Origin: an uncultured Actinomycetes bacterium
GTDB lineage: Bacteria > Actinomycetota > Actinomycetes > Streptosporangiales > Streptosporangiaceae
Direction of reading: 5' to 3'
DNA: 64,000 nucleotides
Assembly (NCBI GenBank): GCA_963770535.1
Contig: CAVYPZ010000002.1
Location: 11,641-75,640 of the forward strand
Part shown: one piece after another, positions 1 to 64,000 of the stretch
How the letters are laid out: every line of letters begins with the position of its first letter
Numbering within the stretch: position 1 is the first letter of the stretch
Notes under the pieces: generated by a model
What the model saw: only the letters and a program-made list of their open reading frames with translations
Told to the model about the DNA's origin: nothing
The model's database searches: none
Program-made: the position numbers and the translations under genes

Positions 1-465
1 GCCAACTAGCTCTGTCCAGTCTTGCGCGGAGGAGATCTCGTATATCCGCGCACCTGGTCGCGGCGCGAGGGGCCAGCAGCGCGCGCTCCTCTGGCCAAAC
101 CCGTCCTCGACCAAAACCAGTCCCACCGCTCCCAGGCTGGGAATCGATCTCGTGGTTGACGGGATCCGTGACGGGACGGGCGCCGACCACCAATGGCCGC
201 TCCACGGGGCAGATGGGTCTTCCGGCCGATCTTGGGCTGACCGCTCATCCTCGATAGTCGCGGTTCGCCAGGTGGCAAGTTCTGTCGCAATAGCCGCCAG
301 CGCGGGCGTGCCCCCGTGCTCGCCGAGCCATTCCACGTACTGCTGGCTGTTGGCCGCGATAGGAGATGTCCACCATCGTGCTTCCGGAGCTAGAGTCACC
401 GCCTGCGCGACCGGTAGCAACGCGTCCCGCACCTCCCGAGGGCTCAGGGGCATAGTCATCATCAT
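1..465 (-). CDS. hypothetical protein, partial (3' end runs off the window start)
   Basis: The minus-strand frame is open from an ATG cluster (MMMTMPLSPREVRDALL..., cat triplets at 451-465) to position 1. It is missing from the ORF track because there is no stop inside the window. The peptide looks protein-like (..YVEWLGEHGGTPALAAIATELATW..GAVGLVLVEDGFG..). No family recognised. Confidence 0.4.
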   Translation of the reverse strand, partial: MMMTMPLSPREVRDALLPVAQAVTLAPEARWWTSPIAANSQQYVEWLGEHGGTPALAAIATELATWRTATIEDERSAQDRPEDPSAPWSGHWWSAPVPSRIPSTTRSIPSLGAVGLVLVEDGFGQRSARCWPLAPRPGARIYEISSAQDWTELVG

Positions 466-873
466 CGGGTTCCTGCCAGTACATGGCGGTTTGTACCGGC
501 TCCACGAGGGCGGCCAGCAGGGTCAGTTGGTCGGCATGCACCACCGTTGAATCAAGGTCCGTGCGGGCGACGCAGGCAGCGAGCTCGTCCGTGAGCCCGG
601 TCAGATTTCCCCGATGCGCGCCGTCCCAGACCAGATCCCACCCGGGATAATCGCCAGGTACCAGGAGTGACCAGCACAGGCGCCGCCCGCGCGGGCCGGC
701 GAGCAGATCCTCAGCCCTGGGCCACTCCATCGCCCTACCTTAGAACCAGATAATCGGCCGCAACCAGCGAGTATCTCGGCGGCATCGTGGCCCCAACTAC
801 CCCGCACGCGGAGCGATGGCCATAGTCCTGTCGGTAGCCGCGTGTACTCTGGCTGTAGGGATGGAGGTGCGCG

Positions 874-1044
874 ATGTCAGAGCCGGAAGCACGCAAGCTG
901 GCCTCTCAGGGTGCGACCCGCGAGCGGGACAAAGACGACGTGCTGGCTGCTGCGCGTCCGCTGCCTCCTGACGAGGACGCGCTCATCGAAGGCCTCACGG
1001 ATGACGAGGACCGCCTCTTCCTCGCTGCTGTGCTCGAGGCATGA
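874..1044 (+). CDS. vapB: putative antitoxin of the downstream PIN toxin (small acidic protein, 56 aa)
   Basis: ATG at 874. Its TGA stop (1042-1044) overlaps the vapC ATG (1041) in an ATGA junction. Peptide: MSEPEARKLASQGATRERDKDDVLAAARPLPPDEDALIEGLTDDEDRLFLAAVLEA. Too short for the ORF track. The call rests on position and translational coupling. Confidence 0.6.
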   Translation: MSEPEARKLASQGATRERDKDDVLAAARPLPPDEDALIEGLTDDEDRLFLAAVLEA

Positions 1045-1475
1045 CTCCCCGCTCTCGTGGCCCGGTCGTCATCGACACCGGAGTCTTCGCCGCACGCTTG
1101 ACACCCAGTGGAAATTTACTGGCGGCGCGGTATCGCCCGGTCCTTGCGGGTCGGCCAGCTGTTATTTCGTTTGTCACTGTCGCTGAGCTTGGTTACGGCG
1201 CGAGGCTGGCCGGATGGGGCCCGGAACGGCTCCGGCGGTTGGAGTATGAGATAGCGCGAGCAGAGATCGTCTGGCCGGGACCAAGTCTTGCCGAGGCTTA
1301 TGCCTCGCTCCGCACATGGTGTGTCCGGACCGGACACGGCTTGGGCCAGAAAGACCACGAAGCGGACCGCTGGGTGGCGGCGACAGCCATCTGGCTCCAG
1401 GTGCCTCTCGTGGCGCACGATCGCATCTTCGCCAACGTGAAGGATCTTGAACTACTGACGAAGCTCGCCGATTGA
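1041..1475 (+). CDS. vapC: PIN-domain ribonuclease toxin (VapC family)
   Basis: N-terminal VVIDTGVF (first acidic PIN residue), later D/E positions (..VAELGYG.., ..ADRWVAATAI.., ..VAHDRIF), 144 aa, coupled to the upstream small ORF. Confidence 0.85.
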   Translation: MTPRSRGPVVIDTGVFAARLTPSGNLLAARYRPVLAGRPAVISFVTVAELGYGARLAGWGPERLRRLEYEIARAEIVWPGPSLAEAYASLRTWCVRTGHGLGQKDHEADRWVAATAIWLQVPLVAHDRIFANVKDLELLTKLAD

Positions 1476-1486
1476 GCCAGGCTGCC

Positions 1487-1718
1487 GTGCCATTAGCGTG
1501 CCATTAACCAGGGTGACGAGAGGTCAACCAGAGTCATTCGGGACCGCCAGGGACGCCTGGTCAGCGCTCCTGGCAGCGGTAACCGCTGCGCTTCCCAAGC
1601 TGATAGTGCGAGTTCGATTCTCGTCACCCGCTCTCATCGTGAAGGCCCAGGCCAGGGACGGTATCCCGAACCTGGGCCTTGATCGTTCCGGGATCATTGT
1701 TGATCTCTCGTGCCCGCG
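1487..1718 (+). repeat. att relic A: tandem arm motifs + P arm + tRNA-Gly(CCC) 3' half + truncated P' arm
   Basis: Arm motifs GTGCCATTAGC (1487-1497) and GTGCCATTAAC (1498-1508). Core CTTCCCAAGCTGATAGTGCGAGTTCGATTCTCGTCACCCGCTC at 1591-1633 corresponds to anticodon loop CCC, T-arm GCGAG/TTCGATT/CTCGT, acceptor CACCCGC and discriminator T. Hairpin AGGCCCAGG..CCTGGGCCT at 1643-1679. Homologous to units at 4404, 6681, 13718 and 15258. Confidence 0.75.
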
Positions 1719-1760
1719 TCGGCCTCACTGGGCTAGTAGACGTTCACCTACCCACAAAGT

Positions 1761-2867
1761 GTGGAGGCTGGTCCATGGCGGTCCCTGGACGGGTGGACCA
1801 GCATGGACGGCATGAGCACCCTCCTAGAGGTCCTGCCGCCGCGTCTGCGTGCCACGCGCTGGGCCTCCCTGTTTCCTGTTGTCATGCTGGTGAGCACCTT
1901 GTACTGGGGTGTTCGCCCGTGGACGCTGGCCGGTGTTGCCGCAGCTTTTGCCCTAACGATTCTGGTTCCGCCCCTGGCCGCGGACCTGCTGGCGGTGGCG
2001 CTGATCGGGTTCGCATGTTGTGCTTTCGCCCTGGCCCTGCGGGGCGGCATCACGGCCCCCGGCTCGGCCACGACGGCTGGTTACCCGTTCCATGAGCTAC
2101 TGTTCACTCGCAGCATGCCGAACATGCTCGACCTGGCAGCGGGCCTGGTGATGTTGGCCTTCGGGGTGTGGCTGGTGCCGCGCACGATCGGCCTGCGTTC
2201 CGGGCTGGCCAGGCGCAACACGGAACTGGTTAGCCGGGTGCGGCGGCTGACCGCGACCCGGGTGGACGCCGTGGGCACTGCCTCGGCTGAGCTGCGGCGG
2301 GTCGAACGGGACCTGCACGATGGCGCCCAGGCTCGGCTGATCGCGCTGGGCATCTCCCTGCGAGCCACCGAGGGACTGATCAAGACCGACCCGGACGCTG
2401 CGGTGGCCCTGGTCGCCGCGGCGCGGGAGAACTCCGCCCGGGCGCTGGCCGAGCTGCGTGGCCTGGTGGCCGGGATTAACCCGCCGGTGCTGGCCGAGCG
2501 TGGCCTCGGCGACGCCCTACGAGCGCTCGCGCTCGATACCCCGGTGGCCACCACGGCTGACATCGACCTGCCGCGCCGCCTCCCGGCGCCAGTGGAGGCG
2601 GCAGCATACTTCGCGGTGGCTGAGGCGATCGCCAACGCCGCCAAGCATTCGGGTGCGCGCAGCGTGCACATCCGGGCGGCGCATTCGGCTGGAGTACTAC
2701 GGATCGAGGTCAGCGACGACGGCACCGGCGGCGCTGATCCGGCGCGAGGTACTGGGCTGCGCGGCGTGGAGCGCAGGCTCGGAACGTTTGACGGCGTGCT
2801 GGCGATCAGCAGCCCGCTGGGCGGGCCGACGATCGTGGCCATCGAGGTGCCGTGCGCGTCGTCATAG
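1761..2867 (+). CDS. sensor histidine kinase (HisKA_3 / NarL-partner type)
   Basis: N-terminal hydrophobic helices, H-box ERDLHDGAQARLIALG, and a C-terminal HATPase region (..AEAIANAAKHSGA.., DDGTGGAD, GTGLRGVERRL). Overlaps the downstream regulator by 16 nt. The start may instead be the internal ATG near 1812. Confidence 0.85.
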   Translation: MEAGPWRSLDGWTSMDGMSTLLEVLPPRLRATRWASLFPVVMLVSTLYWGVRPWTLAGVAAAFALTILVPPLAADLLAVALIGFACCAFALALRGGITAPGSATTAGYPFHELLFTRSMPNMLDLAAGLVMLAFGVWLVPRTIGLRSGLARRNTELVSRVRRLTATRVDAVGTASAELRRVERDLHDGAQARLIALGISLRATEGLIKTDPDAAVALVAAARENSARALAELRGLVAGINPPVLAERGLGDALRALALDTPVATTADIDLPRRLPAPVEAAAYFAVAEAIANAAKHSGARSVHIRAAHSAGVLRIEVSDDGTGGADPARGTGLRGVERRLGTFDGVLAISSPLGGPTIVAIEVPCASS

Positions 2868-3496
2868 CCGAAGACCTCTTCCTGCTGCGGGAAGGCTTGG
2901 CCAGCCTGCTCAAGGAGCACGGCTTCGACGTCGCGGAAGCCGTCGGGGACGGGCCATCCCTGCTGCGGGCGCTGGTCAACCAGCGGCCCGACGTAGCGAT
3001 CGTGGACGTCCGGCTCCCTCCCGCTTACACCGACGAGGGCCTGCGAGCCGCGCTGGAAGCCCGCCGCCAGGTGCCGGGACTGCCGATCCTCATCCTGTCC
3101 ACCCACGTCGAGCGGCTGTACGCCCGTGAGCTGCTGGCCGACCGGGCAGGCGGGGTCGGCTACCTGCTTAAGGACCGGGTGTTCACCGACGAGCAGTTCA
3201 CCGATGCGCTGTGCACGGTGGCCCGCGGCGGCACGGTCATGGACCCGGAGGTCGTCGCCAAGCTGCTGGCCAGGCGCGCCAGCCAACAGCCGGTCGCCCG
3301 GCTCACCAGCCGGGAACGCGAGGTCCTCGCGCTGATGGCCGAGGGCCGGTCCAATAGCGCCATCGCACAGCGCCTGGTCGTGTCCGAGAAGGCAGTCAGC
3401 AAGCACTGCACGTCCATCTTCACCAAACTCGACCTCCCACCATCCGACGACGACAACCGCCGCGTGCTAGCCGTCCTTGCCTACCTGGACTCCTGA
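2852..3496 (+). CDS. response regulator, NarL/LuxR family
   Basis: Receiver domain (VVIAEDLFLLREG.., PDVAIVDVRLPP) plus LuxR HTH (LTSREREVLALMAEGRSNSAIAQRLVVSEKAVSKHCTSIFTKL). Confidence 0.9.
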   Translation: MRVVIAEDLFLLREGLASLLKEHGFDVAEAVGDGPSLLRALVNQRPDVAIVDVRLPPAYTDEGLRAALEARRQVPGLPILILSTHVERLYARELLADRAGGVGYLLKDRVFTDEQFTDALCTVARGGTVMDPEVVAKLLARRASQQPVARLTSREREVLALMAEGRSNSAIAQRLVVSEKAVSKHCTSIFTKLDLPPSDDDNRRVLAVLAYLDS

Positions 3497-3669
3497 CCGG
3501 TCCCAGCCTTTCACCGACGCCAACTCACGCTGAGATCATGCGATAAGGAAATTCTTCGCGTTAGCGCCCATGGCCGCGGCGGTTTGCCGGTGGGCAGTCC
3601 GGCAGAGGTCGCCGCGTACGCCGCATCCAGCCCGGAACCGCCCAGCTCCCGGCCATGATCACCGTGCGA

Positions 3670-4077
3670 TTAACTGGCCTGGATGATCAAATTAAGCCCG
3701 CCATGTTCGGCGAAGTCCTTGAAGTCCTTGGTGTTGAGGGTCGCGAGCGGCAGGCCATAGGCTAGGGCGCATGCCGCGATCCAGGTGTCGTTGGCTGGCC
3801 TGGGCCGTCCCCGCTGGATCGCGTCCGCGGAGATCCGTCCCCAGGTCCGGGCAACGTCCTCACTGTAGGGAAGGACGATCACGCCGCCGAGCCAGCTCTC
3901 TAACGCGTCGCGATTGCGCCGTCCCCACTGCCGCAGCTCGGCCCACTGAGTCAGCTCCCCGAGCGTGACGAAGGTAATGCACGGTTGCTTGCCGATGAGA
4001 CGAGTTAACACAGGTGACGGGAGCCGACGCTTCAGGCTGAGCGAGGAGACGTCGGTGTCAAGGATTACCCTTTCCAT
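3670..4077 (-). CDS. vapC: PIN-domain ribonuclease toxin (VapC family)
   Basis: MERVILDTDVSS.., ..TLGELTQW.., ..NDTWIAACALAYGLPLATLNTKDF. 135 aa, 5 nt downstream of a small acidic ORF. Confidence 0.85.
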   Translation of the reverse strand: MERVILDTDVSSLSLKRRLPSPVLTRLIGKQPCITFVTLGELTQWAELRQWGRRNRDALESWLGGVIVLPYSEDVARTWGRISADAIQRGRPRPANDTWIAACALAYGLPLATLNTKDFKDFAEHGGLNLIIQAS

Positions 4078-4082
4078 GCGGA

Positions 4083-4283
4083 TCAGGCGAGATCGGCGTG
4101 ACGCATCTCGGCTACATGAGCGAGGAAGGCATCCAGCTCCTCGTCGGTGTCGAAGATGCCGTCATGAGCGAGATCGTCGGCAGACTGGATGGGGCGTATG
4201 CCCTTGCGCCGCGCCTGTTCATCCAGCGACTCGGTGCCGTGACCGGATGGCACGGCTAGGTCGTCCGCCCTGTCCGTCGTCAC
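4083..4283 (-). CDS. vapB: putative antitoxin of VapC (small acidic protein)
   Basis: GTG at 4283 is preceded by GGAGG. Peptide: VTTDRADDLAVPSGHGTESLDEQARRKGIRPIQSADDLAHDGIFDTDEELDAFLAHVAEMRHADLA. The track ORF (to 4427) runs upstream into the att repeat, so the shorter start is preferred. Confidence 0.6.
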   Translation of the reverse strand: MTTDRADDLAVPSGHGTESLDEQARRKGIRPIQSADDLAHDGIFDTDEELDAFLAHVAEMRHADLA

Positions 4284-4403
4284 TGTCACCTCCGGTGCCG
4301 GTCCATCCAGTATCGCATCTTGCCGGATGCCATGGCAGCAGTGGGCTACGTAGCAGTGCCAGCCGGTGATCTTCGCTGCCAGGGCGAGCGCGGGTTCTGG
4401 GAA

Positions 4404-4645
4404 GATCACCGTGCAATTAGCGTGCAATTAGCCAGGGTAACGAGGAGCCAGCCACGGGTACTGACGGTGCTCGGTCGTGGCTGGTCAGCGGTGCGAACAG
4501 CGTGGATCGGTGGGATTCCCAAGCTGATAGTGCGAGTTCGATTCTCGTCACCCGCTCCAGGTACGTTCTTGCGGGTCAGCGCCCGTATCCGAGTGTGGCC
4601 CGTTTCCCTCTGCTGGACAGTTGTTGATCTTTCGTGCCATAAGCC
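4404..4645 (+). repeat. att relic B: complete attP-like unit (tandem arm motifs, P arm, tRNA-Gly 3' half, P' arm motif)
   Basis: GTGCAATTAGC twice in tandem (4411-4421, 4422-4432). Core ATTCCCAAGCTGATAGTGCGAGTTCGATTCTCGTCACCCGCTCCA at about 4515-4559. P' motif CGTGCCATAAG at 4633-4643. The integrase remnant reads into the core from the right. Confidence 0.8.
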
Positions 4646-5110
4646 TGCGGGCGCGAGCGTGCTCGCCTCGCCGTCGTCGCTCTCGTCGCCGCCCTGCTCG
4701 GTCCGGACGTGTGAGTCGATCGCGCTCGTGATGGCCTGGTCGGCGCCGCGCGCCTCGTGCTGGTAGATCATGGCGGCGCGTTCGCTGTCGTGGCCCATTC
4801 GCGCCATGACATCCCTCAGGCCCGCGCCGCTGGACGCGGCGAACGTGTTGCCCGTATGCCGCAGATCGTGGAATGCAGACCTTCGGCACCGATCGACCGC
4901 ACCGCGTGGGGCCAGGCGGACATCTTGTTGAAGTCGCCACGCCGCGGGCCGCCCATCGCTGCGGGGAACGCCAGGGCTCCCGGCTCGGCCCGCGTGCCGT
5001 AGACCTCGGGGGATGTGACCAGCCCATCGGTAGGCACCGCGGCAAGTCTCCTCGGAGGAGATGGTCTCGACAGTTGCCTATACGGGCGCAGGTCGGGGAG
5101 GTATCACCCG
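4560..5110 (-). pseudogene. tyrosine recombinase/integrase, C-terminal remnant with frameshifts
   Basis: Pieces in two or three minus-strand frames. They read ..EPGALAFPAAMGGPRRGDFNKMSAWPHAVRSIGAEGLH / FHDLRHTGNTFAASSGAGLRDVMARMGHDSERAAMIYQHEARGADQAI (box II with HxxR and the catalytic Y) / ..LMARKINNCPAEGNGPHSD..ERTWSG*. The N-terminal roughly 250 aa of a normal integrase is missing. Confidence 0.8.
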
Positions 5111-5187
5111 CCGCCACGCGGATCGGCCTTGGCGGTGTCACCGGCCGGATCATTCGGCTGGTAACACCGCCGGTAAATGGGGTCCCC

Positions 5188-5544
5188 TTAGTTCTCCGCC
5201 TCGGCCTCGAGTTCCTCCTCCTCGAGTTCAGCTTCGGCTAGGGCGATCACGATCCCTAGTCCCTCGGCGATGTTCGCCGTCGCTGAGACGATGCGGGCTG
5301 TGCCCACGATGGGTGCCACCGCGACGAGAACATCTTCTACGTCATCGACGGTGATGCCTGAGTCTGCCGCCGGTATGGCGTTGAGCGCGTAGGAAGCGGC
5401 GGATGCGTCTAGCGCGACTAGGGCGGCGATCCGGGCGATCATGAGCTCGCGGGAGCCTAGGTCGCTGTTATCCAGCGACGTGGCGGTCATCACCAGGAGC
5501 GTGTCGCTGACGGGTGTTTCGTTTTCTGTTTCGTTTTCGGACAT
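5188..5544 (-). CDS. small acidic protein, possibly carboxymuconolactone decarboxylase (AhpD-like) fold
   Basis: 118 aa. The core ..LGSRELMIARIAALVALDASAASYALNAIPAADSGITVDDVEDVLVAVAPIVGTARIV.. resembles CMD-family helices. No CxxC motif, acidic tails. Family assignment is from memory only. Confidence 0.5.
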   Translation of the reverse strand: MSENETENETPVSDTLLVMTATSLDNSDLGSRELMIARIAALVALDASAASYALNAIPAADSGITVDDVEDVLVAVAPIVGTARIVSATANIAEGLGIVIALAEAELEEEELEAEAEN

Positions 5545-5903
5545 GGCGGTTCTCCTTTTGAAAGTTCGAATCTTGCAACCCTGTCAATCAGGCGGCCTTG
5601 CCTCACGCTACTCCGGCCAGGTGCGCCAACTGCCGGCGGCCCAACCTCGCAGAGGCAGCCCCCGACCTTGGCGACCTCGCCGGTGCCGCCGGCCCCCCGC
5701 GCGGCCCTGAGGAGCAGAGCAGGCATCCACCGGCAAGGCCGTGACCAACTGTTGGTCACGGCAAACCTGCAGTACGCCGCAAGTGAATTGGGCTGCCAAG
5801 CCAGGGGCATCTCGGCCACGGGATGTGCGCGGGATGACCGGTGATCATCAGACTTAACCAGACCGCGTTCGGAAGTCCCGGCCATCTTGTCGATACTTGT
5901 CTG

Positions 5904-6674
5904 ATGACTCGTCAGCATCGCTGGGTGGAGGAGGACGTGCCACTTGCGGGCGGGCGCATGACCAGCGGAATCGTGCGCCGTGGTGACCGGCTGCTGCGTC
6001 CGATGGGGCCGTGGTCGCCTGCCGTGCACGAGTATCTGCGCCATCTGGAGACAGCTGGGTTCGAGGGCTCGCCCCAGGTACTCGGCATCGAGGGCGCCCG
6101 GGAGGTGCTCACCTTCATCGACGGGGACGTCGCGGTGGACCTGCAGTGGGAGCCCGGGCATGGGCACCGGCTCCCTCCGTATGCCCGGACCGACCGTGCC
6201 CTGCGCGCCGTGGCGCACCTGCTGCGCCAACTACACTCGGCGGCTTCCGGGTTCCAGCCCGCGATCACCAGCTACCGCTTCCGCCCGCGTCCTCCCCGGG
6301 CCGGGGAGATCATCTCCCATGGCGACCTTGGTCCGTGGAACACCGTCTACCGTGACGGGATACCCGTAGCGTTCATCGACTGGGACAGCGCCGGGCCGGT
6401 CAGTCCGCTGGACGATCTTGCCAATGCGGCGTGGACCTTCGTGCCTCTGGCTTCATCCAGGCAGCTGATCGAAGCAGGATTCGACCCGCTCCCTGACCTG
6501 CCCGCCCGGCTGTGCCTATTCGTTGAGGCCTACGGCCTGACCGACCGTAAGGCCATCTTGCCTGCGCTGGAACGCAGCATGATCGGAGCAGCGGGCCGAC
6601 CAACGAACGCCGTGGACGCCGCCTCGCTGCAATGGCTGCGGGGCGTATCGACGAAGTTCGCTGGCGCACTGTAA
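5904..6674 (+). CDS. phosphotransferase (APH/choline-kinase-like) family protein
   Basis: Catalytic loop ISHGDLGPWNTV and metal site AFIDWDSAGP. The ATG at 5904 (MTRQHRW..) is preferred over the track start at 5841. Confidence 0.75.
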   Translation: MTRQHRWVEEDVPLAGGRMTSGIVRRGDRLLRPMGPWSPAVHEYLRHLETAGFEGSPQVLGIEGAREVLTFIDGDVAVDLQWEPGHGHRLPPYARTDRALRAVAHLLRQLHSAASGFQPAITSYRFRPRPPRAGEIISHGDLGPWNTVYRDGIPVAFIDWDSAGPVSPLDDLANAAWTFVPLASSRQLIEAGFDPLPDLPARLCLFVEAYGLTDRKAILPALERSMIGAAGRPTNAVDAASLQWLRGVSTKFAGAL

Positions 6675-6680
6675 GCCCTC

Positions 6681-6758
6681 GTGCCATTAGCCAGGGTGAC
6701 AAGGGGTCAACCAGGGGCACTCTGGACCAGCGGGGACGCTAGGTCAGCGCCCCTGGCA
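6681..6758 (+). repeat. att relic C: arm motif + P arm only, fused by deletion to the middle of an integrase gene
   Basis: GTGCCATTAGCCAGGGTGACAAGGGGTCAACCAGG..GGTCAGCGCCCCTGGCA aligns with units A and D. The tRNA core and P' arm are absent. Confidence 0.7.
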
Positions 6759-7033
6759 CCTGGGCGAGGGCCTGTCCGCCGGGCTGGCCCGGTGGCGGGC
6801 GTTCTTGGGTCCGGTGAAGACCAGGGCGTATTCGCCGGGAGCCGTGAAGTCCTCCAGGTGCGACAAGACCTCCGGGAGCGGGGCAACCGGTATGGACACG
6901 ATCTGGCGGCCTGCCAGCGACTTCGGCGGGCCAGTGACGAGTGACCCGTCCGTCAGTTCCACCACAGATTCCTGAATGCAGACCGTGCCGGAGGCGAGGT
7001 CAATGTGGCGGCGTCGCAGGGCCGCCAGTCCAG
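6759..7033 (-). pseudogene. tyrosine integrase, central fragment
   Basis: Peptide ..LRRRHIDLASGTVCIQESVVELTDGSLVTGPPKSLAGRQIVSIPVAPLPEVLSHLEDFTAPGEYALVFTGPKNA matches the region just before the catalytic domain of phage-type integrases. An in-frame stop lies upstream and the C-terminus is deleted. Confidence 0.75.
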
Positions 7034-7188
7034 GCTACAGAAGACGGCCGGCGGATCAGGCCGTCATCCACAGTGGTATTCAGGAATGCTGGGCGTTCGA
7101 GTCCGACTGAATGCGCGATGTGAGGCCACGACTCGGTCCCTATCATGAGATAGGCGCCAGGATGCAAGCAATAACGATCCTATACCGG

Positions 7189-7422
7189 CTAGCGACTGGA
7201 AAAGGCCAATCTTATGCGCTCACGCCAACGCGCATCCTGCCGAGAACGTATTTGACAACGGGTTATAATATCATGCCGGGCGGCACGCAGTTCAACCCAT
7301 TGTTCATGCTCTGTCTCTGCGGCATTTTCAAAATGAAAACTTTCGCCTTCTTTTAGGTATGTGGACACCCAAGCGTCTGCCTCGGTGAAGACAGAATTGA
7401 AGCGGTCTATCGCCTGCTTCAC
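7189..7422 (-). CDS. hypothetical small protein in a low-GC patch
   Basis: GTG start. Its AT-rich third positions are atypical for this genome. Same strand as, and downstream of, the 7478-8518 gene. No recognisable family. Confidence 0.3.
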   Translation of the reverse strand: MKQAIDRFNSVFTEADAWVSTYLKEGESFHFENAAETEHEQWVELRAARHDIITRCQIRSRQDARWRERIRLAFSSR

Positions 7423-7477
7423 TTGAGTTTCGCAGTTTCTGGGTTGCGAGGCTGGTCGGTGCTGTGCACGCCGATGG

Positions 7478-8518
7478 TCAGTGCCCGGTGAATGCCTGCT
7501 GGGCCGCCCAGAAGGCAGCCTTGGGTCTCCATGGCATGTCGGGGTAGCGGGTGCCCGGATTGCTGGTGATTGCCACGAGGCCGAATGAGGCCATGTCGAG
7601 GTCTTCGGCTGGTATGCCGGGCCGGTGCGGGAGGGCGTAGCCGGCGAAGGTGAACCAGAATGCGTCGTCGATGCTTTCTGCGGCGAAGATGTCCCATGTC
7701 TGGGTCAGGTAGCGGGCCTGCTCCTGTTCGTCACGCCGGATTCCGGGCCGTATGCGCGGCGGGGTCTGCGTGGTGTCCAGCGCCAGGAAGCCGGCCGGGC
7801 CGCGGTCAGCGGCCCCGGCGTAGGTGCAGCATCCGAACTCGGTGACCGATACGGGCTTGCCCCAGCGGCGGTAGGCGTGGAGCACCTGGCGGAAGGTGGC
7901 GGCGTTGCCGGCGTCGCGGTAGGCGTTGACGGATACGCGGTCGTAGCGGCTCCAGTCAACGTCCTCCCACAGGCCTGCTGCGTAGGTGATCGGCCCCGTG
8001 AACTCCCGGCGGGCCGCTGCGGTGATGCGGCTGTGGGCGGCGTCTGCGCGGTCGTTTGCCTGCTGGAGGACGTCGGGCGGTGCCGAGCCCAGGAGCGGCA
8101 CGCGGTCGAAGTAGGTATCACCGGGCAGGAAGCCGGCCACGTGAAGCGTGAACTCGCAGCCGAGCACGAGAACCACGCTGACCTTGCCGCGGCGGAGTTC
8201 CTCAGCGCGGGCCGCTGCCGCACGCAGGTAGCCGGCGAGCCCGTCGGCGTCCAGGTCGCAGGGAAACGGCGAGAACCAGACCGTCAGGCCCGCGGCATGG
8301 GCGGCCTCGGCCGCCGCGGTGAGCCGGTCCAGGTCGTCGCCGGTGACGCGGACCGCATCCGCGCCCAGGTCGCCGGCGATGACCGTCATCTCGCGCCGGG
8401 CAAGGTCAGCGTCGAAGGCCGGGCGGGTCTGTATTCCCCCGATCTCCATGCCCGTGTCATACCCGATGCCCCTTGCCGGGCCGCACTGCGCCGTGGAGCG
8501 TTCATTCCTGGACTCCAT
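7478..8518 (-). CDS. TIM-barrel glycoside-hydrolase-like protein (clan GH-A-like), family uncertain
   Basis: 346 aa with an alternating beta/alpha pattern. Candidate catalytic acids in ..LVLGCEFTLH.. and ..PVSVTEFGCCTY... Divergent from a TetR gene. Confidence 0.5.
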   Translation of the reverse strand: MESRNERSTAQCGPARGIGYDTGMEIGGIQTRPAFDADLARREMTVIAGDLGADAVRVTGDDLDRLTAAAEAAHAAGLTVWFSPFPCDLDADGLAGYLRAAAARAEELRRGKVSVVLVLGCEFTLHVAGFLPGDTYFDRVPLLGSAPPDVLQQANDRADAAHSRITAAARREFTGPITYAAGLWEDVDWSRYDRVSVNAYRDAGNAATFRQVLHAYRRWGKPVSVTEFGCCTYAGAADRGPAGFLALDTTQTPPRIRPGIRRDEQEQARYLTQTWDIFAAESIDDAFWFTFAGYALPHRPGIPAEDLDMASFGLVAITSNPGTRYPDMPWRPKAAFWAAQQAFTGH

Positions 8519-8535
8519 TGTCCAGTAATATCACT

Positions 8536-8557
8536 TACGAGACTTGCGAGTCTAGTA
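8536..8557. promoter_or_regulatory. imperfect palindrome, candidate TetR operator
   Basis: TACGAGACTTGCGAGTCTAGTA has 9 of 11 symmetric pairs. It lies in the 46-nt divergent gap between 7478-8518 (-) and the TetR gene (+). Confidence 0.4.
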
Positions 8558-8564
8558 TTAAGGC

Positions 8565-9281
8565 ATGCGCATCGAGGAGCACGAGGAGACGGCACCCGGC
8601 GGCACCGGAGGAAACGCCCCTCCCCGGCGCCCCGGGCGGCCCAAGTCACAAGCCAAGAGGGCGCGCATCGCCGAGTGCGGCCGCGAGCTGTTCCTGCGTA
8701 ACGGGTACTCGGGGACCACGCTGGCCGATGTGGCCGCAGCGGCAGGCGTGGCACGACAGACGGTCTACTCTCACTTCCCCGATAAGGAAGCGCTGTTCGA
8801 GGCGGTCGTGGCGGACGTCCGCGCCAGAGTCGCCCGGCACGCGGGGGAACTCACCGGATCAGCGCTCCAGGCCCGGCCCGGGGCCGGCGCACGGGACTAC
8901 CTGGAAGGCCTTGCCCGGTACTACGTCCAGATCCTCACCGACCCGGAGGTGGCCGCCCTGCGCCGCCTCGCCATCACCGAGTCGGCCCGGACCCCGGGCC
9001 TGCGGGCAGCCTGGCAGGCCCACGGGCCCGCCGGGACACGCGACGCGATCGCGGCGTACCTGTCGCGATGCCCCGGGCTCCGCATCGACGACACCGGCCT
9101 CGCCGCCGACCACTTCCTCGCGCTCGTCGGCCACCGCCCCATCATCGACACGCTGTTCGGAACAAAGGACAGCGCCAGCGAACCCCGGCGCCTGGCCAGC
9201 GCGGTCGACCTGTTCATGCGCGCCTACCAGGCCCCCGCCCCGGGTGAACCACGCCGGGACGGCAGGAACAGGCGCGTGTAA
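8565..9281 (+). CDS. TetR-family transcriptional regulator
   Basis: N-terminal HTH ..RIAECGRELFLRNGYSGTTLADVAAAAGVARQTVYSHFPDKEALF... The stop codon lies at the proposed IS left end. Confidence 0.85.
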   Translation: MRIEEHEETAPGGTGGNAPPRRPGRPKSQAKRARIAECGRELFLRNGYSGTTLADVAAAAGVARQTVYSHFPDKEALFEAVVADVRARVARHAGELTGSALQARPGAGARDYLEGLARYYVQILTDPEVAALRRLAITESARTPGLRAAWQAHGPAGTRDAIAAYLSRCPGLRIDDTGLAADHFLALVGHRPIIDTLFGTKDSASEPRRLASAVDLFMRAYQAPAPGEPRRDGRNRRV

Positions 9282-10684
9282 AAGCACCGGCGACGCCTCG
9301 TGAAACCGCCAGAGAACAGGTTCCCGGCGATGCCCGCGGATGCCGCGCTGCCGGTTCCGGAGTCGCTTGCGACGCTGCTGTCCGCCTACGCTCCCTTGTT
9401 CACCGCCCCGTCGTTCCGCGCTTACCGCCCTGGCCTGCGGCTTCCTCGCCCAGTCCGGGAAGCGGACGGTCTGCGGCATGCTGACGGGCGCGGGACTGTC
9501 GCGGCTGTGGCCGCACGACCGGGCGCACTACTTCTTCTCCCGCGCCCACTGGAACCCTGATGACCTGGGAATATGCGTGGCGAAGCTGGTCATCGGGCTG
9601 CTAGTGACGGACGGGGAGCCCGTGGAGGTCCTGATCGACGACACCCTGTTCCGGAGGCGGGGAAAACGAGTCTGGGCAGCATCGTGGTTTCATGACGGAT
9701 CAGCCGCCGGGCCCGCGAAGACGGGGTTCGGGAACAACTGGGTGCTGCTCGCCGTCCGCGTCCGGCTGCCCATGATCTCCAGGCCCGTCGCGGTCCCGGT
9801 GATGGCGAAGCTGGTGATCAAGGGCACCATGTCGTCCTCCCGGCTGTGGCTGGCCCGCTGCCTGGTCACCCGCCTGGCCCGCGAGCTGCCCGGCCGGAAG
9901 ATCCACGTCACCGCCGATTCCGCCTACGCCGGCGAGGAGCTGAAGCAGCTGCCGCCCGGCGTGACCTGGACCACCCGGCTCCGCGCCAACGCCCTCTACT
10001 ACGGGCTCCCGCCGGCCCGCACCGGGAAGAAAGGCAGGCCCCGCACGAAGGGAGACAGGCTGCCCTCTCTAGCGGCAATCGCCGGGAATGCGGAGTTCTC
10101 GCAGGTCACCGTCACCCGTTACGGCAAGACCGAGACCATCGCCGTGTGCGCGTTCACCTGCCTGTGGTACCACGTCACGGGCACGGGGCAGGTCACCGTC
10201 ATCCTGATCCGCGACAAGAAGAAGACCGGGTACGACCTCGCCCTCATCACCACGCAGCAGAACCCCCGGATCGCGCAGGCAATCGAAAGGTACGCCGCGA
10301 GATGGGCTATTGAAGTCATGATAGAAGATTCCAAGCAGGTCTTCGGCACCGGGCAGGCCCGCAGCCGCGCCGCGGCCGCCGTCGAGCGCACCGTCCCGTT
10401 CCAGCTCGCCTGCCAGGCCATCGCCGTCTGCTGGTACGCCACCGCTGGCTACCACCCCGCCGACACTGCCGCCCGCCGCCGCCTCGCCCCCTGGTTCACG
10501 TCGAAGGCAGAGCCGTCCACCGCCGACATGGCCGCCAAGCTCCGCCGCGTCCTCATCGCCGCCCGATTTAAGCGAACTTCCGCTGACCAGGCAAAACCCG
10601 AAGAAATCCATGCCATCCGCCTAGCCTGGGAAGACGCCTCCGACCTCGCCGCCTAAACCGCGAAAGTCGAGTGCTTCAAACACT
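9276..10684 (+). mobile_element. IS701-like (IS4 superfamily) insertion sequence, boundaries approximate
   Basis: Contains the transposase. Possible terminal inverted repeats are GTGTAAAAGCACCGGCGAC (left, from about 9276) and GTGTTTGAAGCACTCGAC (reverse complement of the right end, to about 10684). Confidence 0.5.
9300..10656 (+). pseudogene. DDE transposase, IS701-like, N-terminal frameshift
   Basis: Frame 0 reads ..ESLATLLSAYAPLFTAPSFRA. It switches near 9415-9425 to frame +1, which reads ..LTALACGFLAQSGKRTVCGMLTGAGLSRLWPHDRAHYFFSRAHWNPD.., VLIDDTLFRRRGK.., HVTADSAYAG.., YAARWAIEVMIEDSKQ. A single-nucleotide frame change is needed to join the two parts. Confidence 0.7.
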
Positions 10685-10983
10685 TGTCATCAGGAACCAC
10701 AATTTCCAACCGAGCCCGAGCTATGCGCCATTCTGTGAAGGCCTGGCCCCGTTCCCTAAGTGCTCTAATGGCGCGATCATCGGTAAGAGGTGGGGCACCT
10801 CCGCCCAGGAACAGACTGTATGTATCTTCATGGGCGATGGGCGCCAAGCGCTCTGATGCTGGCGGTTACACTCGCCACCATGGCGTCCATCCGGCGGTTT
10901 CGCCACTCGTTCGAAATCGCGAACAAGTGAGTCAAAATGGCGCCGACTAGAACACCAATGAAACCAAGTACAGCGGCGAGCAT
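10653..10983 (-). pseudogene. small membrane-anchored protein, frameshifted and clipped by the IS
   Basis: ATG at 10983 gives MLAAVLGFIGVLVGAILTHLFAISNEWRNRRMDAMVASVTASIRALGA. The sequence continues in another frame (..IAHEDTYSLFLGGGAPPLTDDRAIRALRERGQAFTEWRIARARLEIVV..) and its last codons run into the IS right end. Low-GC patch. Confidence 0.35.
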
Positions 10984-11113
10984 AGATTAAGCCTGCCATT
11001 CATTATTCTGACCGACGTACCCCAGTCACCCAATCATGACGTGACACAACTGTACTCTGATTCGCTGCCAGTTACCTAGTGCCGTAGCAAGCTACGTTAA
11101 ACCCCCCCGCGCG

Positions 11114-11476
11114 GTGGCAGGCGTCCTGATCGCGGCCCTTGTGCTCGCGGCATGCAGCGCCGCCGCACACAGGGAGAGCCGCCCATGGGCCGCTGGATGT
11201 GCTCGCGCAGAGGCAGACGCCTGGGACGCCGCGCTCGAAACCGGCCCCTTCATTGGTGTCACGACCCCGCACGACGTGATCGTTGCTCAAAAAAGGTTGA
11301 AAGCCATCGTCCCGGAGATTGTGGCTGCCCAGAAGTCCACGGCGGGGACCACCGTTACTGGACCCGTGACATCGATCAAGGCTGTACCGTTCCCAACACC
11401 ACTCGCCCGCCAGATGCGCCACATCGACGCCGACCTGGCCGCTTTCGGAGCCGCACGCGTCATCGCCGAATCATGA
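11114..11476 (+). CDS. putative lipoprotein
   Basis: GTG start. Signal-like sequence MAGVLIAALVLAAC with lipobox LAAC. No family recognised. Confidence 0.4.
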   Translation: MAGVLIAALVLAACSAAAHRESRPWAAGCARAEADAWDAALETGPFIGVTTPHDVIVAQKRLKAIVPEIVAAQKSTAGTTVTGPVTSIKAVPFPTPLARQMRHIDADLAAFGAARVIAES

Positions 11477-11589
11477 CGACGCAACTCGCAGATGGCCAGA
11501 GCTGATAAGGAAAAGGCCGCTCGGCATGGATCATCCCATCTCCACCGGAAGTTGACCTTGGTCCGATATTCGCGGGGTAGCCTGGGTCT

Positions 11590-12090
11590 GTGATCAGGCG
11601 GTGCCGGTCGTGGACGAAGGCGCACAGGGTCGGGGGCGCGGCCTGGGCGCTGTCGGTTCTGTGGGTGGGTATAGGAGCTGCGGCCAGCGGCTATGTCTTT
11701 TTCGTATCCACCCGGACCGTCTTGGACCCTACGAGCCCCTTCGGTGGGATGTTTGACTGGCCCGGCGGGAGCTCGAATGAGGCCGTTTTCGCCGCTGCCG
11801 CGCTGGCGGCGGTGGCATGGCTGGCGCTGACCATCCCGGTGCTGATCGCCGGATTGCGTCGGCTTCTCGGCTGGCCAGGCAAGCGGCTCATGGCAGCGGC
11901 GTGGGCAGGCGCGTGGGTTGCGGGCTTGGCGCTCATGGCGTTGATCCCGTCCAGTCTGGACTCCCCGGCAAAGGGCTACAGCGGCGGTCCCATCGTGAAC
12001 TGGCAGGAGTTGGTGATCGCTGCGGGGTTCCTGACGCTCGCAGCGGTAATGGCCTGGATACTCGCCAGACCAGCCGAACCGCAGGGGTGA
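11590..12090 (+). CDS. hypothetical membrane protein (about 4 TM helices)
   Basis: Hydrophobic segments AAWALSVLWVGIGAAASGYVFFV, AVFAAAALAAVAWLALTIPVLIAGL, AAAWAGAWVAGLALMALI and LVIAAGFLTLAAVMAWIL. Confidence 0.5.
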   Translation: MIRRCRSWTKAHRVGGAAWALSVLWVGIGAAASGYVFFVSTRTVLDPTSPFGGMFDWPGGSSNEAVFAAAALAAVAWLALTIPVLIAGLRRLLGWPGKRLMAAAWAGAWVAGLALMALIPSSLDSPAKGYSGGPIVNWQELVIAAGFLTLAAVMAWILARPAEPQG

Positions 12091-12242
12091 ACACCGGGCG
12101 TCCGCGTACAGCCACGAAGTACAGCAACGCACCCCGATATCCGCGCGCCTGACCCGGCAGCCACAGCAGTCCCAGCAGCGCGAAGTATCCCGTGACGTGA
12201 CTATGCAAGTAGTTCGGGACGAAAAGACCAGGTGCGATCCGC

Positions 12243-12861
12243 GTGCGACATCGGAAGAGAAACCACTTGGCGACGCCGGTGGTCATCGGTCGAACAATGG
12301 CCAGTGTGGAGGAGGTCGAGGTCGTCGTCGCCCATAGCGAGCGTGCGGCACTGGGCCGTCTCGGCGAGCCGTCGGCCGCGCCGGCGGCGGCGTGGGCCGC
12401 GGCGGGTGCCGCCGTGCGGATGCTGCACGACGCGCCGCAGCCACCCTGGCCCGGCCAGAGCCCCGGCGTGATCGCCTCGGGCCTCGACGGCGAATGCGGG
12501 TGGCTCGTCACCAACGGCGTCCTTCCTGCCGGCCTGGTCACGCGCAACCGCCGGGTCGCCGGGGCTGCGCTCCGGCCGTGGGCACCGGTGTTCATCGCAC
12601 GGCGACCTGCAGGTTGACCACGTGTTCGTCGCTGGTGATGAGGTCACCGGCGTGATCGACTGGTCCGGGGCGGCCCAGGGCGATGCCCTGTACGACCTCT
12701 CCATCGTGACGCTCGGGCACCAGGAGCACCTTGGCGACGTCGTCGCCGGCTACGGCACCGGCGTCAACCTCGACGTGATCCGCGCGTGGTGGTCGCTGCG
12801 AAGCCTGGTGGCGGCCCGCTGGCTGATCGAGCACGGCTTCGACCCGTCCTCGCCAGGCTGA
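12243..12861 (+). pseudogene. aminoglycoside/APH-family phosphotransferase, frameshifted and probably N-terminally truncated
   Basis: Upstream frame ends ..RPWAPVFIARRPAG*. The next frame reads HGDLQVDHVFVAGDEVTGVIDWSGAAQGDALYDL.. (catalytic HGD..N/D and IDWS motifs). One extra nucleotide near 12597-12600 separates them. Confidence 0.65.
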
Positions 12862-13002
12862 GAGTTCGACGTGCTGAGATCCCAGCTGTGAGGCTGCACA
12901 AGCAGCGCGCGTTACAGGCGCACCGTCATTTCTCCACATTGTAAACGGCGCTCAAATCTACTTTCTGTTGAGACGATGCACGCAGAGATCCGGATGCAGG
13001 CT

Positions 13003-13165
13003 TCACGCCAACTGAGATAGCCCCTGCCGCCGGTTGCAATGGGCCGGGCGTGCCGGAGCCACCAGCAACTCAGCGGCCTTCGCCGGTCGCCGCCGAACAC
13101 CAAGCCAGCCACGCCGAGTACCCGGCACGCCAGCAGGTAGACGATCTTGAGCGGCACCCGGCCAG
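13003..13165 (-). pseudogene. N-terminal scrap of an IS transposase (rve-type, IS481/IS3-like)
   Basis: ..VPLKIVYLLACRVLGVAGLVFGGDRR / AKAAELLV.. in two frames. This resembles the conserved leader of actinobacterial integrase-core transposases (..LRLLYL..SDRAKDAEILVLRHE..). Confidence 0.35.
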
Positions 13166-13717
13166 CCAGCCACCACTGCGTCAAGCCTATTGGCGATAGC
13201 GCAGGTCAGCCACTCAATCGAGTGGTCGGGTGGCACACTGTGCCGGGCTACTCAAGATCAGGGCGAAAAGGCTCGCTGTTCAGCACGGATACCCTGCTCG
13301 TTGTTCGGATCGGCGGTCTTCTCATGAAGACATCCGAAGTGGCTCATCATGATCTGGTGATGCCTTTTGAGGTGAATCTTGACCCTGCGCACGGCCCAAG
13401 CCGCGCACAGAATCGATGCCGCGATGTTAGGCCAAATCGGATCGTAGAAGTCTGCGATTATCCAGTGATGAAACCATGTACTCACGCGTTTTCTTCCAAT
13501 CTCGCGGGGGCTGCCCTGGGCCCGGATATGCCGGCCGCCAAGGGCGGCAAAGTCCGACGCGGGGGAGGTTCCTCCCCAAACGTACAGAGCAGGCGCAGCC
13601 AATGCAGATACATCCAGCCCGGGTAACGAAGAGGCAGCCCGCCGGGCGGGTCTTTGCGTTCCGTGGGGCGTCGCGGCGTCCCGGACCTGGCTGGTGCAGG
13701 TCAGGACAAGATCGCCG

Positions 13718-13930
13718 GGTCATTAACCAGGGCGACGGGGGGTAACCAGGGTCAGTCAGGACTGCCAGGACGCGAGGTCAACGTCCCTGGCAGCCGTAAT
13801 CGCTGCGCTTCCCAAGCTGATAGTGCGAGTTCGATTCCCGTCACCCCTCCAGTTACGTTCGTGCAGGTCAGGGCCGCAATACACGCCCTGAGCCTTGATC
13901 ATTCTCACACCATCTTCTTGATCTTGCCGG
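13718..13930 (+). repeat. att relic D: degenerate arm motif + P arm + tRNA-Gly 3' half (mutated) + P' arm
   Basis: GGTCATTAACCAGGGCGACGGGGGGTAACCAGG..GGTCAACGTCCCTGGCAGCCGTAATCGCTGCG, then CTTCCCAAGCTGATAGTGCGAGTTCGATTCCCGTCACCCCTCCA (about 13808-13851). The P' arm is homologous to unit B (..GTTACGTTCGTGCAGGTCAGGGCCGC..). Confidence 0.75.
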
Positions 13931-14123
13931 CCATTACCACCGGTCCGCGCGGTGGGCGGCGGTCACTCTCGGAACACACACACGCCAGGTCAGCGACCCT
14001 GGCCCGCGTGGATACGACGATGTGCAAGCAGGAGGTCGCCGGCATTGCGAGGACATGGCGTTGCAGCTAGTGCTGGGGAGCCACAGCGATAGCGCGGGCC
14101 AGCACCAGCAAGAGTGGTGACAG

Positions 14124-14390
14124 TCAGTACCGCCGGTTTTCGCGGCGTTCCTTGCGGCGTCTGTGACGACGCATCACGCCCAACCCCAACCACACCAATG
14201 CCCCGAATACCGCCATCACGATGGTGTAGAGCCACAACGGCCAGATAAAGCTCCAGAAGAGGAAGTGGAACCTGACGTTCTCCCGGTTCTGGATGACGAA
14301 GATGAGCAGGACCGCCAGGCCGGAGAGCGAGGCGATCGCCCCGCCGCCGAGTCGCCGACCCGCTTGTTTCGCTTCAACCTGCTGGCTCAT
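14124..14390 (-). CDS. LapA/DUF1049-family small membrane protein
   Basis: MSQQVEAKQAGRRLGGGAIASLSGLAVLLIFVIQNRENVRFHFLFWSFIWPLWLYTIVMAVFGALVWLGLGVMRRHRRRKERRENRRY. The ATG at 14390 is preceded by a G-rich RBS. The longer track ORF is unlikely. Confidence 0.6.
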   Translation of the reverse strand: MSQQVEAKQAGRRLGGGAIASLSGLAVLLIFVIQNRENVRFHFLFWSFIWPLWLYTIVMAVFGALVWLGLGVMRRHRRRKERRENRRY

Positions 14391-14699
14391 CACACCCCCC
14401 ACTACACGTGACATCCACAGGGCGCGTCCAACCCGGTGCTCGCGAACCCCCGCTGTTTCGCGCCCCTCGCCATGTGCTCGGGCGGGACGTAGCCGCTGGC
14501 ACGTTTCATGCTCGTGCCGCTCGCCCATTAAACGACAGGGCAGAAAGTTCCGGCCGGGCGGTCGAGATGCTCTGGGGTCGCCTTCAATGCCTGGGCGTCC
14601 CGTGCTCTCATCTGGATCCCTCATGACCGTCTCACAGACTGGGGGACAGCAACGGACAAGGGCGTGCGCATCGGACACCTGCTCAATATGACTTGGAAA

Positions 14700-14945
14700 A
14701 CGGGTCACCCGCACAGGCCGAACACGCTGCGCCCATGCTGCGGACCGGCTGGGTGGTGGTTCGGCGGACAGTGCGGATGCTGTCAGTGGCCAGGTCGATC
14801 GTGAAGGTGCCCGCAGAGACGTAGACGGTCACGAATCCGGCGGGCGTGGACCCGCCCCAGGGCGATGTTCTGGCCGGTAACCATGACGATGCCGGTGTTG
14901 CTGGCGACCCGCTGGACGGTGACCGGCTCGGCTGAGCACTGTGGT
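14700..14945 (-). pseudogene. C-terminal scrap of an rve-type (IS481/IS3-like) transposase
   Basis: ..PVTVQRVASNTGIVMVTGQNIALGRVHA / GFVTVYVSAGTFTIDLATDSIRTVRRTTTQPVRSMG.. in two frames. This is a typical C-terminal tail of these transposases. Confidence 0.5.
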
Positions 14946-15257
14946 CGCGGCCCGGCTGGGCTGGCGCCCCGCAGGCGGCTGGCCTGGCGCCCGCAGGCGG
15001 CGGCCCTGGTCTCAGGTCAGCGGGCTGGGCCGGGTCCACAGCAGCTCGTGCACGCGGGCCACTCCGGTTGACGAGACATCAGACGGCGAGCTGCTGCTAC
15101 AGAGATTGAATTGTCAGGATTTCTCCCAGTTGATGCCTGCTCGGCGTGCCGTGATGACGCTGACTGGTTGTGGCAGGTAGCGCACTTCCTCCGCCCGGGC
15201 CAGGTCAACCTCGCAGAACCCACGTGCGGGACAGCCGGGACCGTCCTGCTCTCGAGC

Positions 15258-15410
15258 ATGATCACCGTGCAATCAGCCACGACAACGAGGGGTCAGTCAC
15301 AGCTACTGTCGCCGTCCGGTCCTGGCTGGTCAGCGGCCGTAGCGGTGCGAGTTCGATCCACCTCACCCGCTCCACAAGTCGAAGCCGCAGGTGAGGGCCG
15401 CAAGGCTGAG
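15258..15410 (+). repeat. att relic E: arm motif + P arm + diverged T-arm/acceptor end + P' start
   Basis: CATGATCACCGTGCAATCAGCC.., ..CTGGCTGGTCAGCGGCCGTAGCGGTGCGAGTTCGATCCACCTCACCCGCTCCA (ends 15374), then ..GCAGGTGAGGGCCGCAAGGCTGAGCC, which is homologous to the P' arm of unit D. Confidence 0.65.
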
Positions 15411-15469
15411 CCAGCGCGTGGGCTACACGCTGGAGCGGGAGAGGGGAGCCTGGTGGCCATGAGACGCGC

Positions 15470-15510
15470 GAGTGCCCCGGCCCAATGAGGTTACCGGGGC
15501 ACTCTTATTG
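15470..15510 (+). terminator. strong hairpin followed by CTTATT, terminator-like
   Basis: AGTGCCCCGG (15470-15479) pairs perfectly with CCGGGGCACT (15493-15502) across a 13-nt loop. The trailing sequence is CTTATTGCG. No adjacent intact gene is assigned to it. Confidence 0.35.
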
Positions 15511-16085
15511 CGCGCCAAGGTTCGGGCTCTGGCTTCATGGGCTCTCGCCTGTCCTTGCGCATCGACGGCGGCTATGCGTATGGCGACCAGCGGTGCCACC
15601 GATCCAAAAGATGGCGGACAACGTGGGGCCTGTGCGGCCTGTGCGGGTGAAGGGCCATCATGACCTCCCTTCCTTCAGTGCAGACGTACACCTCCGGACG
15701 TTCTGGCATTAGGGGCCTTGGACCCGTTTCCAGCGTGATATAGAGCACAGTCACCCTTACGCGGAGCTGGCCGTGCTGATCGGGGGGGAATCACGATCAC
15801 GGCCGCAGCCAGGCGGGGGCAGGTCGCGGGCATCCAGCCGGGACGGCAAGGTCTTGACCCGGTAGCCGTCCAGCAGCCCGTGCACCTGGTCCACGCCAGC
15901 CTGCAGCGGGATGGTGCGCCCGGCCAGCGCGGGTCCCAGCCAGATCTGCTACCCGGCCACAGCTACAGGACACCGGCCGGGATCGAACTGATAAGGATGA
16001 GGTCGATGTGTCAGGCTCATCTAGGCCACCACCCAAACACCCAGGTCACACGCTTAAGCCAACGTTACTGCGGCGACGCGCTGCC

Positions 16086-16433
16086 TCAGTCGGCCCGGCC
16101 GTAGACCGTAAAGTCGATCTCGATGCCAGCGAGCGGGGGGTTTTCCGGGCTGGCCAGGAACGTCACCACCTCACCCGGCACCTCGTACACCCTGCTGACC
16201 GATCCCCCCGGCGGGACGGTAAAGGAGTCAAGAGCCGTGATGAAATTGGCGTTGATCGTGTTCGGCTGGTCAACGTGCGAAACACCGATGACCACCGGCG
16301 CCGGGCTGTTCACCCAATTGTCAACCGATAGCCGGATGGTGCGGTAGGCAGACAAGTCCAGCTGGGCGAGTTCTGACTCGTCCTCGTCAACTGTCATCTG
16401 ATTGCCGTCAGCCAGGAGCTTCGTGTTAGGCAT
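16086..16433 (-). CDS. hypothetical protein (beta-rich, 115 aa)
   Basis: Clean ORF with a protein-like sequence (..YRTIRLSVDNWVNSPAPVVIGVSHVDQPNTINANFITALDSFTVPPGGSVSRVYEVPGEVVTFLA..). No family recognised. Confidence 0.5.
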   Translation of the reverse strand: MPNTKLLADGNQMTVDEDESELAQLDLSAYRTIRLSVDNWVNSPAPVVIGVSHVDQPNTINANFITALDSFTVPPGGSVSRVYEVPGEVVTFLASPENPPLAGIEIDFTVYGRAD

Positions 16434-16696
16434 ACGCCGACCGTAGCGGATAGATCATCGACTCTGCCCACCCCTGGCAGCAATGCGGCGGCGGGTACGC
16501 GCCTGCTCACGGACCGGGCGGCTGCGGCGGGACCGCGGCGCCTCTTACGTGCGGGCCTCGCGCGCAGATTTGCTAACAACGGACCCCTGGGCAACGCCAG
16601 ATAGAACTGGCTCAGGCGACCGCACGCGTCCCCCGCGAGCGGGCCTGTCCGACCACTACGGACTGGCCTGGACTACCGTTCTGTTGCGGGAGGTTC

Positions 16697-17509
16697 TCAC
16701 GCCGCCTTCAGTTCCGCACGTTCGTGCCCGCGGTGCAGGAACGCGGTGATCACCGGGCCGACCTCGTGCGCGCTGTCCAGCAGAACGAGATGCCCTCCGC
16801 CTTTGACCGTGTGCAGCCGCGCCGACGGGATCAGCCTCGCCATCGTCCGGTGATTCACATGCGGTGTCACCGGGTCATCGTCACCGCACAGGACCAGCGT
16901 CTCGTGCCGGATCGACGGCAGCTGGAGCAGGCTGGTCCACCCGGCGAGGGCGGACAGGCGGAACGCCGCAGCCCGGAAGCTGCCCGGCTTGGACATCTTG
17001 AGGTCCGCGGCCAGTTCCGGCTCGGTCCTCATCCTCCCGCCGAACATGGCACCTGCGGTCTTGGCGAGCCGGTCGGGCTGGTAGCCGCGCGGATGCATCA
17101 TCCGCAGCAGCGCCATGGGCCGGCCGGGCAGGGCGGGGCCGCCGAACGAGGTGGACACCAGGATCAGCCTGTCTACCCGCTCGGGGTGGGACATGGCCAT
17201 CTGCTGGGCGACCGCGCCGCCGAACGACACGCCGAGGACGTGGGCGGAGTCAATGCCCAGATGATCGAGGATGCCCACGCCGATGTCCGCCAGGCCCCGC
17301 ATCGTCATCGGGGATGACGGCACCTGGGAGGAGCCGATGCCCGGGGCGTCGTAGGTGATCACCTGGCAGCCGTGAAGGTGCTCCACCAGAGACTCCCAGT
17401 GGTGCATCTCGCTGAAGATGCCGGAGTTCAGGAGGATCGGGACGCCTTCGCCCGCCGACTGGGCGTGAATGCGCAGGCCTCGGATGGTCATCTGGTAGTC
17501 GCGGATCAT
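16697..17509 (-). CDS. alpha/beta hydrolase (PhaZ-like layout)
   Basis: Nucleophile elbow GVSFGG, an oxyanion-region PILLNSG, and a C-terminal ..GGHLVLLD histidine. The overall order resembles poly(3-hydroxyalkanoate) depolymerase-type hydrolases. Confidence 0.85.
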   Translation of the reverse strand: MIRDYQMTIRGLRIHAQSAGEGVPILLNSGIFSEMHHWESLVEHLHGCQVITYDAPGIGSSQVPSSPMTMRGLADIGVGILDHLGIDSAHVLGVSFGGAVAQQMAMSHPERVDRLILVSTSFGGPALPGRPMALLRMMHPRGYQPDRLAKTAGAMFGGRMRTEPELAADLKMSKPGSFRAAAFRLSALAGWTSLLQLPSIRHETLVLCGDDDPVTPHVNHRTMARLIPSARLHTVKGGGHLVLLDSAHEVGPVITAFLHRGHERAELKAA

Positions 17510-18039
17510 CGGGGCCTCATTACCCTCGTCGCTGCTTGCAATTGTGAGCGCTGTGCTCGGCCGTTACGCGTGATGTGCCACCTGTACGCGTGATGTGCCA
17601 CCTGCAGGAGAACAAAGGGCGCGCGCCGGGTGAGGCGTAATCAAGTACCGCCTGAGCCGTCCCGCTCGACCACCCGCGAACGCCCGGGGGCCAGCATGGT
17701 GAGGCCCCGTCGCACACCGCTACCGCTTTCCTGATGACCTCGCCGTCGTCGGTCGCCCCGGGTGCGACGGTGATGTGGCACCCTGGCCGCCGGAACTGGT
17801 TGGCCGCCGTCCGAGCTGATCCTCGGACACGTAAACCACACTACGCTAGTCACCTAAAACTAGCAATGAAATTCAAGAATAAGAATTCGAGCTTTTCCTT
17901 AACAGGCCGTAACGTCCCACCAGTCATTCCGGGCCACTCGCCTGCCTAATGACAACCCCCGGTAGGGGTTGCCTGGCGGGTTCCGGCGCCGGCGGAGCAA
18001 GGCGCCCTGATGGCTGCGAAGCACCAATCACCAAATGCT

Positions 18040-18150
18040 GCCGCTAGCTGGGGACGAACCCGCTCCACGCACGAAAGCCCAGGCCAGGGCAGCGATCCTG
18101 GCCTGCGCTTTGATCGTTCCGGGCATTTCCGGGTCCTCTTACGTGCAAGT
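18040..18150 (+). repeat. att relic H: last ~12 nt of the tRNA core + P' arm
   Basis: GACGAACCCGCTCCA then CGCACGAAAGCCCAGGCCAGGGCAGCGATCCTGGCCTGCGCTTTGATCGTTCCGGGCATTTCC. This aligns with unit A, ..CACCCGCTC TCATCGTGAAGGCCCAGGCCAGGGACGG..GGGCCTTGATCGTTCCGGGATC. Confidence 0.65.
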
Positions 18151-18197
18151 GTCTATCCGCTCGACAGTTGTAGTGTCTAGCCGCTAGATATATTCGG

Positions 18198-18422
18198 GTG
18201 AAGGCTCGCGAGGTGAACCGGAAGATCGAGCGGCTCGGGGGTGTCATGGTCCGCCAGGTCGGATCGCACCGACGTTACGTGGTGGCCCTCACTGATGACA
18301 CTGGGGCGGAAGAGAAGGTGGCGGCCACGGTCCCGCAGCGGGCGGGCGACCTCCCGGCCGGGACCCTGCGCGCCATCGCGCGCGATCTAGAGGCGGCATT
18401 AGGAAAGGGATGGCTGCGGTGA
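18198..18422 (+). CDS. hicA: HicA-family mRNA interferase toxin
   Basis: 74 aa. ..KIERLGGVMVRQVGSHRRYV.. is the HicA GSH motif. Toxin-first order and a 13-nt overlap with hicB. Confidence 0.8.
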   Translation: MKAREVNRKIERLGGVMVRQVGSHRRYVVALTDDTGAEEKVAATVPQRAGDLPAGTLRAIARDLEAALGKGWLR

Positions 18423-18820
18423 GCGCCGATACGTATCGCGTAATCGTCACCCGTGAAGACGGCCGCTGGCTCGCTGACGTTCCTTCCCTGGAAGGTGCCC
18501 ACACCTGCGCCCGCAGCCTGCCAACCCTGGACCAGTCGGTGAGAGAGGTTGTGGTCCTGGCCGCCGACCTGCCCGACGAGGCAATGCCCAGTCTCGTACT
18601 GGACTACGAGTACCACACTGGTGATGCCAGCCTCGACGCCACCGCGCAGGAGGTTCGCCAGCTACGCCGCGAGGCCGACGAGCTCGCTGCCGCGGCTGCC
18701 ACCCGCACCGGCCGGGCCGCCTCCGAGCTGGTTGCCAGGGGATTGTCAGTCCGCGATGTCGCCGCCCTGCTCGGCATCAGCCCCCAGCGCGTCTCCCAGC
18801 TCACGGCCCGGGCAAGCTGA
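18410..18820 (+). CDS. hicB: HicB-family antitoxin with C-terminal HTH
   Basis: The N-terminal YRVIVTREDGRWLADVPSLEGAHTCARSL.. is HicB-like. C-terminal ..GLSVRDVAALLGISPQRVSQL is an HTH. Confidence 0.75.
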   Translation: MAAVSADTYRVIVTREDGRWLADVPSLEGAHTCARSLPTLDQSVREVVVLAADLPDEAMPSLVLDYEYHTGDASLDATAQEVRQLRREADELAAAAATRTGRAASELVARGLSVRDVAALLGISPQRVSQLTARAS

Positions 18821-18847
18821 GCTGCCCAACTGCTCCGAACCGCACCA

Positions 18848-18920
18848 AAATCGCCGTGCAATTAGCCCCAGTAACCAGGGACCGGTCAGGGGGCTGGCCA
18901 CCACAGCGCCGCGGCGCTAG
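18848..18920 (+). repeat. att relic F: arm motif + truncated P arm
   Basis: AATCGCCGTGCAATTAGCCCCAGTAACCAGGGACCGGTCAGGGGGCTGG. It shares the ATC(A/G)CCGTGCAATTAGCC start with units B and E. Confidence 0.6.
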
Positions 18921-18953
18921 GCTCCGCTACATCGTGCTGGTGGGGAGGCGACG

Positions 18954-19424
18954 GTGACAGCGGAGCCGGAAGACCAGATGGCGATAGCCGCTGGCCGCAG
19001 CCACCTCAGGGCATCTCATGCTGACCGCGAGCACGTAATCGACATGCTGAAGGCCGCCTTTGTGCATGGCCGGGTTACCAAAGACGAGTTTGATGCGCGG
19101 GTCGGCCAGGCATTCGCGTCGCGGACCTATGCGCAGCTGGCCGCAGTTACCGCCGACATCCCCGGCAGGCAGATCGCGGACCAGCCGCCGGGCAACCCGG
19201 CCCGCGCGCGGGGTCGGCTGACGATGAGCCATGCAGCCAAGGCCCGCCGATGTGTGGTCATTGCGCTGGCCATGATGACGGTGGCCACGTTCGCCCCCGA
19301 CGGTCCCGCGCTCCTCCTAATGGCGCCTCTGTGTCTGACGGCTTTGATGGTTGCCGCGGCCCAGATTCTCGCCTCCCAGCACGACAAGCGTTCCCGTGAT
19401 CAGCTAGCGGGGCCCAGCACCTAG
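18954..19424 (+). CDS. DUF1707 (SHOCT-like) domain membrane protein
   Basis: LRASHADREHVIDMLKAAFVHGRVTKDEFDARVGQAFASRTYAQLAAVTADIP is the DUF1707 signature. C-terminal TM helices follow. The GTG start is preceded by GGGGAGG. Confidence 0.75.
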   Translation: MTAEPEDQMAIAAGRSHLRASHADREHVIDMLKAAFVHGRVTKDEFDARVGQAFASRTYAQLAAVTADIPGRQIADQPPGNPARARGRLTMSHAAKARRCVVIALAMMTVATFAPDGPALLLMAPLCLTALMVAAAQILASQHDKRSRDQLAGPST

Positions 19425-19691
19425 CGCAGGGCGGTGAGCGTCCCAGCGCCAGCGCCTGCCGCCGAACCGAACAGCTCCCACAGATCAGCCGCACCCCCCG
19501 ACACAGCCGAATCTGGGTGGCCCGAGCCCCCGGAGGCTGCGTGTCCGGGTCACCAAAGGCCCCGGCTCCCGGGGGCGGGCCGCCGAATCGGCGTCAGGAC
19601 ACATCCCTGGCGGCGGCGTCCAGCGCCACCTGCGCCGCGAAGCATCTGGCAGGATGTCGGCAGCTACCTGAACGGCCTGGGGAGGAGACCT

Positions 19692-20135
19692 GTGCCTGTC
19701 CGCTTTCAGCTGGTCATCGACTGTGCCGACCCGGACCGGCTGGCCCGGTTCTGGGCTGCCGCGCTCGGTTATGAGCTCGCGCCGGTCCCGGCTGGATTCG
19801 CTACCTGGAACGACTTCTACCGCGAGCTGGGGGTGCCCGAGGGGGAGCTGGTCGACGGGGCGGACAGGATCAGCGACCCGGAGGGCCGCGGGCCGGGCAT
19901 CTGGTTCCATGTCGTCCCGGAGGCCAAGGCGGTCAAGAACCGGCTGCACCTCGACATCCACGCTAGTGGCGAGCGGACGGACCCGATCGAGACTCGCAGG
20001 AAGCGAGTCGACGCGGAGGCGGACCGGCTGGCCGGCCTCGGCGCCACCATCACTGGCGCATTGCCTGAGGAAGGGCTGGACCACTACGCGGTCGGGATGA
20101 AGGACCCGGAAGGCAACGAGTTCGATATCAACTGA
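19692..20135 (+). CDS. VOC/glyoxalase-like domain protein
   Basis: GTG at 19692 follows GGAGGAG. ..FQLVIDCADPDRLARFWAAALGYEL.., ..GIWFHVVPEAKAVKNRLHLDIH.., ..YAVGMKDPEGNEFDI. Confidence 0.75.
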   Translation: MPVRFQLVIDCADPDRLARFWAAALGYELAPVPAGFATWNDFYRELGVPEGELVDGADRISDPEGRGPGIWFHVVPEAKAVKNRLHLDIHASGERTDPIETRRKRVDAEADRLAGLGATITGALPEEGLDHYAVGMKDPEGNEFDIN

Positions 20136-20529
20136 CCGTGGAGCAGCGCAAGCGTCGTAGCCGCCTGGCACGCGCAGAAACCGGAGGCTCGCCTGCAGAT
20201 GCGCCTCCTCGGGCTGCCCATTGCCGGGCGCCCGTGCTTCGCCGGGGAACACACCCAGAGCGCGCCTCGTTTACCCCGACGGTGCCTTCTGCAGCGGTAT
20301 CCGCTAAGCCAAGCGCCTCCTCCGGTCACCAAGCGTGCAGTCCCCAATTGGGATCAGCTGAGCTGGTGTCACCCCAGGTAAAATGAGGGCCATTTGCCGG
20401 GCGCGCCATAACGTCCGCCGGTGCGGGCCTGGAGCCTGCGCCACATTCTCGAGCTTAACGGCCTCAAGCGCCAGGATGCCGCTGACGCAGAGCAGCAGGG
20501 CGCCCACGGGCCGACGCTACATCGCGGCT

Positions 20530-21093
20530 TCACGCACGCAACTCGCCAGGCAGCAGGCTGTAGATCACACTGTCACGGCGCGCCTCCTTGAAGGGGATGT
20601 GGGAACGAAGGAGGCCCTCACGGGCAAACCCGCAGCGTTCGGCCACATGCTGTGATGCCTCGTTATCGGGGCTGCAGGTCAGTTCCAGCCGGGGCAGCCC
20701 CAGCTCAGCGAACGCCCACCGGGCAAGCAGGCGGACGGCATGCGCGGCGGCACAATGGCCCCGGGCGGCGGGCCCGAGCCAGTAACCAACCGATGCGCAG
20801 CCCTGGGCCTGGCGAACGTCGTACGGCGACTCACCGCCTAGCACCACGTCCTGGTCACCTGGTTCGGCCAGCGCGAAGTTCAGTTCCTCGCCCCGCAAAC
20901 GGGCTTTCTCTTGCTCAGCGAGGTAGCCCTGAGCGTCAGCCTCGGTAAACGGAGTAGTACGCGGCCACGAGAACCTCTGCACCACCGGATCGCTGAACCC
21001 AGCCAGCAGGCGCGGTACGTCGGCTTCACGCCAGGGACGCAGCAGCACCACTTCGCCGGCCAACGGCGGCACGGGAACCCAAAGCTCGGCCAT
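20530..21093 (-). CDS. GNAT N-acetyltransferase (RimJ/RimL-like)
   Basis: ..VVLLRPWREADVPRLLAGFSDP.., ..VGYWLGPAARGHCAAAHAVRLLARWAFAELGLPRLELTCSPDNEASQHVAERCGFAREGLLR.. Confidence 0.85.
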   Translation of the reverse strand: MAELWVPVPPLAGEVVLLRPWREADVPRLLAGFSDPVVQRFSWPRTTPFTEADAQGYLAEQEKARLRGEELNFALAEPGDQDVVLGGESPYDVRQAQGCASVGYWLGPAARGHCAAAHAVRLLARWAFAELGLPRLELTCSPDNEASQHVAERCGFAREGLLRSHIPFKEARRDSVIYSLLPGELRA

Positions 21094-21107
21094 GCCGAAA
21101 TGATCTC

Positions 21108-21180
21108 AGCTAGCCAGCCACGGGTCCTGGCGGTGCCCGGCCCCGGCTGGTCAGCGGCCGTAGCCGCATCGGGCGTGCCC
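21108..21180 (+). repeat. att relic G: inner P-arm fragment, right-most copy
   Basis: AGCCAGCCACGGGTCCTGGCGGTGCCCGGCCCCGGCTGGTCAGCGGCCGTAGCC aligns with unit B (AGCCAGCCACGGGTACTGACGGTGCTCGG..GGCTGGTCAGCGG) and unit E. It is followed by an AT-rich promoter-like stretch. Confidence 0.55.
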
Positions 21181-21329
21181 AACGGGTTATATGCCTATTT
21201 TAGGGATATATAGAAGTTGCCCCGCTCGCTCTGCAGGGGGTCATAAAGAGGGCTTTGGCCTCTGATTCTGCGGAGTCACGGCGGATAACTTGAAGAACAG
21301 AGCATAAGAGCCCAGGGGAAAACTCAGAA

Positions 21330-22655
21330 ATGAGAACCTCATCACGCCGGGAACAGGCCAGGGAACGGAGGCTGCGGTTGATGGAGACATCGGCAGTCCT
21401 CGCCAGCGCGCAGGACCAGGTAATCAGCGAAGTGGTTACCTTGCTCGAGCGAGGCGATCAAGCACATCGTGATGCTTCCAGCCCGGAGCAGCGCCGTCGT
21501 GACGTGCGGCATCTGTTCGAGCTCGTCCTGCGGTGCGTCCACGAGGGCAGCGCCGAGTCGATCATCACGCCGTCTCAGCAGATCGCCGCGCGCAGTTTCG
21601 CTGCCGGCGCCGACTTTGCGGAGGTCCAGGGGGCATTCAACATCCTGGAGGAGGTGCTCTGGCGGCATGTCGCCGGCGCCTTCGACGGCGACCAGCGGGT
21701 CGAGGCGCTCGGGCTCGTGAACGGGGTTCTCGAGGAGGGGAAAGATACGCTAGCCCGAACCTACGTGGCCCTGGCCAGCCGGGCGGGCAGCCCGTTGAGC
21801 CAGCAGCCAGCAGCTGCGGCGGACGATGGCAAGGCAGGCATCGCCGGCGCGCTGGCCGTGGATGATGGCCGGGCGGGCGCCGTCGTCCGGACCGAACTGC
21901 TCGGGCGAGTGGGCATCATCACCCTTGATGACCAGCGGAAGCGCAACGCTATCAGCGCCCGGATGGCGAACGGCGTCATCGCCGCGCTCGCCAGCCTGCA
22001 AGCCCAGCACGCGCGCGCCGTTGTGCTCCGTGCCGCGGCGGGAGCGGATGTCTGGTCTGCTGGCCATGACATCGGCGAGCTTCCCCGGGGGCGCCGCGAC
22101 CCGCTTGGCTACAACGATCATCTCGAAGGACTCCTGCGCGCGATCCGCAGCTTCCCTGCGCCGGTCATCGCCATGGTGCACGGCACGGTGTGGGGCGGAG
22201 CGCTGGACCTGGTGCTCAGCTGCGACCTGGTCACCGCTGACGAGACGGCGTCGTTCGCCATCACCGCCGCGAACCTGGGACTGCCGTACAACACCACCGG
22301 GCTGCTCCACTTCATCGGGCGGCTGCCCATCAATCTCATCAAAGAGATGTTCTTCACCGCCGCGCCTCTCGACGCCCAGAAGGCGCGGGAATGGCTGCTC
22401 ATCAACTACCTGGTGGGGTCAGCGGAGCTTGAGGCGTTCACCCTCGAGCTAGCCGCGACGATAGCGACGAAGTCACCCATGGCGATGGCGGTAATCAAGG
22501 AACAGCTTCATGTCCTTGCTGACTACCAGCCCATCGCGGCGCAGGTGTACGAACGTATCCAGGGGCTGCGACGGGAGGCTTACGACAGCAGCGACTATCT
22601 CGAAGGCCTCAACGCCTTCGCCGAGAAACGCCAGCCGAACTTCCGGGGCACCTGA
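21330..22655 (+). CDS. crotonase-fold enzyme closely resembling methylmalonyl-CoA decarboxylase (ScpB/YgfG), with a ~185-aa helical N-terminal extension
   Basis: The C-terminal 255 aa track E. coli YgfG motif by motif: SAGHDIGELPRGRRDPLGYNDHL, HGTVWGGALDLVLSCDL, NLGLPYNTTG, KSPMAMAVIKEQL, ERIQGLRREAYDSSDYLEGLNAFAEKRQPNF. The N-terminal part is one continuous frame with coding-like third-position GC. Confidence 0.8.
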   Translation: MRTSSRREQARERRLRLMETSAVLASAQDQVISEVVTLLERGDQAHRDASSPEQRRRDVRHLFELVLRCVHEGSAESIITPSQQIAARSFAAGADFAEVQGAFNILEEVLWRHVAGAFDGDQRVEALGLVNGVLEEGKDTLARTYVALASRAGSPLSQQPAAAADDGKAGIAGALAVDDGRAGAVVRTELLGRVGIITLDDQRKRNAISARMANGVIAALASLQAQHARAVVLRAAAGADVWSAGHDIGELPRGRRDPLGYNDHLEGLLRAIRSFPAPVIAMVHGTVWGGALDLVLSCDLVTADETASFAITAANLGLPYNTTGLLHFIGRLPINLIKEMFFTAAPLDAQKAREWLLINYLVGSAELEAFTLELAATIATKSPMAMAVIKEQLHVLADYQPIAAQVYERIQGLRREAYDSSDYLEGLNAFAEKRQPNFRGT

Positions 22656-22677
22656 CACTGCTCCGGGCAGGCCGCCG

Positions 22678-23352
22678 CTAGGTTAGAGCACCGATGGCGT
22701 CGCCGATGAGCTTGGCCGCGATGACCAGGCACAGGACGGTCATGATGACGGCGTTGTGCTCGCTCATCCAGTCCTTGAGCCCGGCCAGAAGCTTTGCTGA
22801 CCGGGTGCCCATGACGAAGTAGATTCCGACAGGGGTCGCAACGCCCAGGGACGCGATGAGGGCGAAGACCAGGTACGCGATGGCCTGCTGGCCGCCGGGG
22901 ATCCCGGTCTGGGCGATCGCTGCGGCGCCCGCGACGGCCAGCAGCAGGTTCTTGGGGTTGGCGCCGGACAAGGCGGCGGCGAGGCCCAGCGCCGTCAGGG
23001 GGGTGGCCTTGTCGATCGAGGCCATCCAGGTGGGCATGTGCGGCTGTTCGCCGCTGCGGGGACGGGAGCGGAACTGGCGGGCCGCGACCAGGAGCAGCAG
23101 GACACCGAGGGCGATCTTGAGCCAGCTGACCCAGCTAGCCGGGGAACCGGATTTGCTGGCTCCGGCCGGCCCGGCTAGGGCCAGGACGATCGCGCCGATG
23201 ATACCCAGGCCGATCAGCCAGCCCAGCACGAACGCCGGGCCGTTGACGCGGGCTTTCTGGCTGGTGAGCATGAGGACGACGGCGATGATGGGGATCGGGC
23301 TGAGCGCGATGCCGGCCGCCAGCGGCAGTGATCCTCCGATGGCCTGTCCCAT
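22678..23352 (-). CDS. GAP-family (Sap-like) membrane protein
   Basis: MGQAIGGSLPLAAGIALSPIPIIAVVLMLTS.., six hydrophobic segments, and a central basic loop ..RQFRSRPR... Family name from memory. Confidence 0.65.
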   Translation of the reverse strand: MGQAIGGSLPLAAGIALSPIPIIAVVLMLTSQKARVNGPAFVLGWLIGLGIIGAIVLALAGPAGASKSGSPASWVSWLKIALGVLLLLVAARQFRSRPRSGEQPHMPTWMASIDKATPLTALGLAAALSGANPKNLLLAVAGAAAIAQTGIPGGQQAIAYLVFALIASLGVATPVGIYFVMGTRSAKLLAGLKDWMSEHNAVIMTVLCLVIAAKLIGDAIGALT

Positions 23353-23650
23353 CAGTTCTCCTTAGCTGGTTCATCGGCTGGCCGGCCCGTGACCACGGCA
23401 ACGGCCTCCTGGACAGTGCGGTGATAGGGGGAGCAGCGTCCTGGCTGGTCACCGCGCCGACCATGTCGCGGACCTTCCCGATCTCCCCGGCGAGCACCAG
23501 GCGTACACCCCGGTTTCCCAGGTCCGCCGAAAGTCCGCCAGCGCCTCGGGCACCAGCACCGCCCACACGGTCAGCCCGGCGACCACATCATCACGCAGCC
23601 ACCCGGCCGGGTAACCGTGCAGCGAGGTGAAGACCGGCAGGCGGATCCGC
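23352..23650 (-). pseudogene. SulP-family anion transporter relic (N-terminus joined to STAS tail by internal deletion, plus frameshift)
   Basis: ..LHGYPAGWLRDDVVAGLTVWAVLVPEALA (SulP N-terminus) is followed directly by ..NRGVRLVLAGEIGKVRDMVGA.. / ..YHRTVQEAVAVVTGRPADEPAKEN* (STAS C-terminus). Its stop TGA overlaps the ATG of the GAP gene. Confidence 0.6.
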
Positions 23651-23678
23651 GTGGCGGGGAAGCCGTTCCCCGCAGGGC

Positions 23679-25493
23679 TCACGGCGTGACGATGGGAAAC
23701 GCCGGGTCCGGGGTGTCGAGCAAGGCCATCAGCCTGCCGAGCGCTCCCGGGTCGCCGGTGTGCCCGATCCCGTCCAGTCCCCGCCCGGATAGCAGCCCCA
23801 GCAGCTGTTCCTTGGTCAGGGTCAGCGTCAGGTCGGCGGCCACCTTGCCCCTGGGGTTCTCGGTCTGGATGAGTGCCCCGTTGGACAGGGCGAGCCGCAC
23901 TGTGGTGCCGGTGTCGGTGAAATGCCACTCGATGACCAGGGCCTGGCTGGCGGCGCGAGGGCCATCTACCCGGATGGCCAGGGTGTCGAAGAGCTGCTCG
24001 ACCGTCAGTGCTCCGGCCATGCCCGCGCCGAGGTCACCGAGCGGCGCGGGCTTGATGCCGTGTCGCAGTTCCAGCGCGCCGGAAAGGTAGAAACTGCGCC
24101 AGGTGGCGTTCTCAGCGCCGTAACCCAGCCGCTCATAGACTCCGGCGAGCGCTTCCCGCGCGATGGTGTCATCGGGGTCGGCGAATACGGCGTGCTTGAG
24201 CAGCTCGGCGGCGAACCGCAGGTCGCCGGCGTCAGCGTATGACCTGGCCTTGTCGAGCACGGCTCGCTGGCCGCCGATGACGTCCACGTAGCGGGCCGCC
24301 GCGGCCTGCGGCGGGTGCTGCCACAGCGAGGTCGGGTTCCCGTCGAACCAGCCCATGTACCGCTGGTAGATCGCTTTGACGTTATGACTGACGGACCCGT
24401 AATAGCCGTGGGCATGCCAGGCGGCCTCCAGGGCCGGGGGCAGCTGGAGATCCTCGGCGATCTCCATGCCGGTGGAGCCGTTGTTGAGCATCCGGAGCGC
24501 CTGGTCGTGCAGGTAGGCGTACAGGTCGCGCTGCTGGGACAGGAAGCTGATGACGTTCCCGGCGCCCCAGGTCGGCCAGTGGTGGGAGGCGAACGCGACG
24601 TCCGTGTCGGCGCCGAACAGCTCGATGGCCTCATCGAGATAGCGGGACCATAGCCGCGGGTCGCGGACCAGGGCACCCCGCAGGGTCAGCAGGTTGTGCA
24701 GGTTGTGAGTGGCGTTCTCGGCCATGCACAGCGCCCGCTGGGCCGGGAAGAAGAAGTTCATCTCGGCGGGTGCCTCGGTACCGGGGGTGATCTGGAAGAC
24801 CATCCGCACCCCGTCGATGACCTCTTCCTGACCGGTGTGGGTGATGTCTGTGGTCGGCGCGATCAGGCCCAGCGAGCCCGCCGAGGTCGCGATGCCCAGG
24901 CCGGTGCTGACCTGCCCGGTCGGGCTCCTGTCCAGGACCGCGCCGTACATGTAAACCGCGCGCCGGTTCATCGCCACCCCGGCGTAGACGTTCTCCGATA
25001 CCGCGTGCTCCAGGAACCCCTCCGGGGCGAGGATGGGAACCTCCCCGGCGCCGTCGGGCAGCACGCCTTTCACGCCGCCGAAGTGATCCGCGTGCGAATG
25101 GGTATAGATCACGCCCGTCACCGGCCGGTTCCCGCGGTTCTTGCGGTAGAGCGCAATGGCGGCCGCGGCGGTCTCAGCGGAGATCAGCGGGTCGATCACG
25201 ATCACGCCGGTGTCGCCCTCGACGATCGTCATGTTCGAGATATCCATTCCGCGGACCTGGTAGATGCCGTCCGTCACCTCGAACAGGCCATGCTTGGCGC
25301 ACAGCTGCGCCTGCCGCCACAGGCTCGGGTTCACCGTCGCCGGGCATTCCCCGTCCAGGTAGGAGTACGCCTCCAGGTCCCACACCACCCGGCCATCCGC
25401 GGCCTTCACCACACACGGATCAAGCGAGTCGACCCGGCCGCGCTCGGCGTTCTCGAAATCGGCCCGGTCCTGGAACGGCAGATCGCTCATCAT
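23679..25493 (-). CDS. MBL-fold alkyl/aryl-sulfatase (SdsA1/YjcS/BDS1 type)
   Basis: Metal motif YTHSHADHFGG. The N-terminal ..FENAERG..LWRQAQLCAKHGLFEV..IYQVRG is typical. A dimerisation region and an SCP2-like C-terminal domain follow. Start taken at MMSDLPF (25493). Confidence 0.85.
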   Translation of the reverse strand: MMSDLPFQDRADFENAERGRVDSLDPCVVKAADGRVVWDLEAYSYLDGECPATVNPSLWRQAQLCAKHGLFEVTDGIYQVRGMDISNMTIVEGDTGVIVIDPLISAETAAAAIALYRKNRGNRPVTGVIYTHSHADHFGGVKGVLPDGAGEVPILAPEGFLEHAVSENVYAGVAMNRRAVYMYGAVLDRSPTGQVSTGLGIATSAGSLGLIAPTTDITHTGQEEVIDGVRMVFQITPGTEAPAEMNFFFPAQRALCMAENATHNLHNLLTLRGALVRDPRLWSRYLDEAIELFGADTDVAFASHHWPTWGAGNVISFLSQQRDLYAYLHDQALRMLNNGSTGMEIAEDLQLPPALEAAWHAHGYYGSVSHNVKAIYQRYMGWFDGNPTSLWQHPPQAAAARYVDVIGGQRAVLDKARSYADAGDLRFAAELLKHAVFADPDDTIAREALAGVYERLGYGAENATWRSFYLSGALELRHGIKPAPLGDLGAGMAGALTVEQLFDTLAIRVDGPRAASQALVIEWHFTDTGTTVRLALSNGALIQTENPRGKVAADLTLTLTKEQLLGLLSGRGLDGIGHTGDPGALGRLMALLDTPDPAFPIVTP

Positions 25494-25874
25494 GCCCCTT
25501 GCTCGTGGAAGTCCCCGGCGTACCGGTCTTCGACGCCGCAAGCCCGGCGGGATGGGGAAACCGGGTACACGAGGCAAGTATCACACCAGCCTCTTCCCAT
25601 CACCCGGCGGCCTCACCCGAGATGGGTGAGGACCATGGTGCTGCGGGTGCGGAGGACCATCACGCTGAAGCAGGCCATCGCGGCTGGCGCCAGCCGCGCG
25701 AAGTACGCCGTCGCCAGGCCCTCCGCCCAGTGCTCGCCGCCGAGATACCAGCCGGGCACGGGCTGGTTTACGCTGACGGGGGCCAAGATCATGAAATACG
25801 GCCAGATATGACCACACAGCGTCTTCCGCTGACCTGCCCATCCGGTACTGGCGGCGAACACGACTGGAGGCCTC

Positions 25875-27365
25875 ATGGAAGAGCGCTCGCACCCGGGCCA
25901 GACCTCGCGGGCCGGAACGACGCACGCGGCCGCCTCCACGTTCGCGTCGGCATGGCGGCGGGCTCACCTGACCGTGGATCAGCGGGTGGCCAGGGGCCGG
26001 GCCGCGCGCCAGGAGGCGCCGAGGTCGAGCCATGGGCGGTGGGCACCCACGCCGGACCGCGCGGATCCGGTGGCGCTGCTCGAGGAGCAGGCCGAGAGCC
26101 GGGTCGCCCAGCTGGTCCCCATCCGGTACGGGCGGATGCTGGTCTCGCCCTTCACGTTCTACCGCGGCGCCGCCCTGATCATGGCGGCGGACCTGGCGGC
26201 GACCCCTCAGTCGGGTGTCACCGTCCAATTGTGCGGCGACGCGCACCTGTCGAACTTCGGCCTGTTCGGCACGCCGGAGCGACAGATGCTGTTCGACATC
26301 AACGACTTCGATGAGACCCTCCCCGGCCCGTGGGAATGGGACGTCAAGCGCCTGGCGGCCAGTTTCGAGGTGATGGGACGCGACCGCGGCTTCAGCCCCG
26401 CCGACCGCCGGGACATCGTCATGGCCGGGGTGCAGGAGTACCGGGACCGGATGCGCGAGGCAGCCGGGATGCGCTCCCTGGAGGCCTGGTACGAGCACCT
26501 CGAGGCCGGGATGCTGCTCAAGCTGGTCCGTAAGGAGGTCCGCGTCAAGCGGGTCAGCAAGAAGGAGGCCCGGGCGACCGAGGAGATGGTGGCGAAGGCG
26601 CGTACCCGCGACAGCACGCGGGTGTTCGCCAAGCGGGCCGACGAGGTCGACGGTGAACTGCGGATCGTCGCTGACCCCCCGCTCATCATCCCGATCGAGG
26701 ACCTGGTCCAGCCTGGGTCGGAATGGGAGGACCCGGCCCCGCTGATCAAGAAGCTGCTCAGCTCATACCGGCGCACACTCGGGCGCCAGCACCATCCGGT
26801 CGAGGAGTACCGCTACGCCCACGTGGCCCACAAGATCGTGGGCGTAGGCAGCGTCGGCACCCGCTGCTACATCATGCTGCTGCTCGGCCGCGACCACGAC
26901 GACCCGTTGTTCCTGCAGGTCAAGGAGGCGCAAGCGTCCGTGCTCGAGCGCTTCCTGGGCGCCAGCGCATACTCCCACCATGGCGAGCGGGTGGTAGCCG
27001 GGCAGCACCTGATGCAGGGCGCGACCGACATCTTCCTGGGCTGGCAGCGCATCAAGGGGCTGGACGGCGTGACCCGGGACTACTACGTGCGCCAGTTCCA
27101 GGACTGGAAAGGCAGCGCGGACGTGGACACCATGCTTCCCCCGGGGGCCACCTTGTACTCGCGTATCTGCGGCGCGACCCTGGCCCGGGCCCACGCCCGC
27201 TGGGGCGACCGCATCGCAATTTCCTCCTACCTGGGCAAGAGTGATGCTTTCGATCGCGCGATCGCAGACTTCTCCGCCGCGTACGCCGACCAGAATGAGC
27301 GGGACTACGCGGCGTTCCGCGCCGCGATTGACTCAGGTCGCCTGATCGCCCAGACAGGGCTGTAA
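25875..27365 (+). CDS. DUF2252 domain protein
   Basis: ..LVPIRYGRMLVSPFTFYRGAALIMAADLA..VQLCGDAHLSNFGLFGTPERQMLFDINDFDETLPGPWEWDVKRLA.. is the DUF2252 signature. Confidence 0.8.
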   Translation: MEERSHPGQTSRAGTTHAAASTFASAWRRAHLTVDQRVARGRAARQEAPRSSHGRWAPTPDRADPVALLEEQAESRVAQLVPIRYGRMLVSPFTFYRGAALIMAADLAATPQSGVTVQLCGDAHLSNFGLFGTPERQMLFDINDFDETLPGPWEWDVKRLAASFEVMGRDRGFSPADRRDIVMAGVQEYRDRMREAAGMRSLEAWYEHLEAGMLLKLVRKEVRVKRVSKKEARATEEMVAKARTRDSTRVFAKRADEVDGELRIVADPPLIIPIEDLVQPGSEWEDPAPLIKKLLSSYRRTLGRQHHPVEEYRYAHVAHKIVGVGSVGTRCYIMLLLGRDHDDPLFLQVKEAQASVLERFLGASAYSHHGERVVAGQHLMQGATDIFLGWQRIKGLDGVTRDYYVRQFQDWKGSADVDTMLPPGATLYSRICGATLARAHARWGDRIAISSYLGKSDAFDRAIADFSAAYADQNERDYAAFRAAIDSGRLIAQTGL

Positions 27366-27423
27366 CCGGGACACCGGCCGGCGGGCCAGGGCCAGCGCCG
27401 CGTTCACCGCCTCCTCCGGCAGG

Positions 27424-28371
27424 TCAGCGGCCCTGAGCGGCCCAGAGCGCGGCGATGTGCCGGTGATCTGTCCCGCAGCAGCCGCCGAGGATCGAGAGGG
27501 CCGGGAGCTTCTCGGCCAGCCTGGCCTGGGCGGCCACGAGCTCGCCGATATCGCCTTCGTCGAGCTGCTCGGCCTCGTCGAGTTCGGCGTGGCTCCGGGT
27601 GGACGCGTTAGGCCGGATCCCCGCGATGCGGCGGCGCCACGGGCCGTCATCGCCCAGCCCCCGGGCGATATGGGCCGGGTGGGCGCAGTTGATCAGGAAA
27701 TAGTCGGGCGGTGCGGCCTGGTCAACGGCGGCGATGGCGTCCCCGATCGTAGTGCCGCCGGGCAGCCGGCCGTCCGTCTCGACCGTGAACGAAATCGCGA
27801 TAGGAAGCCCGGCCGCACGGGCCGCTTGCACGATGCCGATGGCCTCGCCGACGTCGGTGAGCGTGTAGGCGGCGGCCATGTCGGCATGCGCCGACGCGAA
27901 GGCCTTGAGCTGAGGCTCGTGGTACTCGGCCGCCTCGGCAGGATCGAGCCGCTGGCCGGCGGAATATCCGTCGTGCCGGGGGCCGACCATGCCGCTGACG
28001 ATCACGTCGGCGACCGTCAGGGTGTAGCGGGCGCGCAGGCGGTCCAGCAGGGCGATGGCTGTCCTGTTGACGCGGGCCAGGCTTTCCGCGTCATAGCCGA
28101 GCCGTTCTGCCCAGCGGGGATTCGCCCGCCAGGTCGGCGCTTCGAGCAGCAGCCCGGCCCCGGCTTCCGCGGCGATCGCGGCGTAGCCGTCGTAGTAGAT
28201 CTCCAGCCGCGACCTGCCCTCGGTGCTGTCGAGGAGCGGGAAGGCGGCGAATTCCGGCAGGTCGACGCCGTGATGGAAGATGAGGTCAGTCTCCATGCCC
28301 CCGTCGGTGACGTACCGGCGGCGCCGCAGGTCGGGAAGTCCCGGGGTGGGTGGCGAAGCGGCTGCGGCCAT
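27424..28371 (-). CDS. homocysteine S-methyltransferase family protein
   Basis: ..YVTDGGMETDLIF.., ..LEAPTWRANP.., ..INCAHP.., and the C-terminal zinc-ligand block ILGGCCGTDHRHI. Confidence 0.8.
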   Translation of the reverse strand: MAAAASPPTPGLPDLRRRRYVTDGGMETDLIFHHGVDLPEFAAFPLLDSTEGRSRLEIYYDGYAAIAAEAGAGLLLEAPTWRANPRWAERLGYDAESLARVNRTAIALLDRLRARYTLTVADVIVSGMVGPRHDGYSAGQRLDPAEAAEYHEPQLKAFASAHADMAAAYTLTDVGEAIGIVQAARAAGLPIAISFTVETDGRLPGGTTIGDAIAAVDQAAPPDYFLINCAHPAHIARGLGDDGPWRRRIAGIRPNASTRSHAELDEAEQLDEGDIGELVAAQARLAEKLPALSILGGCCGTDHRHIAALWAAQGR

Positions 28372-28612
28372 GCTGGTACCCCCCGTTGATCGGCGTGCCC
28401 TTCCGGCCAGCCTGACCCACCCCAGCCGGCAGCGCCAGAGCTGCGCTGCCCGCTATGGCACGGCACGCGAACAATGCGCGGGAAAGCCTCATTCACGGGC
28501 CGGTGACGGTGCACGATTAGCCCGGGACCACCTCATAGCGCAATCCTTTGCACGCTGGGGCCTGGGGAGCGGGCCGGACCTTGGCGTGCGTCACCTGTCT
28601 GGAGAGGTCGCC

Positions 28613-28933
28613 ATGGCCCAGCCCGCCGCCCCGGATACCAGAGCGGTCCCCAGACCGCTCACCCGGGGCATCGTCACCTGTCTCTTGCTCGTCGCCATCG
28701 GCGGCGCCCTGGTCGTGCCGATCTACGCGCGTTCCCTGCCGAAGCTCGGCCCCTTCCCGTTCTTCTACTGGTACCAGTTCCTCTGGGTGCCCCTGGTGGC
28801 GATGGCCTGCTGGCTCTGCTACGTCCTCCTGCGAACCAAGCCCGCTGCGGGGGGCGGCCCGGCAGGCACCCGGTCCGGGAACGCCGGAGGGCCAGGCCAG
28901 GCGGGGCCAGGTCAGGCAGGTGCAGAGCGGTGA
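28613..28933 (+). CDS. DUF3311-type small membrane protein (symporter accessory subunit)
   Basis: ATG after GGAGAGG. Two TM helices (..IVTCLLLVAIGGALVVPIY.., ..FFYWYQFLWVPLVAMACWLCYVLL). The stop overlaps the symporter GTG (GTGA at 28930-28933). Confidence 0.6.
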   Translation: MAQPAAPDTRAVPRPLTRGIVTCLLLVAIGGALVVPIYARSLPKLGPFPFFYWYQFLWVPLVAMACWLCYVLLRTKPAAGGGPAGTRSGNAGGPGQAGPGQAGAER

Positions 28934-30552
28934 GTCACGTCAACGTGGTCTCGTTCGCCATCCTCGCCGCCTCGTTCCTGGTCGTGACCCTGATCGGCTT
29001 CGCCGGGGCCCGGTGGCGGCCGGCGGAGGACCCGATGCAGCTGACCGAGTGGGGCCTGGGCGGCCGCGGTTTCGGCACGTTCATCACCTGGTTCCTGCTC
29101 GGCGGCGACCTCTACACCGCCTACACGTTCATCGCCGTGCCTGCCCTGGTGTACGCGACCGGCGCGGCGGGTTTCTACGCGCTGTCGTACACGATCATGG
29201 TGTTCCCGATCGTGTTCGTCTTCGGCCCGCGGCTCTGGTCGGTGGCCCGCGCGCGGGGCTACGTCACCCCGGGCGAATTCGTCCGCGGCCGGTACGGCTC
29301 GCAGGGACTCGGGCTGGCGGTGACGCTGACCGGGATCCTGGCCACCATGCCCTATATCGCGCTCCAGCTCGTGGGCATCGAATCGGTGCTGGCCGTCTTG
29401 GGCGTGGGCACGAATTCACGCAATACGTTCCTCGCCAACCTGCCGCTGGTCATCGCCTTCGCCATCCTGGCCGCCTACACGTACCTGGCCGGGCTGCGCG
29501 CCCCGGCCCTGATCGCGTTCGTCAAGGACGCGCTCATCTACGTGACGGTCATCGTCGCGATCATCTACATCCCGGGGCGCCTGGGCGGCTGGGGGCACAT
29601 CTTCGGTGTCGCGTCGGCTCACCTCGAGAGCCCCAACCCGGCCACCGGCAAGCCGTACGGCAGCCTGGTCGTGCTGCCCGCCGGTGAATGGGCCTACGCC
29701 ACGCTCGCGCTGGGCTCCGCGCTGGCGCTGTTCATCTACCCGCACGCGGTCACCGGGGTCTTCGCGGCCCGGCAGCGCGACGTGATCCGGCGCAACGCGG
29801 CCATGCTGCCCGCCTACTCACTGGTGCTGGGCCTCATCGCGCTGCTCGGCTACATGGCGCGAGCCACCCCCGCCGTGAACGCCGGTGTCGCGGCCGGTTA
29901 CGGGAACGCGCAGCTGGCCGTGCCGCTGCTGTTCCAGGACATGTTCCCCAGCTGGTTCGCGGGTGTCGGCTATTCGGCCATCGTCATCGGGGCGCTGGTT
30001 CCCGCGGCCATCATGTCGATCGCGGCGGCGAACCTGTTCACCCGCAACATCTACAAGGAGCTCCTCCGCCCCGGGGCCACCCCGGCCCAGGAGACGCGGG
30101 TGGCCCGGCTGGCGTCGCTGTTCATGAAGGTCGGCGCGCTGGGCTTCGCGCTCGAGCTGAACAAGACATTCTCCATCAACCTGCAGCTGCTGGGCGGGAT
30201 CTGGATCCTGCAGACCTTCCCGGCCGTCGTGATCAGCCTGTACACGCGCTGGTTCCACCGCTTCGCGCTGATCATCGGCTGGGCCGTGGGGATGGCCTAC
30301 GGCACCATCCAGGCGTACCAGACACCCGGTGGCGGCCAGCAGCACTTCGGTGCGTCGACGGCTCCGGTGCTCGGGCACACGACATACATCGCCATCACCG
30401 CGGTGTTCATCAACCTGCTGGTCGCGGCCGGGTTCACGCTCATCTTCCGCGCCGTCGGGGTGACGGACGGGTACGACGAGACCCGGCCCGCGGACTACTC
30501 CGCCGACGCCGCGCCCGCCGCCGCCTTAGCCGCCCCACCGGCAGTAAATTAA
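28930..30552 (+). CDS. sodium:solute symporter (SSF) family transporter
   Basis: 540 aa with about 13 TM segments. ..WGLGGRGFGTFITWFLLGGDLYTAYTFIAVPA.. is typical of the SSF N-terminus. Coupled to the DUF3311 partner. Confidence 0.85.
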   Translation: MSHVNVVSFAILAASFLVVTLIGFAGARWRPAEDPMQLTEWGLGGRGFGTFITWFLLGGDLYTAYTFIAVPALVYATGAAGFYALSYTIMVFPIVFVFGPRLWSVARARGYVTPGEFVRGRYGSQGLGLAVTLTGILATMPYIALQLVGIESVLAVLGVGTNSRNTFLANLPLVIAFAILAAYTYLAGLRAPALIAFVKDALIYVTVIVAIIYIPGRLGGWGHIFGVASAHLESPNPATGKPYGSLVVLPAGEWAYATLALGSALALFIYPHAVTGVFAARQRDVIRRNAAMLPAYSLVLGLIALLGYMARATPAVNAGVAAGYGNAQLAVPLLFQDMFPSWFAGVGYSAIVIGALVPAAIMSIAAANLFTRNIYKELLRPGATPAQETRVARLASLFMKVGALGFALELNKTFSINLQLLGGIWILQTFPAVVISLYTRWFHRFALIIGWAVGMAYGTIQAYQTPGGGQQHFGASTAPVLGHTTYIAITAVFINLLVAAGFTLIFRAVGVTDGYDETRPADYSADAAPAAALAAPPAVN

Positions 30553-30609
30553 CGGATAATTTATGGCGCCGGATTTCAGCACATGGCACGCCGGGATAGC
30601 AGCGGGGGC

Positions 30610-31464
30610 TCAGGTGCGGGCGAGGCGCTCGTTGGCCGCCACGACCTGCTCATGGTCGATCTCGAAGCCCAGGTACGAGCAGCCCAGCTGGCGGGCCGCC
30701 ACGCCGGTGGTGCCTGACCCGCTGAACGGGTCGAGCACGATGACGTCCCCGCCCAGCCTCCCGTAGGCCTGGATGCACCGGCGGGGCAGCTCCTCCGGAA
30801 ACCGGGAGAAGTGCTTCAGCCCGGCCTGTTTCTCGTTGCTGAATTCCCAGACGGAGCCGACCGGCGGGGCGGCGCGGAACGGATGCTGCTCCTCGCGGGC
30901 GAACAGGTAAATGGTCTCGTGCTGCCGGTGTGGCCGGCGGCACTTTCCTTCTGGCATCGGATTGCGCTTGTGCCAGATGACCTCGCCGCGGAAGAGCCAG
31001 CCCGCGTCGCACATCGCGATGACCAGGCGGTAGGGCAGGGCCAGGAGATTGCCGTAGCGCAGCCACGGCACACGGGGGTCGGTGAACGCTTTCCGCTTGT
31101 GCCGGGGCTTGACGTACGCGGAGTTCGCCGGGTCGAGCCCGGTGCGGCCAGGCCCGAGGGTGCTGTACGAATGGTCCTCGCTGCGCCAGTTCACCGGCGT
31201 GTTGTACGCGTCGCCGACGTTCAGCCACAGCAGCCCGTCCGGTTTCACCTTCGGCAGCAGCGAGCCGAAAATAGCGGCCAGTTCAGCCAGGTAAGCCCGG
31301 GGATCGTCTTCGATGCCATTGCCCTCGGACATCCGCTGGCCCCAGTAAGGAGGGCTGGTCACCGTCACGTCGACACAATTATCCGGCAGGTCGGCGATCA
31401 GCTTCCGGCAGTCGCCCTCGGCGACCTCATTCAATGGGAACCGTCCCACTGATGAGATGGTCAC
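30610..31464 (-). CDS. site-specific DNA methyltransferase, beta-class (motif IV SPPY before motif I FSGSGTT); N4-cytosine or N6-adenine
   Basis: DVTVTSPPYW near the N-terminus and VLDPFSGSGTTGVAA near the C-terminus. No endonuclease-like neighbour. Confidence 0.85.
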   Translation of the reverse strand: MTISSVGRFPLNEVAEGDCRKLIADLPDNCVDVTVTSPPYWGQRMSEGNGIEDDPRAYLAELAAIFGSLLPKVKPDGLLWLNVGDAYNTPVNWRSEDHSYSTLGPGRTGLDPANSAYVKPRHKRKAFTDPRVPWLRYGNLLALPYRLVIAMCDAGWLFRGEVIWHKRNPMPEGKCRRPHRQHETIYLFAREEQHPFRAAPPVGSVWEFSNEKQAGLKHFSRFPEELPRRCIQAYGRLGGDVIVLDPFSGSGTTGVAARQLGCSYLGFEIDHEQVVAANERLART

Positions 31465-31529
31465 GCGCGCTCCTGCCCACGGCCGCTGACGATGACCGAT
31501 ACCCTACCGGGCTTCCCGCGCCCCGGAGG

Positions 31530-32351
31530 TCAGCTGACCCGGCGCCAGCGTGCCTCGGCCAGCCCGTATACCCCGAACGCGATCAGGCCGAGCGCGGCGA
31601 TAATCAGCAGGAACTCACCGAACGGCTGGTTGCGCAGGGTGTGCAGCGCCGTGTCCAGGCCTGCCGCCTTGGACGGGTCGTAGGTGATGGCCGCGTCGAT
31701 CACCAGCACGCCGGCCAGCGCGAACACCAGGCCCCGGGCGATGGTGCCTACCGTGCCGAGCCGCCGCACCGCCTTGCGGGTCTGCGGGCTCATCTCGCCG
31801 GTGCGCAGGTGCTTCATGAACTTGTGCCTGGCCCCCTCGACGACCAGCGCCAGGCCGACGATCACGATGATCAGCCCGACGATCCCGACCGCGAAACGGC
31901 CGCCGGCGTGATGCATGACGCTGGCGGTGACATCCTTCTGCTGGCCCGCCTGGTTGGCCTTCTTCCCCAGGATGATCTTGAAGGTCAGCACCGCGAAGCT
32001 CGCATAGACCAGCCCCCGGACCAGCGACTTGAGCCGGGGGCCGGCGCCGGTGCCCTCACCGGGGACGCCGAACGCGGCCTCGCTGAGCCGCCACAGCGCA
32101 TAGCCGACGAAGCCGATGGCGAGCAGCCACAGCGCGACCGCGCCGAAAGGCTGGCTGGCCACCAGCTGCAGCGCGCCCTGCTGGTCGGCCTGGTGGCCGC
32201 CCTGGCCGATCGCGACCAGGATGGCGACGATGCCGATGAGAATGTAGATCACGCCCCGGGCGGTCAGCCCCGCCCGGGCCAGGAGCTGCGCCGGGCGGCT
32301 GTCCGTGGCCCGCCGGGCCTTCATGGACACGCGCGCTGATGATGAGGACAT
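31530..32351 (-). CDS. DUF1206 domain membrane protein
   Basis: Repeated helix pairs ..ARAGLTARGVIYILIGIVAILVA.., ..AVALWLLAIGFVGYALWRL.., ..GEFLLIIAALGLIAFGVYGLAEARWRR. The ATG at 32351 follows GGAGAC. Confidence 0.7.
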   Translation of the reverse strand: MSSSSARVSMKARRATDSRPAQLLARAGLTARGVIYILIGIVAILVAIGQGGHQADQQGALQLVASQPFGAVALWLLAIGFVGYALWRLSEAAFGVPGEGTGAGPRLKSLVRGLVYASFAVLTFKIILGKKANQAGQQKDVTASVMHHAGGRFAVGIVGLIIVIVGLALVVEGARHKFMKHLRTGEMSPQTRKAVRRLGTVGTIARGLVFALAGVLVIDAAITYDPSKAAGLDTALHTLRNQPFGEFLLIIAALGLIAFGVYGLAEARWRRVS

Positions 32352-32409
32352 CACTGTCTCCGCTCTGAAACGGGAAGAACCGTCCCCCAGGTGCCCCGGT
32401 ACCGCCGGT

Positions 32410-32889
32410 TCATGCACGCTCTCGCGCGCCGCGCCGGCGGCGCTGCCGGAGCAGCAGCCGGATCCGCCGCTCGGCGATCTGGTGCGTGTGATAGCTGAGC
32501 CACAGGCACACGGCGGCCAGCGGGAGCTCGACCACGGCGCACAGCAGGAACGACTGCCAGCGCTCGCCCGCCGGGGTGGTCATGCAGTCGAACCACGCGT
32601 CCACGATGAGCAGCGTGGCGGTCGCCGAGGCCGCGGTGGTCAGGTACCGGGACCGCCGCAGCGCGCAGTAGGCCGTGCTGGCCAGCCCGCCGAGCAGGAA
32701 CACATCGAATCCGGCCCAGGCGATGTCGTAGTTGGGGGACAGCTGGCGGGACGGCAGCGACACGGCGATGTACCCGATCCAGGGCAGCAGGATCAGCGAG
32801 AATAGCGCGAACGACGGCCCGGCCCAGCGCACCAGGCGTGCATCGTCGGTCAGGACCGCGTTCTCCGGCTCGGGGGCCGCCCCGACCAT
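32410..32889 (-). CDS. hypothetical membrane protein (4 TM)
   Basis: Only the C-terminal 159 aa of the 927-aa track ORF looks real (MVGAAPEPEN..FALFSLILLPWIGYIAV..FDVFLLGGLASTAYCAL..TATLLIVDAWFD..LLCAVVELPLAAVCLWL). Start uncertain. Confidence 0.55.
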   Translation of the reverse strand: MVGAAPEPENAVLTDDARLVRWAGPSFALFSLILLPWIGYIAVSLPSRQLSPNYDIAWAGFDVFLLGGLASTAYCALRRSRYLTTAASATATLLIVDAWFDCMTTPAGERWQSFLLCAVVELPLAAVCLWLSYHTHQIAERRIRLLLRQRRRRGARERA

Positions 32890-33042
32890 CTGGTCGAGCC
32901 GGGTGAGCGGGTCCTGCGCATCGGGGGCTGGTGTCACCGTGTACCTCGCCGTCCCGGGCGGGGCATGAGCCCGGCCCGCGTGCTGTTGCAGGTGTCGTAT
33001 CAGAGCCCCGATCTTCCCGGCCAGCAGCGAAGGAACCGCATC

Positions 33043-33531
33043 GTGACCGTGCACGACATCCCGCTCACCTCCCTGGCGGGCCAGCCCGCCTCGCTCGGCG
33101 ACCTGTCGGGCCGCACCCTGCTCGTGGTCAACGTCGCCTCCAAGTGCGGCCTCACCCCGCAGTACGAGGGGCTCGAGCGGCTGCACGAGACGTACCGCGA
33201 CCGCGGGTTCTCGGTCGTCGGCTTCCCCTGCAACCAGTTCGGCGGCCAGGAGCCGGGCACGGCCGGCGAGATTGCTGAATTCTGCTCGGCCACCTACGGG
33301 GTGAGCTTCCCGCTGATGCAGAAGATCGAGGTCAACGGGCCGGGCCGGCACCCGGTGTACGAGGAGCTCACCGCCGTGCCTGACGCGGACGGCGAGGCGG
33401 GCGACATCCAGTGGAACTTCGAGAAGTTCCTGGTCGGCCCGGATGGGGCGGTCATCGCCAGGTTCCGCCCGCGCACCGACCCGGGGGATCCGGCCCTGGT
33501 CGCCGCGATCGAGGCGAACCTGCCCGGCTGA
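33043..33531 (+). CDS. glutathione peroxidase (Cys-type, BtuE-like)
   Basis: LVVNVASKCGLTPQY (peroxidatic Cys), GFPCNQFGGQEPG, WNFEKFLV. GTG at 33043 gives about 162 aa. Confidence 0.9.
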   Translation: MTVHDIPLTSLAGQPASLGDLSGRTLLVVNVASKCGLTPQYEGLERLHETYRDRGFSVVGFPCNQFGGQEPGTAGEIAEFCSATYGVSFPLMQKIEVNGPGRHPVYEELTAVPDADGEAGDIQWNFEKFLVGPDGAVIARFRPRTDPGDPALVAAIEANLPG

Positions 33532-33714
33532 CGGCCAGGCGGCCAGGCGTGCCGGTGACGCCCGGGTCACGCCGGGGGCGATGGCATGTCTCTGTCTGCT
33601 AACTATCTCTCTTACGCACGCAGTGCCGGTGAGGTTTCTGGCATGCTGCTGCGGTCCGCCTCCACCCGGACGTGACCCCGCGACCAGGCCAGGAAAACTA
33701 ACTGGAGGCCAGCG

Positions 33715-35082
33715 GTGCTGAGCGTGCCCGAAATCGTTGCGCTGATGCGTGAGGCGGTCCCCCCGGGAAGGGAGACCCTGGATGACTCGTCCCTGACCCG
33801 GCTGCAGCAGCTGACCCGGGCGCTGCTCGAGGCCAAGCCTGGCGCCCGGCAGGAGTATGCGCGGTTCCTGGCCATCAGCGGCCGGGCGCTCCCGATGCCG
33901 GACGGCGACCTGGACGCCTGGCTCGGCGGCATGACGGTGGTCGTGCTGGGCGGCACCGGCTGCATCGGCTCCACGCTGATGCAGCAGGTGAAGATCCGGC
34001 GCCCGGGGCGGCTGGTGAGCGTCGGCCGGGGCCTGACCGACCGTTACCCGCGGCTGCCCGGTGCCGAGTACGTGCAGGCCGACATCCGGGACCGGCAGCG
34101 GCTGGCGGCCGTGCTCGGTGAGATCCGGCCAGATGTGGTTTTCCACGTGGCCGCGCAGCGCGACCCGGGCCTGGCCGAGCATGAGGTGCACCGGACGCTG
34201 AGCACGAACGTGCTCGGCACCCAGAACGTGATCACGGTGGCGGCCGGGTGCGGCGTTCCGCAGGTCGTGTGCGCGTCCACCGGCAAGGCGCTCCGCCCGT
34301 ACTCCCCGGATGTCTACACGGCGTCGAAGCGGGTGGCCGAGTGGCTGGTCGCGGGCGCCGCATCGGCCTGCAGCACCACCACCTACTCGATGGCGCGGTT
34401 CACCCACGTGGTGGACAACTCGATCATTCACGGCCGGCTGCTCGACTGGTGCCGGGGCGGGGTGATCCGCCTGCACAGCGCGGACATCGGCTTCTACGGG
34501 GAGTCCGCGCTCGAGTCGGCCCAGCTGCTGCTCGCGGCCGGGCTGGGCGCGCGGCCCGGCGAGCTGCGCGTGCACGCGATCACCGACCTCGGGTGGCCGG
34601 TCACCTTGCTCGACGTGACGCTGGGCGTGCTGGCCCGGACTGGCTCCGCCGCACCGATCTACTTCAGCGGCTATGACCGCGGCTACGAGCCCATCCCGTT
34701 CCCCGGGCTCTACGACCCGCTGACCGCCGCCGAGGTGAGCCCGCTGCTCAGCGCGTTCGAGGCGGCCACGGCCCAGGCCATGCCGGGCGGGATGGTGGAT
34801 GCGTTCCCGCTCGCCGTGACGCCCGGCCCCGAGCTGGACCGGCGGCTGCGGGAACTGGAGGCGGCGTGCCACGGCACCGAGGATCCCCGGGTGCTGCGTC
34901 CCGCGCTGGACCAGCTGTCCTGGGCCCTGCTCGACGCGACCCTCAGCGCCGTGGACCAGCGGGTGCTGGCCCGGGCCGCGGATCTGACCGCCAGGCATCA
35001 GGGCACGCTGATCCCCGAGCACCAGCGGATGCTGGCCGCGATCATCCGCGAGGCCGGGATCAGCGCATCCGCTCTCGTGTAA
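33715..35082 (+). CDS. extended SDR (NAD-dependent epimerase/dehydratase, CapD-like) with N- and C-terminal extensions
   Basis: Rossmann VVVLGGTGCIGS, catalytic YTASK, ..VFHVAAQRDPGLAE... 455 aa. Start uncertain. Confidence 0.7.
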   Translation: MLSVPEIVALMREAVPPGRETLDDSSLTRLQQLTRALLEAKPGARQEYARFLAISGRALPMPDGDLDAWLGGMTVVVLGGTGCIGSTLMQQVKIRRPGRLVSVGRGLTDRYPRLPGAEYVQADIRDRQRLAAVLGEIRPDVVFHVAAQRDPGLAEHEVHRTLSTNVLGTQNVITVAAGCGVPQVVCASTGKALRPYSPDVYTASKRVAEWLVAGAASACSTTTYSMARFTHVVDNSIIHGRLLDWCRGGVIRLHSADIGFYGESALESAQLLLAAGLGARPGELRVHAITDLGWPVTLLDVTLGVLARTGSAAPIYFSGYDRGYEPIPFPGLYDPLTAAEVSPLLSAFEAATAQAMPGGMVDAFPLAVTPGPELDRRLRELEAACHGTEDPRVLRPALDQLSWALLDATLSAVDQRVLARAADLTARHQGTLIPEHQRMLAAIIREAGISASALV

Positions 35083-35089
35083 GGCGTCG

Positions 35090-36838
35090 TTAGCGCCGGA
35101 CCCAGACGTAGTAGATGACGCTGTGATCCCCGTTGGGGATGGCCGCCGCGAGCTGGTAGTCAGGATCAGACCGCAGGGTGCGGGCGAGAACATCGTCCAG
35201 GGCCGGGGTGACCTGGCCGTTGTAGGCGACGACCCGGAAGTACCCGGCCTTGATCGCGGCCACGTAGCCCGCGTCGCCGGTCAGGTACTGCCCCTTGTCG
35301 GTGTAGCCGATGAAGTACGTGGACGTGAACTGGTCCGGCTGCGCGTCCCGGTGGCCGCGCAGGTAGTAGATGGGGACCTCGTCCACCTCGACCAGGTAGT
35401 GCGCGCCGGGGGCGAGGTGGCGTGACATGACCCTGACGAAGCCCGCGGAGTCCGGCCAGGCGTTGAAGAGGTTGTTCGCCTGCGTCATCCCGATGACCAG
35501 CGCCACTCCCCAGATCGCGATGCCGACCTGGGCGCGGCGGAAATGGTCGCCGATGATGCGGGCCAGCCCGATCCCCGCGCAGGGGGCGGCGAAGAACAGC
35601 CCGAACCCGATGTGCTTCTGCAGCGACGTGAGCGTGTGGATGTGGATCTGGTCCGCGGGGGCCAGCAGCGCGGTCGCGGTCAGGACGACGCCCAGCAGGA
35701 TCCGCCAGGCCCGCCCGCCGCCCGCCGCGATCTGCTCGCCCGGCTCGGTCTGCGGCCGGAGGGCGTAGCCCACCGCGCCGATCAGCGCCAGCGCGAACGG
35801 CAGGCCGCCCCACAGGACGCTGTCACGCAGCAGGACCAGGGCCGGGGTCGTGCCCTGGAACCGGGCCGTGGTGGTGAACCTGATCCCGGTCAGGTAGTCG
35901 GCCCCGGCCAGGCGCAGGGCCAGGGCCAGCATCCCGGCGACGACCGCGCCCAGCGCCACCGGGGGGATCAGGGCCTTGCGTCCCCTCTGCGGCCACGCGG
36001 CCAGCGCGGCCAGGACCACGATGGTCGGCACGAACAGCGCAGAGGCGTACTTGGTGGCCACCGCGAGCGCGATCGGCGGCGCCGCCAGCAGGTAGACCGG
36101 CCAGCGGAACGTGACGGTCCGGACGACGATCCAGGTGGCCAGCGCGAGCAGGAACAGGGCAGGGGCGTCGTAGGTGGCCAGGTGCCCGAGGAAGAGCGCT
36201 GACTCGGTCACCGAGAAGACCGCGGCCGCGCACAAGCCGACCCGCTCGTTGAACAGCCGCCTGGTCAGCGAGTACAGCAGGGCGGTCGTGCCCAGCATCG
36301 CGATCAGGCTGACCGTCCGGGCGGCGGCCAGCCCGCCGGCGTCATCAGCCAGCGCGCCGAGGACCGGGTACAGGACGGGGGCGCCGGAGAAGTATGAGGC
36401 GTAGTTGCCCTGCAGCGGCGCGCCGTGCAGCAGGTGGCCGAGTTCCATGTGGCCGCTGTACAGGTACAGGGCCTCGTCCTCGAACGCCGTGTTGCTCATC
36501 CGCAGGGTCAGCGCCGCCTGCACGCACAAGATGGCCAGGAGGACGGCCCGGCTGATCCATGTCCGCCGGCGGCTCGAGGTGACGCTCGGCCTGGGGCCCG
36601 GCCCGTGCTTCCCGCCAGGCGGCCGCAGCACCCGGGTGCTCTCGCCCGGGACGTCCGGGGACGCGGGAGGTTCCGCAGTGCCCGCCGGGTCGCCGGACTG
36701 CCCGGTGAACTTGGCCAGCATCACGGTGTCAACCACGTCCGGCCAGACCGGGGGGCGCGCGTTCGCCGGGGTAGCCCGGTCCTGGCGGACCGGGCCCGGG
36801 CGCCCGGGAGGCGCCGGGTTATGCGGCCGCCTGCTCAT
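35090..36838 (-). CDS. GT-C fold glycosyltransferase (GT39/ArnT-like, lipid-carrier dependent)
   Basis: About 11 TM helices. First-loop acidic motif ..FEDEALYLYSGH... Large C-terminal extracytoplasmic domain. ATGA overlap with the upstream GH26 gene. Confidence 0.7.
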   Translation of the reverse strand: MSRRPHNPAPPGRPGPVRQDRATPANARPPVWPDVVDTVMLAKFTGQSGDPAGTAEPPASPDVPGESTRVLRPPGGKHGPGPRPSVTSSRRRTWISRAVLLAILCVQAALTLRMSNTAFEDEALYLYSGHMELGHLLHGAPLQGNYASYFSGAPVLYPVLGALADDAGGLAAARTVSLIAMLGTTALLYSLTRRLFNERVGLCAAAVFSVTESALFLGHLATYDAPALFLLALATWIVVRTVTFRWPVYLLAAPPIALAVATKYASALFVPTIVVLAALAAWPQRGRKALIPPVALGAVVAGMLALALRLAGADYLTGIRFTTTARFQGTTPALVLLRDSVLWGGLPFALALIGAVGYALRPQTEPGEQIAAGGGRAWRILLGVVLTATALLAPADQIHIHTLTSLQKHIGFGLFFAAPCAGIGLARIIGDHFRRAQVGIAIWGVALVIGMTQANNLFNAWPDSAGFVRVMSRHLAPGAHYLVEVDEVPIYYLRGHRDAQPDQFTSTYFIGYTDKGQYLTGDAGYVAAIKAGYFRVVAYNGQVTPALDDVLARTLRSDPDYQLAAAIPNGDHSVIYYVWVRR

Positions 36839-37833
36839 TTCCGCAGGCTGGCAAGGCTCAGCCCGGCGATGTCACCCGCGATGGCCGCGCGCACGACAGG
36901 GCGTGATTCGATGCGCCAGTCGACGCCCTGCTTGTTGTAGTCGAACCAGACGAACCCGAGCACGCCAGGATGCTGGGTCACCCCGTCAACCAGCTGCTTC
37001 GCGCACGCCGCCGCGGCCGGGCCGGTCTCGATGGCCGTCTCGGCGATGATGAACGGCTTGCCGGTGAACCGCCTGATCTCAGCCATCGTGGGCTGATACA
37101 GCGTGGCGAAGGTGTGCGGGCCGGTCGTCGCGAAATACCCGGTGAGCCCTACCCAGCTGACGTAGGCCCGGCCCGGCCAGTAGGCCCGGAGCTGGACCTG
37201 GGGCACCGGGTTGATGATGTTGGGGTTCCACACCCAGATCACGTTGGCCGCCCCGGCCCGGGCGAACAGGTCATGGATGTGCCGCCAGGCCGCCACGAAC
37301 TGGGCCGGGGTGGCCTGGCTGGTTCCCCACGGATACCAGTTGCCATTCATCTCGTGGCCGAAGCTGATCGCGACCGGGAGGTTCAGCGCGCGGACCGCCG
37401 TGGCGAAGCGGGTGATGTAGCGGTCGCTGTGGCCCGCGGCGATGGACTGGACACTGACCCCGAACGGTTCCCAGGCCATGTAGTACAGCGCCCCGTAGGA
37501 CCAGGCGTTGGTCACGGCCGGGGAGTCCAGTGGCCTGCCCCAGGCCACGTACTGGCCGATCAGGTTGGGCTTGCGGCCGATGTTGGCCGCGAAGTTCTCG
37601 ACCGGGGCCAGCGAGTCAGGTGCGCCATCGGTCTCGATCCCGAAGTACTTCCCGGTGGCCGGGTGAAGCAGCCCGGAGACGCTGTAGGGCGCGGCGCTGC
37701 CCGGCCGGGTGCCCGGCGGGGAGCCTGCCGTGGCGTTCTGGCCGCTGGTGGTCGCGGTGGTGGGCGGGGACAGCAGCCCGCACCCGCTGAGGCACAGCAG
37801 CAGCCCCAGCAGGGCGGCCCGGATGATCTTCAC
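36835..37833 (-). CDS. GH26-family glycanase lipoprotein (beta-mannanase-like)
   Basis: GTG start with lipobox LLLCLSGCG. GH26 signature FGHEMNGNWYPWG. ..IIAETA.. is the candidate nucleophile region. GTGA overlap with the upstream GT2 gene. Confidence 0.7.
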   Translation of the reverse strand: MKIIRAALLGLLLCLSGCGLLSPPTTATTSGQNATAGSPPGTRPGSAAPYSVSGLLHPATGKYFGIETDGAPDSLAPVENFAANIGRKPNLIGQYVAWGRPLDSPAVTNAWSYGALYYMAWEPFGVSVQSIAAGHSDRYITRFATAVRALNLPVAISFGHEMNGNWYPWGTSQATPAQFVAAWRHIHDLFARAGAANVIWVWNPNIINPVPQVQLRAYWPGRAYVSWVGLTGYFATTGPHTFATLYQPTMAEIRRFTGKPFIIAETAIETGPAAAACAKQLVDGVTQHPGVLGFVWFDYNKQGVDWRIESRPVVRAAIAGDIAGLSLASLRK

Positions 37834-39464
37834 GGCGCGGAACCCGCTCTCGGCTGGATGAGGATCCGGCCGACCACCACGAGCTGGAAGAGGCCGAGGA
37901 CGAACAGGAGGAAGAAGTTGTAGGGATCCATGGTCATCATGCGCCACAGGGCCAGCCCGGCCCACAGTGCCGCGGTTCCGCCGCTCCACAGGATCAGGCC
38001 GGCCCAGAAGCGCCGCCGGCCGTCCTGCTGGGTTGCGCCGCTGCCGGATGGCTGCCAGCCGCGCAGCCGTCCGCGGATGATGTCCGCGAGGGCGAAGACG
38101 TGCGCCCAGCCGGAGATGACCCGTACGGACCAGGCTTCGAGCCGGTACGGGGCGCGGTGCCACATCGGGTAGATCACGCCCGCGTAGAACAGCACCGGGG
38201 CAATGAAGATCAGGTTGCGCAGCAGCAGGGTGCCCGGCACGAACAGGAGCATGCCGATGGCCAGCGCGGGCGCAATGAACGTGAACACCGCGGTGTACAC
38301 GTAGCCGATGAACCCGGTCAGGTAGCACAGCCGGGTATAGAGCGGCATCCTGGTCGCCCAGAAGATCCGGTCTTTCAGCAGGCTCATGGTGCCCGAGCAC
38401 CAGCGGTACTGCTGGTTCAGGAACGCCAGGATGTTGTCCGGGCAGTTGCCGGTGGACAGCGCGACCGGCAGGTAGTACAGCCGCCAGCCCAGCCGGTGCA
38501 GGTCGAAGCCGGTCCACAGATCTTCTGAATGCTCCGCGAGCGACATGCCGCCGTTGGGCTCCAGGGCCGCGCGCCGGTAGAGCGCGCAGCTTCCCACGCA
38601 GATCGCCCCGCCCTTCTTGGCCCGGGCCGTCTGGATGGACCGGTAAAAGAGCTCCTGAATGGCGCCGGCGCCGCGCTCGACCCAGGTCTGCTGATCCAGC
38701 ACATGGAAGAACTGGGGGGTCTGGACGATCCCGACGTTCGGGTACATGTCCAGGTAGGGCACGGTCTCCTGGAGCGTGTCCGGGCGGGGGGCGAAGTCCG
38801 CATCCAGCAGCAGGATGTACTCACCCTCGGAGATCTGGAAACCGAAGCGGAGGTTGCCCGCCTTCTTGAACCAGCCCCGGTCCGGGCGGGTGGCGTAGGC
38901 GAACCCGAACTGGCGGGCCATGGCCTTCAGTACCGGGCTGGCCGAGTCGTCGAGCACATAGGGCGTGACCTGGCCCGGGTAATGGTTGCGCAGCCTGGCC
39001 ACGTGCGACCAGGCGTTGCGGAGAACCTCGATCGGCTCGCCGCAGACCGGCAGGAACACGTCCACCGACGGGTAGCGCCGGGGTGCCCAGGCGGCCACGA
39101 TGCGCTTGTGCTCGTCCAGGTCGAAGCTGCGGCTCATCCCGTCCACGGTCAGTGACAGCAGGAAGCAGAACGCCCCGAACAGCGCGAACGGCGCGTAGAC
39201 GGCGAACCAGGGGGAGTTCTCCACCATCCTGACCTGGCTGTACACCAGCGGGGGAAAGCTGAGTGCCATGCAGAGGGTGAGCACCCAGATGTGCCGGCGG
39301 ACGTAGGAGTACTTCTCGCTGTCCAGCGGCGGGGACGGCAGCACCGGGGGCACCGAATCGCGGGAAGGCGGGGGGACAAGCGTCCGGCGCCTGCGGTGCC
39401 GTGGTGCTGCCCGGGAACCCCCCCTGCGTTCGATGACGCCAGCCATCGCGACCCTTTTCTCCAT
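37830..39464 (-). CDS. processive family-2 glycosyltransferase, cellulose-synthase-like
   Basis: VFLPVCGEP, YVLDDS, LLLDADF, QTPQFF, SEDLWTG, QQYRWCSG (QxxRW), with TM helices on both sides. The start could be 39464 or 39449. Confidence 0.85.
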   Translation of the reverse strand: MEKRVAMAGVIERRGGSRAAPRHRRRRTLVPPPSRDSVPPVLPSPPLDSEKYSYVRRHIWVLTLCMALSFPPLVYSQVRMVENSPWFAVYAPFALFGAFCFLLSLTVDGMSRSFDLDEHKRIVAAWAPRRYPSVDVFLPVCGEPIEVLRNAWSHVARLRNHYPGQVTPYVLDDSASPVLKAMARQFGFAYATRPDRGWFKKAGNLRFGFQISEGEYILLLDADFAPRPDTLQETVPYLDMYPNVGIVQTPQFFHVLDQQTWVERGAGAIQELFYRSIQTARAKKGGAICVGSCALYRRAALEPNGGMSLAEHSEDLWTGFDLHRLGWRLYYLPVALSTGNCPDNILAFLNQQYRWCSGTMSLLKDRIFWATRMPLYTRLCYLTGFIGYVYTAVFTFIAPALAIGMLLFVPGTLLLRNLIFIAPVLFYAGVIYPMWHRAPYRLEAWSVRVISGWAHVFALADIIRGRLRGWQPSGSGATQQDGRRRFWAGLILWSGGTAALWAGLALWRMMTMDPYNFFLLFVLGLFQLVVVGRILIQPRAGSAP

Positions 39465-39709
39465 CCGGAAGCCAGTGACGGGCCCGGACGCAAGGCACGA
39501 ACGAACCGGGCGGGGCTTCAGAGGATTGTAAGGTCCGGATGATCGCCAGTGCGGTGAGAACAACCGAATTGGCCGGGTCTCTCCGGACAGTTCACAGTCG
39601 CCCGGCTACTCTCCGCAGTTTCCTGGGGTGATTACCCTCGGTCACATTCAGGGCGCCAGGGGCCTGCGGCATATCCTGCTCAGTGGAGAGCGTCAACGGG
39701 CTGAGAGCT

Positions 39710-40135
39710 ATGGCGGAGGCGGTCATGGGACTGATGGACAAGGTCAGGGCGCAGGGCACGCAGATCGCCCAGATGGCCCAGGAGACGGCGCGGGAGGGCA
39801 AGGTCAAGCTGGATCAGGCCAACGCGAAGCGCCGGGCTGACGCGATGTTCCGCGATCTGGGCGCGACGGTGTACGCCGAGCGCACTGGGCGGGGTACCCC
39901 GGACAGCAAGGACAAGATCGACCGCCTGGTGGAGGCGCTGTCCCGGCAGGAGGCGTCCCAGGGCCTGGGCGACCCGGACGGCACGGGGACGGGCAGCACG
40001 GGAACGGGCAGCACGGGAACGGGCAGCACGGGAACGGGGAGCACGGGGACGGGCAGCACGGGAACGGGGAGCACGGGAACGGGCAGCACGGGAACTGGGA
40101 GCACGCCGCCGCAAGACCCGCCGCCGGCCAGCTAG
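39710..40135 (+). CDS. small coiled-coil protein with C-terminal (GTGST)n repeat
   Basis: MAEAVMGLMDKVRAQGTQIAQMAQETAREGKVKLDQANAKRRADAMFRDLGATVYAE.. followed by 8 GTGST units. The alternative GTG at 39683 is also possible. Confidence 0.6.
   Translation: MAEAVMGLMDKVRAQGTQIAQMAQETAREGKVKLDQANAKRRADAMFRDLGATVYAERTGRGTPDSKDKIDRLVEALSRQEASQGLGDPDGTGTGSTGTGSTGTGSTGTGSTGTGSTGTGSTGTGSTGTGSTPPQDPPPAS
39979..40105 (+). repeat. 15-bp tandem repeat, about 8 units (GGCAGCACGGGAACG-like), in-frame within the CDS
   Basis: Direct reading of near-identical 15-mers encoding GTGST. Confidence 0.9.
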
Positions 40136-40136
40136 G

Positions 40137-41786
40137 TCAGTGGCAGGCGTTCTGCGCGGCGGTTGCGGACGGGATGCCGGTGGAGGTCGCGCCCGGGGTC
40201 GGCGTGGTCGCTGTCCCCGAGGTCACGGAGTAGCCGTTGGCGCCCAGCAGCACCCGCACCCCGGCCAGTCCCGTCACCTGCCTCAGTGAGCCGCCCGGGA
40301 TGACCTTCTGGACCAGCTTTGCCCCGGCGAGATGGCCGGGCGGGTACTCGATCAGGGTCTGGCTCAGGTCGTGCGCCGGCCAGGTCAGGCCGTCCTTCAC
40401 CGGGAAGCCCAGCTGGGTCAGGTCGGCGCCCGTGCTGGCGGACAGCCCGCCGATCAGCGTCCCGTTCCACACCTGCACCGGCACCTGGCTGCGGTGCAGC
40501 TTCGGGCTGGCCGTCCTGGCGCGCGCGGGCTTCGGCTTCGTGGCCGGCTTGTCGTTCTTCAGCTCGCTGAACAGGACCTGCGCCTGGCTGGCGTCCCACA
40601 GCACCGCCAGCTGGCCGTCGGGGGCCTGGTAGTTGTAGTTCGACAGCGGCACGGTCATGAACCGGACGTCGCTGGCGGAGATGCCGCGCATCTGGTCCGC
40701 CAGCGCCGACACGTTGAGCCCCTGGTCAACCTTGATCGCCGATAGTGCGGCCCGCAGGAACCGGTCCAGCTTGACCGGGTTGGCCAGCGTCCCGGAGCTG
40801 ATCGCCTCGGTGAGCATGGAGGACAGCAGGCGCTGCTGATCCTGGATCCGGGCCAGGTCCGAGGTGGCGAACGAGTGACGGTCCCGGGCGTACTCCAGCG
40901 CCGTGATCCCGTTCACATGGTGCATCCCCTCGGACAGGTGCAGCCCGCTGTAGGAGTCATCCACCGCGAACGGCAGGCAGATGTTGACGCCGCCCAGGGC
41001 GTCGATGACCTTGACGAAGCCGAGGAAGTTGACCTGGATGAAGTCGTTGATGGTCAGCCCGGTGCTCTCTTCCACCGTCTTGACCACCAGCTGCGGGCCG
41101 CCCAGCCCGTAAGCTGCGTTGATCTTGTTCATGCCGTGCCCGGGGATGTTCACCCACGAGTCGCGGGGCAGGCTGACGACCGTGACCCGGCTCCGGTCGC
41201 CGGATACGTGGATCAGCATCATCGTGTCCGAGTTGGAGCTGACGGCCCGGCCCACGTGCAGGGCCAGCTGCTGGTGGCGGGTCAGCCCGGAGCGCTGGTC
41301 CACCCCGGCCAGCAGCACGTTCAGCGGGCCGCTCGCCGGGGTGCCGGCCGTGCCGGCGTTCACCCGGCCGATCGTGTCGTTGATGTAGCTGGTCAGGCCC
41401 CAGGCGGTCCCCGCGACGAAGAGCACCGCCGCGGAGAGGGCGCCGCACGCAACGAGCATGAACCGGCGCTGCCTGGCCCTGCGGCCCGCCGCGATGCGGG
41501 TCAGCAGGCGCTGCTGCGCGGCGGACGGCCCAGTCCGGCGCCCGCCGCGGGGCGGCTGGGCCGGCCGGCTCACCGGCTCATCCGGGCCGGCTGGCGTGCG
41601 GCCGGTGCTGGCGGCCGGTGCATCATCCGGCTCCGACCCGGGCGCGGCCGGTGCATCGCCCGGCCTGGCCCCGGGGGCGGCCGGTGCATCATCCGGCTCC
41701 GGGCCGGGCGCACGGCGGGAACCGGAACCGGCCATCCAGGCAGGTTCACGGTATCCACCCATCGCGCCGTCGCCGTTGTCGGTCAT
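40137..41786 (-). CDS. LCP (LytR-CpsA-Psr) family cell-envelope phosphotransferase with LytR_C domain
   Basis: ..LNVLLAGVDQRSG..SDTMMLIHV..VSLPRDSWVNIPGHGMNKINAAYGLGG..FIQVNFLGF..ALEYARDRH.. One TM helix. The Pro/Ala-rich N-terminus is encoded by about 33-nt repeats at 41611-41711. Confidence 0.85.
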   Translation of the reverse strand: MTDNGDGAMGGYREPAWMAGSGSRRAPGPEPDDAPAAPGARPGDAPAAPGSEPDDAPAASTGRTPAGPDEPVSRPAQPPRGGRRTGPSAAQQRLLTRIAAGRRARQRRFMLVACGALSAAVLFVAGTAWGLTSYINDTIGRVNAGTAGTPASGPLNVLLAGVDQRSGLTRHQQLALHVGRAVSSNSDTMMLIHVSGDRSRVTVVSLPRDSWVNIPGHGMNKINAAYGLGGPQLVVKTVEESTGLTINDFIQVNFLGFVKVIDALGGVNICLPFAVDDSYSGLHLSEGMHHVNGITALEYARDRHSFATSDLARIQDQQRLLSSMLTEAISSGTLANPVKLDRFLRAALSAIKVDQGLNVSALADQMRGISASDVRFMTVPLSNYNYQAPDGQLAVLWDASQAQVLFSELKNDKPATKPKPARARTASPKLHRSQVPVQVWNGTLIGGLSASTGADLTQLGFPVKDGLTWPAHDLSQTLIEYPPGHLAGAKLVQKVIPGGSLRQVTGLAGVRVLLGANGYSVTSGTATTPTPGATSTGIPSATAAQNACH

Positions 41787-41910
41787 CGGCCCCCCAGATG
41801 CCGGCTCTCAGTAGGCTAGCGCGGCCACCGGGGATTGGCCGGGAGGCGAGGCGTGTCCTGGGGGAATTGCCGGTGACGTCGCTTATCGGCGGTCCCATCC
41901 GCCGGGTGTC

Positions 41911-44149
41911 TTAGCCCGCGGGCGGCTCCGGGTCGCGCGGCAGGCCGAGCATCCGCTCGCCGATGATGTTCAGCTGGATGTTGGTGGTCCCCCCGCCGAT
42001 GGTCAGCGCCCTGGTCAGCAGGACCTGCCGGGCCCAGTGCGGAGCCGGCGGCGTGCTTGTCCCCATACGCGCCCGCGGGCCCCTGCATGGACCAGCACAG
42101 CTCCGCCACCTGCTGGGCGTGCCGCATGCCGAGCAGCTTGCGGACACTGCCGGTGGCCCCCGGCTCGGTCCCGGACAGCTGCTTCAGCGTGACCCGCCCG
42201 CCGAGGACGTCGATCGCGTGCCCCTCGGCCACCAGCCGGCCGGCCGGCTCGAGCCAGCCCGGCCGGGCCTGCTCGTCCAGGCCGCGCAGCACGTCCAGCA
42301 GTTCCGGCGTGCCGCAGCCGAACGTCCAGGTCCGTGACAGCGACACCCGCTCGTTGGCCAGCGTGGTCCTGGCCACCCGCCAGCCGTCGCCGACCTCGCC
42401 CACCACCAGGTCGTCCGGGACCAGCACGCCGTCCAGGAAGACCTCGTTGAACAGGGCGTCGCCGGTCATCTCGCGCAGCGGGCGCACCGTCACCCCCGGT
42501 GATTTCATGTCCACCAGGAAGTAGGTGATGCCCGCGTGCCTGCGGGTGGACGGGTCGGTGCGGGCCACGCAGATGGCCCAGTCGGCCTCCCGGGCCAGCG
42601 AGGTCCAGATCTTCTGGCCGGTCAGCCGCCATCCTCCGCCGTCCGCGGTGTTTCCCGTCACCCGCTCCGCCCGGGTGGTCAGCCCGGCCAGGTCCGAGCC
42701 CGCGCCCGGCTCGCTGAATAGCTGGCACCAGGTGATCTCGCCGCGCAGTGTGGGGGGCAGGAAACGCTCCTGCTGGGCCGGGGTGCCGTAGCTGGCCAGG
42801 GCCGGCACCACCCAGGCGCCGATCAGCAGGGCGGGGGCCCGCAGCCCGGCCTGCTTCATTTCCTCCGCGATGACCAGCTGCTCCAGCGGCCCGGCCGCCC
42901 GGCCCCAGGGCGCGGGCAGGTGCGGGACCACCCAGCCGCCGGCCGCCAGCCGCGGCGTGCGCTCCGGGGGTTCCAGGGCCGCGATGGACGCCAGCTCGGC
43001 GCGGATCTGCGCGCGCAGCGGCCCGGCGTCAGCGGGCAGATCGACCCGGACCGGCCGCCGCGCACCGCCGAGGGCCAGCTCCGCGACCCGCCGGGCCCAG
43101 TCCGTGGCCGGGCCGAGCAGCGCGCGCAGCGACAGGGCGCGCCGGTAGTACCAGTGGGCCGCATGCTCCCAGGTGTAGCCGATGCCGCCCAGGACCTGGA
43201 TGCACTCGTGGGTGCAGCTGACGGCCGCGTCGAGCGCCACGACCGCGGCCACCGCCGCGGCCAGGTCCCGTCCCGGGTCCGGCGGGCCGGTGTCCTCCGG
43301 CCCCCAGGCGGGTGCGTCCCAGGCGGCCGCGGCGTCCCAGGCGGCCGCGGCGGCCTGCTCGGCCGCGGTGAGCATCCGGGCGCACTGGTGCTTGACCCCC
43401 TGGAACTGGCCTATGGGCCGGCCGAACTGGTGCCGGATCCGGGCGTAGTCCGCCGCCGTCCGCACCGCCCAGCCGGCCAGGCCGCACGCCTCCGCGGCGA
43501 ACAGCGCGGCCGTGACGCCGGTGACCTCGGTCCGGGCGAGACCGGGCAGGACGCGCCCGGCGGGCACGCTCACCCGGTCGGCGCGGACCGCGGCCAGCGG
43601 GCGGGTCCGGTCCAGGCTGTCCAGCGCGGTGATGGTCAGGTCCGCGGCGTCCACCACGGCCCACCGTTCCCCGGTTCCGGTCAGGACCGGCAGCACCACC
43701 AGGTCGGCCAGCCCGCCGCCCAGCACCGGGACCGACTCACCGTCGAGCAGGAGGCCGCCGCCGGCCGCCGTGCCGGTCAGGCCGGCGGCCAGCGTGACGG
43801 CCCCGGACAGCGACCCGTCGGCCAGCCCGGGCAGCAGCTTGAGGGCGTCAGCTCCGGCCTGCCCCGGCCTGGCCAGCAGCGCGCTGGCCAGCACCGTGGG
43901 CAGGAACCCGCCCGGGACCAGGGCAGCCCCCAGCTCCTCGAGGGCGACCGCGAGCTCGCTGAGCCCGTAGCCCTGGCCGCCGGACTCCTCCGGCAGATGC
44001 AGGCCGAGCAGGGCGGGGCCCGGCCCCGGGGACTCCCCCCCGCCGGACTCCGCCGCCGCCCGGACCACGTCAGGGCCGCAGTGCCGCTCGGCCCAGCCGC
44101 GGACCGACGCAGCCAGCTCCAGATGCTCTTCGCTGACACCGAGCGCCAT
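41911..44149 (-). CDS. fused two-module acyl-CoA dehydrogenase-family protein, apparent 1-nt frameshift near the 3' end
   Basis: Two ACAD-like halves (..HLPEESGGQGYGLSELAVALEELG.. and ..WCQLFSEPGAGSDLAGLTTRAE..WRLTGQKIWTS..). The canonical C-terminus ..LTRALTIGGGTTNIQLNIIGERMLGLPRDP sits in a different frame (track ORF 41911-42147). The switch is near 42035-42045. Confidence 0.7.
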
Positions 44150-44236
44150 GGTTCACCTCGCTGTGGGAGCCGGGCCCGTGCGAATGCAGGGGGTAACGAC
44201 ACCAAAGCATGACCGGGACAGGTCAACAATGGGTAG

Positions 44237-45202
44237 ATGCATCCAGAGCCGCCAGCAGGTGGTTCCCCGGGTGAACCCGGGGACGGCGCGCCGCTGCCTT
44301 CCCCGGGCGGTCCCGGGGACGGCGGGCCGCTGCCTTCCCCGGGCGGTCCCGGGGACGGCGTGCCGCCGTTCCCCGGCGGACCGGGGGACGGCGCGCCGCC
44401 GCCCCGGGCCCGCAGGAGCCGCGTGCTCCGGTCCCCGCGTCCCGGCCGGGTCCGCAACCCGGTCTGGTACGCGCTGGTGACCAGGGCCGAGCGCGCCGGG
44501 CACGAGGCCGCAGGCGGCGTTCACAAGGCTGTGCCCGCCTGGCGGCGCAGCACCCCGGGCGAGCATCGCTGGCCGGTCACGATCAGCGTGATCATCGCGA
44601 TCGTCCTGCAGCGGCTGCTGCCGGGCCAGCTGGCCCTGCGCCCGCTGCCGGGCTGGCTGCTGCCCGTGCTGGAGGGCGGCGTGCTCGTCGGCCTGGCCAT
44701 CGCCAACCCGGTCCGCATCGAGCGCCGGGGGGTGTTCGTGCGCTGGGTCAGCATCGTGCTGATCCTCCTGATCACCGCGGCTAACGCGGCGTCCGCGATC
44801 CTGCTCATCCGGGAGATCATCAAGGGCGGTCCCCAAACCAGCTCCGCGGGGCCCCTGCTCGCCTCCGGGGCGGCCATCTGGGCCACCAACGTGATCGCGT
44901 TCGCCCTCTGGTACTGGGAATTCGACCGGGGCGGCCCGGTGCACCGGGCCTACGGCACGTTCCAGTACCTGGACTTCCTGTTCCCGCAGATGACGATCGA
45001 GCACATGACCGCCCCCGACTGGGAGCCGCGGTTCGTTGACTACCTGTACCTGTCGTTCACCAACGCCACCGCGTTCAGCCCGACCGACGTCATGCCGCTG
45101 GCGCGCTGGGCCAAGCTGACCATGCTGGTCCAGTCCGGGGTGTCGCTCTCGCTCGGTGCCCTGGTCATCGCGCGGGCGGTGAACATTCTCCCGGTCCGCT
45201 GA
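44237..45202 (+). CDS. DUF1345 membrane protein with repeat-encoded Pro/Gly-rich N-terminus (start uncertain)
   Basis: ..HRWPVTISVIIAIVLQRLLP.., ..WATNVIAFALWYWEFDRGGP.., ..FVDYLYLSFTNATAFSPTDV... About 36-nt tandem repeats at 44279-44408 encode GDGAPLPSPGGP units. Confidence 0.65.
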   Translation: MHPEPPAGGSPGEPGDGAPLPSPGGPGDGGPLPSPGGPGDGVPPFPGGPGDGAPPPRARRSRVLRSPRPGRVRNPVWYALVTRAERAGHEAAGGVHKAVPAWRRSTPGEHRWPVTISVIIAIVLQRLLPGQLALRPLPGWLLPVLEGGVLVGLAIANPVRIERRGVFVRWVSIVLILLITAANAASAILLIREIIKGGPQTSSAGPLLASGAAIWATNVIAFALWYWEFDRGGPVHRAYGTFQYLDFLFPQMTIEHMTAPDWEPRFVDYLYLSFTNATAFSPTDVMPLARWAKLTMLVQSGVSLSLGALVIARAVNILPVR

Positions 45203-45349
45203 CCTGCCCGGGAGCCTCCCCGGGGCCGTCCCCATGGCGATCCTGGTTACCAGCGGGTATTATTGGATTTGTTACTCGCCGGTAGCAGTCTGGGCAGGAT
45301 GCCCATCATCGGATGCTCATCAGGACTGCTCGTCAGAATGGGGGCGTCC

Positions 45350-47203
45350 ATGGGTCACTACAAGAGCAACCTGCGCGACATCGAGTTCAACCTGTTCGAG
45401 GTGCTGCGCCGCCAGGACCTGCTCGGCAGTGAACCCTACCCGGACGTGGACGAGGAGACCGCCCGCGGCATCCTCGACGAGGTGAACCGGCTGGCCACCG
45501 GCCCCATCGCCGAGTCGTTCGCGGACGCGGACCGCCACCCCCCGGTGTTCGACCCGGGCACCGCGACGGTGACGATGCCGGAGAGCTTCAAGAAGTCCTT
45601 CGCCGCGTTCATGGACGCCGAATGGTTCCGCCTCGACCTGCCGGCCGACCTGGGCGGCATCGCCGCGCCGCGCACGCTGGCCTGGTCGGTGGCCGAGCTC
45701 ATCCTGGGCGCCAACCCCGCGGTCTGGATGTACTCCGGCGGCCCCAACTTCGCCCAGGTGCTGTGGGCCATCGGCACCCCGGAGCAGCAGCGGTTCGCCC
45801 AGCAGGCCATCGACCGCAAGTGGGGCAGCACGATGGTGCTGACCGAGCCGGAAGCCGGCTCGGACGTGGGCGCGGGCCGGACCAGGGCCATCGAGCAGCC
45901 CGACGGCACCTGGCACATCGAGGGCGTCAAGCGGTTCATCACCAGCGCCGAGCATGACATGTCCGAGAACATCTTCCACCTGGTGCTGGCCCGCCCCGCG
46001 GGTGCCGGGCCCGGCACCAAGGGGCTGTCCATGTTCCTGGTGCCCAAGTACCTGGTCGGCCCGGACGGCGAGCTGGGCGAGCGCAACGGGGTCCGGGTCA
46101 CCGGGGTCGAGCACAAGATGGGCCTGAAGGCCTCCACCACCTGCGAGCTCACGTTCGGCGGGGACCGTCCCGCGGTCGGCACCCTGGTCGGCGGCGTGCA
46201 CGACGGCATCCGGCAGATGTTCCTGATCATCGAGCACGCCCGGATGATGGTCGGCACCAAGGCCATCGCGACGCTGTCCACCGGCTACCTGAACGCGCTG
46301 GAGTACGCGCGGCAGCGGGTGCAGGGCGCGGACATGACCCGGATGGCGGACAAGACCGCGCCCCGGGTCACGATCATCCATCACCCCGACGTGCGCCGGA
46401 TCCTGATGATGCAGAAGGCGTACGCCGAGGGCATGCGGGCGCTGGTGCTTTACACCGCCTCCTGGCAGGACGCGGTGCAGATCGCCAAGGCCGAGGGCCG
46501 CACCGAGTCAGCGAACACCGAGCCGGGCACCAGCGGTGACCTCGCGGTCCGCGTCAACGACCTGCTGCTGCCCATCGTCAAGGGCGTCGGCTCCGAGCGG
46601 GCCTACGAGCTGCTGACGCTGTCCCTGCAGACGTACGGCGGCTCGGGCTTCATCCAGGACTTCCCGGTCGAGCAGTACATCCGGGACGCCAAGATCGACA
46701 GCCTGTACGAGGGCACCACCGCGATCCAGGGCATGGACCTGTTCTTCCGCAAGGTCCTGCGGGACCAGGGGGTCGCCCTCGGCGCCGTGCTCGGCGAGAT
46801 CAAGGAGTTCGCGGCCAGCGAGGCCGGGAACGGGCGGCTGAAGCCCGAGCGTGCCGCGCTGTCCGCCGCGGTCGGCGACGTCGAGGCCATGGTCGCGGCG
46901 CTGTCCGGGTACGCGGTCGCCTCGCTGGAGCAGCCCGCCGAGGTCTACAAGGCCGGGCTGAACAGTACCCGGCTGCTGATGGCCCTCGGCGACCTGCTCA
47001 TCGGCTGGCTGCTGGCCCGGCAGGCCGAGGTGGCGATCCGCGCCCTGGACGGGGAAGCGGGCCGCGACCAGGCCTTCTACCAGGGCAAGGTGGCCACCGC
47101 GCGATTCTTCGCCGAGACCGTGCTGCCCCGGCTGGCCGTGGAGCGCCAGATCGCCGAGTCGGCGACCCTGGACCTCATGGAACTCCCCGAAGAGGCCTTC
47201 TAG
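45350..47203 (+). CDS. long-form acyl-CoA dehydrogenase (FadE5-like)
   Basis: Starts [19 protein letters not shown] like mycobacterial FadE5. ..[16 protein letters not shown].., ..[19 protein letters not shown].., ..[34 protein letters not shown].. Confidence 0.85.
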
Positions 47204-47274
47204 AGGCTCTGGGCATGAGCGCGGTGCATTGGGGGCGCCTGGGCGCCCCCAATGCACCGCGCTGACGATCGGGG

Positions 47275-47571
47275 CTAAATCCCGTACTGCACGGCGGCAC
47301 GCTGGTCCACGATCGGGGTGACGTACTTGCCGATGATGTCCCGGTGCACCGGATGGTCCCGGTACACCAGGTAGTCCTCCACGCTGTCGAAGTCCGCGAC
47401 CACGGCGAACTGGAAGTTACCCGGGTTCATCTCCGCGTCCAGGCCCACGTCGTAGGCCTTGATCTGCTCGATGGTGCCGGGCAGCGTGCGCAGCTGGCGG
47501 GCCATGTCCTCCTGCTGCTCGCGGGTGGCCTCCGGGGTGAACGTGAACAGCACAACGTGCCGGAACATCAT
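47275..47571 (-). CDS. Dabb (stress-responsive A/B barrel) domain protein
   Basis: MFRHVVLFTF..EQIKAYDVGLD..FAVVADFDSVEDYLVYRDHPVH.. Confidence 0.8.
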   Translation of the reverse strand: MMFRHVVLFTFTPEATREQQEDMARQLRTLPGTIEQIKAYDVGLDAEMNPGNFQFAVVADFDSVEDYLVYRDHPVHRDIIGKYVTPIVDQRAAVQYGI

Positions 47572-47591
47572 GATCCCTTTCGGTAGCAGGT

Positions 47592-49031
47592 TCAGCCCCA
47601 GGCCAGCATGCGCAGGGGGTCGTGGAGCATCGCCCCGATGTCGCGGAGCACGGCCGAGCCCAGGTCGCCGTCCACGATGCGGTGGTCGAACGAGAGCGAC
47701 AGGGTGGTCACCTTACGCACCGCGAGCTGGCCGTCCACCACCCACGGCGCGTCCCTGATCTGCCCGAAGGCCAGGATGGCCGCTTCCGGCGGGGTGATGA
47801 TGGGGGTTCCCGCGTCCACCCCGAACACGCCGACGTTGGTGATGGTGATCGTGCCGCCGGTCAGGTCGGACGGCGAGGCCTTGCCCGCCCGGGCCGTGTC
47901 GGCCAGGCTGGCCAGCGCGCGGGCCAGCGCGGGCAGGCTCATCAGGTGCGCGCCCTTGATGGTGGGCACGACCAGCCCGCGCTCGGTGGCGGCCGCGATG
48001 CCCAGGTTCACGTAGTGCCGGACCACGATCTCCTGCGCGTCCTCGTCCCAGGTCGAGTTGATCATCGGATGCCGTGCGACGGCGGTCAGCAGGGCCCGGG
48101 CCACCAGCAGCAGCGGTGACACCCGGAGCCCGGTGAACTCCGGGAGGTCCCGCAGCCGCCGCACCGCCTCGACCGTGGCCTCCACGTCGACCTGCAGGAA
48201 CTCGGTGACGTGCGGGGCCTGCCGCGCGCTGGCGGCCACCGCGGCCGCGGTGTGCTTGCGGACTCCCCGGATCGGGATCCGCTCCTCCACCAGGCGGGCC
48301 GGCGCCTCCCGGGCCTGCGCCGGGTGCGGGCCGGCCGCCCGCTGCACGTCATCGCGGGTGATGGACCCGCCCTGGCCGCTGCCGGCCAGCCCGCCCAGGT
48401 CCACGCCCAGCTCCCGGGCCAGCTTGCGCACCGGCGGCTTCGCCAGCACGCTCGGGTGGCCGCCCGCCTCCCGGTTGCCGGTGGCCGGCGCAGTCTCCGC
48501 AACGAAACCGTTCCCGGCCGGGGCCTTGCGCGCCCGCCGGGTGGTCGCGCCGGCCTTGACGCCGTAACCGACCAGCACGGCCTGCCGCTCCTCGGCGGGA
48601 GGGACCGGCGGGACCAGGTCCTCCGACGAGGGACGCGGCCCGGCGGCCGCGATGGCCGAGGGATCGGCAGGCTGGGCCGCCGGCCCCGGGCCGCCCGGCC
48701 CCGGCCCGCCCGGCCCCGGCCCGCCCGGCTGCGGCCCGCCCGGCTGCGGTGCGGCGCCGGGCACGTCCACCGCGATGATCGGCGTGCCCACGTCCACGGT
48801 CTGGCCCTCGGGCACCAGCAGCGCGGCGACCACGCCCGCGTACGGGCTGGGCAGCTCGACCACGGCCTTGGCCGTCTCGATGTCCACGATGATCTGGTTC
48901 ACGGTCACCGTGTCGCCCGGCTTGACCCGCCAGGTGACGATGTCCGCCTCGGTCAGCCCCTCACCCACATCGGGGAGCCGGAACTCCCGGCGCCCGGTGG
49001 CCGCAGGTCCTGCGGTTACAGACTCGGTCAT
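47592..49031 (-). CDS. bkdC: dihydrolipoamide acyltransferase, E2 of a branched-chain 2-oxoacid dehydrogenase complex
   Basis: Lipoyl domain (..DIETAKAVVELPSP..), PG-rich linker, E3-binding domain (..AKPPVRKLARELGVDL..), and catalytic domain with SLSFDHRIVDG. The ATG at 49031 follows GGGGAG. Confidence 0.9.
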   Translation of the reverse strand: MTESVTAGPAATGRREFRLPDVGEGLTEADIVTWRVKPGDTVTVNQIIVDIETAKAVVELPSPYAGVVAALLVPEGQTVDVGTPIIAVDVPGAAPQPGGPQPGGPGPGGPGPGGPGPAAQPADPSAIAAAGPRPSSEDLVPPVPPAEERQAVLVGYGVKAGATTRRARKAPAGNGFVAETAPATGNREAGGHPSVLAKPPVRKLARELGVDLGGLAGSGQGGSITRDDVQRAAGPHPAQAREAPARLVEERIPIRGVRKHTAAAVAASARQAPHVTEFLQVDVEATVEAVRRLRDLPEFTGLRVSPLLLVARALLTAVARHPMINSTWDEDAQEIVVRHYVNLGIAAATERGLVVPTIKGAHLMSLPALARALASLADTARAGKASPSDLTGGTITITNVGVFGVDAGTPIITPPEAAILAFGQIRDAPWVVDGQLAVRKVTTLSLSFDHRIVDGDLGSAVLRDIGAMLHDPLRMLAWG

Positions 49032-49042
49032 GCCAACTCCCC

Positions 49043-50026
49043 TCAGACGGTGAAGGTGCGGTCCACGGCGTCCAGCACGCGGTCCAGGTCGGGCAGGTAG
49101 TGATCTTCCAGCCGCGATGGCGGGTAGGGGGTGGAGAAGCCGCCCACCCGCAGCACCGGCGATTCCAGCTGGTAGAAGCACTCCTGCGTGATCCGGGCCG
49201 CGAGTTCCCCGCCCAGGCCCCCGGTGACCGGGGCCTCGTGGGCCACCACGCACCGGCCGGTGCGCCGCACCGACGCGCAGATGGTCTCCAGGTCCAGGGG
49301 GGAGAGCGAGCGCAGGTCGACCACCTCGATCGAGCGCCCCTCGGCGCGGGCGGCCACGGCCGACTCGACGCAGGTCCGGACCATCGGGCCGTAGCACAGC
49401 AGGGTCACGTCGGTGCCATCCAGCACGATCCTGGAGCGGTCCAGCGGGAGGGCGGCATCGAGGCCGGCGGCCGGGTCCACCTCGGCCTTGTCCCAGTAGC
49501 GGCGCTTCGGCTCGAAGAAGATGACCGGGTCGTCGCAGCGGATCGACTGCTGGATCATCGTGTAGGCGTCCGCGGAGTTGGCGCAGGCCACCACGCGCAG
49601 CCCCGCGATGTGCGCGAACAGGGCCTCCGGGGACTCGCTGTGATGCTCCACTGCGCCGATCCCGCCGCCGCACGGGATCCGGATCGTGACCGGCATGGCC
49701 ACGTGGCCCAGCGAGCGCAGCCGCATCTTGGCCAGCTGGCTGACGATCTGGTCGAACGCGGGGAACACGAACCCGTCGAACTGGATCTCGCACACCGGCC
49801 GGTAGCCGCGCAGCGCCAGCCCGATCGCGGTGCCGATGATGCCGGACTCGGCCAGTGGCGTGTCGATCACCCGGTCCTCGCCGAAGTCCTTCTGGAGGCC
49901 GTCGGTGACCCGGAACACGCCGCCGAGCTTGCCCACGTCCTCGCCCATCATGAGCACGCTGGCATCGTCCTCGAGGGCCTTGCGCAGGCCCGCGTTGAGC
50001 GCCTTGGACAGCGTCATGACCGTCAT
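49043..50026 (-). CDS. bkdB: 2-oxoacid dehydrogenase E1 component, beta subunit
   Basis: MTVMTLSKALNAGLRKALEDDASVLMMGEDVGKLGGVFRVTDGL..DTPLAESGIIG..EIQFDGFVFPAFDQI.. ATGA overlap with the E1 alpha stop. Confidence 0.9.
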   Translation of the reverse strand: MTVMTLSKALNAGLRKALEDDASVLMMGEDVGKLGGVFRVTDGLQKDFGEDRVIDTPLAESGIIGTAIGLALRGYRPVCEIQFDGFVFPAFDQIVSQLAKMRLRSLGHVAMPVTIRIPCGGGIGAVEHHSESPEALFAHIAGLRVVACANSADAYTMIQQSIRCDDPVIFFEPKRRYWDKAEVDPAAGLDAALPLDRSRIVLDGTDVTLLCYGPMVRTCVESAVAARAEGRSIEVVDLRSLSPLDLETICASVRRTGRCVVAHEAPVTGGLGGELAARITQECFYQLESPVLRVGGFSTPYPPSRLEDHYLPDLDRVLDAVDRTFTV

Positions 50027-51216
50027 CGGGCCTCCTCGCCGGCGAACGAGTCGAGGTAGGCCGCATACTGCTCGCGCTCGGAGTCCAGCAGCGGGTTCGG
50101 CCCGGCGTAGACGTTCTCGAAGATGGCCAGCGGCTCCGGGTCCGGCATCTCCAGGCAGGCCTGGCGGACCCGGCGGCCCAGCTCGTCCGCCTCTGCGTCC
50201 ACCCCCTCGAGGAACGCGGCGCCGGCGGCACCGCTGCGGACGAGGTAGGCCTTGACCCGCTCGATCGGGTCCTTGAGCTTCCACGCCTCCAGCTCGCTGG
50301 CCAGCCGGTACCGGGTCGGGTCGTCGGTGGTGGTGTGCGCGCCCATCCGGTAGGTGTACGCCTCGATGAGCGTGGGGCCCTGGCCTTCACGGGCCGCCTG
50401 CATGGCCTTCCTGGTCACCGCCAGGCAGGCGAGCACGTCGTTGCCGTCCACCCGCAGGCCGGGGAAGCCGAACCCGCTGGCCCGCCGGTAGAGCGGGATG
50501 CGGCTCTGCCGCTCGAGCGGCTCGGAGATGGCCCACTGGTTGTTCTGGCAGAAGAACACGACCGGCGCGTTGAACACCGACGCCCAGATGAACGCCTCGT
50601 TGACGTCGCCCTGGCTGGTGGCGCCGTCCCCGAAGTAGGCGATGACCGCTTCCCCGTCCTCGCCGACCGCGCCGTCACGCTGGATGCCCATCGCGTACCC
50701 GGTGGCGTGCAGCGTCTGCGCGCCGATCACGATCGTGTAGAGGTGGAACCGGTACGTGGCCGGATCCCAGCCGCCGTGGCTGACCCCGCGGAACAGCTCC
50801 AGCAGCCGCGTCGGGTCCAGCCCGCGGCACCAGGCCACACCGTGCTCGCGGTAGGTGGGGAAGGCCATGTCCCGCGGCCCGAGCGCGCGGCCCGAGCCGA
50901 CCTGGGCTGCTTCCTGCCCGAGCAGCGAGGCCCAGATCCCGAGCTCGCCCTGCCGCTGGAGGGCGATGGCCTCGGTGTCGATCCTGCGGACCAGGACCAG
51001 GTCCCGGTACAGGTCTTTCACCTCGTCGTCGGTGAGCTCCAGCGGGTAGTCCGGATGCTCGACCCGCTCACCCTCGGGGGTGAGCAGCTGGATGGTTTCG
51101 GTGCGCGGTCCCGGCGGCCGGTTCAGGCCTCCCGGGCTTCCTGGTGCGGTGACCGCACCGTCGGCGTCGACGGTCACGTACCACTCCCTCTGCTGGTGGG
51201 GTTCACGAGCCCCCAT
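50023..51216 (-). CDS. bkdA: 2-oxoacid dehydrogenase E1 component, alpha subunit (TPP-binding)
   Basis: ..RQGELGIWASLLGQEAAQVGS..YREHG.., TPP motif ..YFGDGATSQGDVNEA..FFCQNNQWAIS... The true start may be the GTG near 51177, because the first codons lie in an intergenic repeat. Confidence 0.9.
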   Translation of the reverse strand: MGAREPHQQREWYVTVDADGAVTAPGSPGGLNRPPGPRTETIQLLTPEGERVEHPDYPLELTDDEVKDLYRDLVLVRRIDTEAIALQRQGELGIWASLLGQEAAQVGSGRALGPRDMAFPTYREHGVAWCRGLDPTRLLELFRGVSHGGWDPATYRFHLYTIVIGAQTLHATGYAMGIQRDGAVGEDGEAVIAYFGDGATSQGDVNEAFIWASVFNAPVVFFCQNNQWAISEPLERQSRIPLYRRASGFGFPGLRVDGNDVLACLAVTRKAMQAAREGQGPTLIEAYTYRMGAHTTTDDPTRYRLASELEAWKLKDPIERVKAYLVRSGAAGAAFLEGVDAEADELGRRVRQACLEMPDPEPLAIFENVYAGPNPLLDSEREQYAAYLDSFAGEEAR

Positions 51217-51270
51217 GGTGGTGGGGGTTCACGATGCCCCATGGTGGTGGGGTTCACTAGGGCCATCGTG
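51194..51270. repeat. three direct repeats (~26-bp period) containing GGGGTTCAC, in the bkdA-purS divergent region
   Basis: TGGTGGGGTTCACGAGCCCCCA / TGGTGGTGGGGGTTCACGATGCCCCA / TGGTGGTGGGGTTCACTAGGGCCA, read directly. Confidence 0.8.
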
Positions 51271-51335
51271 GCAGACGAGGCTCCGTCCCGGGAAACCCCG
51301 GTGCACAGGAGCAGACTCCAGGGAGGCGGGAACCA

Positions 51336-51578
51336 GTGGCCCGAATTGTCGTCAACGTGATGCTCCGCCAGGAGATCCACGATCCGCAGGGGGAGGCCAT
51401 CGCCAGCGCGGCGCACCGGCTCGGCTTCGGGCAGGTGCTCGGGGTCCGGCAGGGCAAGCGGTTCGAGGTGGAACTCAGCGGGCCCGCGGACGAGTCCGCG
51501 CTGGCCCGGGTGGCCGAGCTGGCTGGTGAGCTGCTGGCCAACCAGGTGATCGAGGAGTTCACGGTGCACGAGGGCTGA
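51336..51578 (+). CDS. purS: phosphoribosylformylglycinamidine synthase subunit PurS
   Basis: GTG after GGGAGG. ..RIVVNVMLRQEIHDPQGEAIASAAHRLGF..VRQGKRFEVEL.. 80 aa. Confidence 0.9.
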   Translation: MARIVVNVMLRQEIHDPQGEAIASAAHRLGFGQVLGVRQGKRFEVELSGPADESALARVAELAGELLANQVIEEFTVHEG

Positions 51579-51706
51579 CCCGGGGCCGGCTGGCCAGGCA
51601 CCAGGGCCTAGCCACATAACACTAAGAGTTCACGATTATCCGCGCCAGGGCCGGGAAAGGACACAAGTGGCCAGCACCAACACGGGATGAGGGACCTGAA
51701 GGGCGG

Positions 51707-52366
51707 ATGCGGGCTCACATGAGACGCGCCGAGGAGTCGATTGTGGACGTTGAGTTCTGCCTGGTCTTTCCGCATGAGGCACTCAGCGTGCCGGTCATGC
51801 GCCGGGTCCTGGGCGACACCCTACGCCGGCTCGGGGCCGATGAGGAAGGGGTCAATGACCTCCTCCTCGCGGTGACGGAGGCCTGCACGAACGTGCTCAA
51901 GCACGGTGCGCCCGGCCCCCGCTACGAGATCGTCGCCCGGATCGGCCAGCGTGGCTGCCTGATCCAGGTGCTGAACGACGAGCGCGGCCTCGACTCGCTC
52001 ATGGTGCCTGCCCCGCGCCGGCCCATGTGGGACGCCGTGCACGCGCCGTCACGTTTCCGGCGCCGGTCCGGCGGGGCCGCGGCCCGCAGGGCCTCCTCAC
52101 GGGCCGTGGGGCGGTGGCGCGCTCCCGGGCGGCCGCTGACCGCGGACCACCAGCCGCTGGCCGGGGGCCAGCGGCCGCTGACCGAGGACCAGATGATCGC
52201 CCTGCTGCCGGAGTCGGGCCGCGGCCTGGCCATCATGCGGGCCTGCGTGGATGATGTGACGCTGAGCAGCGGGCCGGGGATGGGCACCGTGGTCTCCCTC
52301 GAGAAGCGGATGGCCTGGCGGGCCGACGCGCCCCTGCTGGAGGGGCTGCTGCGCGACGCCGGCTGA
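51707..52366 (+). CDS. HATPase_c_2 anti-sigma-factor-type serine kinase (RsbW/SpoIIAB-like) with Arg-rich insertion
   Basis: N-box ..LLLAVTEACTNVLKHG.. and G-box ..ESGRGLAIMRACVDDVTLSSGPGMGTVVSLEK.. are separated by about 60 aa of R/P/A-rich sequence. Confidence 0.7.
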   Translation: MRAHMRRAEESIVDVEFCLVFPHEALSVPVMRRVLGDTLRRLGADEEGVNDLLLAVTEACTNVLKHGAPGPRYEIVARIGQRGCLIQVLNDERGLDSLMVPAPRRPMWDAVHAPSRFRRRSGGAAARRASSRAVGRWRAPGRPLTADHQPLAGGQRPLTEDQMIALLPESGRGLAIMRACVDDVTLSSGPGMGTVVSLEKRMAWRADAPLLEGLLRDAG

Positions 52367-52465
52367 CCAGGCACCACCTGCCGGAACCACCCGCCTGAAC
52401 CACCCGGCCGGGCACGGTAATCTGCAGGCAGGATCACCCCGCTCTCCCCGCTGCGAGGACGCCTC

Positions 52466-53158
52466 ATGACAGCCCGCGTGGGCGTCATCACTTTTCCCGG
52501 ATCGCTGGATGACGCCGATGCCGCGCGCGCCGTGGCCCGGGCCGGCGCCGAGCCGGTCCCGCTCTGGCACGGTGACCGCGATCTGCGCGGGCTGGCCGCG
52601 GTCATCCTGCCCGGCGGCTTCTCCTACGGCGACTACCTGCGCTGCGGGGCCATTGCCCGGTTCGCGCCCGTGATGGGGGAGCTTATCCCGGCCGCCCGGG
52701 ACGGCCTGCCGGTCCTGGGCATCTGCAACGGTTTCCAGATCCTCTGCGAGGCCCACCTGCTGCCCGGCGCGCTGACCCGGAACGCGGGCCTGCGGTTCGT
52801 CGACCGGGTGGTCCGGGTGCGCATCGAGGACATCGGGACCCCGTGGACCGCGGACTATGCCCAGGATCAGGAGATCAGCGTGGTGCTGAAGAGCGGCGAG
52901 GGTGCTTACGTGGCCGATCCCGCCACGCTGGCCCGGCTGACCGCCGCCGGCCAGGTCGTCGCGCGGTACGCGGGGGGGAACCCGAACGGATCCGCCGGGG
53001 ATATTGCGGGCGTTCGCAGCGAAGCCGGGAACGTGGTGGGGCTGATGCCGCACCCGGAGCACGCGATCGACGCGCTGACCGGGCCGGGCACCGACGGTCT
53101 CGGGTTCTTCACCTCCGTGCTGCGTGAACTGGCGCAAACACCGGGGGAAGCCCGGTGA
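52466..53158 (+). CDS. purQ: phosphoribosylformylglycinamidine synthase glutaminase subunit PurQ
   Basis: ..VGVITFPGS.., ..[12 protein letters not shown].., catalytic GICNGFQIL, ..MPHPEHA.. Confidence 0.95.
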
Positions 53159-55404
53159 GCAGCGCCCTGGACACCGTTGACCGCGCCGCGGCCACGCCCG
53201 GCCAGCCCCAGCCCTACGCGGAGCTCGGCCTGACCAGCGGGGAGTACGCGCGGATCGGCGAGCTGCTGGGCCGCCGGCCGACCGACGCGGAGCTGGCGAT
53301 CTACTCGGTGATGTGGAGCGAGCACTGCTCCTACAAGTCGTCCAAGGTGCACCTGCGGCGCTTCGGGGAGACCGCGCCGCCATCGCCGGCGCTGCTCGCC
53401 GGGATCGGCCAGAACGCTGGCGTGGTGGACATTGGCCAGGGGTACGCCGTCACGTTCAAGGTGGAGTCGCACAACCACCCCTCCTACGTGGAGCCGTTCC
53501 AGGGCGCGGCGACCGGCGTGGGCGGGATCGTGCGCGACATCCTGGCCATGGGAGCCCGCCCGGTCGCGGTGATGGACTCGCTGCGGTTCGGCCCCGCTGA
53601 CGCGCCGGATACCCACCGGGTGCTGCCCGGGGTCGTGTCGGGCATCTCGTTCTACGGCAACTGCCTCGGCCTGCCCAACATCGGCGGCGAGCTGGCCTTC
53701 GACCCCTGCTACCGGGGGAACCCGCTGGTCAACGCGCTGTGCGTCGGGGTCATGCGGCACGAGGACCTCAAGCTCGCCGCGGCCCGCGGGACGGGCAACA
53801 AGGTGATCCTGTTCGGCTCCCGGACCGGCCCTGACGGCATCGGCGGTGCTTCCGTGCTGGCCAGCGCGACGTTCGGGGCAGGTGAGGCGGCTAAGCGGCC
53901 CAGCGTGCAGGTCGGCGACCCGTTCATGGAGAAGCTGCTGATCGAGTGCTGCCTGGAGCTGTACGCGGCCGGCCTGGTGACCGGCATCCAGGACCTCGGC
54001 GCGGCCGGCGTCGCGTGCGCCACGACCGAGCTGGCCGCCGGCGGCGGCAGCGGGATGCAGGTGGATCTGTCCGCAGTGCCGCTGCGCGACCCGGCGCTGG
54101 GCCCGGCCGAGATCCTGATGAGCGAGTCACAGGAACGCATGATGGCCGTGGCCGAGCCGGCCAACGTGGGCCGCTTCATGGACGTCTGCGCCCGCTGGGG
54201 TGTGCTGGCCACGGTGATCGGCGAGGTCACCGCCACCGGCCGGCTGGAGATGACCTGGCTCGGGGAGCGGGTGGTGGACATCCCGCCGGCCACCGCGGCC
54301 GACGAGGGCCCGGTCTACCACCGGCCCATCCAGCGCCCGGTGGCCCAGGACGCGCTGCTGGCCGACGATCCGGCCGCGCTGCCCCGGCCCCGCGGCGGCC
54401 CGGAGCTGCGGGCCACGCTGCTGTCCCTGCTGGCCTCGCCCGGCCTGGCCGACCCGGGCTGGGTCACCGAGCAGTACGACAGGCATGTGCGGGGCAACAC
54501 GATCCTGGCCGTGCCGCAGGACGCCGGCGTGATCCGCATCGACGAGCAGACCGGTCTCGGCATCGCGCTGGCCACGGACGGGAATGGCCGGTTCGGCCTG
54601 CTGGATCCCTACGCGGGGGCCCAGCTCGCGCTGGCCGAGGCCTACCGGAACGTGGCCGCCACCGGCGCGGTGCCGCTCGCGGTGACCAACTGCCTCAACT
54701 TCGGCTCGCCCGAGGATCCCGGGGTCATGTGGCAGTTCAGCGAGGCGGTCCGCGGGCTCGCCGACGGATGTGCCGCGCTCGGGGTCCCCGTCACCGGCGG
54801 CAACGTCAGCTTCTACAACCAGACCGACGAGACGCCGATCCATCCCACCCCGGTGGTGGGGGTGCTGGGTGTGCACGCCGACGTGACCCGGCGCGTCCCG
54901 ATCGGGCTGCGCACTGAGGGGGCCACGGTCGTGCTGCTGGGCCGGACCGGGCCGGAGTTCGGCGGCTCGGCCTGGGCCCAGGTGACCCACGGGCACTGCG
55001 GCGGGCGGCCCCCTGAGGTGGACCTGGCCGCCGAGCGGGCCCTGGCCGCCGTGCTGACCGGGGCGGCCGCGGAGGGGCTGCTGGAGGCCGCGCACGACCT
55101 GTCCGAGGGCGGCCTGGCCGTCGCGCTGGCCGAATGCTGCCTGGACCAGGGGATCGGCTGCCAGGTGACGCTGCCGGGGGACCTGTTCACCCAGCTGTTC
55201 AGCGAGTCGGCCGCCCGCGCCGTGGTCGCGGTCCGGCCGGGCTCGCAGCAGGCCTTCGCCGCCCTGGCCGCCCGCCATGGGGTGCCGGTCACCGAACTCG
55301 GCGTGGCCGGCGGGGACAGCCTGGTCGTCCAGGGCAGCTTCGGCATCCATGTCGATGAGCTGGCGGCCGCGCACCGGGCGACCCTGCCCGGCATCTTCGG
55401 CTGA
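53155..55404 (+). CDS. purL: phosphoribosylformylglycinamidine synthase subunit PurL
   Basis: ..[12 protein letters not shown].., ..[10 protein letters not shown].., ..GIQDLGAAG.., ..ESQERMM... GTGA overlap with purQ. Confidence 0.95.
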
Positions 55405-55443
55405 CCCGCCCCCGCAGGGCGGGCCGTGGCGGGCCTGCCCAGC

Positions 55444-56097
55444 TCAGAAGGCTGTCCAGAACATGATCAGCTGCGGCCACGGCCTGCCGGTACCGCACTT
55501 TTGCAGTTCCGCTATGACCGACCCGCCCGACGACGCGGTTCCCAGCCCCAGGCAGCGCCCGTCAGACGCGCTGCGCAGCGCCCAGTAGTCCCGCCCCTGC
55601 GCGTCGGTTCTCTCGAACGGGTGATACCAGCGCTGGTCGAGCCGCGTGTCACAGGGCGCCACCTGCACGGTCGCCTGGGCGCCGCTGCCCACCGCGGTCA
55701 GGCACTGCCCGGTCGCGGAGGACAGCAGGACGAACGCGCCGCCGCCCATTTCGTCGGCCTGCCACTGCTGGCTGGACTGGACGGACTCGCCCCCGCCCCT
55801 GCTGGGGGTGAAGAGAAGGCCGCCCGCCGACCCTTCGAGCAGCGTCGCGGGGGAACCGGGGGATCCGGCCTGGCCGGTGCGGCCCAGGTTGGCCAGGCCC
55901 ACCGACTGCTGGCTGGTTATCTTGTTCGACAGCCGGAGCTGCCCTCCCTGCGCCGCGCTGGTGCTCCGGGAATGGAGGAACGCAACCACGCCCACGCCGA
56001 CCAGCACCGCCAGCACCACGGTCGCGCTGACCAGGACGACAGCCGTGGCCCGCGATCTGCCCTTGCCTCGCCGCCCAGGACCGCGCATTCCCGCCAT
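55444..56097 (-). CDS. membrane-anchored protein with ricin-type beta-trefoil-like domain
   Basis: Basic N-terminus plus a TM helix (AVVLVSATVVLAVLVGVGVVAF). QxW-like repeats (SQQWQ, DQRWY). ..GQCLTA.., ..GRCLGL.. Confidence 0.45.
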   Translation of the reverse strand: MAGMRGPGRRGKGRSRATAVVLVSATVVLAVLVGVGVVAFLHSRSTSAAQGGQLRLSNKITSQQSVGLANLGRTGQAGSPGSPATLLEGSAGGLLFTPSRGGGESVQSSQQWQADEMGGGAFVLLSSATGQCLTAVGSGAQATVQVAPCDTRLDQRWYHPFERTDAQGRDYWALRSASDGRCLGLGTASSGGSVIAELQKCGTGRPWPQLIMFWTAF

Positions 56098-56245
56098 AAG
56101 GATGACGATTACTGGCTACTGGCTAGTTAAGCCACCTATATGAGGAAATCGCTCGAATCATGCTATATGGCGTCACCGAGAGGCCCCGGCTGTCTACCCG
56201 GCGTCCCGGATCATGACGATTCGGGTCACGGTACGTTAGGCGCTG

Positions 56246-56725
56246 ATGCCTTCCCGCCGCCCCGATCCCCAGCGACTGCTCGCCGCCCTGGACGCGCAGC
56301 GGCTGGCGCTGGGCCAGGATCCGTGGGCAGGCCCGGCCGATCCCGCGGTGCTGGGCCGGGCGCTGGCCTTCTCGGTGCTCGGGGCGCTGGATGCGGGCGC
56401 CGAGCCACGGCGGGAGGCGATCCGGGCCGCGGTCACCCACCTGCTCGGGCTGCTCGCCTCCGACGCGCCCGGCCGCGCGGTGGAGGTCCGGGTTCCGCCG
56501 TACGCCGCGGTCCAGGCCATCGCCGGGCCGCGGCACACCCGGGGCACCCCGCCGAACGTGGTGGAGACCGACCCTGTGACCTGGGTCAGGCTGGCCCTGG
56601 GCCGGGTCACCTGGGCGCAGGCCCGGGAGGCCGGGCTGGTCAGTGCCAGCGGCCCGCGGGCCGACCTGTCGGGATGGCTGCCGCTCCTGCGCGGCACGAC
56701 CAGCGCCCCGCCGTCATTAGACTGA
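56246..56725 (+). CDS. sterol-carrier (SCP2-like) family protein
   Basis: ..[67 protein letters not shown]... Its position between purL and purF matches other actinobacteria. Confidence 0.6.
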
Positions 56726-56729
56726 CCAG

Positions 56730-58199
56730 GTGGTCAACCCCGATGGCCGACTGACGGACGACGTGGATCCCGGAGACCGGCCTCCTCGGGATGCATGCGG
56801 TGTCTTCGGCGTGTGGTCCCCTGGTGAGGAAGTCGCCAAGCTCGCCTACTTCGGCCTCTACGCCCTGCAGCACCGGGGCCAGGAGTCCGCCGGCATCGCC
56901 GTCAGTGACGGCGACCGGATCGTGGTGTACAAGGACATGGGCCTGGTCGCCCAGGTCTTCGACGAGGCCGCGCTGTCCACGCTGCGGGGCCACATCGCGG
57001 TCGGGCACTGCCGGTATTCCACCAGCGGCGCCTCGACCTGGGAAAATGCGCAGCCCACGTTCCGGTCCACGCCGGTGGCCAGCCTGGCCCTGGGCCACAA
57101 CGGCAACCTGATCAACACCCTCGAGCTTGCGGCGGTCGCCAGCGGTGCCGAAGGGGAGCGCGGGCCCGCCGGCCAGCGGGCCACGACCGACACGGACGTG
57201 CTCACCGCGCTGTTCGCCGACCCCCGGATGCCCAGCGTCGAGGACAGCGCGCTGGCCACCCTGCCGCTGGTGCGCGGGGCCTACTCGCTGGTGTTCATGG
57301 ATGAGCACACCCTGTACGCGGCCCGCGACCCGCAGGGCTTCCGCCCCCTCGTGCTGGGCCAGCTGGCCGCCGGCTGGGTGGTGGCCAGCGAGACCGCCGC
57401 CCTCGACATCGTGGGCGCGTCGTTCATCCGGGAAATCGAGCCCGGCGAGCTGGTCACCATCGACGAGCGCGGGGTCAGGTCGCGGCATTTCGCCCGCCCG
57501 CACCCGGCGGGCTGCCTGTTCGAGTACGTCTACCTGGCCCGCCCGGACACGGCCATCGCGGGGCGCAGCGTGCAGGCCACCCGGGTCCAGGTCGGCCGGA
57601 TGCTGGCCGCCGAGCACCCGGTCGAGGCGGACCTGGTCATCCCGGTGCCGGAATCGGGCACCCCGGCGGCCATCGGCTACGCCCAGGCCAGTGGCATCCC
57701 CTACGGCCAGGGGCTGGTCAAGAACTCCTACGTCGGGCGGACGTTCATCCAGCCCAGCCAGACGATCCGGCAGCGCGGCATCCGGCTCAAGCTGAACCCG
57801 CTGCGGGAGGTCATCGCCGGGCAGCGGGTCGTCGTGGTCGACGACTCGATCGTGCGCGGCAACACCCAGCAGGCCATCGTGGCCATGCTCCGCGAGGCGG
57901 GCGCCGCGGAGGTGCACGTGCGGATCTCCAGCCCGCCCGTGGCGTGGCCCTGCTTCTACGGGATCGACTTCGCCACGCGCGCCGAGCTGATCGCGGGCAG
58001 TTCCACGGTCGAGGAGATCCGCGACTCGATCGGGGCCGACTCACTCGGCTTCGTCTCGCTGGAGGGCCTCACCGAGGCGACCACGATCCCCGCGGGCCGG
58101 CTGTGCCGGGCCTGCTTCGACGGCCAGTACCCGATCCCGGTCGCCGAGGCCGAGCGGGGCAAGCACCTGCTGGAAATCACCCCTCCGGTCCTGTCATGA
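56730..58199 (+). CDS. purF: amidophosphoribosyltransferase
   Basis: Propeptide then CGVFGVW, ..LQHRGQESAGI.., PRT motif ..VVVVDDSIVRGNT.., and Fe-S cysteines ..PCFYGID.. Confidence 0.95.
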   Translation: MVNPDGRLTDDVDPGDRPPRDACGVFGVWSPGEEVAKLAYFGLYALQHRGQESAGIAVSDGDRIVVYKDMGLVAQVFDEAALSTLRGHIAVGHCRYSTSGASTWENAQPTFRSTPVASLALGHNGNLINTLELAAVASGAEGERGPAGQRATTDTDVLTALFADPRMPSVEDSALATLPLVRGAYSLVFMDEHTLYAARDPQGFRPLVLGQLAAGWVVASETAALDIVGASFIREIEPGELVTIDERGVRSRHFARPHPAGCLFEYVYLARPDTAIAGRSVQATRVQVGRMLAAEHPVEADLVIPVPESGTPAAIGYAQASGIPYGQGLVKNSYVGRTFIQPSQTIRQRGIRLKLNPLREVIAGQRVVVVDDSIVRGNTQQAIVAMLREAGAAEVHVRISSPPVAWPCFYGIDFATRAELIAGSSTVEEIRDSIGADSLGFVSLEGLTEATTIPAGRLCRACFDGQYPIPVAEAERGKHLLEITPPVLS

Positions 58200-59245
58200 C
58201 CAGCTCCTACCGTGACGCGGGCGTGGACATCGCCGCGGGCGAGCGGGCCGTGGACCTGATGCGCGCCTCGATCGCCCGGACCAGCGGCCCGGAGGTGATG
58301 GGCGGCCTGGGCGGGTTCGCGGGGCTGTTCGACGCCACCCGGCTGACCACGATGCGGCGGCCGCTGCTGGCCACCTCGACCGACGGGGTGGGCACCAAGG
58401 TGCTGATCGCCAGCCGCCTCGGGGTCTATGACACGATCGGCATCGACCTGGTCGGGATGGTCGTGGACGACCTGGTGGTGTGCGGGGCACAGCCGCTGTT
58501 CATGACCGACTACATGGTTTTCGGCTCCCTCCAGCCGGAGCGCGCCGCGGCCATCGTGTCCGGCGTGGCCGAGGGATGCGTCCGGGCGGGCTGCGCCCTG
58601 ATCGGCGGCGAGACGGCCGAGCATCCGGGCCATTTCGGGCCGGACGACTTCGACCTGGCCGGTGCGGCCACCGGCGTGGTCAACGCCGGCGACCTGCTCG
58701 GCCCGCACCGGGTGCAGCCGGGCGACGTGGTGGTCGCGCTGGCCTCCTCAGGGCTGCATTCGAACGGGTTCTCGCTGGTCCGGCGGATACTCCAGCGGGC
58801 CCGGCTGGACCTGGCCGCCGGGCTTCCCGGGATCCCCGGGACCCTGGGCGCCGAGCTGCTCACCCCCACGCGCATCTACGCCCGCGACTGCCTGGCCCTG
58901 GCCGCCGGCTGCGACGTGCACGCCTACGCGCACATCACCGGCGGCGGGCTGGCCGCCAACCTGGCCCGGGTGCTGCCCGCGGGGGCCGACGCGGTCCTGG
59001 ACCGGGGGACCTGGCGGCCACCGGCTGTGTTCAGGCTGCTCGCGGAGCGTGGCGGGGTAGCGGCGGCTGAGATGGAACAGGTGTTCAATATGGGCGTCGG
59101 CATGGCCGCCGTGCTCGCCCGCGCGGACGCCGGCCGCGCCCTCGCCATGCTGGCCGAGCGCGGCCTCCCGGCGTGGGTGCTCGGCGAGATCGTGCCCGGC
59201 ACGGGTGCCGCCCGGCTGGCCGGGCAGCATCCGCCGGGAAGCTAG
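58196..59245 (+). CDS. purM: phosphoribosylformylglycinamidine cyclo-ligase
   Basis: MTSSYRDAGVDIAAGE.., ..LLATSTDGVGTK.., ..GGETAEHPG.., ..HSNGFSLVR... ATGA overlap with the purF stop. Confidence 0.95.
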   Translation: MTSSYRDAGVDIAAGERAVDLMRASIARTSGPEVMGGLGGFAGLFDATRLTTMRRPLLATSTDGVGTKVLIASRLGVYDTIGIDLVGMVVDDLVVCGAQPLFMTDYMVFGSLQPERAAAIVSGVAEGCVRAGCALIGGETAEHPGHFGPDDFDLAGAATGVVNAGDLLGPHRVQPGDVVVALASSGLHSNGFSLVRRILQRARLDLAAGLPGIPGTLGAELLTPTRIYARDCLALAAGCDVHAYAHITGGGLAANLARVLPAGADAVLDRGTWRPPAVFRLLAERGGVAAAEMEQVFNMGVGMAAVLARADAGRALAMLAERGLPAWVLGEIVPGTGAARLAGQHPPGS

Positions 59246-59250
59246 GCCCT

Positions 59251-59514
59251 CTAGGCCCGCCCGGGCCTGCTCACGGGTGACCCATTGCCGTAGCCGAGCC
59301 CCTCGTCGTCCTCGTCTTCGTCGTCGGCATCATCGTCGTCAGCGTCATCGTCATCCGCGTAACGCCCTGCGACGTAGGGATCACTATCTGCCTCCCCATC
59401 GTCCCTGCCGACACCCAGCTCAGTCCGCAGCCGGTCAAGGTCCGTGCCGCCGCTGTTGTACTTCAGCTGGCGTGCCACCTTTACCTGCTTGGCCTTGGCT
59501 CGGCCGCGCCCCAT
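59251..59514 (-). CDS. DUF3073 domain protein
   Basis: MGRGRAKAKQVKVARQLKYNSGGTDLDRLRTELG.. plus an acidic tail. It is the conserved neighbour of purM in actinobacteria. Confidence 0.8.
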   Translation of the reverse strand: MGRGRAKAKQVKVARQLKYNSGGTDLDRLRTELGVGRDDGEADSDPYVAGRYADDDDADDDDADDEDEDDEGLGYGNGSPVSRPGRA

Positions 59515-59777
59515 TGGCTCGACCCCCTCGAACATGCGGAGCCACTCTCGGGCTCCTGCTCCCTGCGCTGATGACCTGCGGCTTTACGCATGCAGGACGG
59601 CCCGTCGCCTCTTCACCGCTTGAGGTGCGACGCGCTTCCAGCTTGCGTACATCCCCAACCGTACCTGCTTTGCGCCGTAAGCGCCTCTACAGGATGCGAG
59701 CAGGCCTGATTGACCCTCATCAATTCCTGACCCGCGGCCCTGGCCGGGGCACCCTCCCGGGGAGGGCGGACGAAGGC

Positions 59778-60875
59778 TCACCGACCCAGCCAGATCCCCC
59801 GCAGCCTGCCCACCTCGGACATCCGGCGCTCGGCCAGACGGTCCGCGGCGACCGCCGGCGGCACTCCCTCGGTGTCGGCCAGCGCGAAAATCTGCCTGGT
59901 CGTGTCGTAGATCTGCCCGGCCCGGGCCTGGGCCCGCTCGAAGTTGAACCCGCCCAGCTCGTCGGAGACCTGGATCACGCCGCCCGCGTTGACCACATAG
60001 TCCGGGGCGTACAGGACGCCCCGGTCAGCGAGCAGTTTCTCGATCCCGGGGTGAGCCAGCTGGTTGTTGGCCCCGCCGCAGATGATGCTGGCCCGCAGGC
60101 TCGCCACGGTGTCGTCGTCCAGGGCGCCACCGAGCGCGCACGGGGCGTAGACGTCCAGCTGCCGGGCCAGGAGCCCGGCCCGGCCCGGCACCACCTGCAC
60201 GCCCGGGTGGGCCGCCGCGACCCGGCTCACCGCGTCCGGGTCCACGTCGCAGATCACGGCCGACGCGCCCGCCTCGGCCAGGAGGGTGACCAGCCTCCGC
60301 CCGACCTTGCCAACTCCTTCCACGCCTACCAGGCGCCCCTCCAGGCTCGGGCTGCCCCACAGGTGCTCAGCGGCGGCCCGCATGCCCTGGAAGACGCCGA
60401 ACGCGGTGAGCACGGAGGAGTCGCCCGCGCCGCCGTTCGGCACGGTCCGCCCGGTCACGTGGCCGGATTCCCGGGCGATGACGTCCATGTCCTCGCTGTA
60501 GGTGCCGATGTCACACGCGGTGATGTAGCGTCCGCCCAGCGACTCCAGGAAGCGGCCGTACGCCCGGAGCAGCGCCTCGGACTTCTGCGTGGCGGGATCG
60601 CCGATGATCACGGCCTTGCCGCCGCCATGGTCGAGGCCCGCTATCGCGTTCTTGTAGGCCATGGCCCGGGACAGGTTCAGCACGTCGGCCAGGGCCGTGT
60701 CGTCGTCCGGGTAGGGGTAGAAGCGGGTCCCGCCGAGCGCGGGGCCGAGCGCCGTCGAGTAGATGGCGATGATGGCCCGCAGGCCGCTGCGGCGGTCCTG
60801 GCAGAAGACGACCTGCTCGTGCCCCGGATCGGTGCCGGAGTTCAGGGCGGTCGGAGGGGGGAACACGTTCGTCAC
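59778..60875 (-). CDS. vdh: valine/leucine dehydrogenase (Glu/Leu/Phe/Val dehydrogenase family)
   Basis: ..[13 protein letters not shown].., catalytic ..[19 protein letters not shown].., Rossmann ..[13 protein letters not shown].., ..ICGGANNQL... GTG start near 60875. The upstream part of the 587-aa track ORF is not coding. Confidence 0.85.
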
Positions 60876-61046
60876 GGTAGTGACTGCCTCTCGCGTTCTG
60901 GTGGATGCGTTCGCCCGGCGCACGGCAGGCCAGGCGGCCTGGGGTGGGGCCGGCCCGGATCCGACACTATCGCTGCGGTGGACCAGTGACGATGTCGTTA
61001 TCCGCAGGACATGTACCGCGGTTCGCGGGCGTGCCACGATGCGAAC

Positions 61047-61985
61047 GTGCGACCCTACGCGGCCTATCTGCGCGTCTATGAGCCCCTCTCCGCGTTCAGT
61101 GATGCGGAGGGCCGGTACTGGGCGCAGTACGCGGCTTCCGCGGCGCGGCCGCGCCGCGCGTCCTCGCTGGATGCGGAGCAGGCGGAGGCGCTCGGCAGGC
61201 TGATCGCCATCCCGGCGATCGCGGCCCCGCGGCGGGAGAGCGGCCACGCCTATGTCCGCTGGGCCGACGGGGTCACCTACATCTGCCCCTGGCAGACCCG
61301 GCTGCGGTCCTGGCTCGAGCTGGCCCGGCTGCGTTCCACCGCGCGCCCGCTGATGGCCGCCGCGTTCACGGCCGGCCAGGCCGACGAGGCGCTGCGTGAC
61401 TTCGCCTGCTGGCAGGGCCAGGCGTCGTCGCTGCGGGTCTTCATCCAGTCCTGCACCTGGTCGGTTCCCCCCGGATGGTTCGTGCCCTTCGCCCCCGAGG
61501 AGAGGTGGCTCGTGCTGGACGGCGCCGGCGACGGCAGCCACGGGCCGGCCACCGCCGCGGCGGCCCGGACGCTCCTGTACGCCACGGCCATGTCCCAGGC
61601 CCGCCGGAGGGTCGCCCGGGCCCTGAACGCGCTGCGGCGCACCAGCGGCGATGCCTTAACGAGCCCGCCCGGCGCAGCGGGCGGCGGGGGCCACGCGGGC
61701 GAGCCCGGCGGCCGGGACGGCCTGGGCCCATGGCAGGCCACCGTGGAGATTGCCCAGATCGGCCGGTGGCTGGAGGAGTTCCATCCCCATTCGGTCGTGG
61801 AACTGGATTACGGCGGCCTCGTGCACCTGCTGGACGACGATTCGCTGCGCGCTGACCAGTCGGCGGCGGAGGTGTCGGCGTCCATCAGCGCCACCCGGGA
61901 AGGCCAGCAGGACCTGGCCAGCGTGCTCTACCAGAGGCTCCGCAGCAGGTGGCAGGCACTGGAGTCCCTCGAAGCCGCCAACTGA
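61047..61985 (+). CDS. conserved actinobacterial hypothetical protein
   Basis: GTG at 61047 gives [59 protein letters not shown]... No family name recalled. Confidence 0.55.
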
Positions 61986-62243
61986 CTATCAGAGGACGAC
62001 TTTCCAGATTCCACCCGTTGCAACGATACGTGTCGCTAGAATCACGCAGCGTGACGCATAACAGTGGAGCAACGGGGGCGACCTGTCACAGAATCTTTGC
62101 TCCTGGTGGTCAACTTGTCACCGCTGGTGATGGCAATATGGTCTCAGTGGGCCATATGGGACATCCACGGCAGGCTCCGCCAGGAGCCAGGCAAAGCAAC
62201 AACCGCAGGATCGCAAACTGGTCCAAGAGGAGAGGCCGTAGAC

Positions 62244-62447
62244 ATGTCTGCACGTACACCCGAGGCCGAGCCGCTGTTGACCCCGGCTGAGGTCGCGACA
62301 ATGTTCCGCGTTGATCCCAAGACGGTGACGCGCTGGGCGAAGGCGGGGAAGCTGACCTCCATCCGGACGCTGGGGGGACACCGCCGGTACCGGGAGACTG
62401 AGGTCCGCGCGCTCCTGGCGGGCATCCCGCAGCAGCGCTCGGAGTAG
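62244..62447 (+). CDS. bldC: BldC, small MerR-like developmental DNA-binding protein
   Basis: MSARTPEAEPLLTPAEVATMFRVDPKTVTRWAKAGKLTSIRTLGGHRRYRETEVRALLAGIPQQRSE is nearly identical to Streptomyces BldC as I recall it. ATG follows GGAGAGG. Confidence 0.95.
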   Translation: MSARTPEAEPLLTPAEVATMFRVDPKTVTRWAKAGKLTSIRTLGGHRRYRETEVRALLAGIPQQRSE

Positions 62448-62663
62448 CGCGCACCACAGCACGAAAGGCACGACAGCAGTACACGCGATACCGGAAGTAC
62501 ACGCAGTACAGCACGACACGAGGGGGGGTCGGCCCCGGCGGACAGCCGGGCCGGCGAGCGGCGAACGCGCAGGTCGCTTGCTGGAGTTCGAGGGAACTGC
62601 CGGGGTCGATCCTGGGTCATCTCCAGACGGCGGGCCGCAATCTTTCCCGGGCACGGGCGGCTG

Positions 62664-62702
62664 GGCAGTGACTACTGTAGGTAGCCACTGCCTAACTTTT
62701 TG
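62664..62702 (+). terminator. candidate intrinsic terminator ~220 nt downstream of bldC
   Basis: GGCAGTG (62664-62670) pairs with CACTGCC (62686-62692) across a 15-nt loop, followed by TAACTTTTTGT. Confidence 0.4.
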
Positions 62703-62947
62703 TAACTGCCCTTGCTCGGGGCCGAGGTCCGTCATACTGGTCCCTGCCACCAGCCAGGACGGCTGCTCGCCAGCGCCGCGGCTAGGTGGCACGGCCGCCA
62801 GCCAGGGGGGAGGGCGGCTCGCCAGGTATCCGCGTCCCCGATGCCACGGCGCGTGCGGGGGCACGTTCCGGGGCGGGACGCGATGCCGCCGCCAGCCGGG
62901 ACTCGCGGCGCCCGGCGCGGCACCGCTTCTTAGGGGAGGATCGCACA

Positions 62948-64000
62948 ATGCCTGACCCAAGGCTGGTATCTCGCGCGCAACGCGCCGCGACAATGTTGGA
63001 GCGGGCATGGGAACGATGGCGCGCCACGCAGGGCCTGGAGACCGAGCCCATGCCACCGGTCTCGAGCTATGTGGGCTACTCGATCGAGGAGCCGTGGGGA
63101 CGGCCCCGGGTCGTCTTCGGCGTGAACGCCGAGGACGCCGAGCGGCTCGCGGCGTTGCTGCAGGAGAGCGTCGGCTACGGGCCGGATGGCCTGCCCCGGG
63201 CCGCCGACCCCGGTTACCGGCCGCCCGTCCCGGGCGCGTTCGCGGCGGACCGGCCGGCCGTGCCGGAGCGCGGATACCCCGACCTTGGATACGCCGACCG
63301 CGGGTACTCAGACCGCGGGTACGACCAGAGCCTGCTCGACGACGTGCGCGGGCGGATTCCCGTGCAGGGCTGGCCGCCGGAGTTCAGCGACAGCCGTGAG
63401 CAGCTGAACGGGGCCGGGCCCAGCCATCCGGACGAGCCTCAGCTCCCCCTCGACCTGGGTACCGCGCGGGCCGACGAGGCCGCCGGGGACCTGCTCCGGC
63501 CCGATGAGCCCGGACAGGTTCCCGACCTGAAACTGCCCGGCGAGCTGGGGCTGTCCGATGAGTTCCGGGCGCCGGGAGATGTCGCGGACCAGGGCGGGTT
63601 CCCGGTGGGTGAGAGTCTCCCGGGCGGTCAGGGGTTCGGGCCCTGCGGTGAGGGATTCGGGTCCGGCGGCGAGGGGCTCGGGCCCGGCGGCAGGGAAGTC
63701 CCGCCGCCCGGCGATCTGGGGCCCGCGGCTGAGCGCGGGGTATCCGGCCTCGGCGCCCCGTATGGCGTGCCCTACGCGGGGGGCGCGCCCTACGCGGGCC
63801 CGCCGCCGGCCGTCCCGTACACCGGGGAGCCCTACGACCCCGACGGGCCCTACGGCCCGTATGGCCCGGCCGCTTCCTACGAGGGGATCACCGGCGAGGC
63901 CGAAGCCGAAGCCGGGGGCGGGGACGGCCGCGGCGGGGACGGCCCGCGCGATCTGGACGCCCGCGACGGGTCGGGGCCCGGTGAAGACGCGCCCGGAACG
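62948..64000 (+). CDS. Pro/Gly/Tyr-rich low-complexity protein with conserved-looking N-terminus, partial (runs off window end)
   Basis: ATG after GGGGAGGA gives MPDPRLVSRAQRAATMLERAWERWRATQGLETEPMPPVSSYVGYSIEEPWGRPRVVFGVNAEDAERLAALLQ.. The frame has no stop up to position 64000, so it is absent from the ORF track. Confidence 0.55.
   Translation, partial: MPDPRLVSRAQRAATMLERAWERWRATQGLETEPMPPVSSYVGYSIEEPWGRPRVVFGVNAEDAERLAALLQESVGYGPDGLPRAADPGYRPPVPGAFAADRPAVPERGYPDLGYADRGYSDRGYDQSLLDDVRGRIPVQGWPPEFSDSREQLNGAGPSHPDEPQLPLDLGTARADEAAGDLLRPDEPGQVPDLKLPGELGLSDEFRAPGDVADQGGFPVGESLPGGQGFGPCGEGFGSGGEGLGPGGREVPPPGDLGPAAERGVSGLGAPYGVPYAGGAPYAGPPPAVPYTGEPYDPDGPYGPYGPAASYEGITGEAEAEAGGGDGRGGDGPRDLDARDGSGPGEDAPGT

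Follow-up and report, generated by a model that had tools for sequence, protein, structure and literature searches.

The window, the 64-kb stretch of DNA from a Streptosporangiaceae bacterium that was analysed, contains nine copies of one non-coding unit, all on the + strand and spanning positions 1466-21165. They were recovered by repeat search, MAFFT alignment and nhmmer at essentially the coordinates given for nine same-strand copies in a first, sequence-only reading. In a complete unit, a P arm with tandem 11-mers GTGCMATTARC is followed by a 45-nt core with the exact sequence that close relatives have at positions ~30-76 of tRNA-Gly(CCC), and by a P' arm formed by the 3' coding end of a tyrosine integrase gene. 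This anatomy, proposed in that reading for the full att unit, is complete in three copies (A, B and D), while the other six of the nine are truncated. Allowing for up to one mismatch the 11-mer is found nine times in the 64 kb, always on the + strand and within 1487-18866, while shuffled sequences give an expectation of 1.38 and none of 100 shuffles reached nine; the 30-nt T-arm/acceptor segment occurs three times against zero expected. Situated at the outer ends of both arms, the 11-mers most likely are the arm-type binding sites of the integrase.

Unit A (1466..1720, nhmmer 187.7 bits) is a complete P-O-P' junction with the P arm at 1476-1581, 11-mers at 1487-1508, the core at 1582-1635, ending in CTCTCA, and the P' arm at 1636-1720. 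Unit B (4380..4645, 164.2 bits) is likewise complete, with 11-mers at 4411-4432, a core at 4515-4559 ending in CCA, and a P' arm at 4560-4645 carrying the 11-mer GTGCCATAAGC at 4634-4644 (P' motif at +76). Unit D (13689..13935, 131.5 bits) is complete and mutated, containing a degenerate 11-mer (GGGTCATTAAC), a core at ~13808-13850 and a P' arm with CGGCCATTACC, its P' motif having two mismatches and being located at +78. In copy I (3632..3674) only a P arm's left flank and one 11-mer (GTGCGATTAAC) remain, adjoining the stop codon of vapC. The copy matches the left flank of unit E at 82%, is also present in the independent assembly L001, and junction comparison revealed as its counterpart in L035 a junction between a P'-arm motif and vapC. 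The most plausible reading is a deletion scar in which a P-arm motif was fused to a P'-arm motif, so that the 11-mer previously listed as motif only is indeed present but does not stand alone.

The remaining copies are all incomplete. Unit C (6679..6760, HMM positions 49-130 in nhmmer) is a P arm alone, which according to the alignment and the downstream translation runs straight into the mid-portion of an integrase pseudogene. In unit E (15237..15410) alignments show a retained P arm, a core that has lost its anticodon part (~30 nt) and a mutated T-stem. Its orthologue at L005 4083 is intact, and the downstream stretch 15345-15766 shares 87% identity with L005 4215-4636 and 86% with L034. Copy H (18058..18150) comprises the final 10 nt of the core (ACCCGCTCCA) and the P' arm; the P arm and the rest of the core have been deleted but are kept by L005 at 1696-1856. 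Unit F (18847..18920) is a partial P arm with a single 11-mer at 18856-18866 and is, like E and H, decayed relative to its orthologue in L005. The last recognisable unit, G (21108..21165), retains the distal half of a P arm of the B/E type (…GGCTGGTCAGCGGCCGTAGC) and has neither 11-mer nor core. The GC profile shows an AT-rich stretch directly after it and higher G+C further along the chromosome, 70-77% in the rest of the window compared to 65% in the array.

Between the copies lie small groups of genes. Immediately upstream of unit A a vapBC-like toxin-antitoxin (TA) pair is located at 874..1475 (+; VapB 874-1044, PIN toxin 1041-1475, PIN E=1.1e-9), followed after the unit by a two-component system at 1761..3496 (+) made up of a histidine kinase (1761-2867; HisKA_3, HATPase_c) and a LuxR-type response regulator (2852-3496; Response_reg, GerE). 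A second vapBC pair (3670..4270, -; PIN toxin 3670-4077, E=2.8e-8, antitoxin ~4083-4270) precedes unit B, and a conserved hypothetical protein of 118 aa that is common in Streptosporangiaceae MAGs (5188-5544, -) and an APH-family phosphotransferase (5841-6674, +, E=2.2e-10) precede unit C. In the long module between C and D (7478..13626) Pfam identified a TetR regulator (8565-9281), an IS transposase of the DDE_5 type (9340-10656) and a 346-aa ORF with a weak GH113 match, together with other unannotated ORFs. Further on are a membrane protein with a LapA domain (14124..14714, -, LapA_dom E=8.3e-10), an alpha/beta hydrolase (16697..17509, -, Abhydrolase_1 E=9e-31), a hicAB TA pair (18198..18820, +; HicA_toxin E=1.8e-9, HTH antitoxin), a DUF1707 protein (18954-19424, +), a Glyoxalase_6/VOC protein (within 19434-20135, +) and a GNAT acetyltransferase (20530-21093, -). 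Pfam thus bears out the cargo previously named (two PIN toxins, HisKA_3/HATPase, Response_reg-GerE, APH, HicA, DUF1707, Glyoxalase_6 and GNAT), a list that lacked TetR, DDE_5 and the hydrolase.

From GCTTCCCAAGCTG to CACCCGCTC the cores of A and B do not differ from the genuine tRNA-Gly(CCC) gene in L005 and L026, the closest relatives. ARAGORN found no genuine tRNA gene in the 64-kb window, and its sole call, a tRNA-Val at 4463-4559, is a 97-nt artefact overlying copy B. The window begins beyond the tRNA-Gly gene and the head of its own array, while related arrays in five genomes (L005, L010, L022, L026 and L033) start at a genuine tRNA-Gly(CCC) gene beside dcd. The T-stem of the core co-varies with the tRNA variant of the host (GCGAG/CTCGT or GCGGG/CCCGT). 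Unit alignment and HMM scanning of relatives showed similarity beyond the 45-mer and gave 106 matches. Their 49 sources are 47 genome loci, the window itself and, from the same organism as the window, one contig of a metagenomic read assembly; they cover ~10 Streptosporangiaceae genera and related MAGs. The units are found only downstream of tRNA-Gly(CCC), always co-oriented and never dispersed, at a density of up to 7 per 8 kb; the median spacing is 1.41 kb, with 38 of 57 distances between 0.67 and 1.9 kb, a peak that is partly sampling bias as the loci are 8-kb blocks located by the P-arm pattern. Among 70 cores scanned, the P' motif lies +73 to +76 nt past the core in 21 junctions and at +88 and +91 in two more, and many P' arms are retained exactly to the 11-mer and show nothing of the integrase past it. 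Such tight spacing and such P' arms are not obviously expected from purely random deletion.

Exactly two integrase fragments are present in the window, both broken, as had been noticed from the sequence. The pseudogene at 4643..4986 (-) encodes the C-terminal third of the catalytic domain (HDLRHTGN...MGHDS...IYQHE; PF00589 positions 113-169, E=6.7e-8), is 73-77% identical to the integrase of L049 in tblastn, and its frameshifted tail (LMARKINN...) extends in translation via the P' arm into the core, which agrees with the earlier proposal that this arm is the 3' tail of an integrase ORF. The other (~6760-7400, -) holds the central part of the protein (…LRRRHIDLASGTVCI…GPPKSLAGR…; tblastn match 6804-7022) with several frameshifts and without the C-terminus. 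Integrases inside arrays are nearly all frameshifted or truncated, the remains ranging from full length down to 35 aa with varying frameshift positions, and this includes an Illumina isolate assembly. In L049 a GntR regulator, RepSA (PF20199), an HTH_17 excisionase and an integrase converge on the genuine tRNA-Gly(CCC), forming an adjoining element of the pSAM2/AICE type, and its P' arm has the same architecture as the units, with GGGCCATTAGC twice ~75 nt past the core. RepSA/GntR remnants lie beside units in L019, L011 and L030, and in L002 an intact 464-aa integrase (PF00589 and SAM-like domains) and an HTH_17 excisionase adjoin a P-O-P' unit. No FtsK/TraB-like transfer gene was identified in L049, so that the label AICE is based on RepSA, Xis, Int and GntR only.

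When comparing modules shared between genomes, identity is 75-96% across cargo, P arm and core and falls to 37-48% directly past the core, homology thus ending exactly after it. Taken together with unit A, the first vapBC module shares 78.5% identity with L017 3598-5221 (unit A itself: P arm 0.83, core 0.91, P' 0.48), and the second, taken together with unit B, shares 82-85% with L038, L035 and L011. The hicAB pair is 87-91% identical to L005 6871-7519 and the hydrolase 94% identical to L005 324-1148. Three genomes each attach a different P' arm to one and the same [vapBC–P–core] block. At the left the edges are imprecise, the same vapBC block having five different left junctions, and these boundaries are ragged deletion end-points and not precise cassette boundaries. 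Module order also differs between the window and L005, where the hydrolase module comes first, directly after the genuine tRNA-Gly.

We consider it likely that this ~21 kb formed by accretion and then decay, as the distal portion of a hot spot where elements accrete at the dcd–tRNA-Gly(CCC) locus of the chromosome. AICEs of the pSAM2 type, which carry RepSA for replication, an HTH_17 excisionase and a tyrosine integrase gene overlapping attP at its 3' end, would have integrated repeatedly into the 3' half of the tRNA gene. After each integration an attP-type junction would remain, in which one element contributes the P arm, its neighbour the P' arm, and the 45-nt core between them is copied from the tRNA. 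The P-O-P' junctions by repeated integration proposed in the sequence-only reading are supported by the dcd–tRNA-Gly(CCC) heads of related arrays, the elements of L049 and L002, the break in homology after the core and the finding that 54 of 57 units have their closest kin outside their own array, and the copies are att cores and not tRNA genes. Integrase, excisionase, replication and transfer genes would later have been lost through deletions and frameshifts, sparing the P-arm end of each element, where regulators, small accessory enzymes and TA pairs would survive next to the P arm and core. The outcome would resemble a cassette array; the TA pairs may persist because they resist deletion. 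Since the integrases are nearly all broken and the left edges imprecise, accretion followed by decay is the best explanation, although the differing module order relative to L005 requires rearrangement or independent gain and not deletion alone.

That the array instead is a working gene-capture system, in which integrase-less modules (P'–1-2 genes–P, bounded by cores) are routinely excised, shuffled and re-inserted at the tRNA by Int and Xis of a resident or incoming AICE, in the manner of an integron, is in our judgement unlikely. The regular spacing of co-oriented units, the exchange of P' arms on one vapBC block, the hydrolase module of L005 sitting where a re-integrated circle would land and the intact Int and Xis residing with the L002 array are all in line with it. 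The cargo (TA pairs, GNAT, VOC, methyltransferases and small proteins of unknown function) also resembles what chromosomal integrons carry as cassettes, but here the left module edges are ragged and genes show no preferred orientation with respect to the unit (41:42). In one pair the P arm is somewhat better kept than neighbouring third codon positions (0.83 against 0.64-0.69), whereas in two others its conservation (0.75) does not exceed that of intergenic DNA (0.70-0.78). Truncation of six of the nine units here and of many elsewhere, the decay of E, H and F and the continuum of integrase, Rep and GntR remnants speak against such a system; neither module circles nor free attP were found, and the P-arm pattern had no match in 2.9 million IMG/VR contigs.

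This last result, together with the absence of phage structural genes from all Pfam scans, makes it improbable to a still greater degree that the elements were prophages or non-conjugative integrative islands and the units remnants of temperate actinophages targeting tRNA-Gly(CCC). Actinophages just as typically have tyrosine integrases that overlap attP at the 3' end of a tRNA, L049 is without an identified transfer gene and some modules, as in L003, are an integrase and one or two genes only, but the L049 integrase is accompanied by RepSA, a KorSA-like GntR regulator and an HTH_17 Xis, and RepSA/GntR remnants flank units in the three other genomes. Amplification in place of one attP-bearing segment, by unequal crossing-over or replication slippage followed by divergence, would account for direct repeats at one locus but is hardly credible: P-arm identity within an array (mean 0.73) is barely above that between genomes (0.68), the nearest relative lies in the same array for only 3 of 57 units and elsewhere for 54, and those of A, B and D are in other genomes (0.79-0.92). 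This P-arm kinship, the co-occurrence in one array of different arm-motif families (at least three share the core) and the unrelated cargo between copies already contradict it. Equally remote is the idea that the unit is the gene of a structured tRNA-like ncRNA or a self-propagating miniature repeat on the tRNA 3' half, to which the strong conservation of ~190 nt across genera, a possible pairing, visible in the sequence, between P-arm GGGTG and acceptor-strand CACCC, and the fold forced on copy B by ARAGORN could point. RNAalifold on 57 units gave only the T-arm and one 4-bp helix (-9 kcal/mol, covariation term -0.56), no Rfam family reached the gathering score, the P' arm is integrase coding sequence, and the units keep to one site and one orientation.

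Under accretion and decay of AICEs, mobilisation of modules in trans is possible, but with six of the nine copies truncated, excision between any two cores would hold for few modules here. The process itself is known (PMC9513070, PMC3218068, PMC2440964, PMC3146451), accretion and decay of such elements having been described from Streptomyces, Frankia and Dehalococcoides. In Streptomyces this includes defective AICEs and remnants flanked by direct repeats (PMC9513070), and in Frankia tandem AICEs (PMC3218068), and the suggestion that such an array is undescribed in actinobacteria was thus overstated. The mechanism is not new but the example is extreme, being unusually dense and recurring across a whole bacterial family.

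A repeat search of positions 1-24000 of the window recovered multi-copy direct-repeat families at the places where the sequence-only reading had put one non-coding unit recurring at least nine times on a single strand, and this claim was borne out by MAFFT alignment, profile search and shuffled sequences. The unit consists of a P arm opened by tandem 11-mers, a 45-nt core resembling the 3' part of a tRNA-Gly(CCC), and a P' arm. With at most one mismatch the 11-mer GTGCMATTARC has nine matches in the 64 kb, all on the plus strand and all within 1487-18866, while 1.38 are expected in shuffled sequence and none of 100 shuffles attained nine; a 30-nt string from the T-arm and acceptor occurs three times in the window against an expectation of zero. 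The alignment of the nine units that had been proposed was run with MAFFT and, together with the profile search, sorted the copies, all on the plus strand, into three complete and six truncated ones. Units A (1466-1720), B (4380-4645) and D (13689-13935) are complete. In unit E (15237-15410) the anticodon part is shortened by about 30 nt and the T-stem is mutated, unit C (6679-6760) is a P arm alone, joined directly to the middle of an integrase fragment, units F (18847-18920) and G (21108-21165) each retain part of a P arm, copy H (18058-18150) keeps the final 10 nt of the core and the P' arm, and copy I (3632-3674) is a scar made up of the P-arm left flank and one 11-mer. The recurrent unit that had been described as nine att cores is thereby real, but most of the copies in the window are no longer functional sites.

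Window positions 3325-4433 are found with 99.9% identity in a Logan contig from run ERR11523672, an independent read-level assembly that runs from the end of the response regulator through scar I and vapBC into the first part of unit B. Since this separate assembly reproduces the region, the arrangement of scar, vapBC and unit B is not an assembly artefact. The match also reveals that this public run contains the organism. The G+C content of the array is 65%, compared to 70–77% further along the window. The last unit, G, is followed by an AT-rich stretch of about 150 bp (21180-21330), and G+C remains at 0.68 until about 26 kb before rising to 0.70–0.77, so that the genes for an enoyl-CoA hydratase, SfLAP and an alkyl-sulfatase (21.3–25.6 kb) may still be acquired DNA. 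Another repeated string, the 10-mer CTGGTCAGCG, has 61 matches with at most one mismatch on both strands throughout the 64 kb, compared to 9.8 expected from dinucleotide shuffles, and this excess probably reflects codon or G+C bias and not a link to the array.

The window gave no Rfam match at the gathering score, and ARAGORN found no genuine tRNA gene within the 64 kb. Its sole call, a tRNA-Val(aac) at 4463-4559, is an artefact, a forced fold of 97 nt that covers unit B's P arm and core and has no genuine 5' half, and false tRNAs of this kind may enter the automatic annotation of such arrays. A reading of the units as RNA genes was rejected on the Rfam result and on RNAalifold, which for 57 units gave the T-arm only. 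In five related loci (L005, L010, L022, L026 and L033) the head of the array is a genuine and complete tRNA-Gly(CCC) with dcd on the other side of the gene, and from position ~30 to 73/76 the tRNA-Gly(CCC) of L005 and L026 shows no difference from the cores of units A and B. Among the 57 units, a switch of one T-stem pair from A-U to G-C accompanies the variant of the host tRNA. The core of unit A (1626-1637) ends in CTCTCA instead of CTCCA. An identical ending, with no encoded CCA, is found in the tRNA-Gly gene of Streptosporangium fragile, the stretch compared being L033 4270-4356. This variant accompanies one type of P' arm (CTCTCAyyGTGAAGGCCCAGG), and the crossover is thereby put on the upstream side of the discriminator base.

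The 11-mer that opens the P arm recurs on the P' arm. When 70 cores reaching their 3' end were scanned, the family-(i) 11-mer (GTGCMATTARC) was identified +73 to +76 nt past the core in 21 and at +88 and +91 in two more, while other P' arms contain GTGCCAGAWSC or GTGCCCGYTGC in the same place. These latter families are seen in L003 (7352-7557), L033 (3360-3547), L020 (515-712) and L012 (6171-6359) and in P' arms of L015 (3593), L014, L038 and L045 (6077), and the P and P' arms of a single junction can come from different families. The unit is accordingly described as an attP-type junction of about 290 bp with candidate arm-type repeats at both sides. With two further motif families on one core, at least three putative integrase specificities would compete for one attB, that is, there are at least three putative arm specificities sharing a common tRNA core. 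By analogy we infer that the 11-mers, for example GTGCCATTAGC, GTGCCAGATGC and GTGCCCGCTGC, would be arm-type sites for the N-terminal domain of the integrase.

Translation of the minus strand beyond copy B revealed a tyrosine recombinase of which the C-terminal third is present (…HDLRHTGN…MGHDS…IYQHE…), and in another frame a tail beginning LMARKINN that runs through the P' arm to a stop inside the core. Because the integrase frame continues through it, the P' arm is integrase coding sequence, in agreement with the earlier statement that the right arm is the 3' tail of an integrase ORF. This fragment (4643-4986, minus strand) matches positions 113–169 of PF00589 according to Pfam, and a second one (~6760-7400, minus strand), joined to unit C, contains several frameshifts; exactly two broken integrase fragments remain, as had been claimed. 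Pfam also supports the cargo list, with two PIN toxins, a HisKA_3 kinase and LuxR-type regulator, APH, HicA with an HTH antitoxin, DUF1707, Glyoxalase_6 and GNAT, and adds a TetR regulator, a DDE_5 transposase, a LapA-domain protein and an alpha/beta hydrolase. The TetR regulator and the IS transposase (DDE_5, 438 aa) lie inside the longest module, between units C and D (8565-10656), where the IS may be responsible for part of the module's length.

Both window fragments belong to an integrase clade associated with AICEs (actinomycete integrative and conjugative elements), and relatives show what such an element looks like. In L002 an uninterrupted integrase of 464 aa (PF00589 and SAM-like domains) and an HTH_17 excisionase abut a P-O-P' unit. 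L049, reached through a database relative of an integrase fragment, contains a GntR regulator, RepSA (PF20199), an HTH_17 excisionase domain and an integrase converging on a real tRNA-Gly(CCC), with GGGCCATTAGC twice in the P' arm ahead of the integrase stop, and by this content the segment would be the integration and replication end of a pSAM2-type AICE (element class reviewed in PMC2440964). No FtsK/TraB-like Pfam family was present among the precomputed matches for the genes called in L049, and no attR of the far end was found in the 10 kb on the element side of the integrase. Remnants of RepSA and GntR genes adjoin units in L019, L011 and L030. Of the set Int, Xis and RepSA, the window modules hold only the two integrase fragments between their att sites, and these modules are therefore relics and not AICEs. 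In the integrases of L002 (~4.6–5.9 kb) and L049 (9208-10454), the core-binding domain is separated from the catalytic domain by a segment …YRLRFQRHGEMRTSPEVYASRAEAERAL… which resembles their own N-terminal, arm-binding-like segment …RYQIRYPGPDGRMRTGPETYERKSDADRAL…, and the likeness could be that of a duplicated DNA-binding module.

Cluster-mates of several window proteins are annotated as belonging to Streptosporangiaceae MAGs. A scan for the P-arm pattern GTGCMATTARCCAGGGTRAC, with a single genome taken for each species, gave 47 loci, distributed over Nonomuraea, Streptosporangium, Microbispora, Microtetraspora, Planomonospora, Planotetraspora, Planobispora, Acrocarpospora, Sphaerisporangium and numerous MAGs from soil. 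When the complete units were turned into a profile and the 8-kb blocks of these loci, the 1.1-kb read-assembly contig and the window were searched with it, 106 matches in 49 sources resulted. Within a locus the units always have the same orientation, and the highest density is seven units per 8 kb, in the close array-bearing relative L005. The spacing has a median of 1.41 kb and falls between 0.67 and 1.9 kb in 38 of 57 cases, a peak that comes partly from sampling, the 8-kb blocks having been picked with the P-arm probe. The window array is one instance of a family-wide feature, and cultured carriers include Nonomuraea sp. JJY05, Streptosporangium fragile JCM 6242, Planomonospora alba JCM 9373, Microbispora catharanthi CR1-09 and Microtetraspora sp. 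NBRC 13810. A bulk Pfam survey, using GC3-based gene calls of which some are wrong (e.g. the strand of the two-component operon), identified PIN, PHD antitoxin, GNAT, methyltransferases, VOC and IS fragments as cargo across the loci.

Several blocks of the window recur in other genomes: the 161-aa ORF, vapBC and unit A in L017, vapBC (minus strand) with unit B in L038, L035, L011 and L041, unit E and its downstream sequence in L005 and L034, and both the hydrolase-to-H and the hicAB–F segments in L005. In three independent pairs the identity is 0.75–0.96 through cargo, P arm and core and 0.37–0.48 immediately past the core, and the same block of cargo, P arm and core is followed by different P' arms in different genomes. 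For only three of 57 units does the most similar P arm lie in their own array, and mean P-arm identity is 0.73 within arrays and 0.68 between arrays. The units are thus of independent origin, and local duplication was rejected by this nearest-neighbour analysis. A phage origin was likewise rejected, the P-arm pattern being unmatched in IMG/VR and phage genes absent from the Pfam scans. The proposal that these are tRNA-derived att cores in P-O-P' junctions left by tandem integration gains support from the core, which equals the 3' part of the relatives' tRNA, and from the break point located at it.

Following lambda-type and AICE biology (PMC2440964, PMC3218068), the attP of a circular element would recombine with the tRNA or with an existing core, and repeated integration would build stacks of the form B-O-P' … P-O-P' … P-O-B'. 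Int and Xis supplied in trans could recombine any two intact cores with appropriate arms, which would release a circle with a complete attP. In L017 (5053-5392) the P' 11-mer of one unit abuts the next P arm at a spacing of ~245 bp with no cargo, and this pair is either an "empty" module or the result of a deletion between directly repeated 11-mers; short-homology deletion of this type could have given rise to both scar I and this cargo-free fusion.

Accretion followed by decay is most probably what formed the arrays, and decay would have tended to spare toxin-antitoxin pairs and useful small genes located at the P-arm end. Integrase remains in the arrays run from full length (L002) through frameshifted near-complete genes to pieces of 149, 117, 96, 80 and 35 aa and finally to nothing. 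Two of the frameshifted integrases come from Nonomuraea sp. JJY05, an isolate assembled from Illumina data. Some frameshifts in nanopore-derived MAGs may be sequencing errors. A programmed frameshift or an integrase split at a single recoding site, considered on account of the uniformly short database relatives, was rejected, as the break points vary and the 464-aa gene in L002 is uninterrupted. The best 120 database relatives of the C-terminal integrase half are all ≤257 aa and the best 120 of the N-terminal half all ≤292 aa, among them annotated proteins from cultured members of Nonomuraea, Streptosporangium, Microtetraspora and Spongiactinospora, and with such short relatives and varied break points, integrase relics greatly outnumber intact genes. 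This pseudogenisation speaks against the alternative, considered unlikely, that the arrays are an actively shuffled reservoir of cassettes rather than debris, even though many P' arms end exactly at the 11-mer with no integrase past it, which would suit such a reservoir, as would the tightly peaked spacing of the units and a cargo like that of chromosomal integron cassettes. On its left side one and the same vapBC block is, however, joined in five ways, to an intact P' motif, to a P/P' scar, to a gene that reads as NUDIX-like in the sequence, to another gene or to a truncated core, and genes are oriented with the unit in 41 cases and opposite to it in 42.

A comparison of the locus across related genomes, of the kind that the sequence-only reading had proposed for strains, provides arguments on both sides. 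Module order differs: in the window unit E is followed by the hydrolase and then hicAB, while in L005 the hydrolase follows the tRNA, with E further along and hicAB beyond E, and its module thereby lies nearest the tRNA, at the position expected for a circle that had re-integrated. To judge from sequence, this reordering offers indirect hints of mobilisation by a helper element; units E, H and F are, on the other hand, intact in L005 and degraded in the window, as debris would be. The conservation of relic P arms compared to neighbouring neutral sites gave a mixed outcome. In its full form the alternative would give the Streptosporangiaceae, at the dcd–tRNA-Gly(CCC) locus, a functional counterpart of the integron that is anchored at a tRNA, where integrase-less modules of a complete ~290-bp attP and one or two genes would be excised, reordered, re-inserted at the tRNA and exported by the Int and Xis of an AICE acting in trans, as a shared shuffling pool of toxin-antitoxin and small-enzyme cassettes; we regard this as rather improbable.

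An accretion array of this type had been thought undescribed in actinobacteria, which does not hold. In Streptomyces, AICEs and defective AICEs are stacked at a tRNA-Arg hot spot with remnants between direct repeats, described as "accretion" (Choufa et al. 2022, PMC9513070), and tandem AICEs are found in Frankia, with joint or single excision shown experimentally (Ghinet et al. 2011, PMC3218068), and in S. avermitilis (Ghinet et al. 2011, PMC3218068; review te Poele et al. 2008, PMC2440964). Shared with these are tyrosine-integrase elements with RepSA and Xis in a tRNA 3' end, the stacking of elements of the same specificity with direct repeats between them, and defective elements and gene-poor remnants flanked by repeats. 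In Streptomyces and Frankia there are, however, one to three elements and an occasional remnant, each of several kb to tens of kb, whereas here at least nine junctions occur in 20 kb (up to seven in 8 kb in a relative), modules are mostly 1–1.5 kb, integrases are almost all dead, the target is tRNA-Gly(CCC) in about ten Streptosporangiaceae genera, and the junctions keep recognisable full P and P' arms besides the core repeat. What is new is the density (at least nine junctions per 20 kb), the 1–1.5-kb modules, the tRNA-Gly(CCC) target, the three arm families and the family-wide spread, and the arrays are an extreme case of a process already known. No paper on the dcd–tRNA-Gly(CCC) array locus was found in a literature search with most subscription journals outside its scope. 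Overall, the original observation is confirmed and its interpretation supported, with the corrections that most copies are non-functional and that the arrangement has precedents in actinobacteria.

In Dehalococcoides more than 12 repeats of the ssrA 3' end per region bound tandem islands, some of them without an integration module and discussed as cis-mobilisable and gained by accretion (McMurdie et al. 2011, PMC3146451). Those islands resemble the present arrays in lying in tandem downstream of one tRNA-like gene, bounded by 3'-end repeats and with strain-specific content, but they depend on a serine recombinase (the CcrB-like DsiB) and a 20-bp repeat with no arm sites, are larger, carry reductive dehalogenase operons and differ in phylum and element type. 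CIMEs are flanked by att sites, lack integrase and transfer genes of their own, derive from deletion within an integrated element and are in principle excisable with or by a functional neighbour. Pavlovic et al. (2004, cited in PMC3218068) are said to have presented them, together with the accretion-mobilisation model, for ICESt1 and ICESt3 of Streptococcus thermophilus, where they are reportedly single elements beside one ICE whose mobilisation was shown experimentally. The modules here are similarly att-flanked without recombination or transfer genes and could in principle be mobilised, and the element families are unrelated. As in CIMEs, complete units bound the window module between A and B, which includes scar I, and several modules of L005 and L015. 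In most window modules at least one att site is truncated.

A 2016 survey found complete integrons missing from all Actinobacteria genomes (Cury et al. 2016, PMC4889954), and CALINs are attC clusters without an integrase (PMC4889954). Like chromosomal integrons and CALINs, the arrays have co-oriented recombination sites ~1 kb apart, an integrase that is absent or degraded nearby, and cargo rich in toxin-antitoxin pairs, acetyltransferases and glyoxalase-fold proteins. Unlike them, they show no IntI-type integrase, attI or attC-like folded single-strand site, their sites are ~290-bp double-arm attP junctions conserved in sequence and not in structure, their genes are not co-oriented with the sites, and module boundaries are imprecise. 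Membership in either class was rejected on the AICE-clade integrase, the lack of a conserved hairpin beyond the T-arm, and the junction and orientation data of the vapBC block and the genes; the resemblance is one of outcome, not of family.

If the arrays are debris, which is most likely, they would represent a clear family-wide case of the domestication of conjugative elements, in which the genes for mobility disappear, addictive toxin-antitoxin pairs and small accessory genes are kept, and the stack of junctions at the insertion site is a readable history. The 11-mers, the P-arm consensus and the dcd–tRNA-Gly locus would then serve as markers for annotating islands in Streptosporangiaceae genomes, which are mined for antibiotics, and many "orphan" half-integrase ORFs in the databases would be accounted for. 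If modules are still moved in trans, the family would possess an integron-like shuffling of genes with a different recombinase and type of site, and the modest chance of such a hidden cassette dynamic is directly testable in the cultured array-bearing strains.
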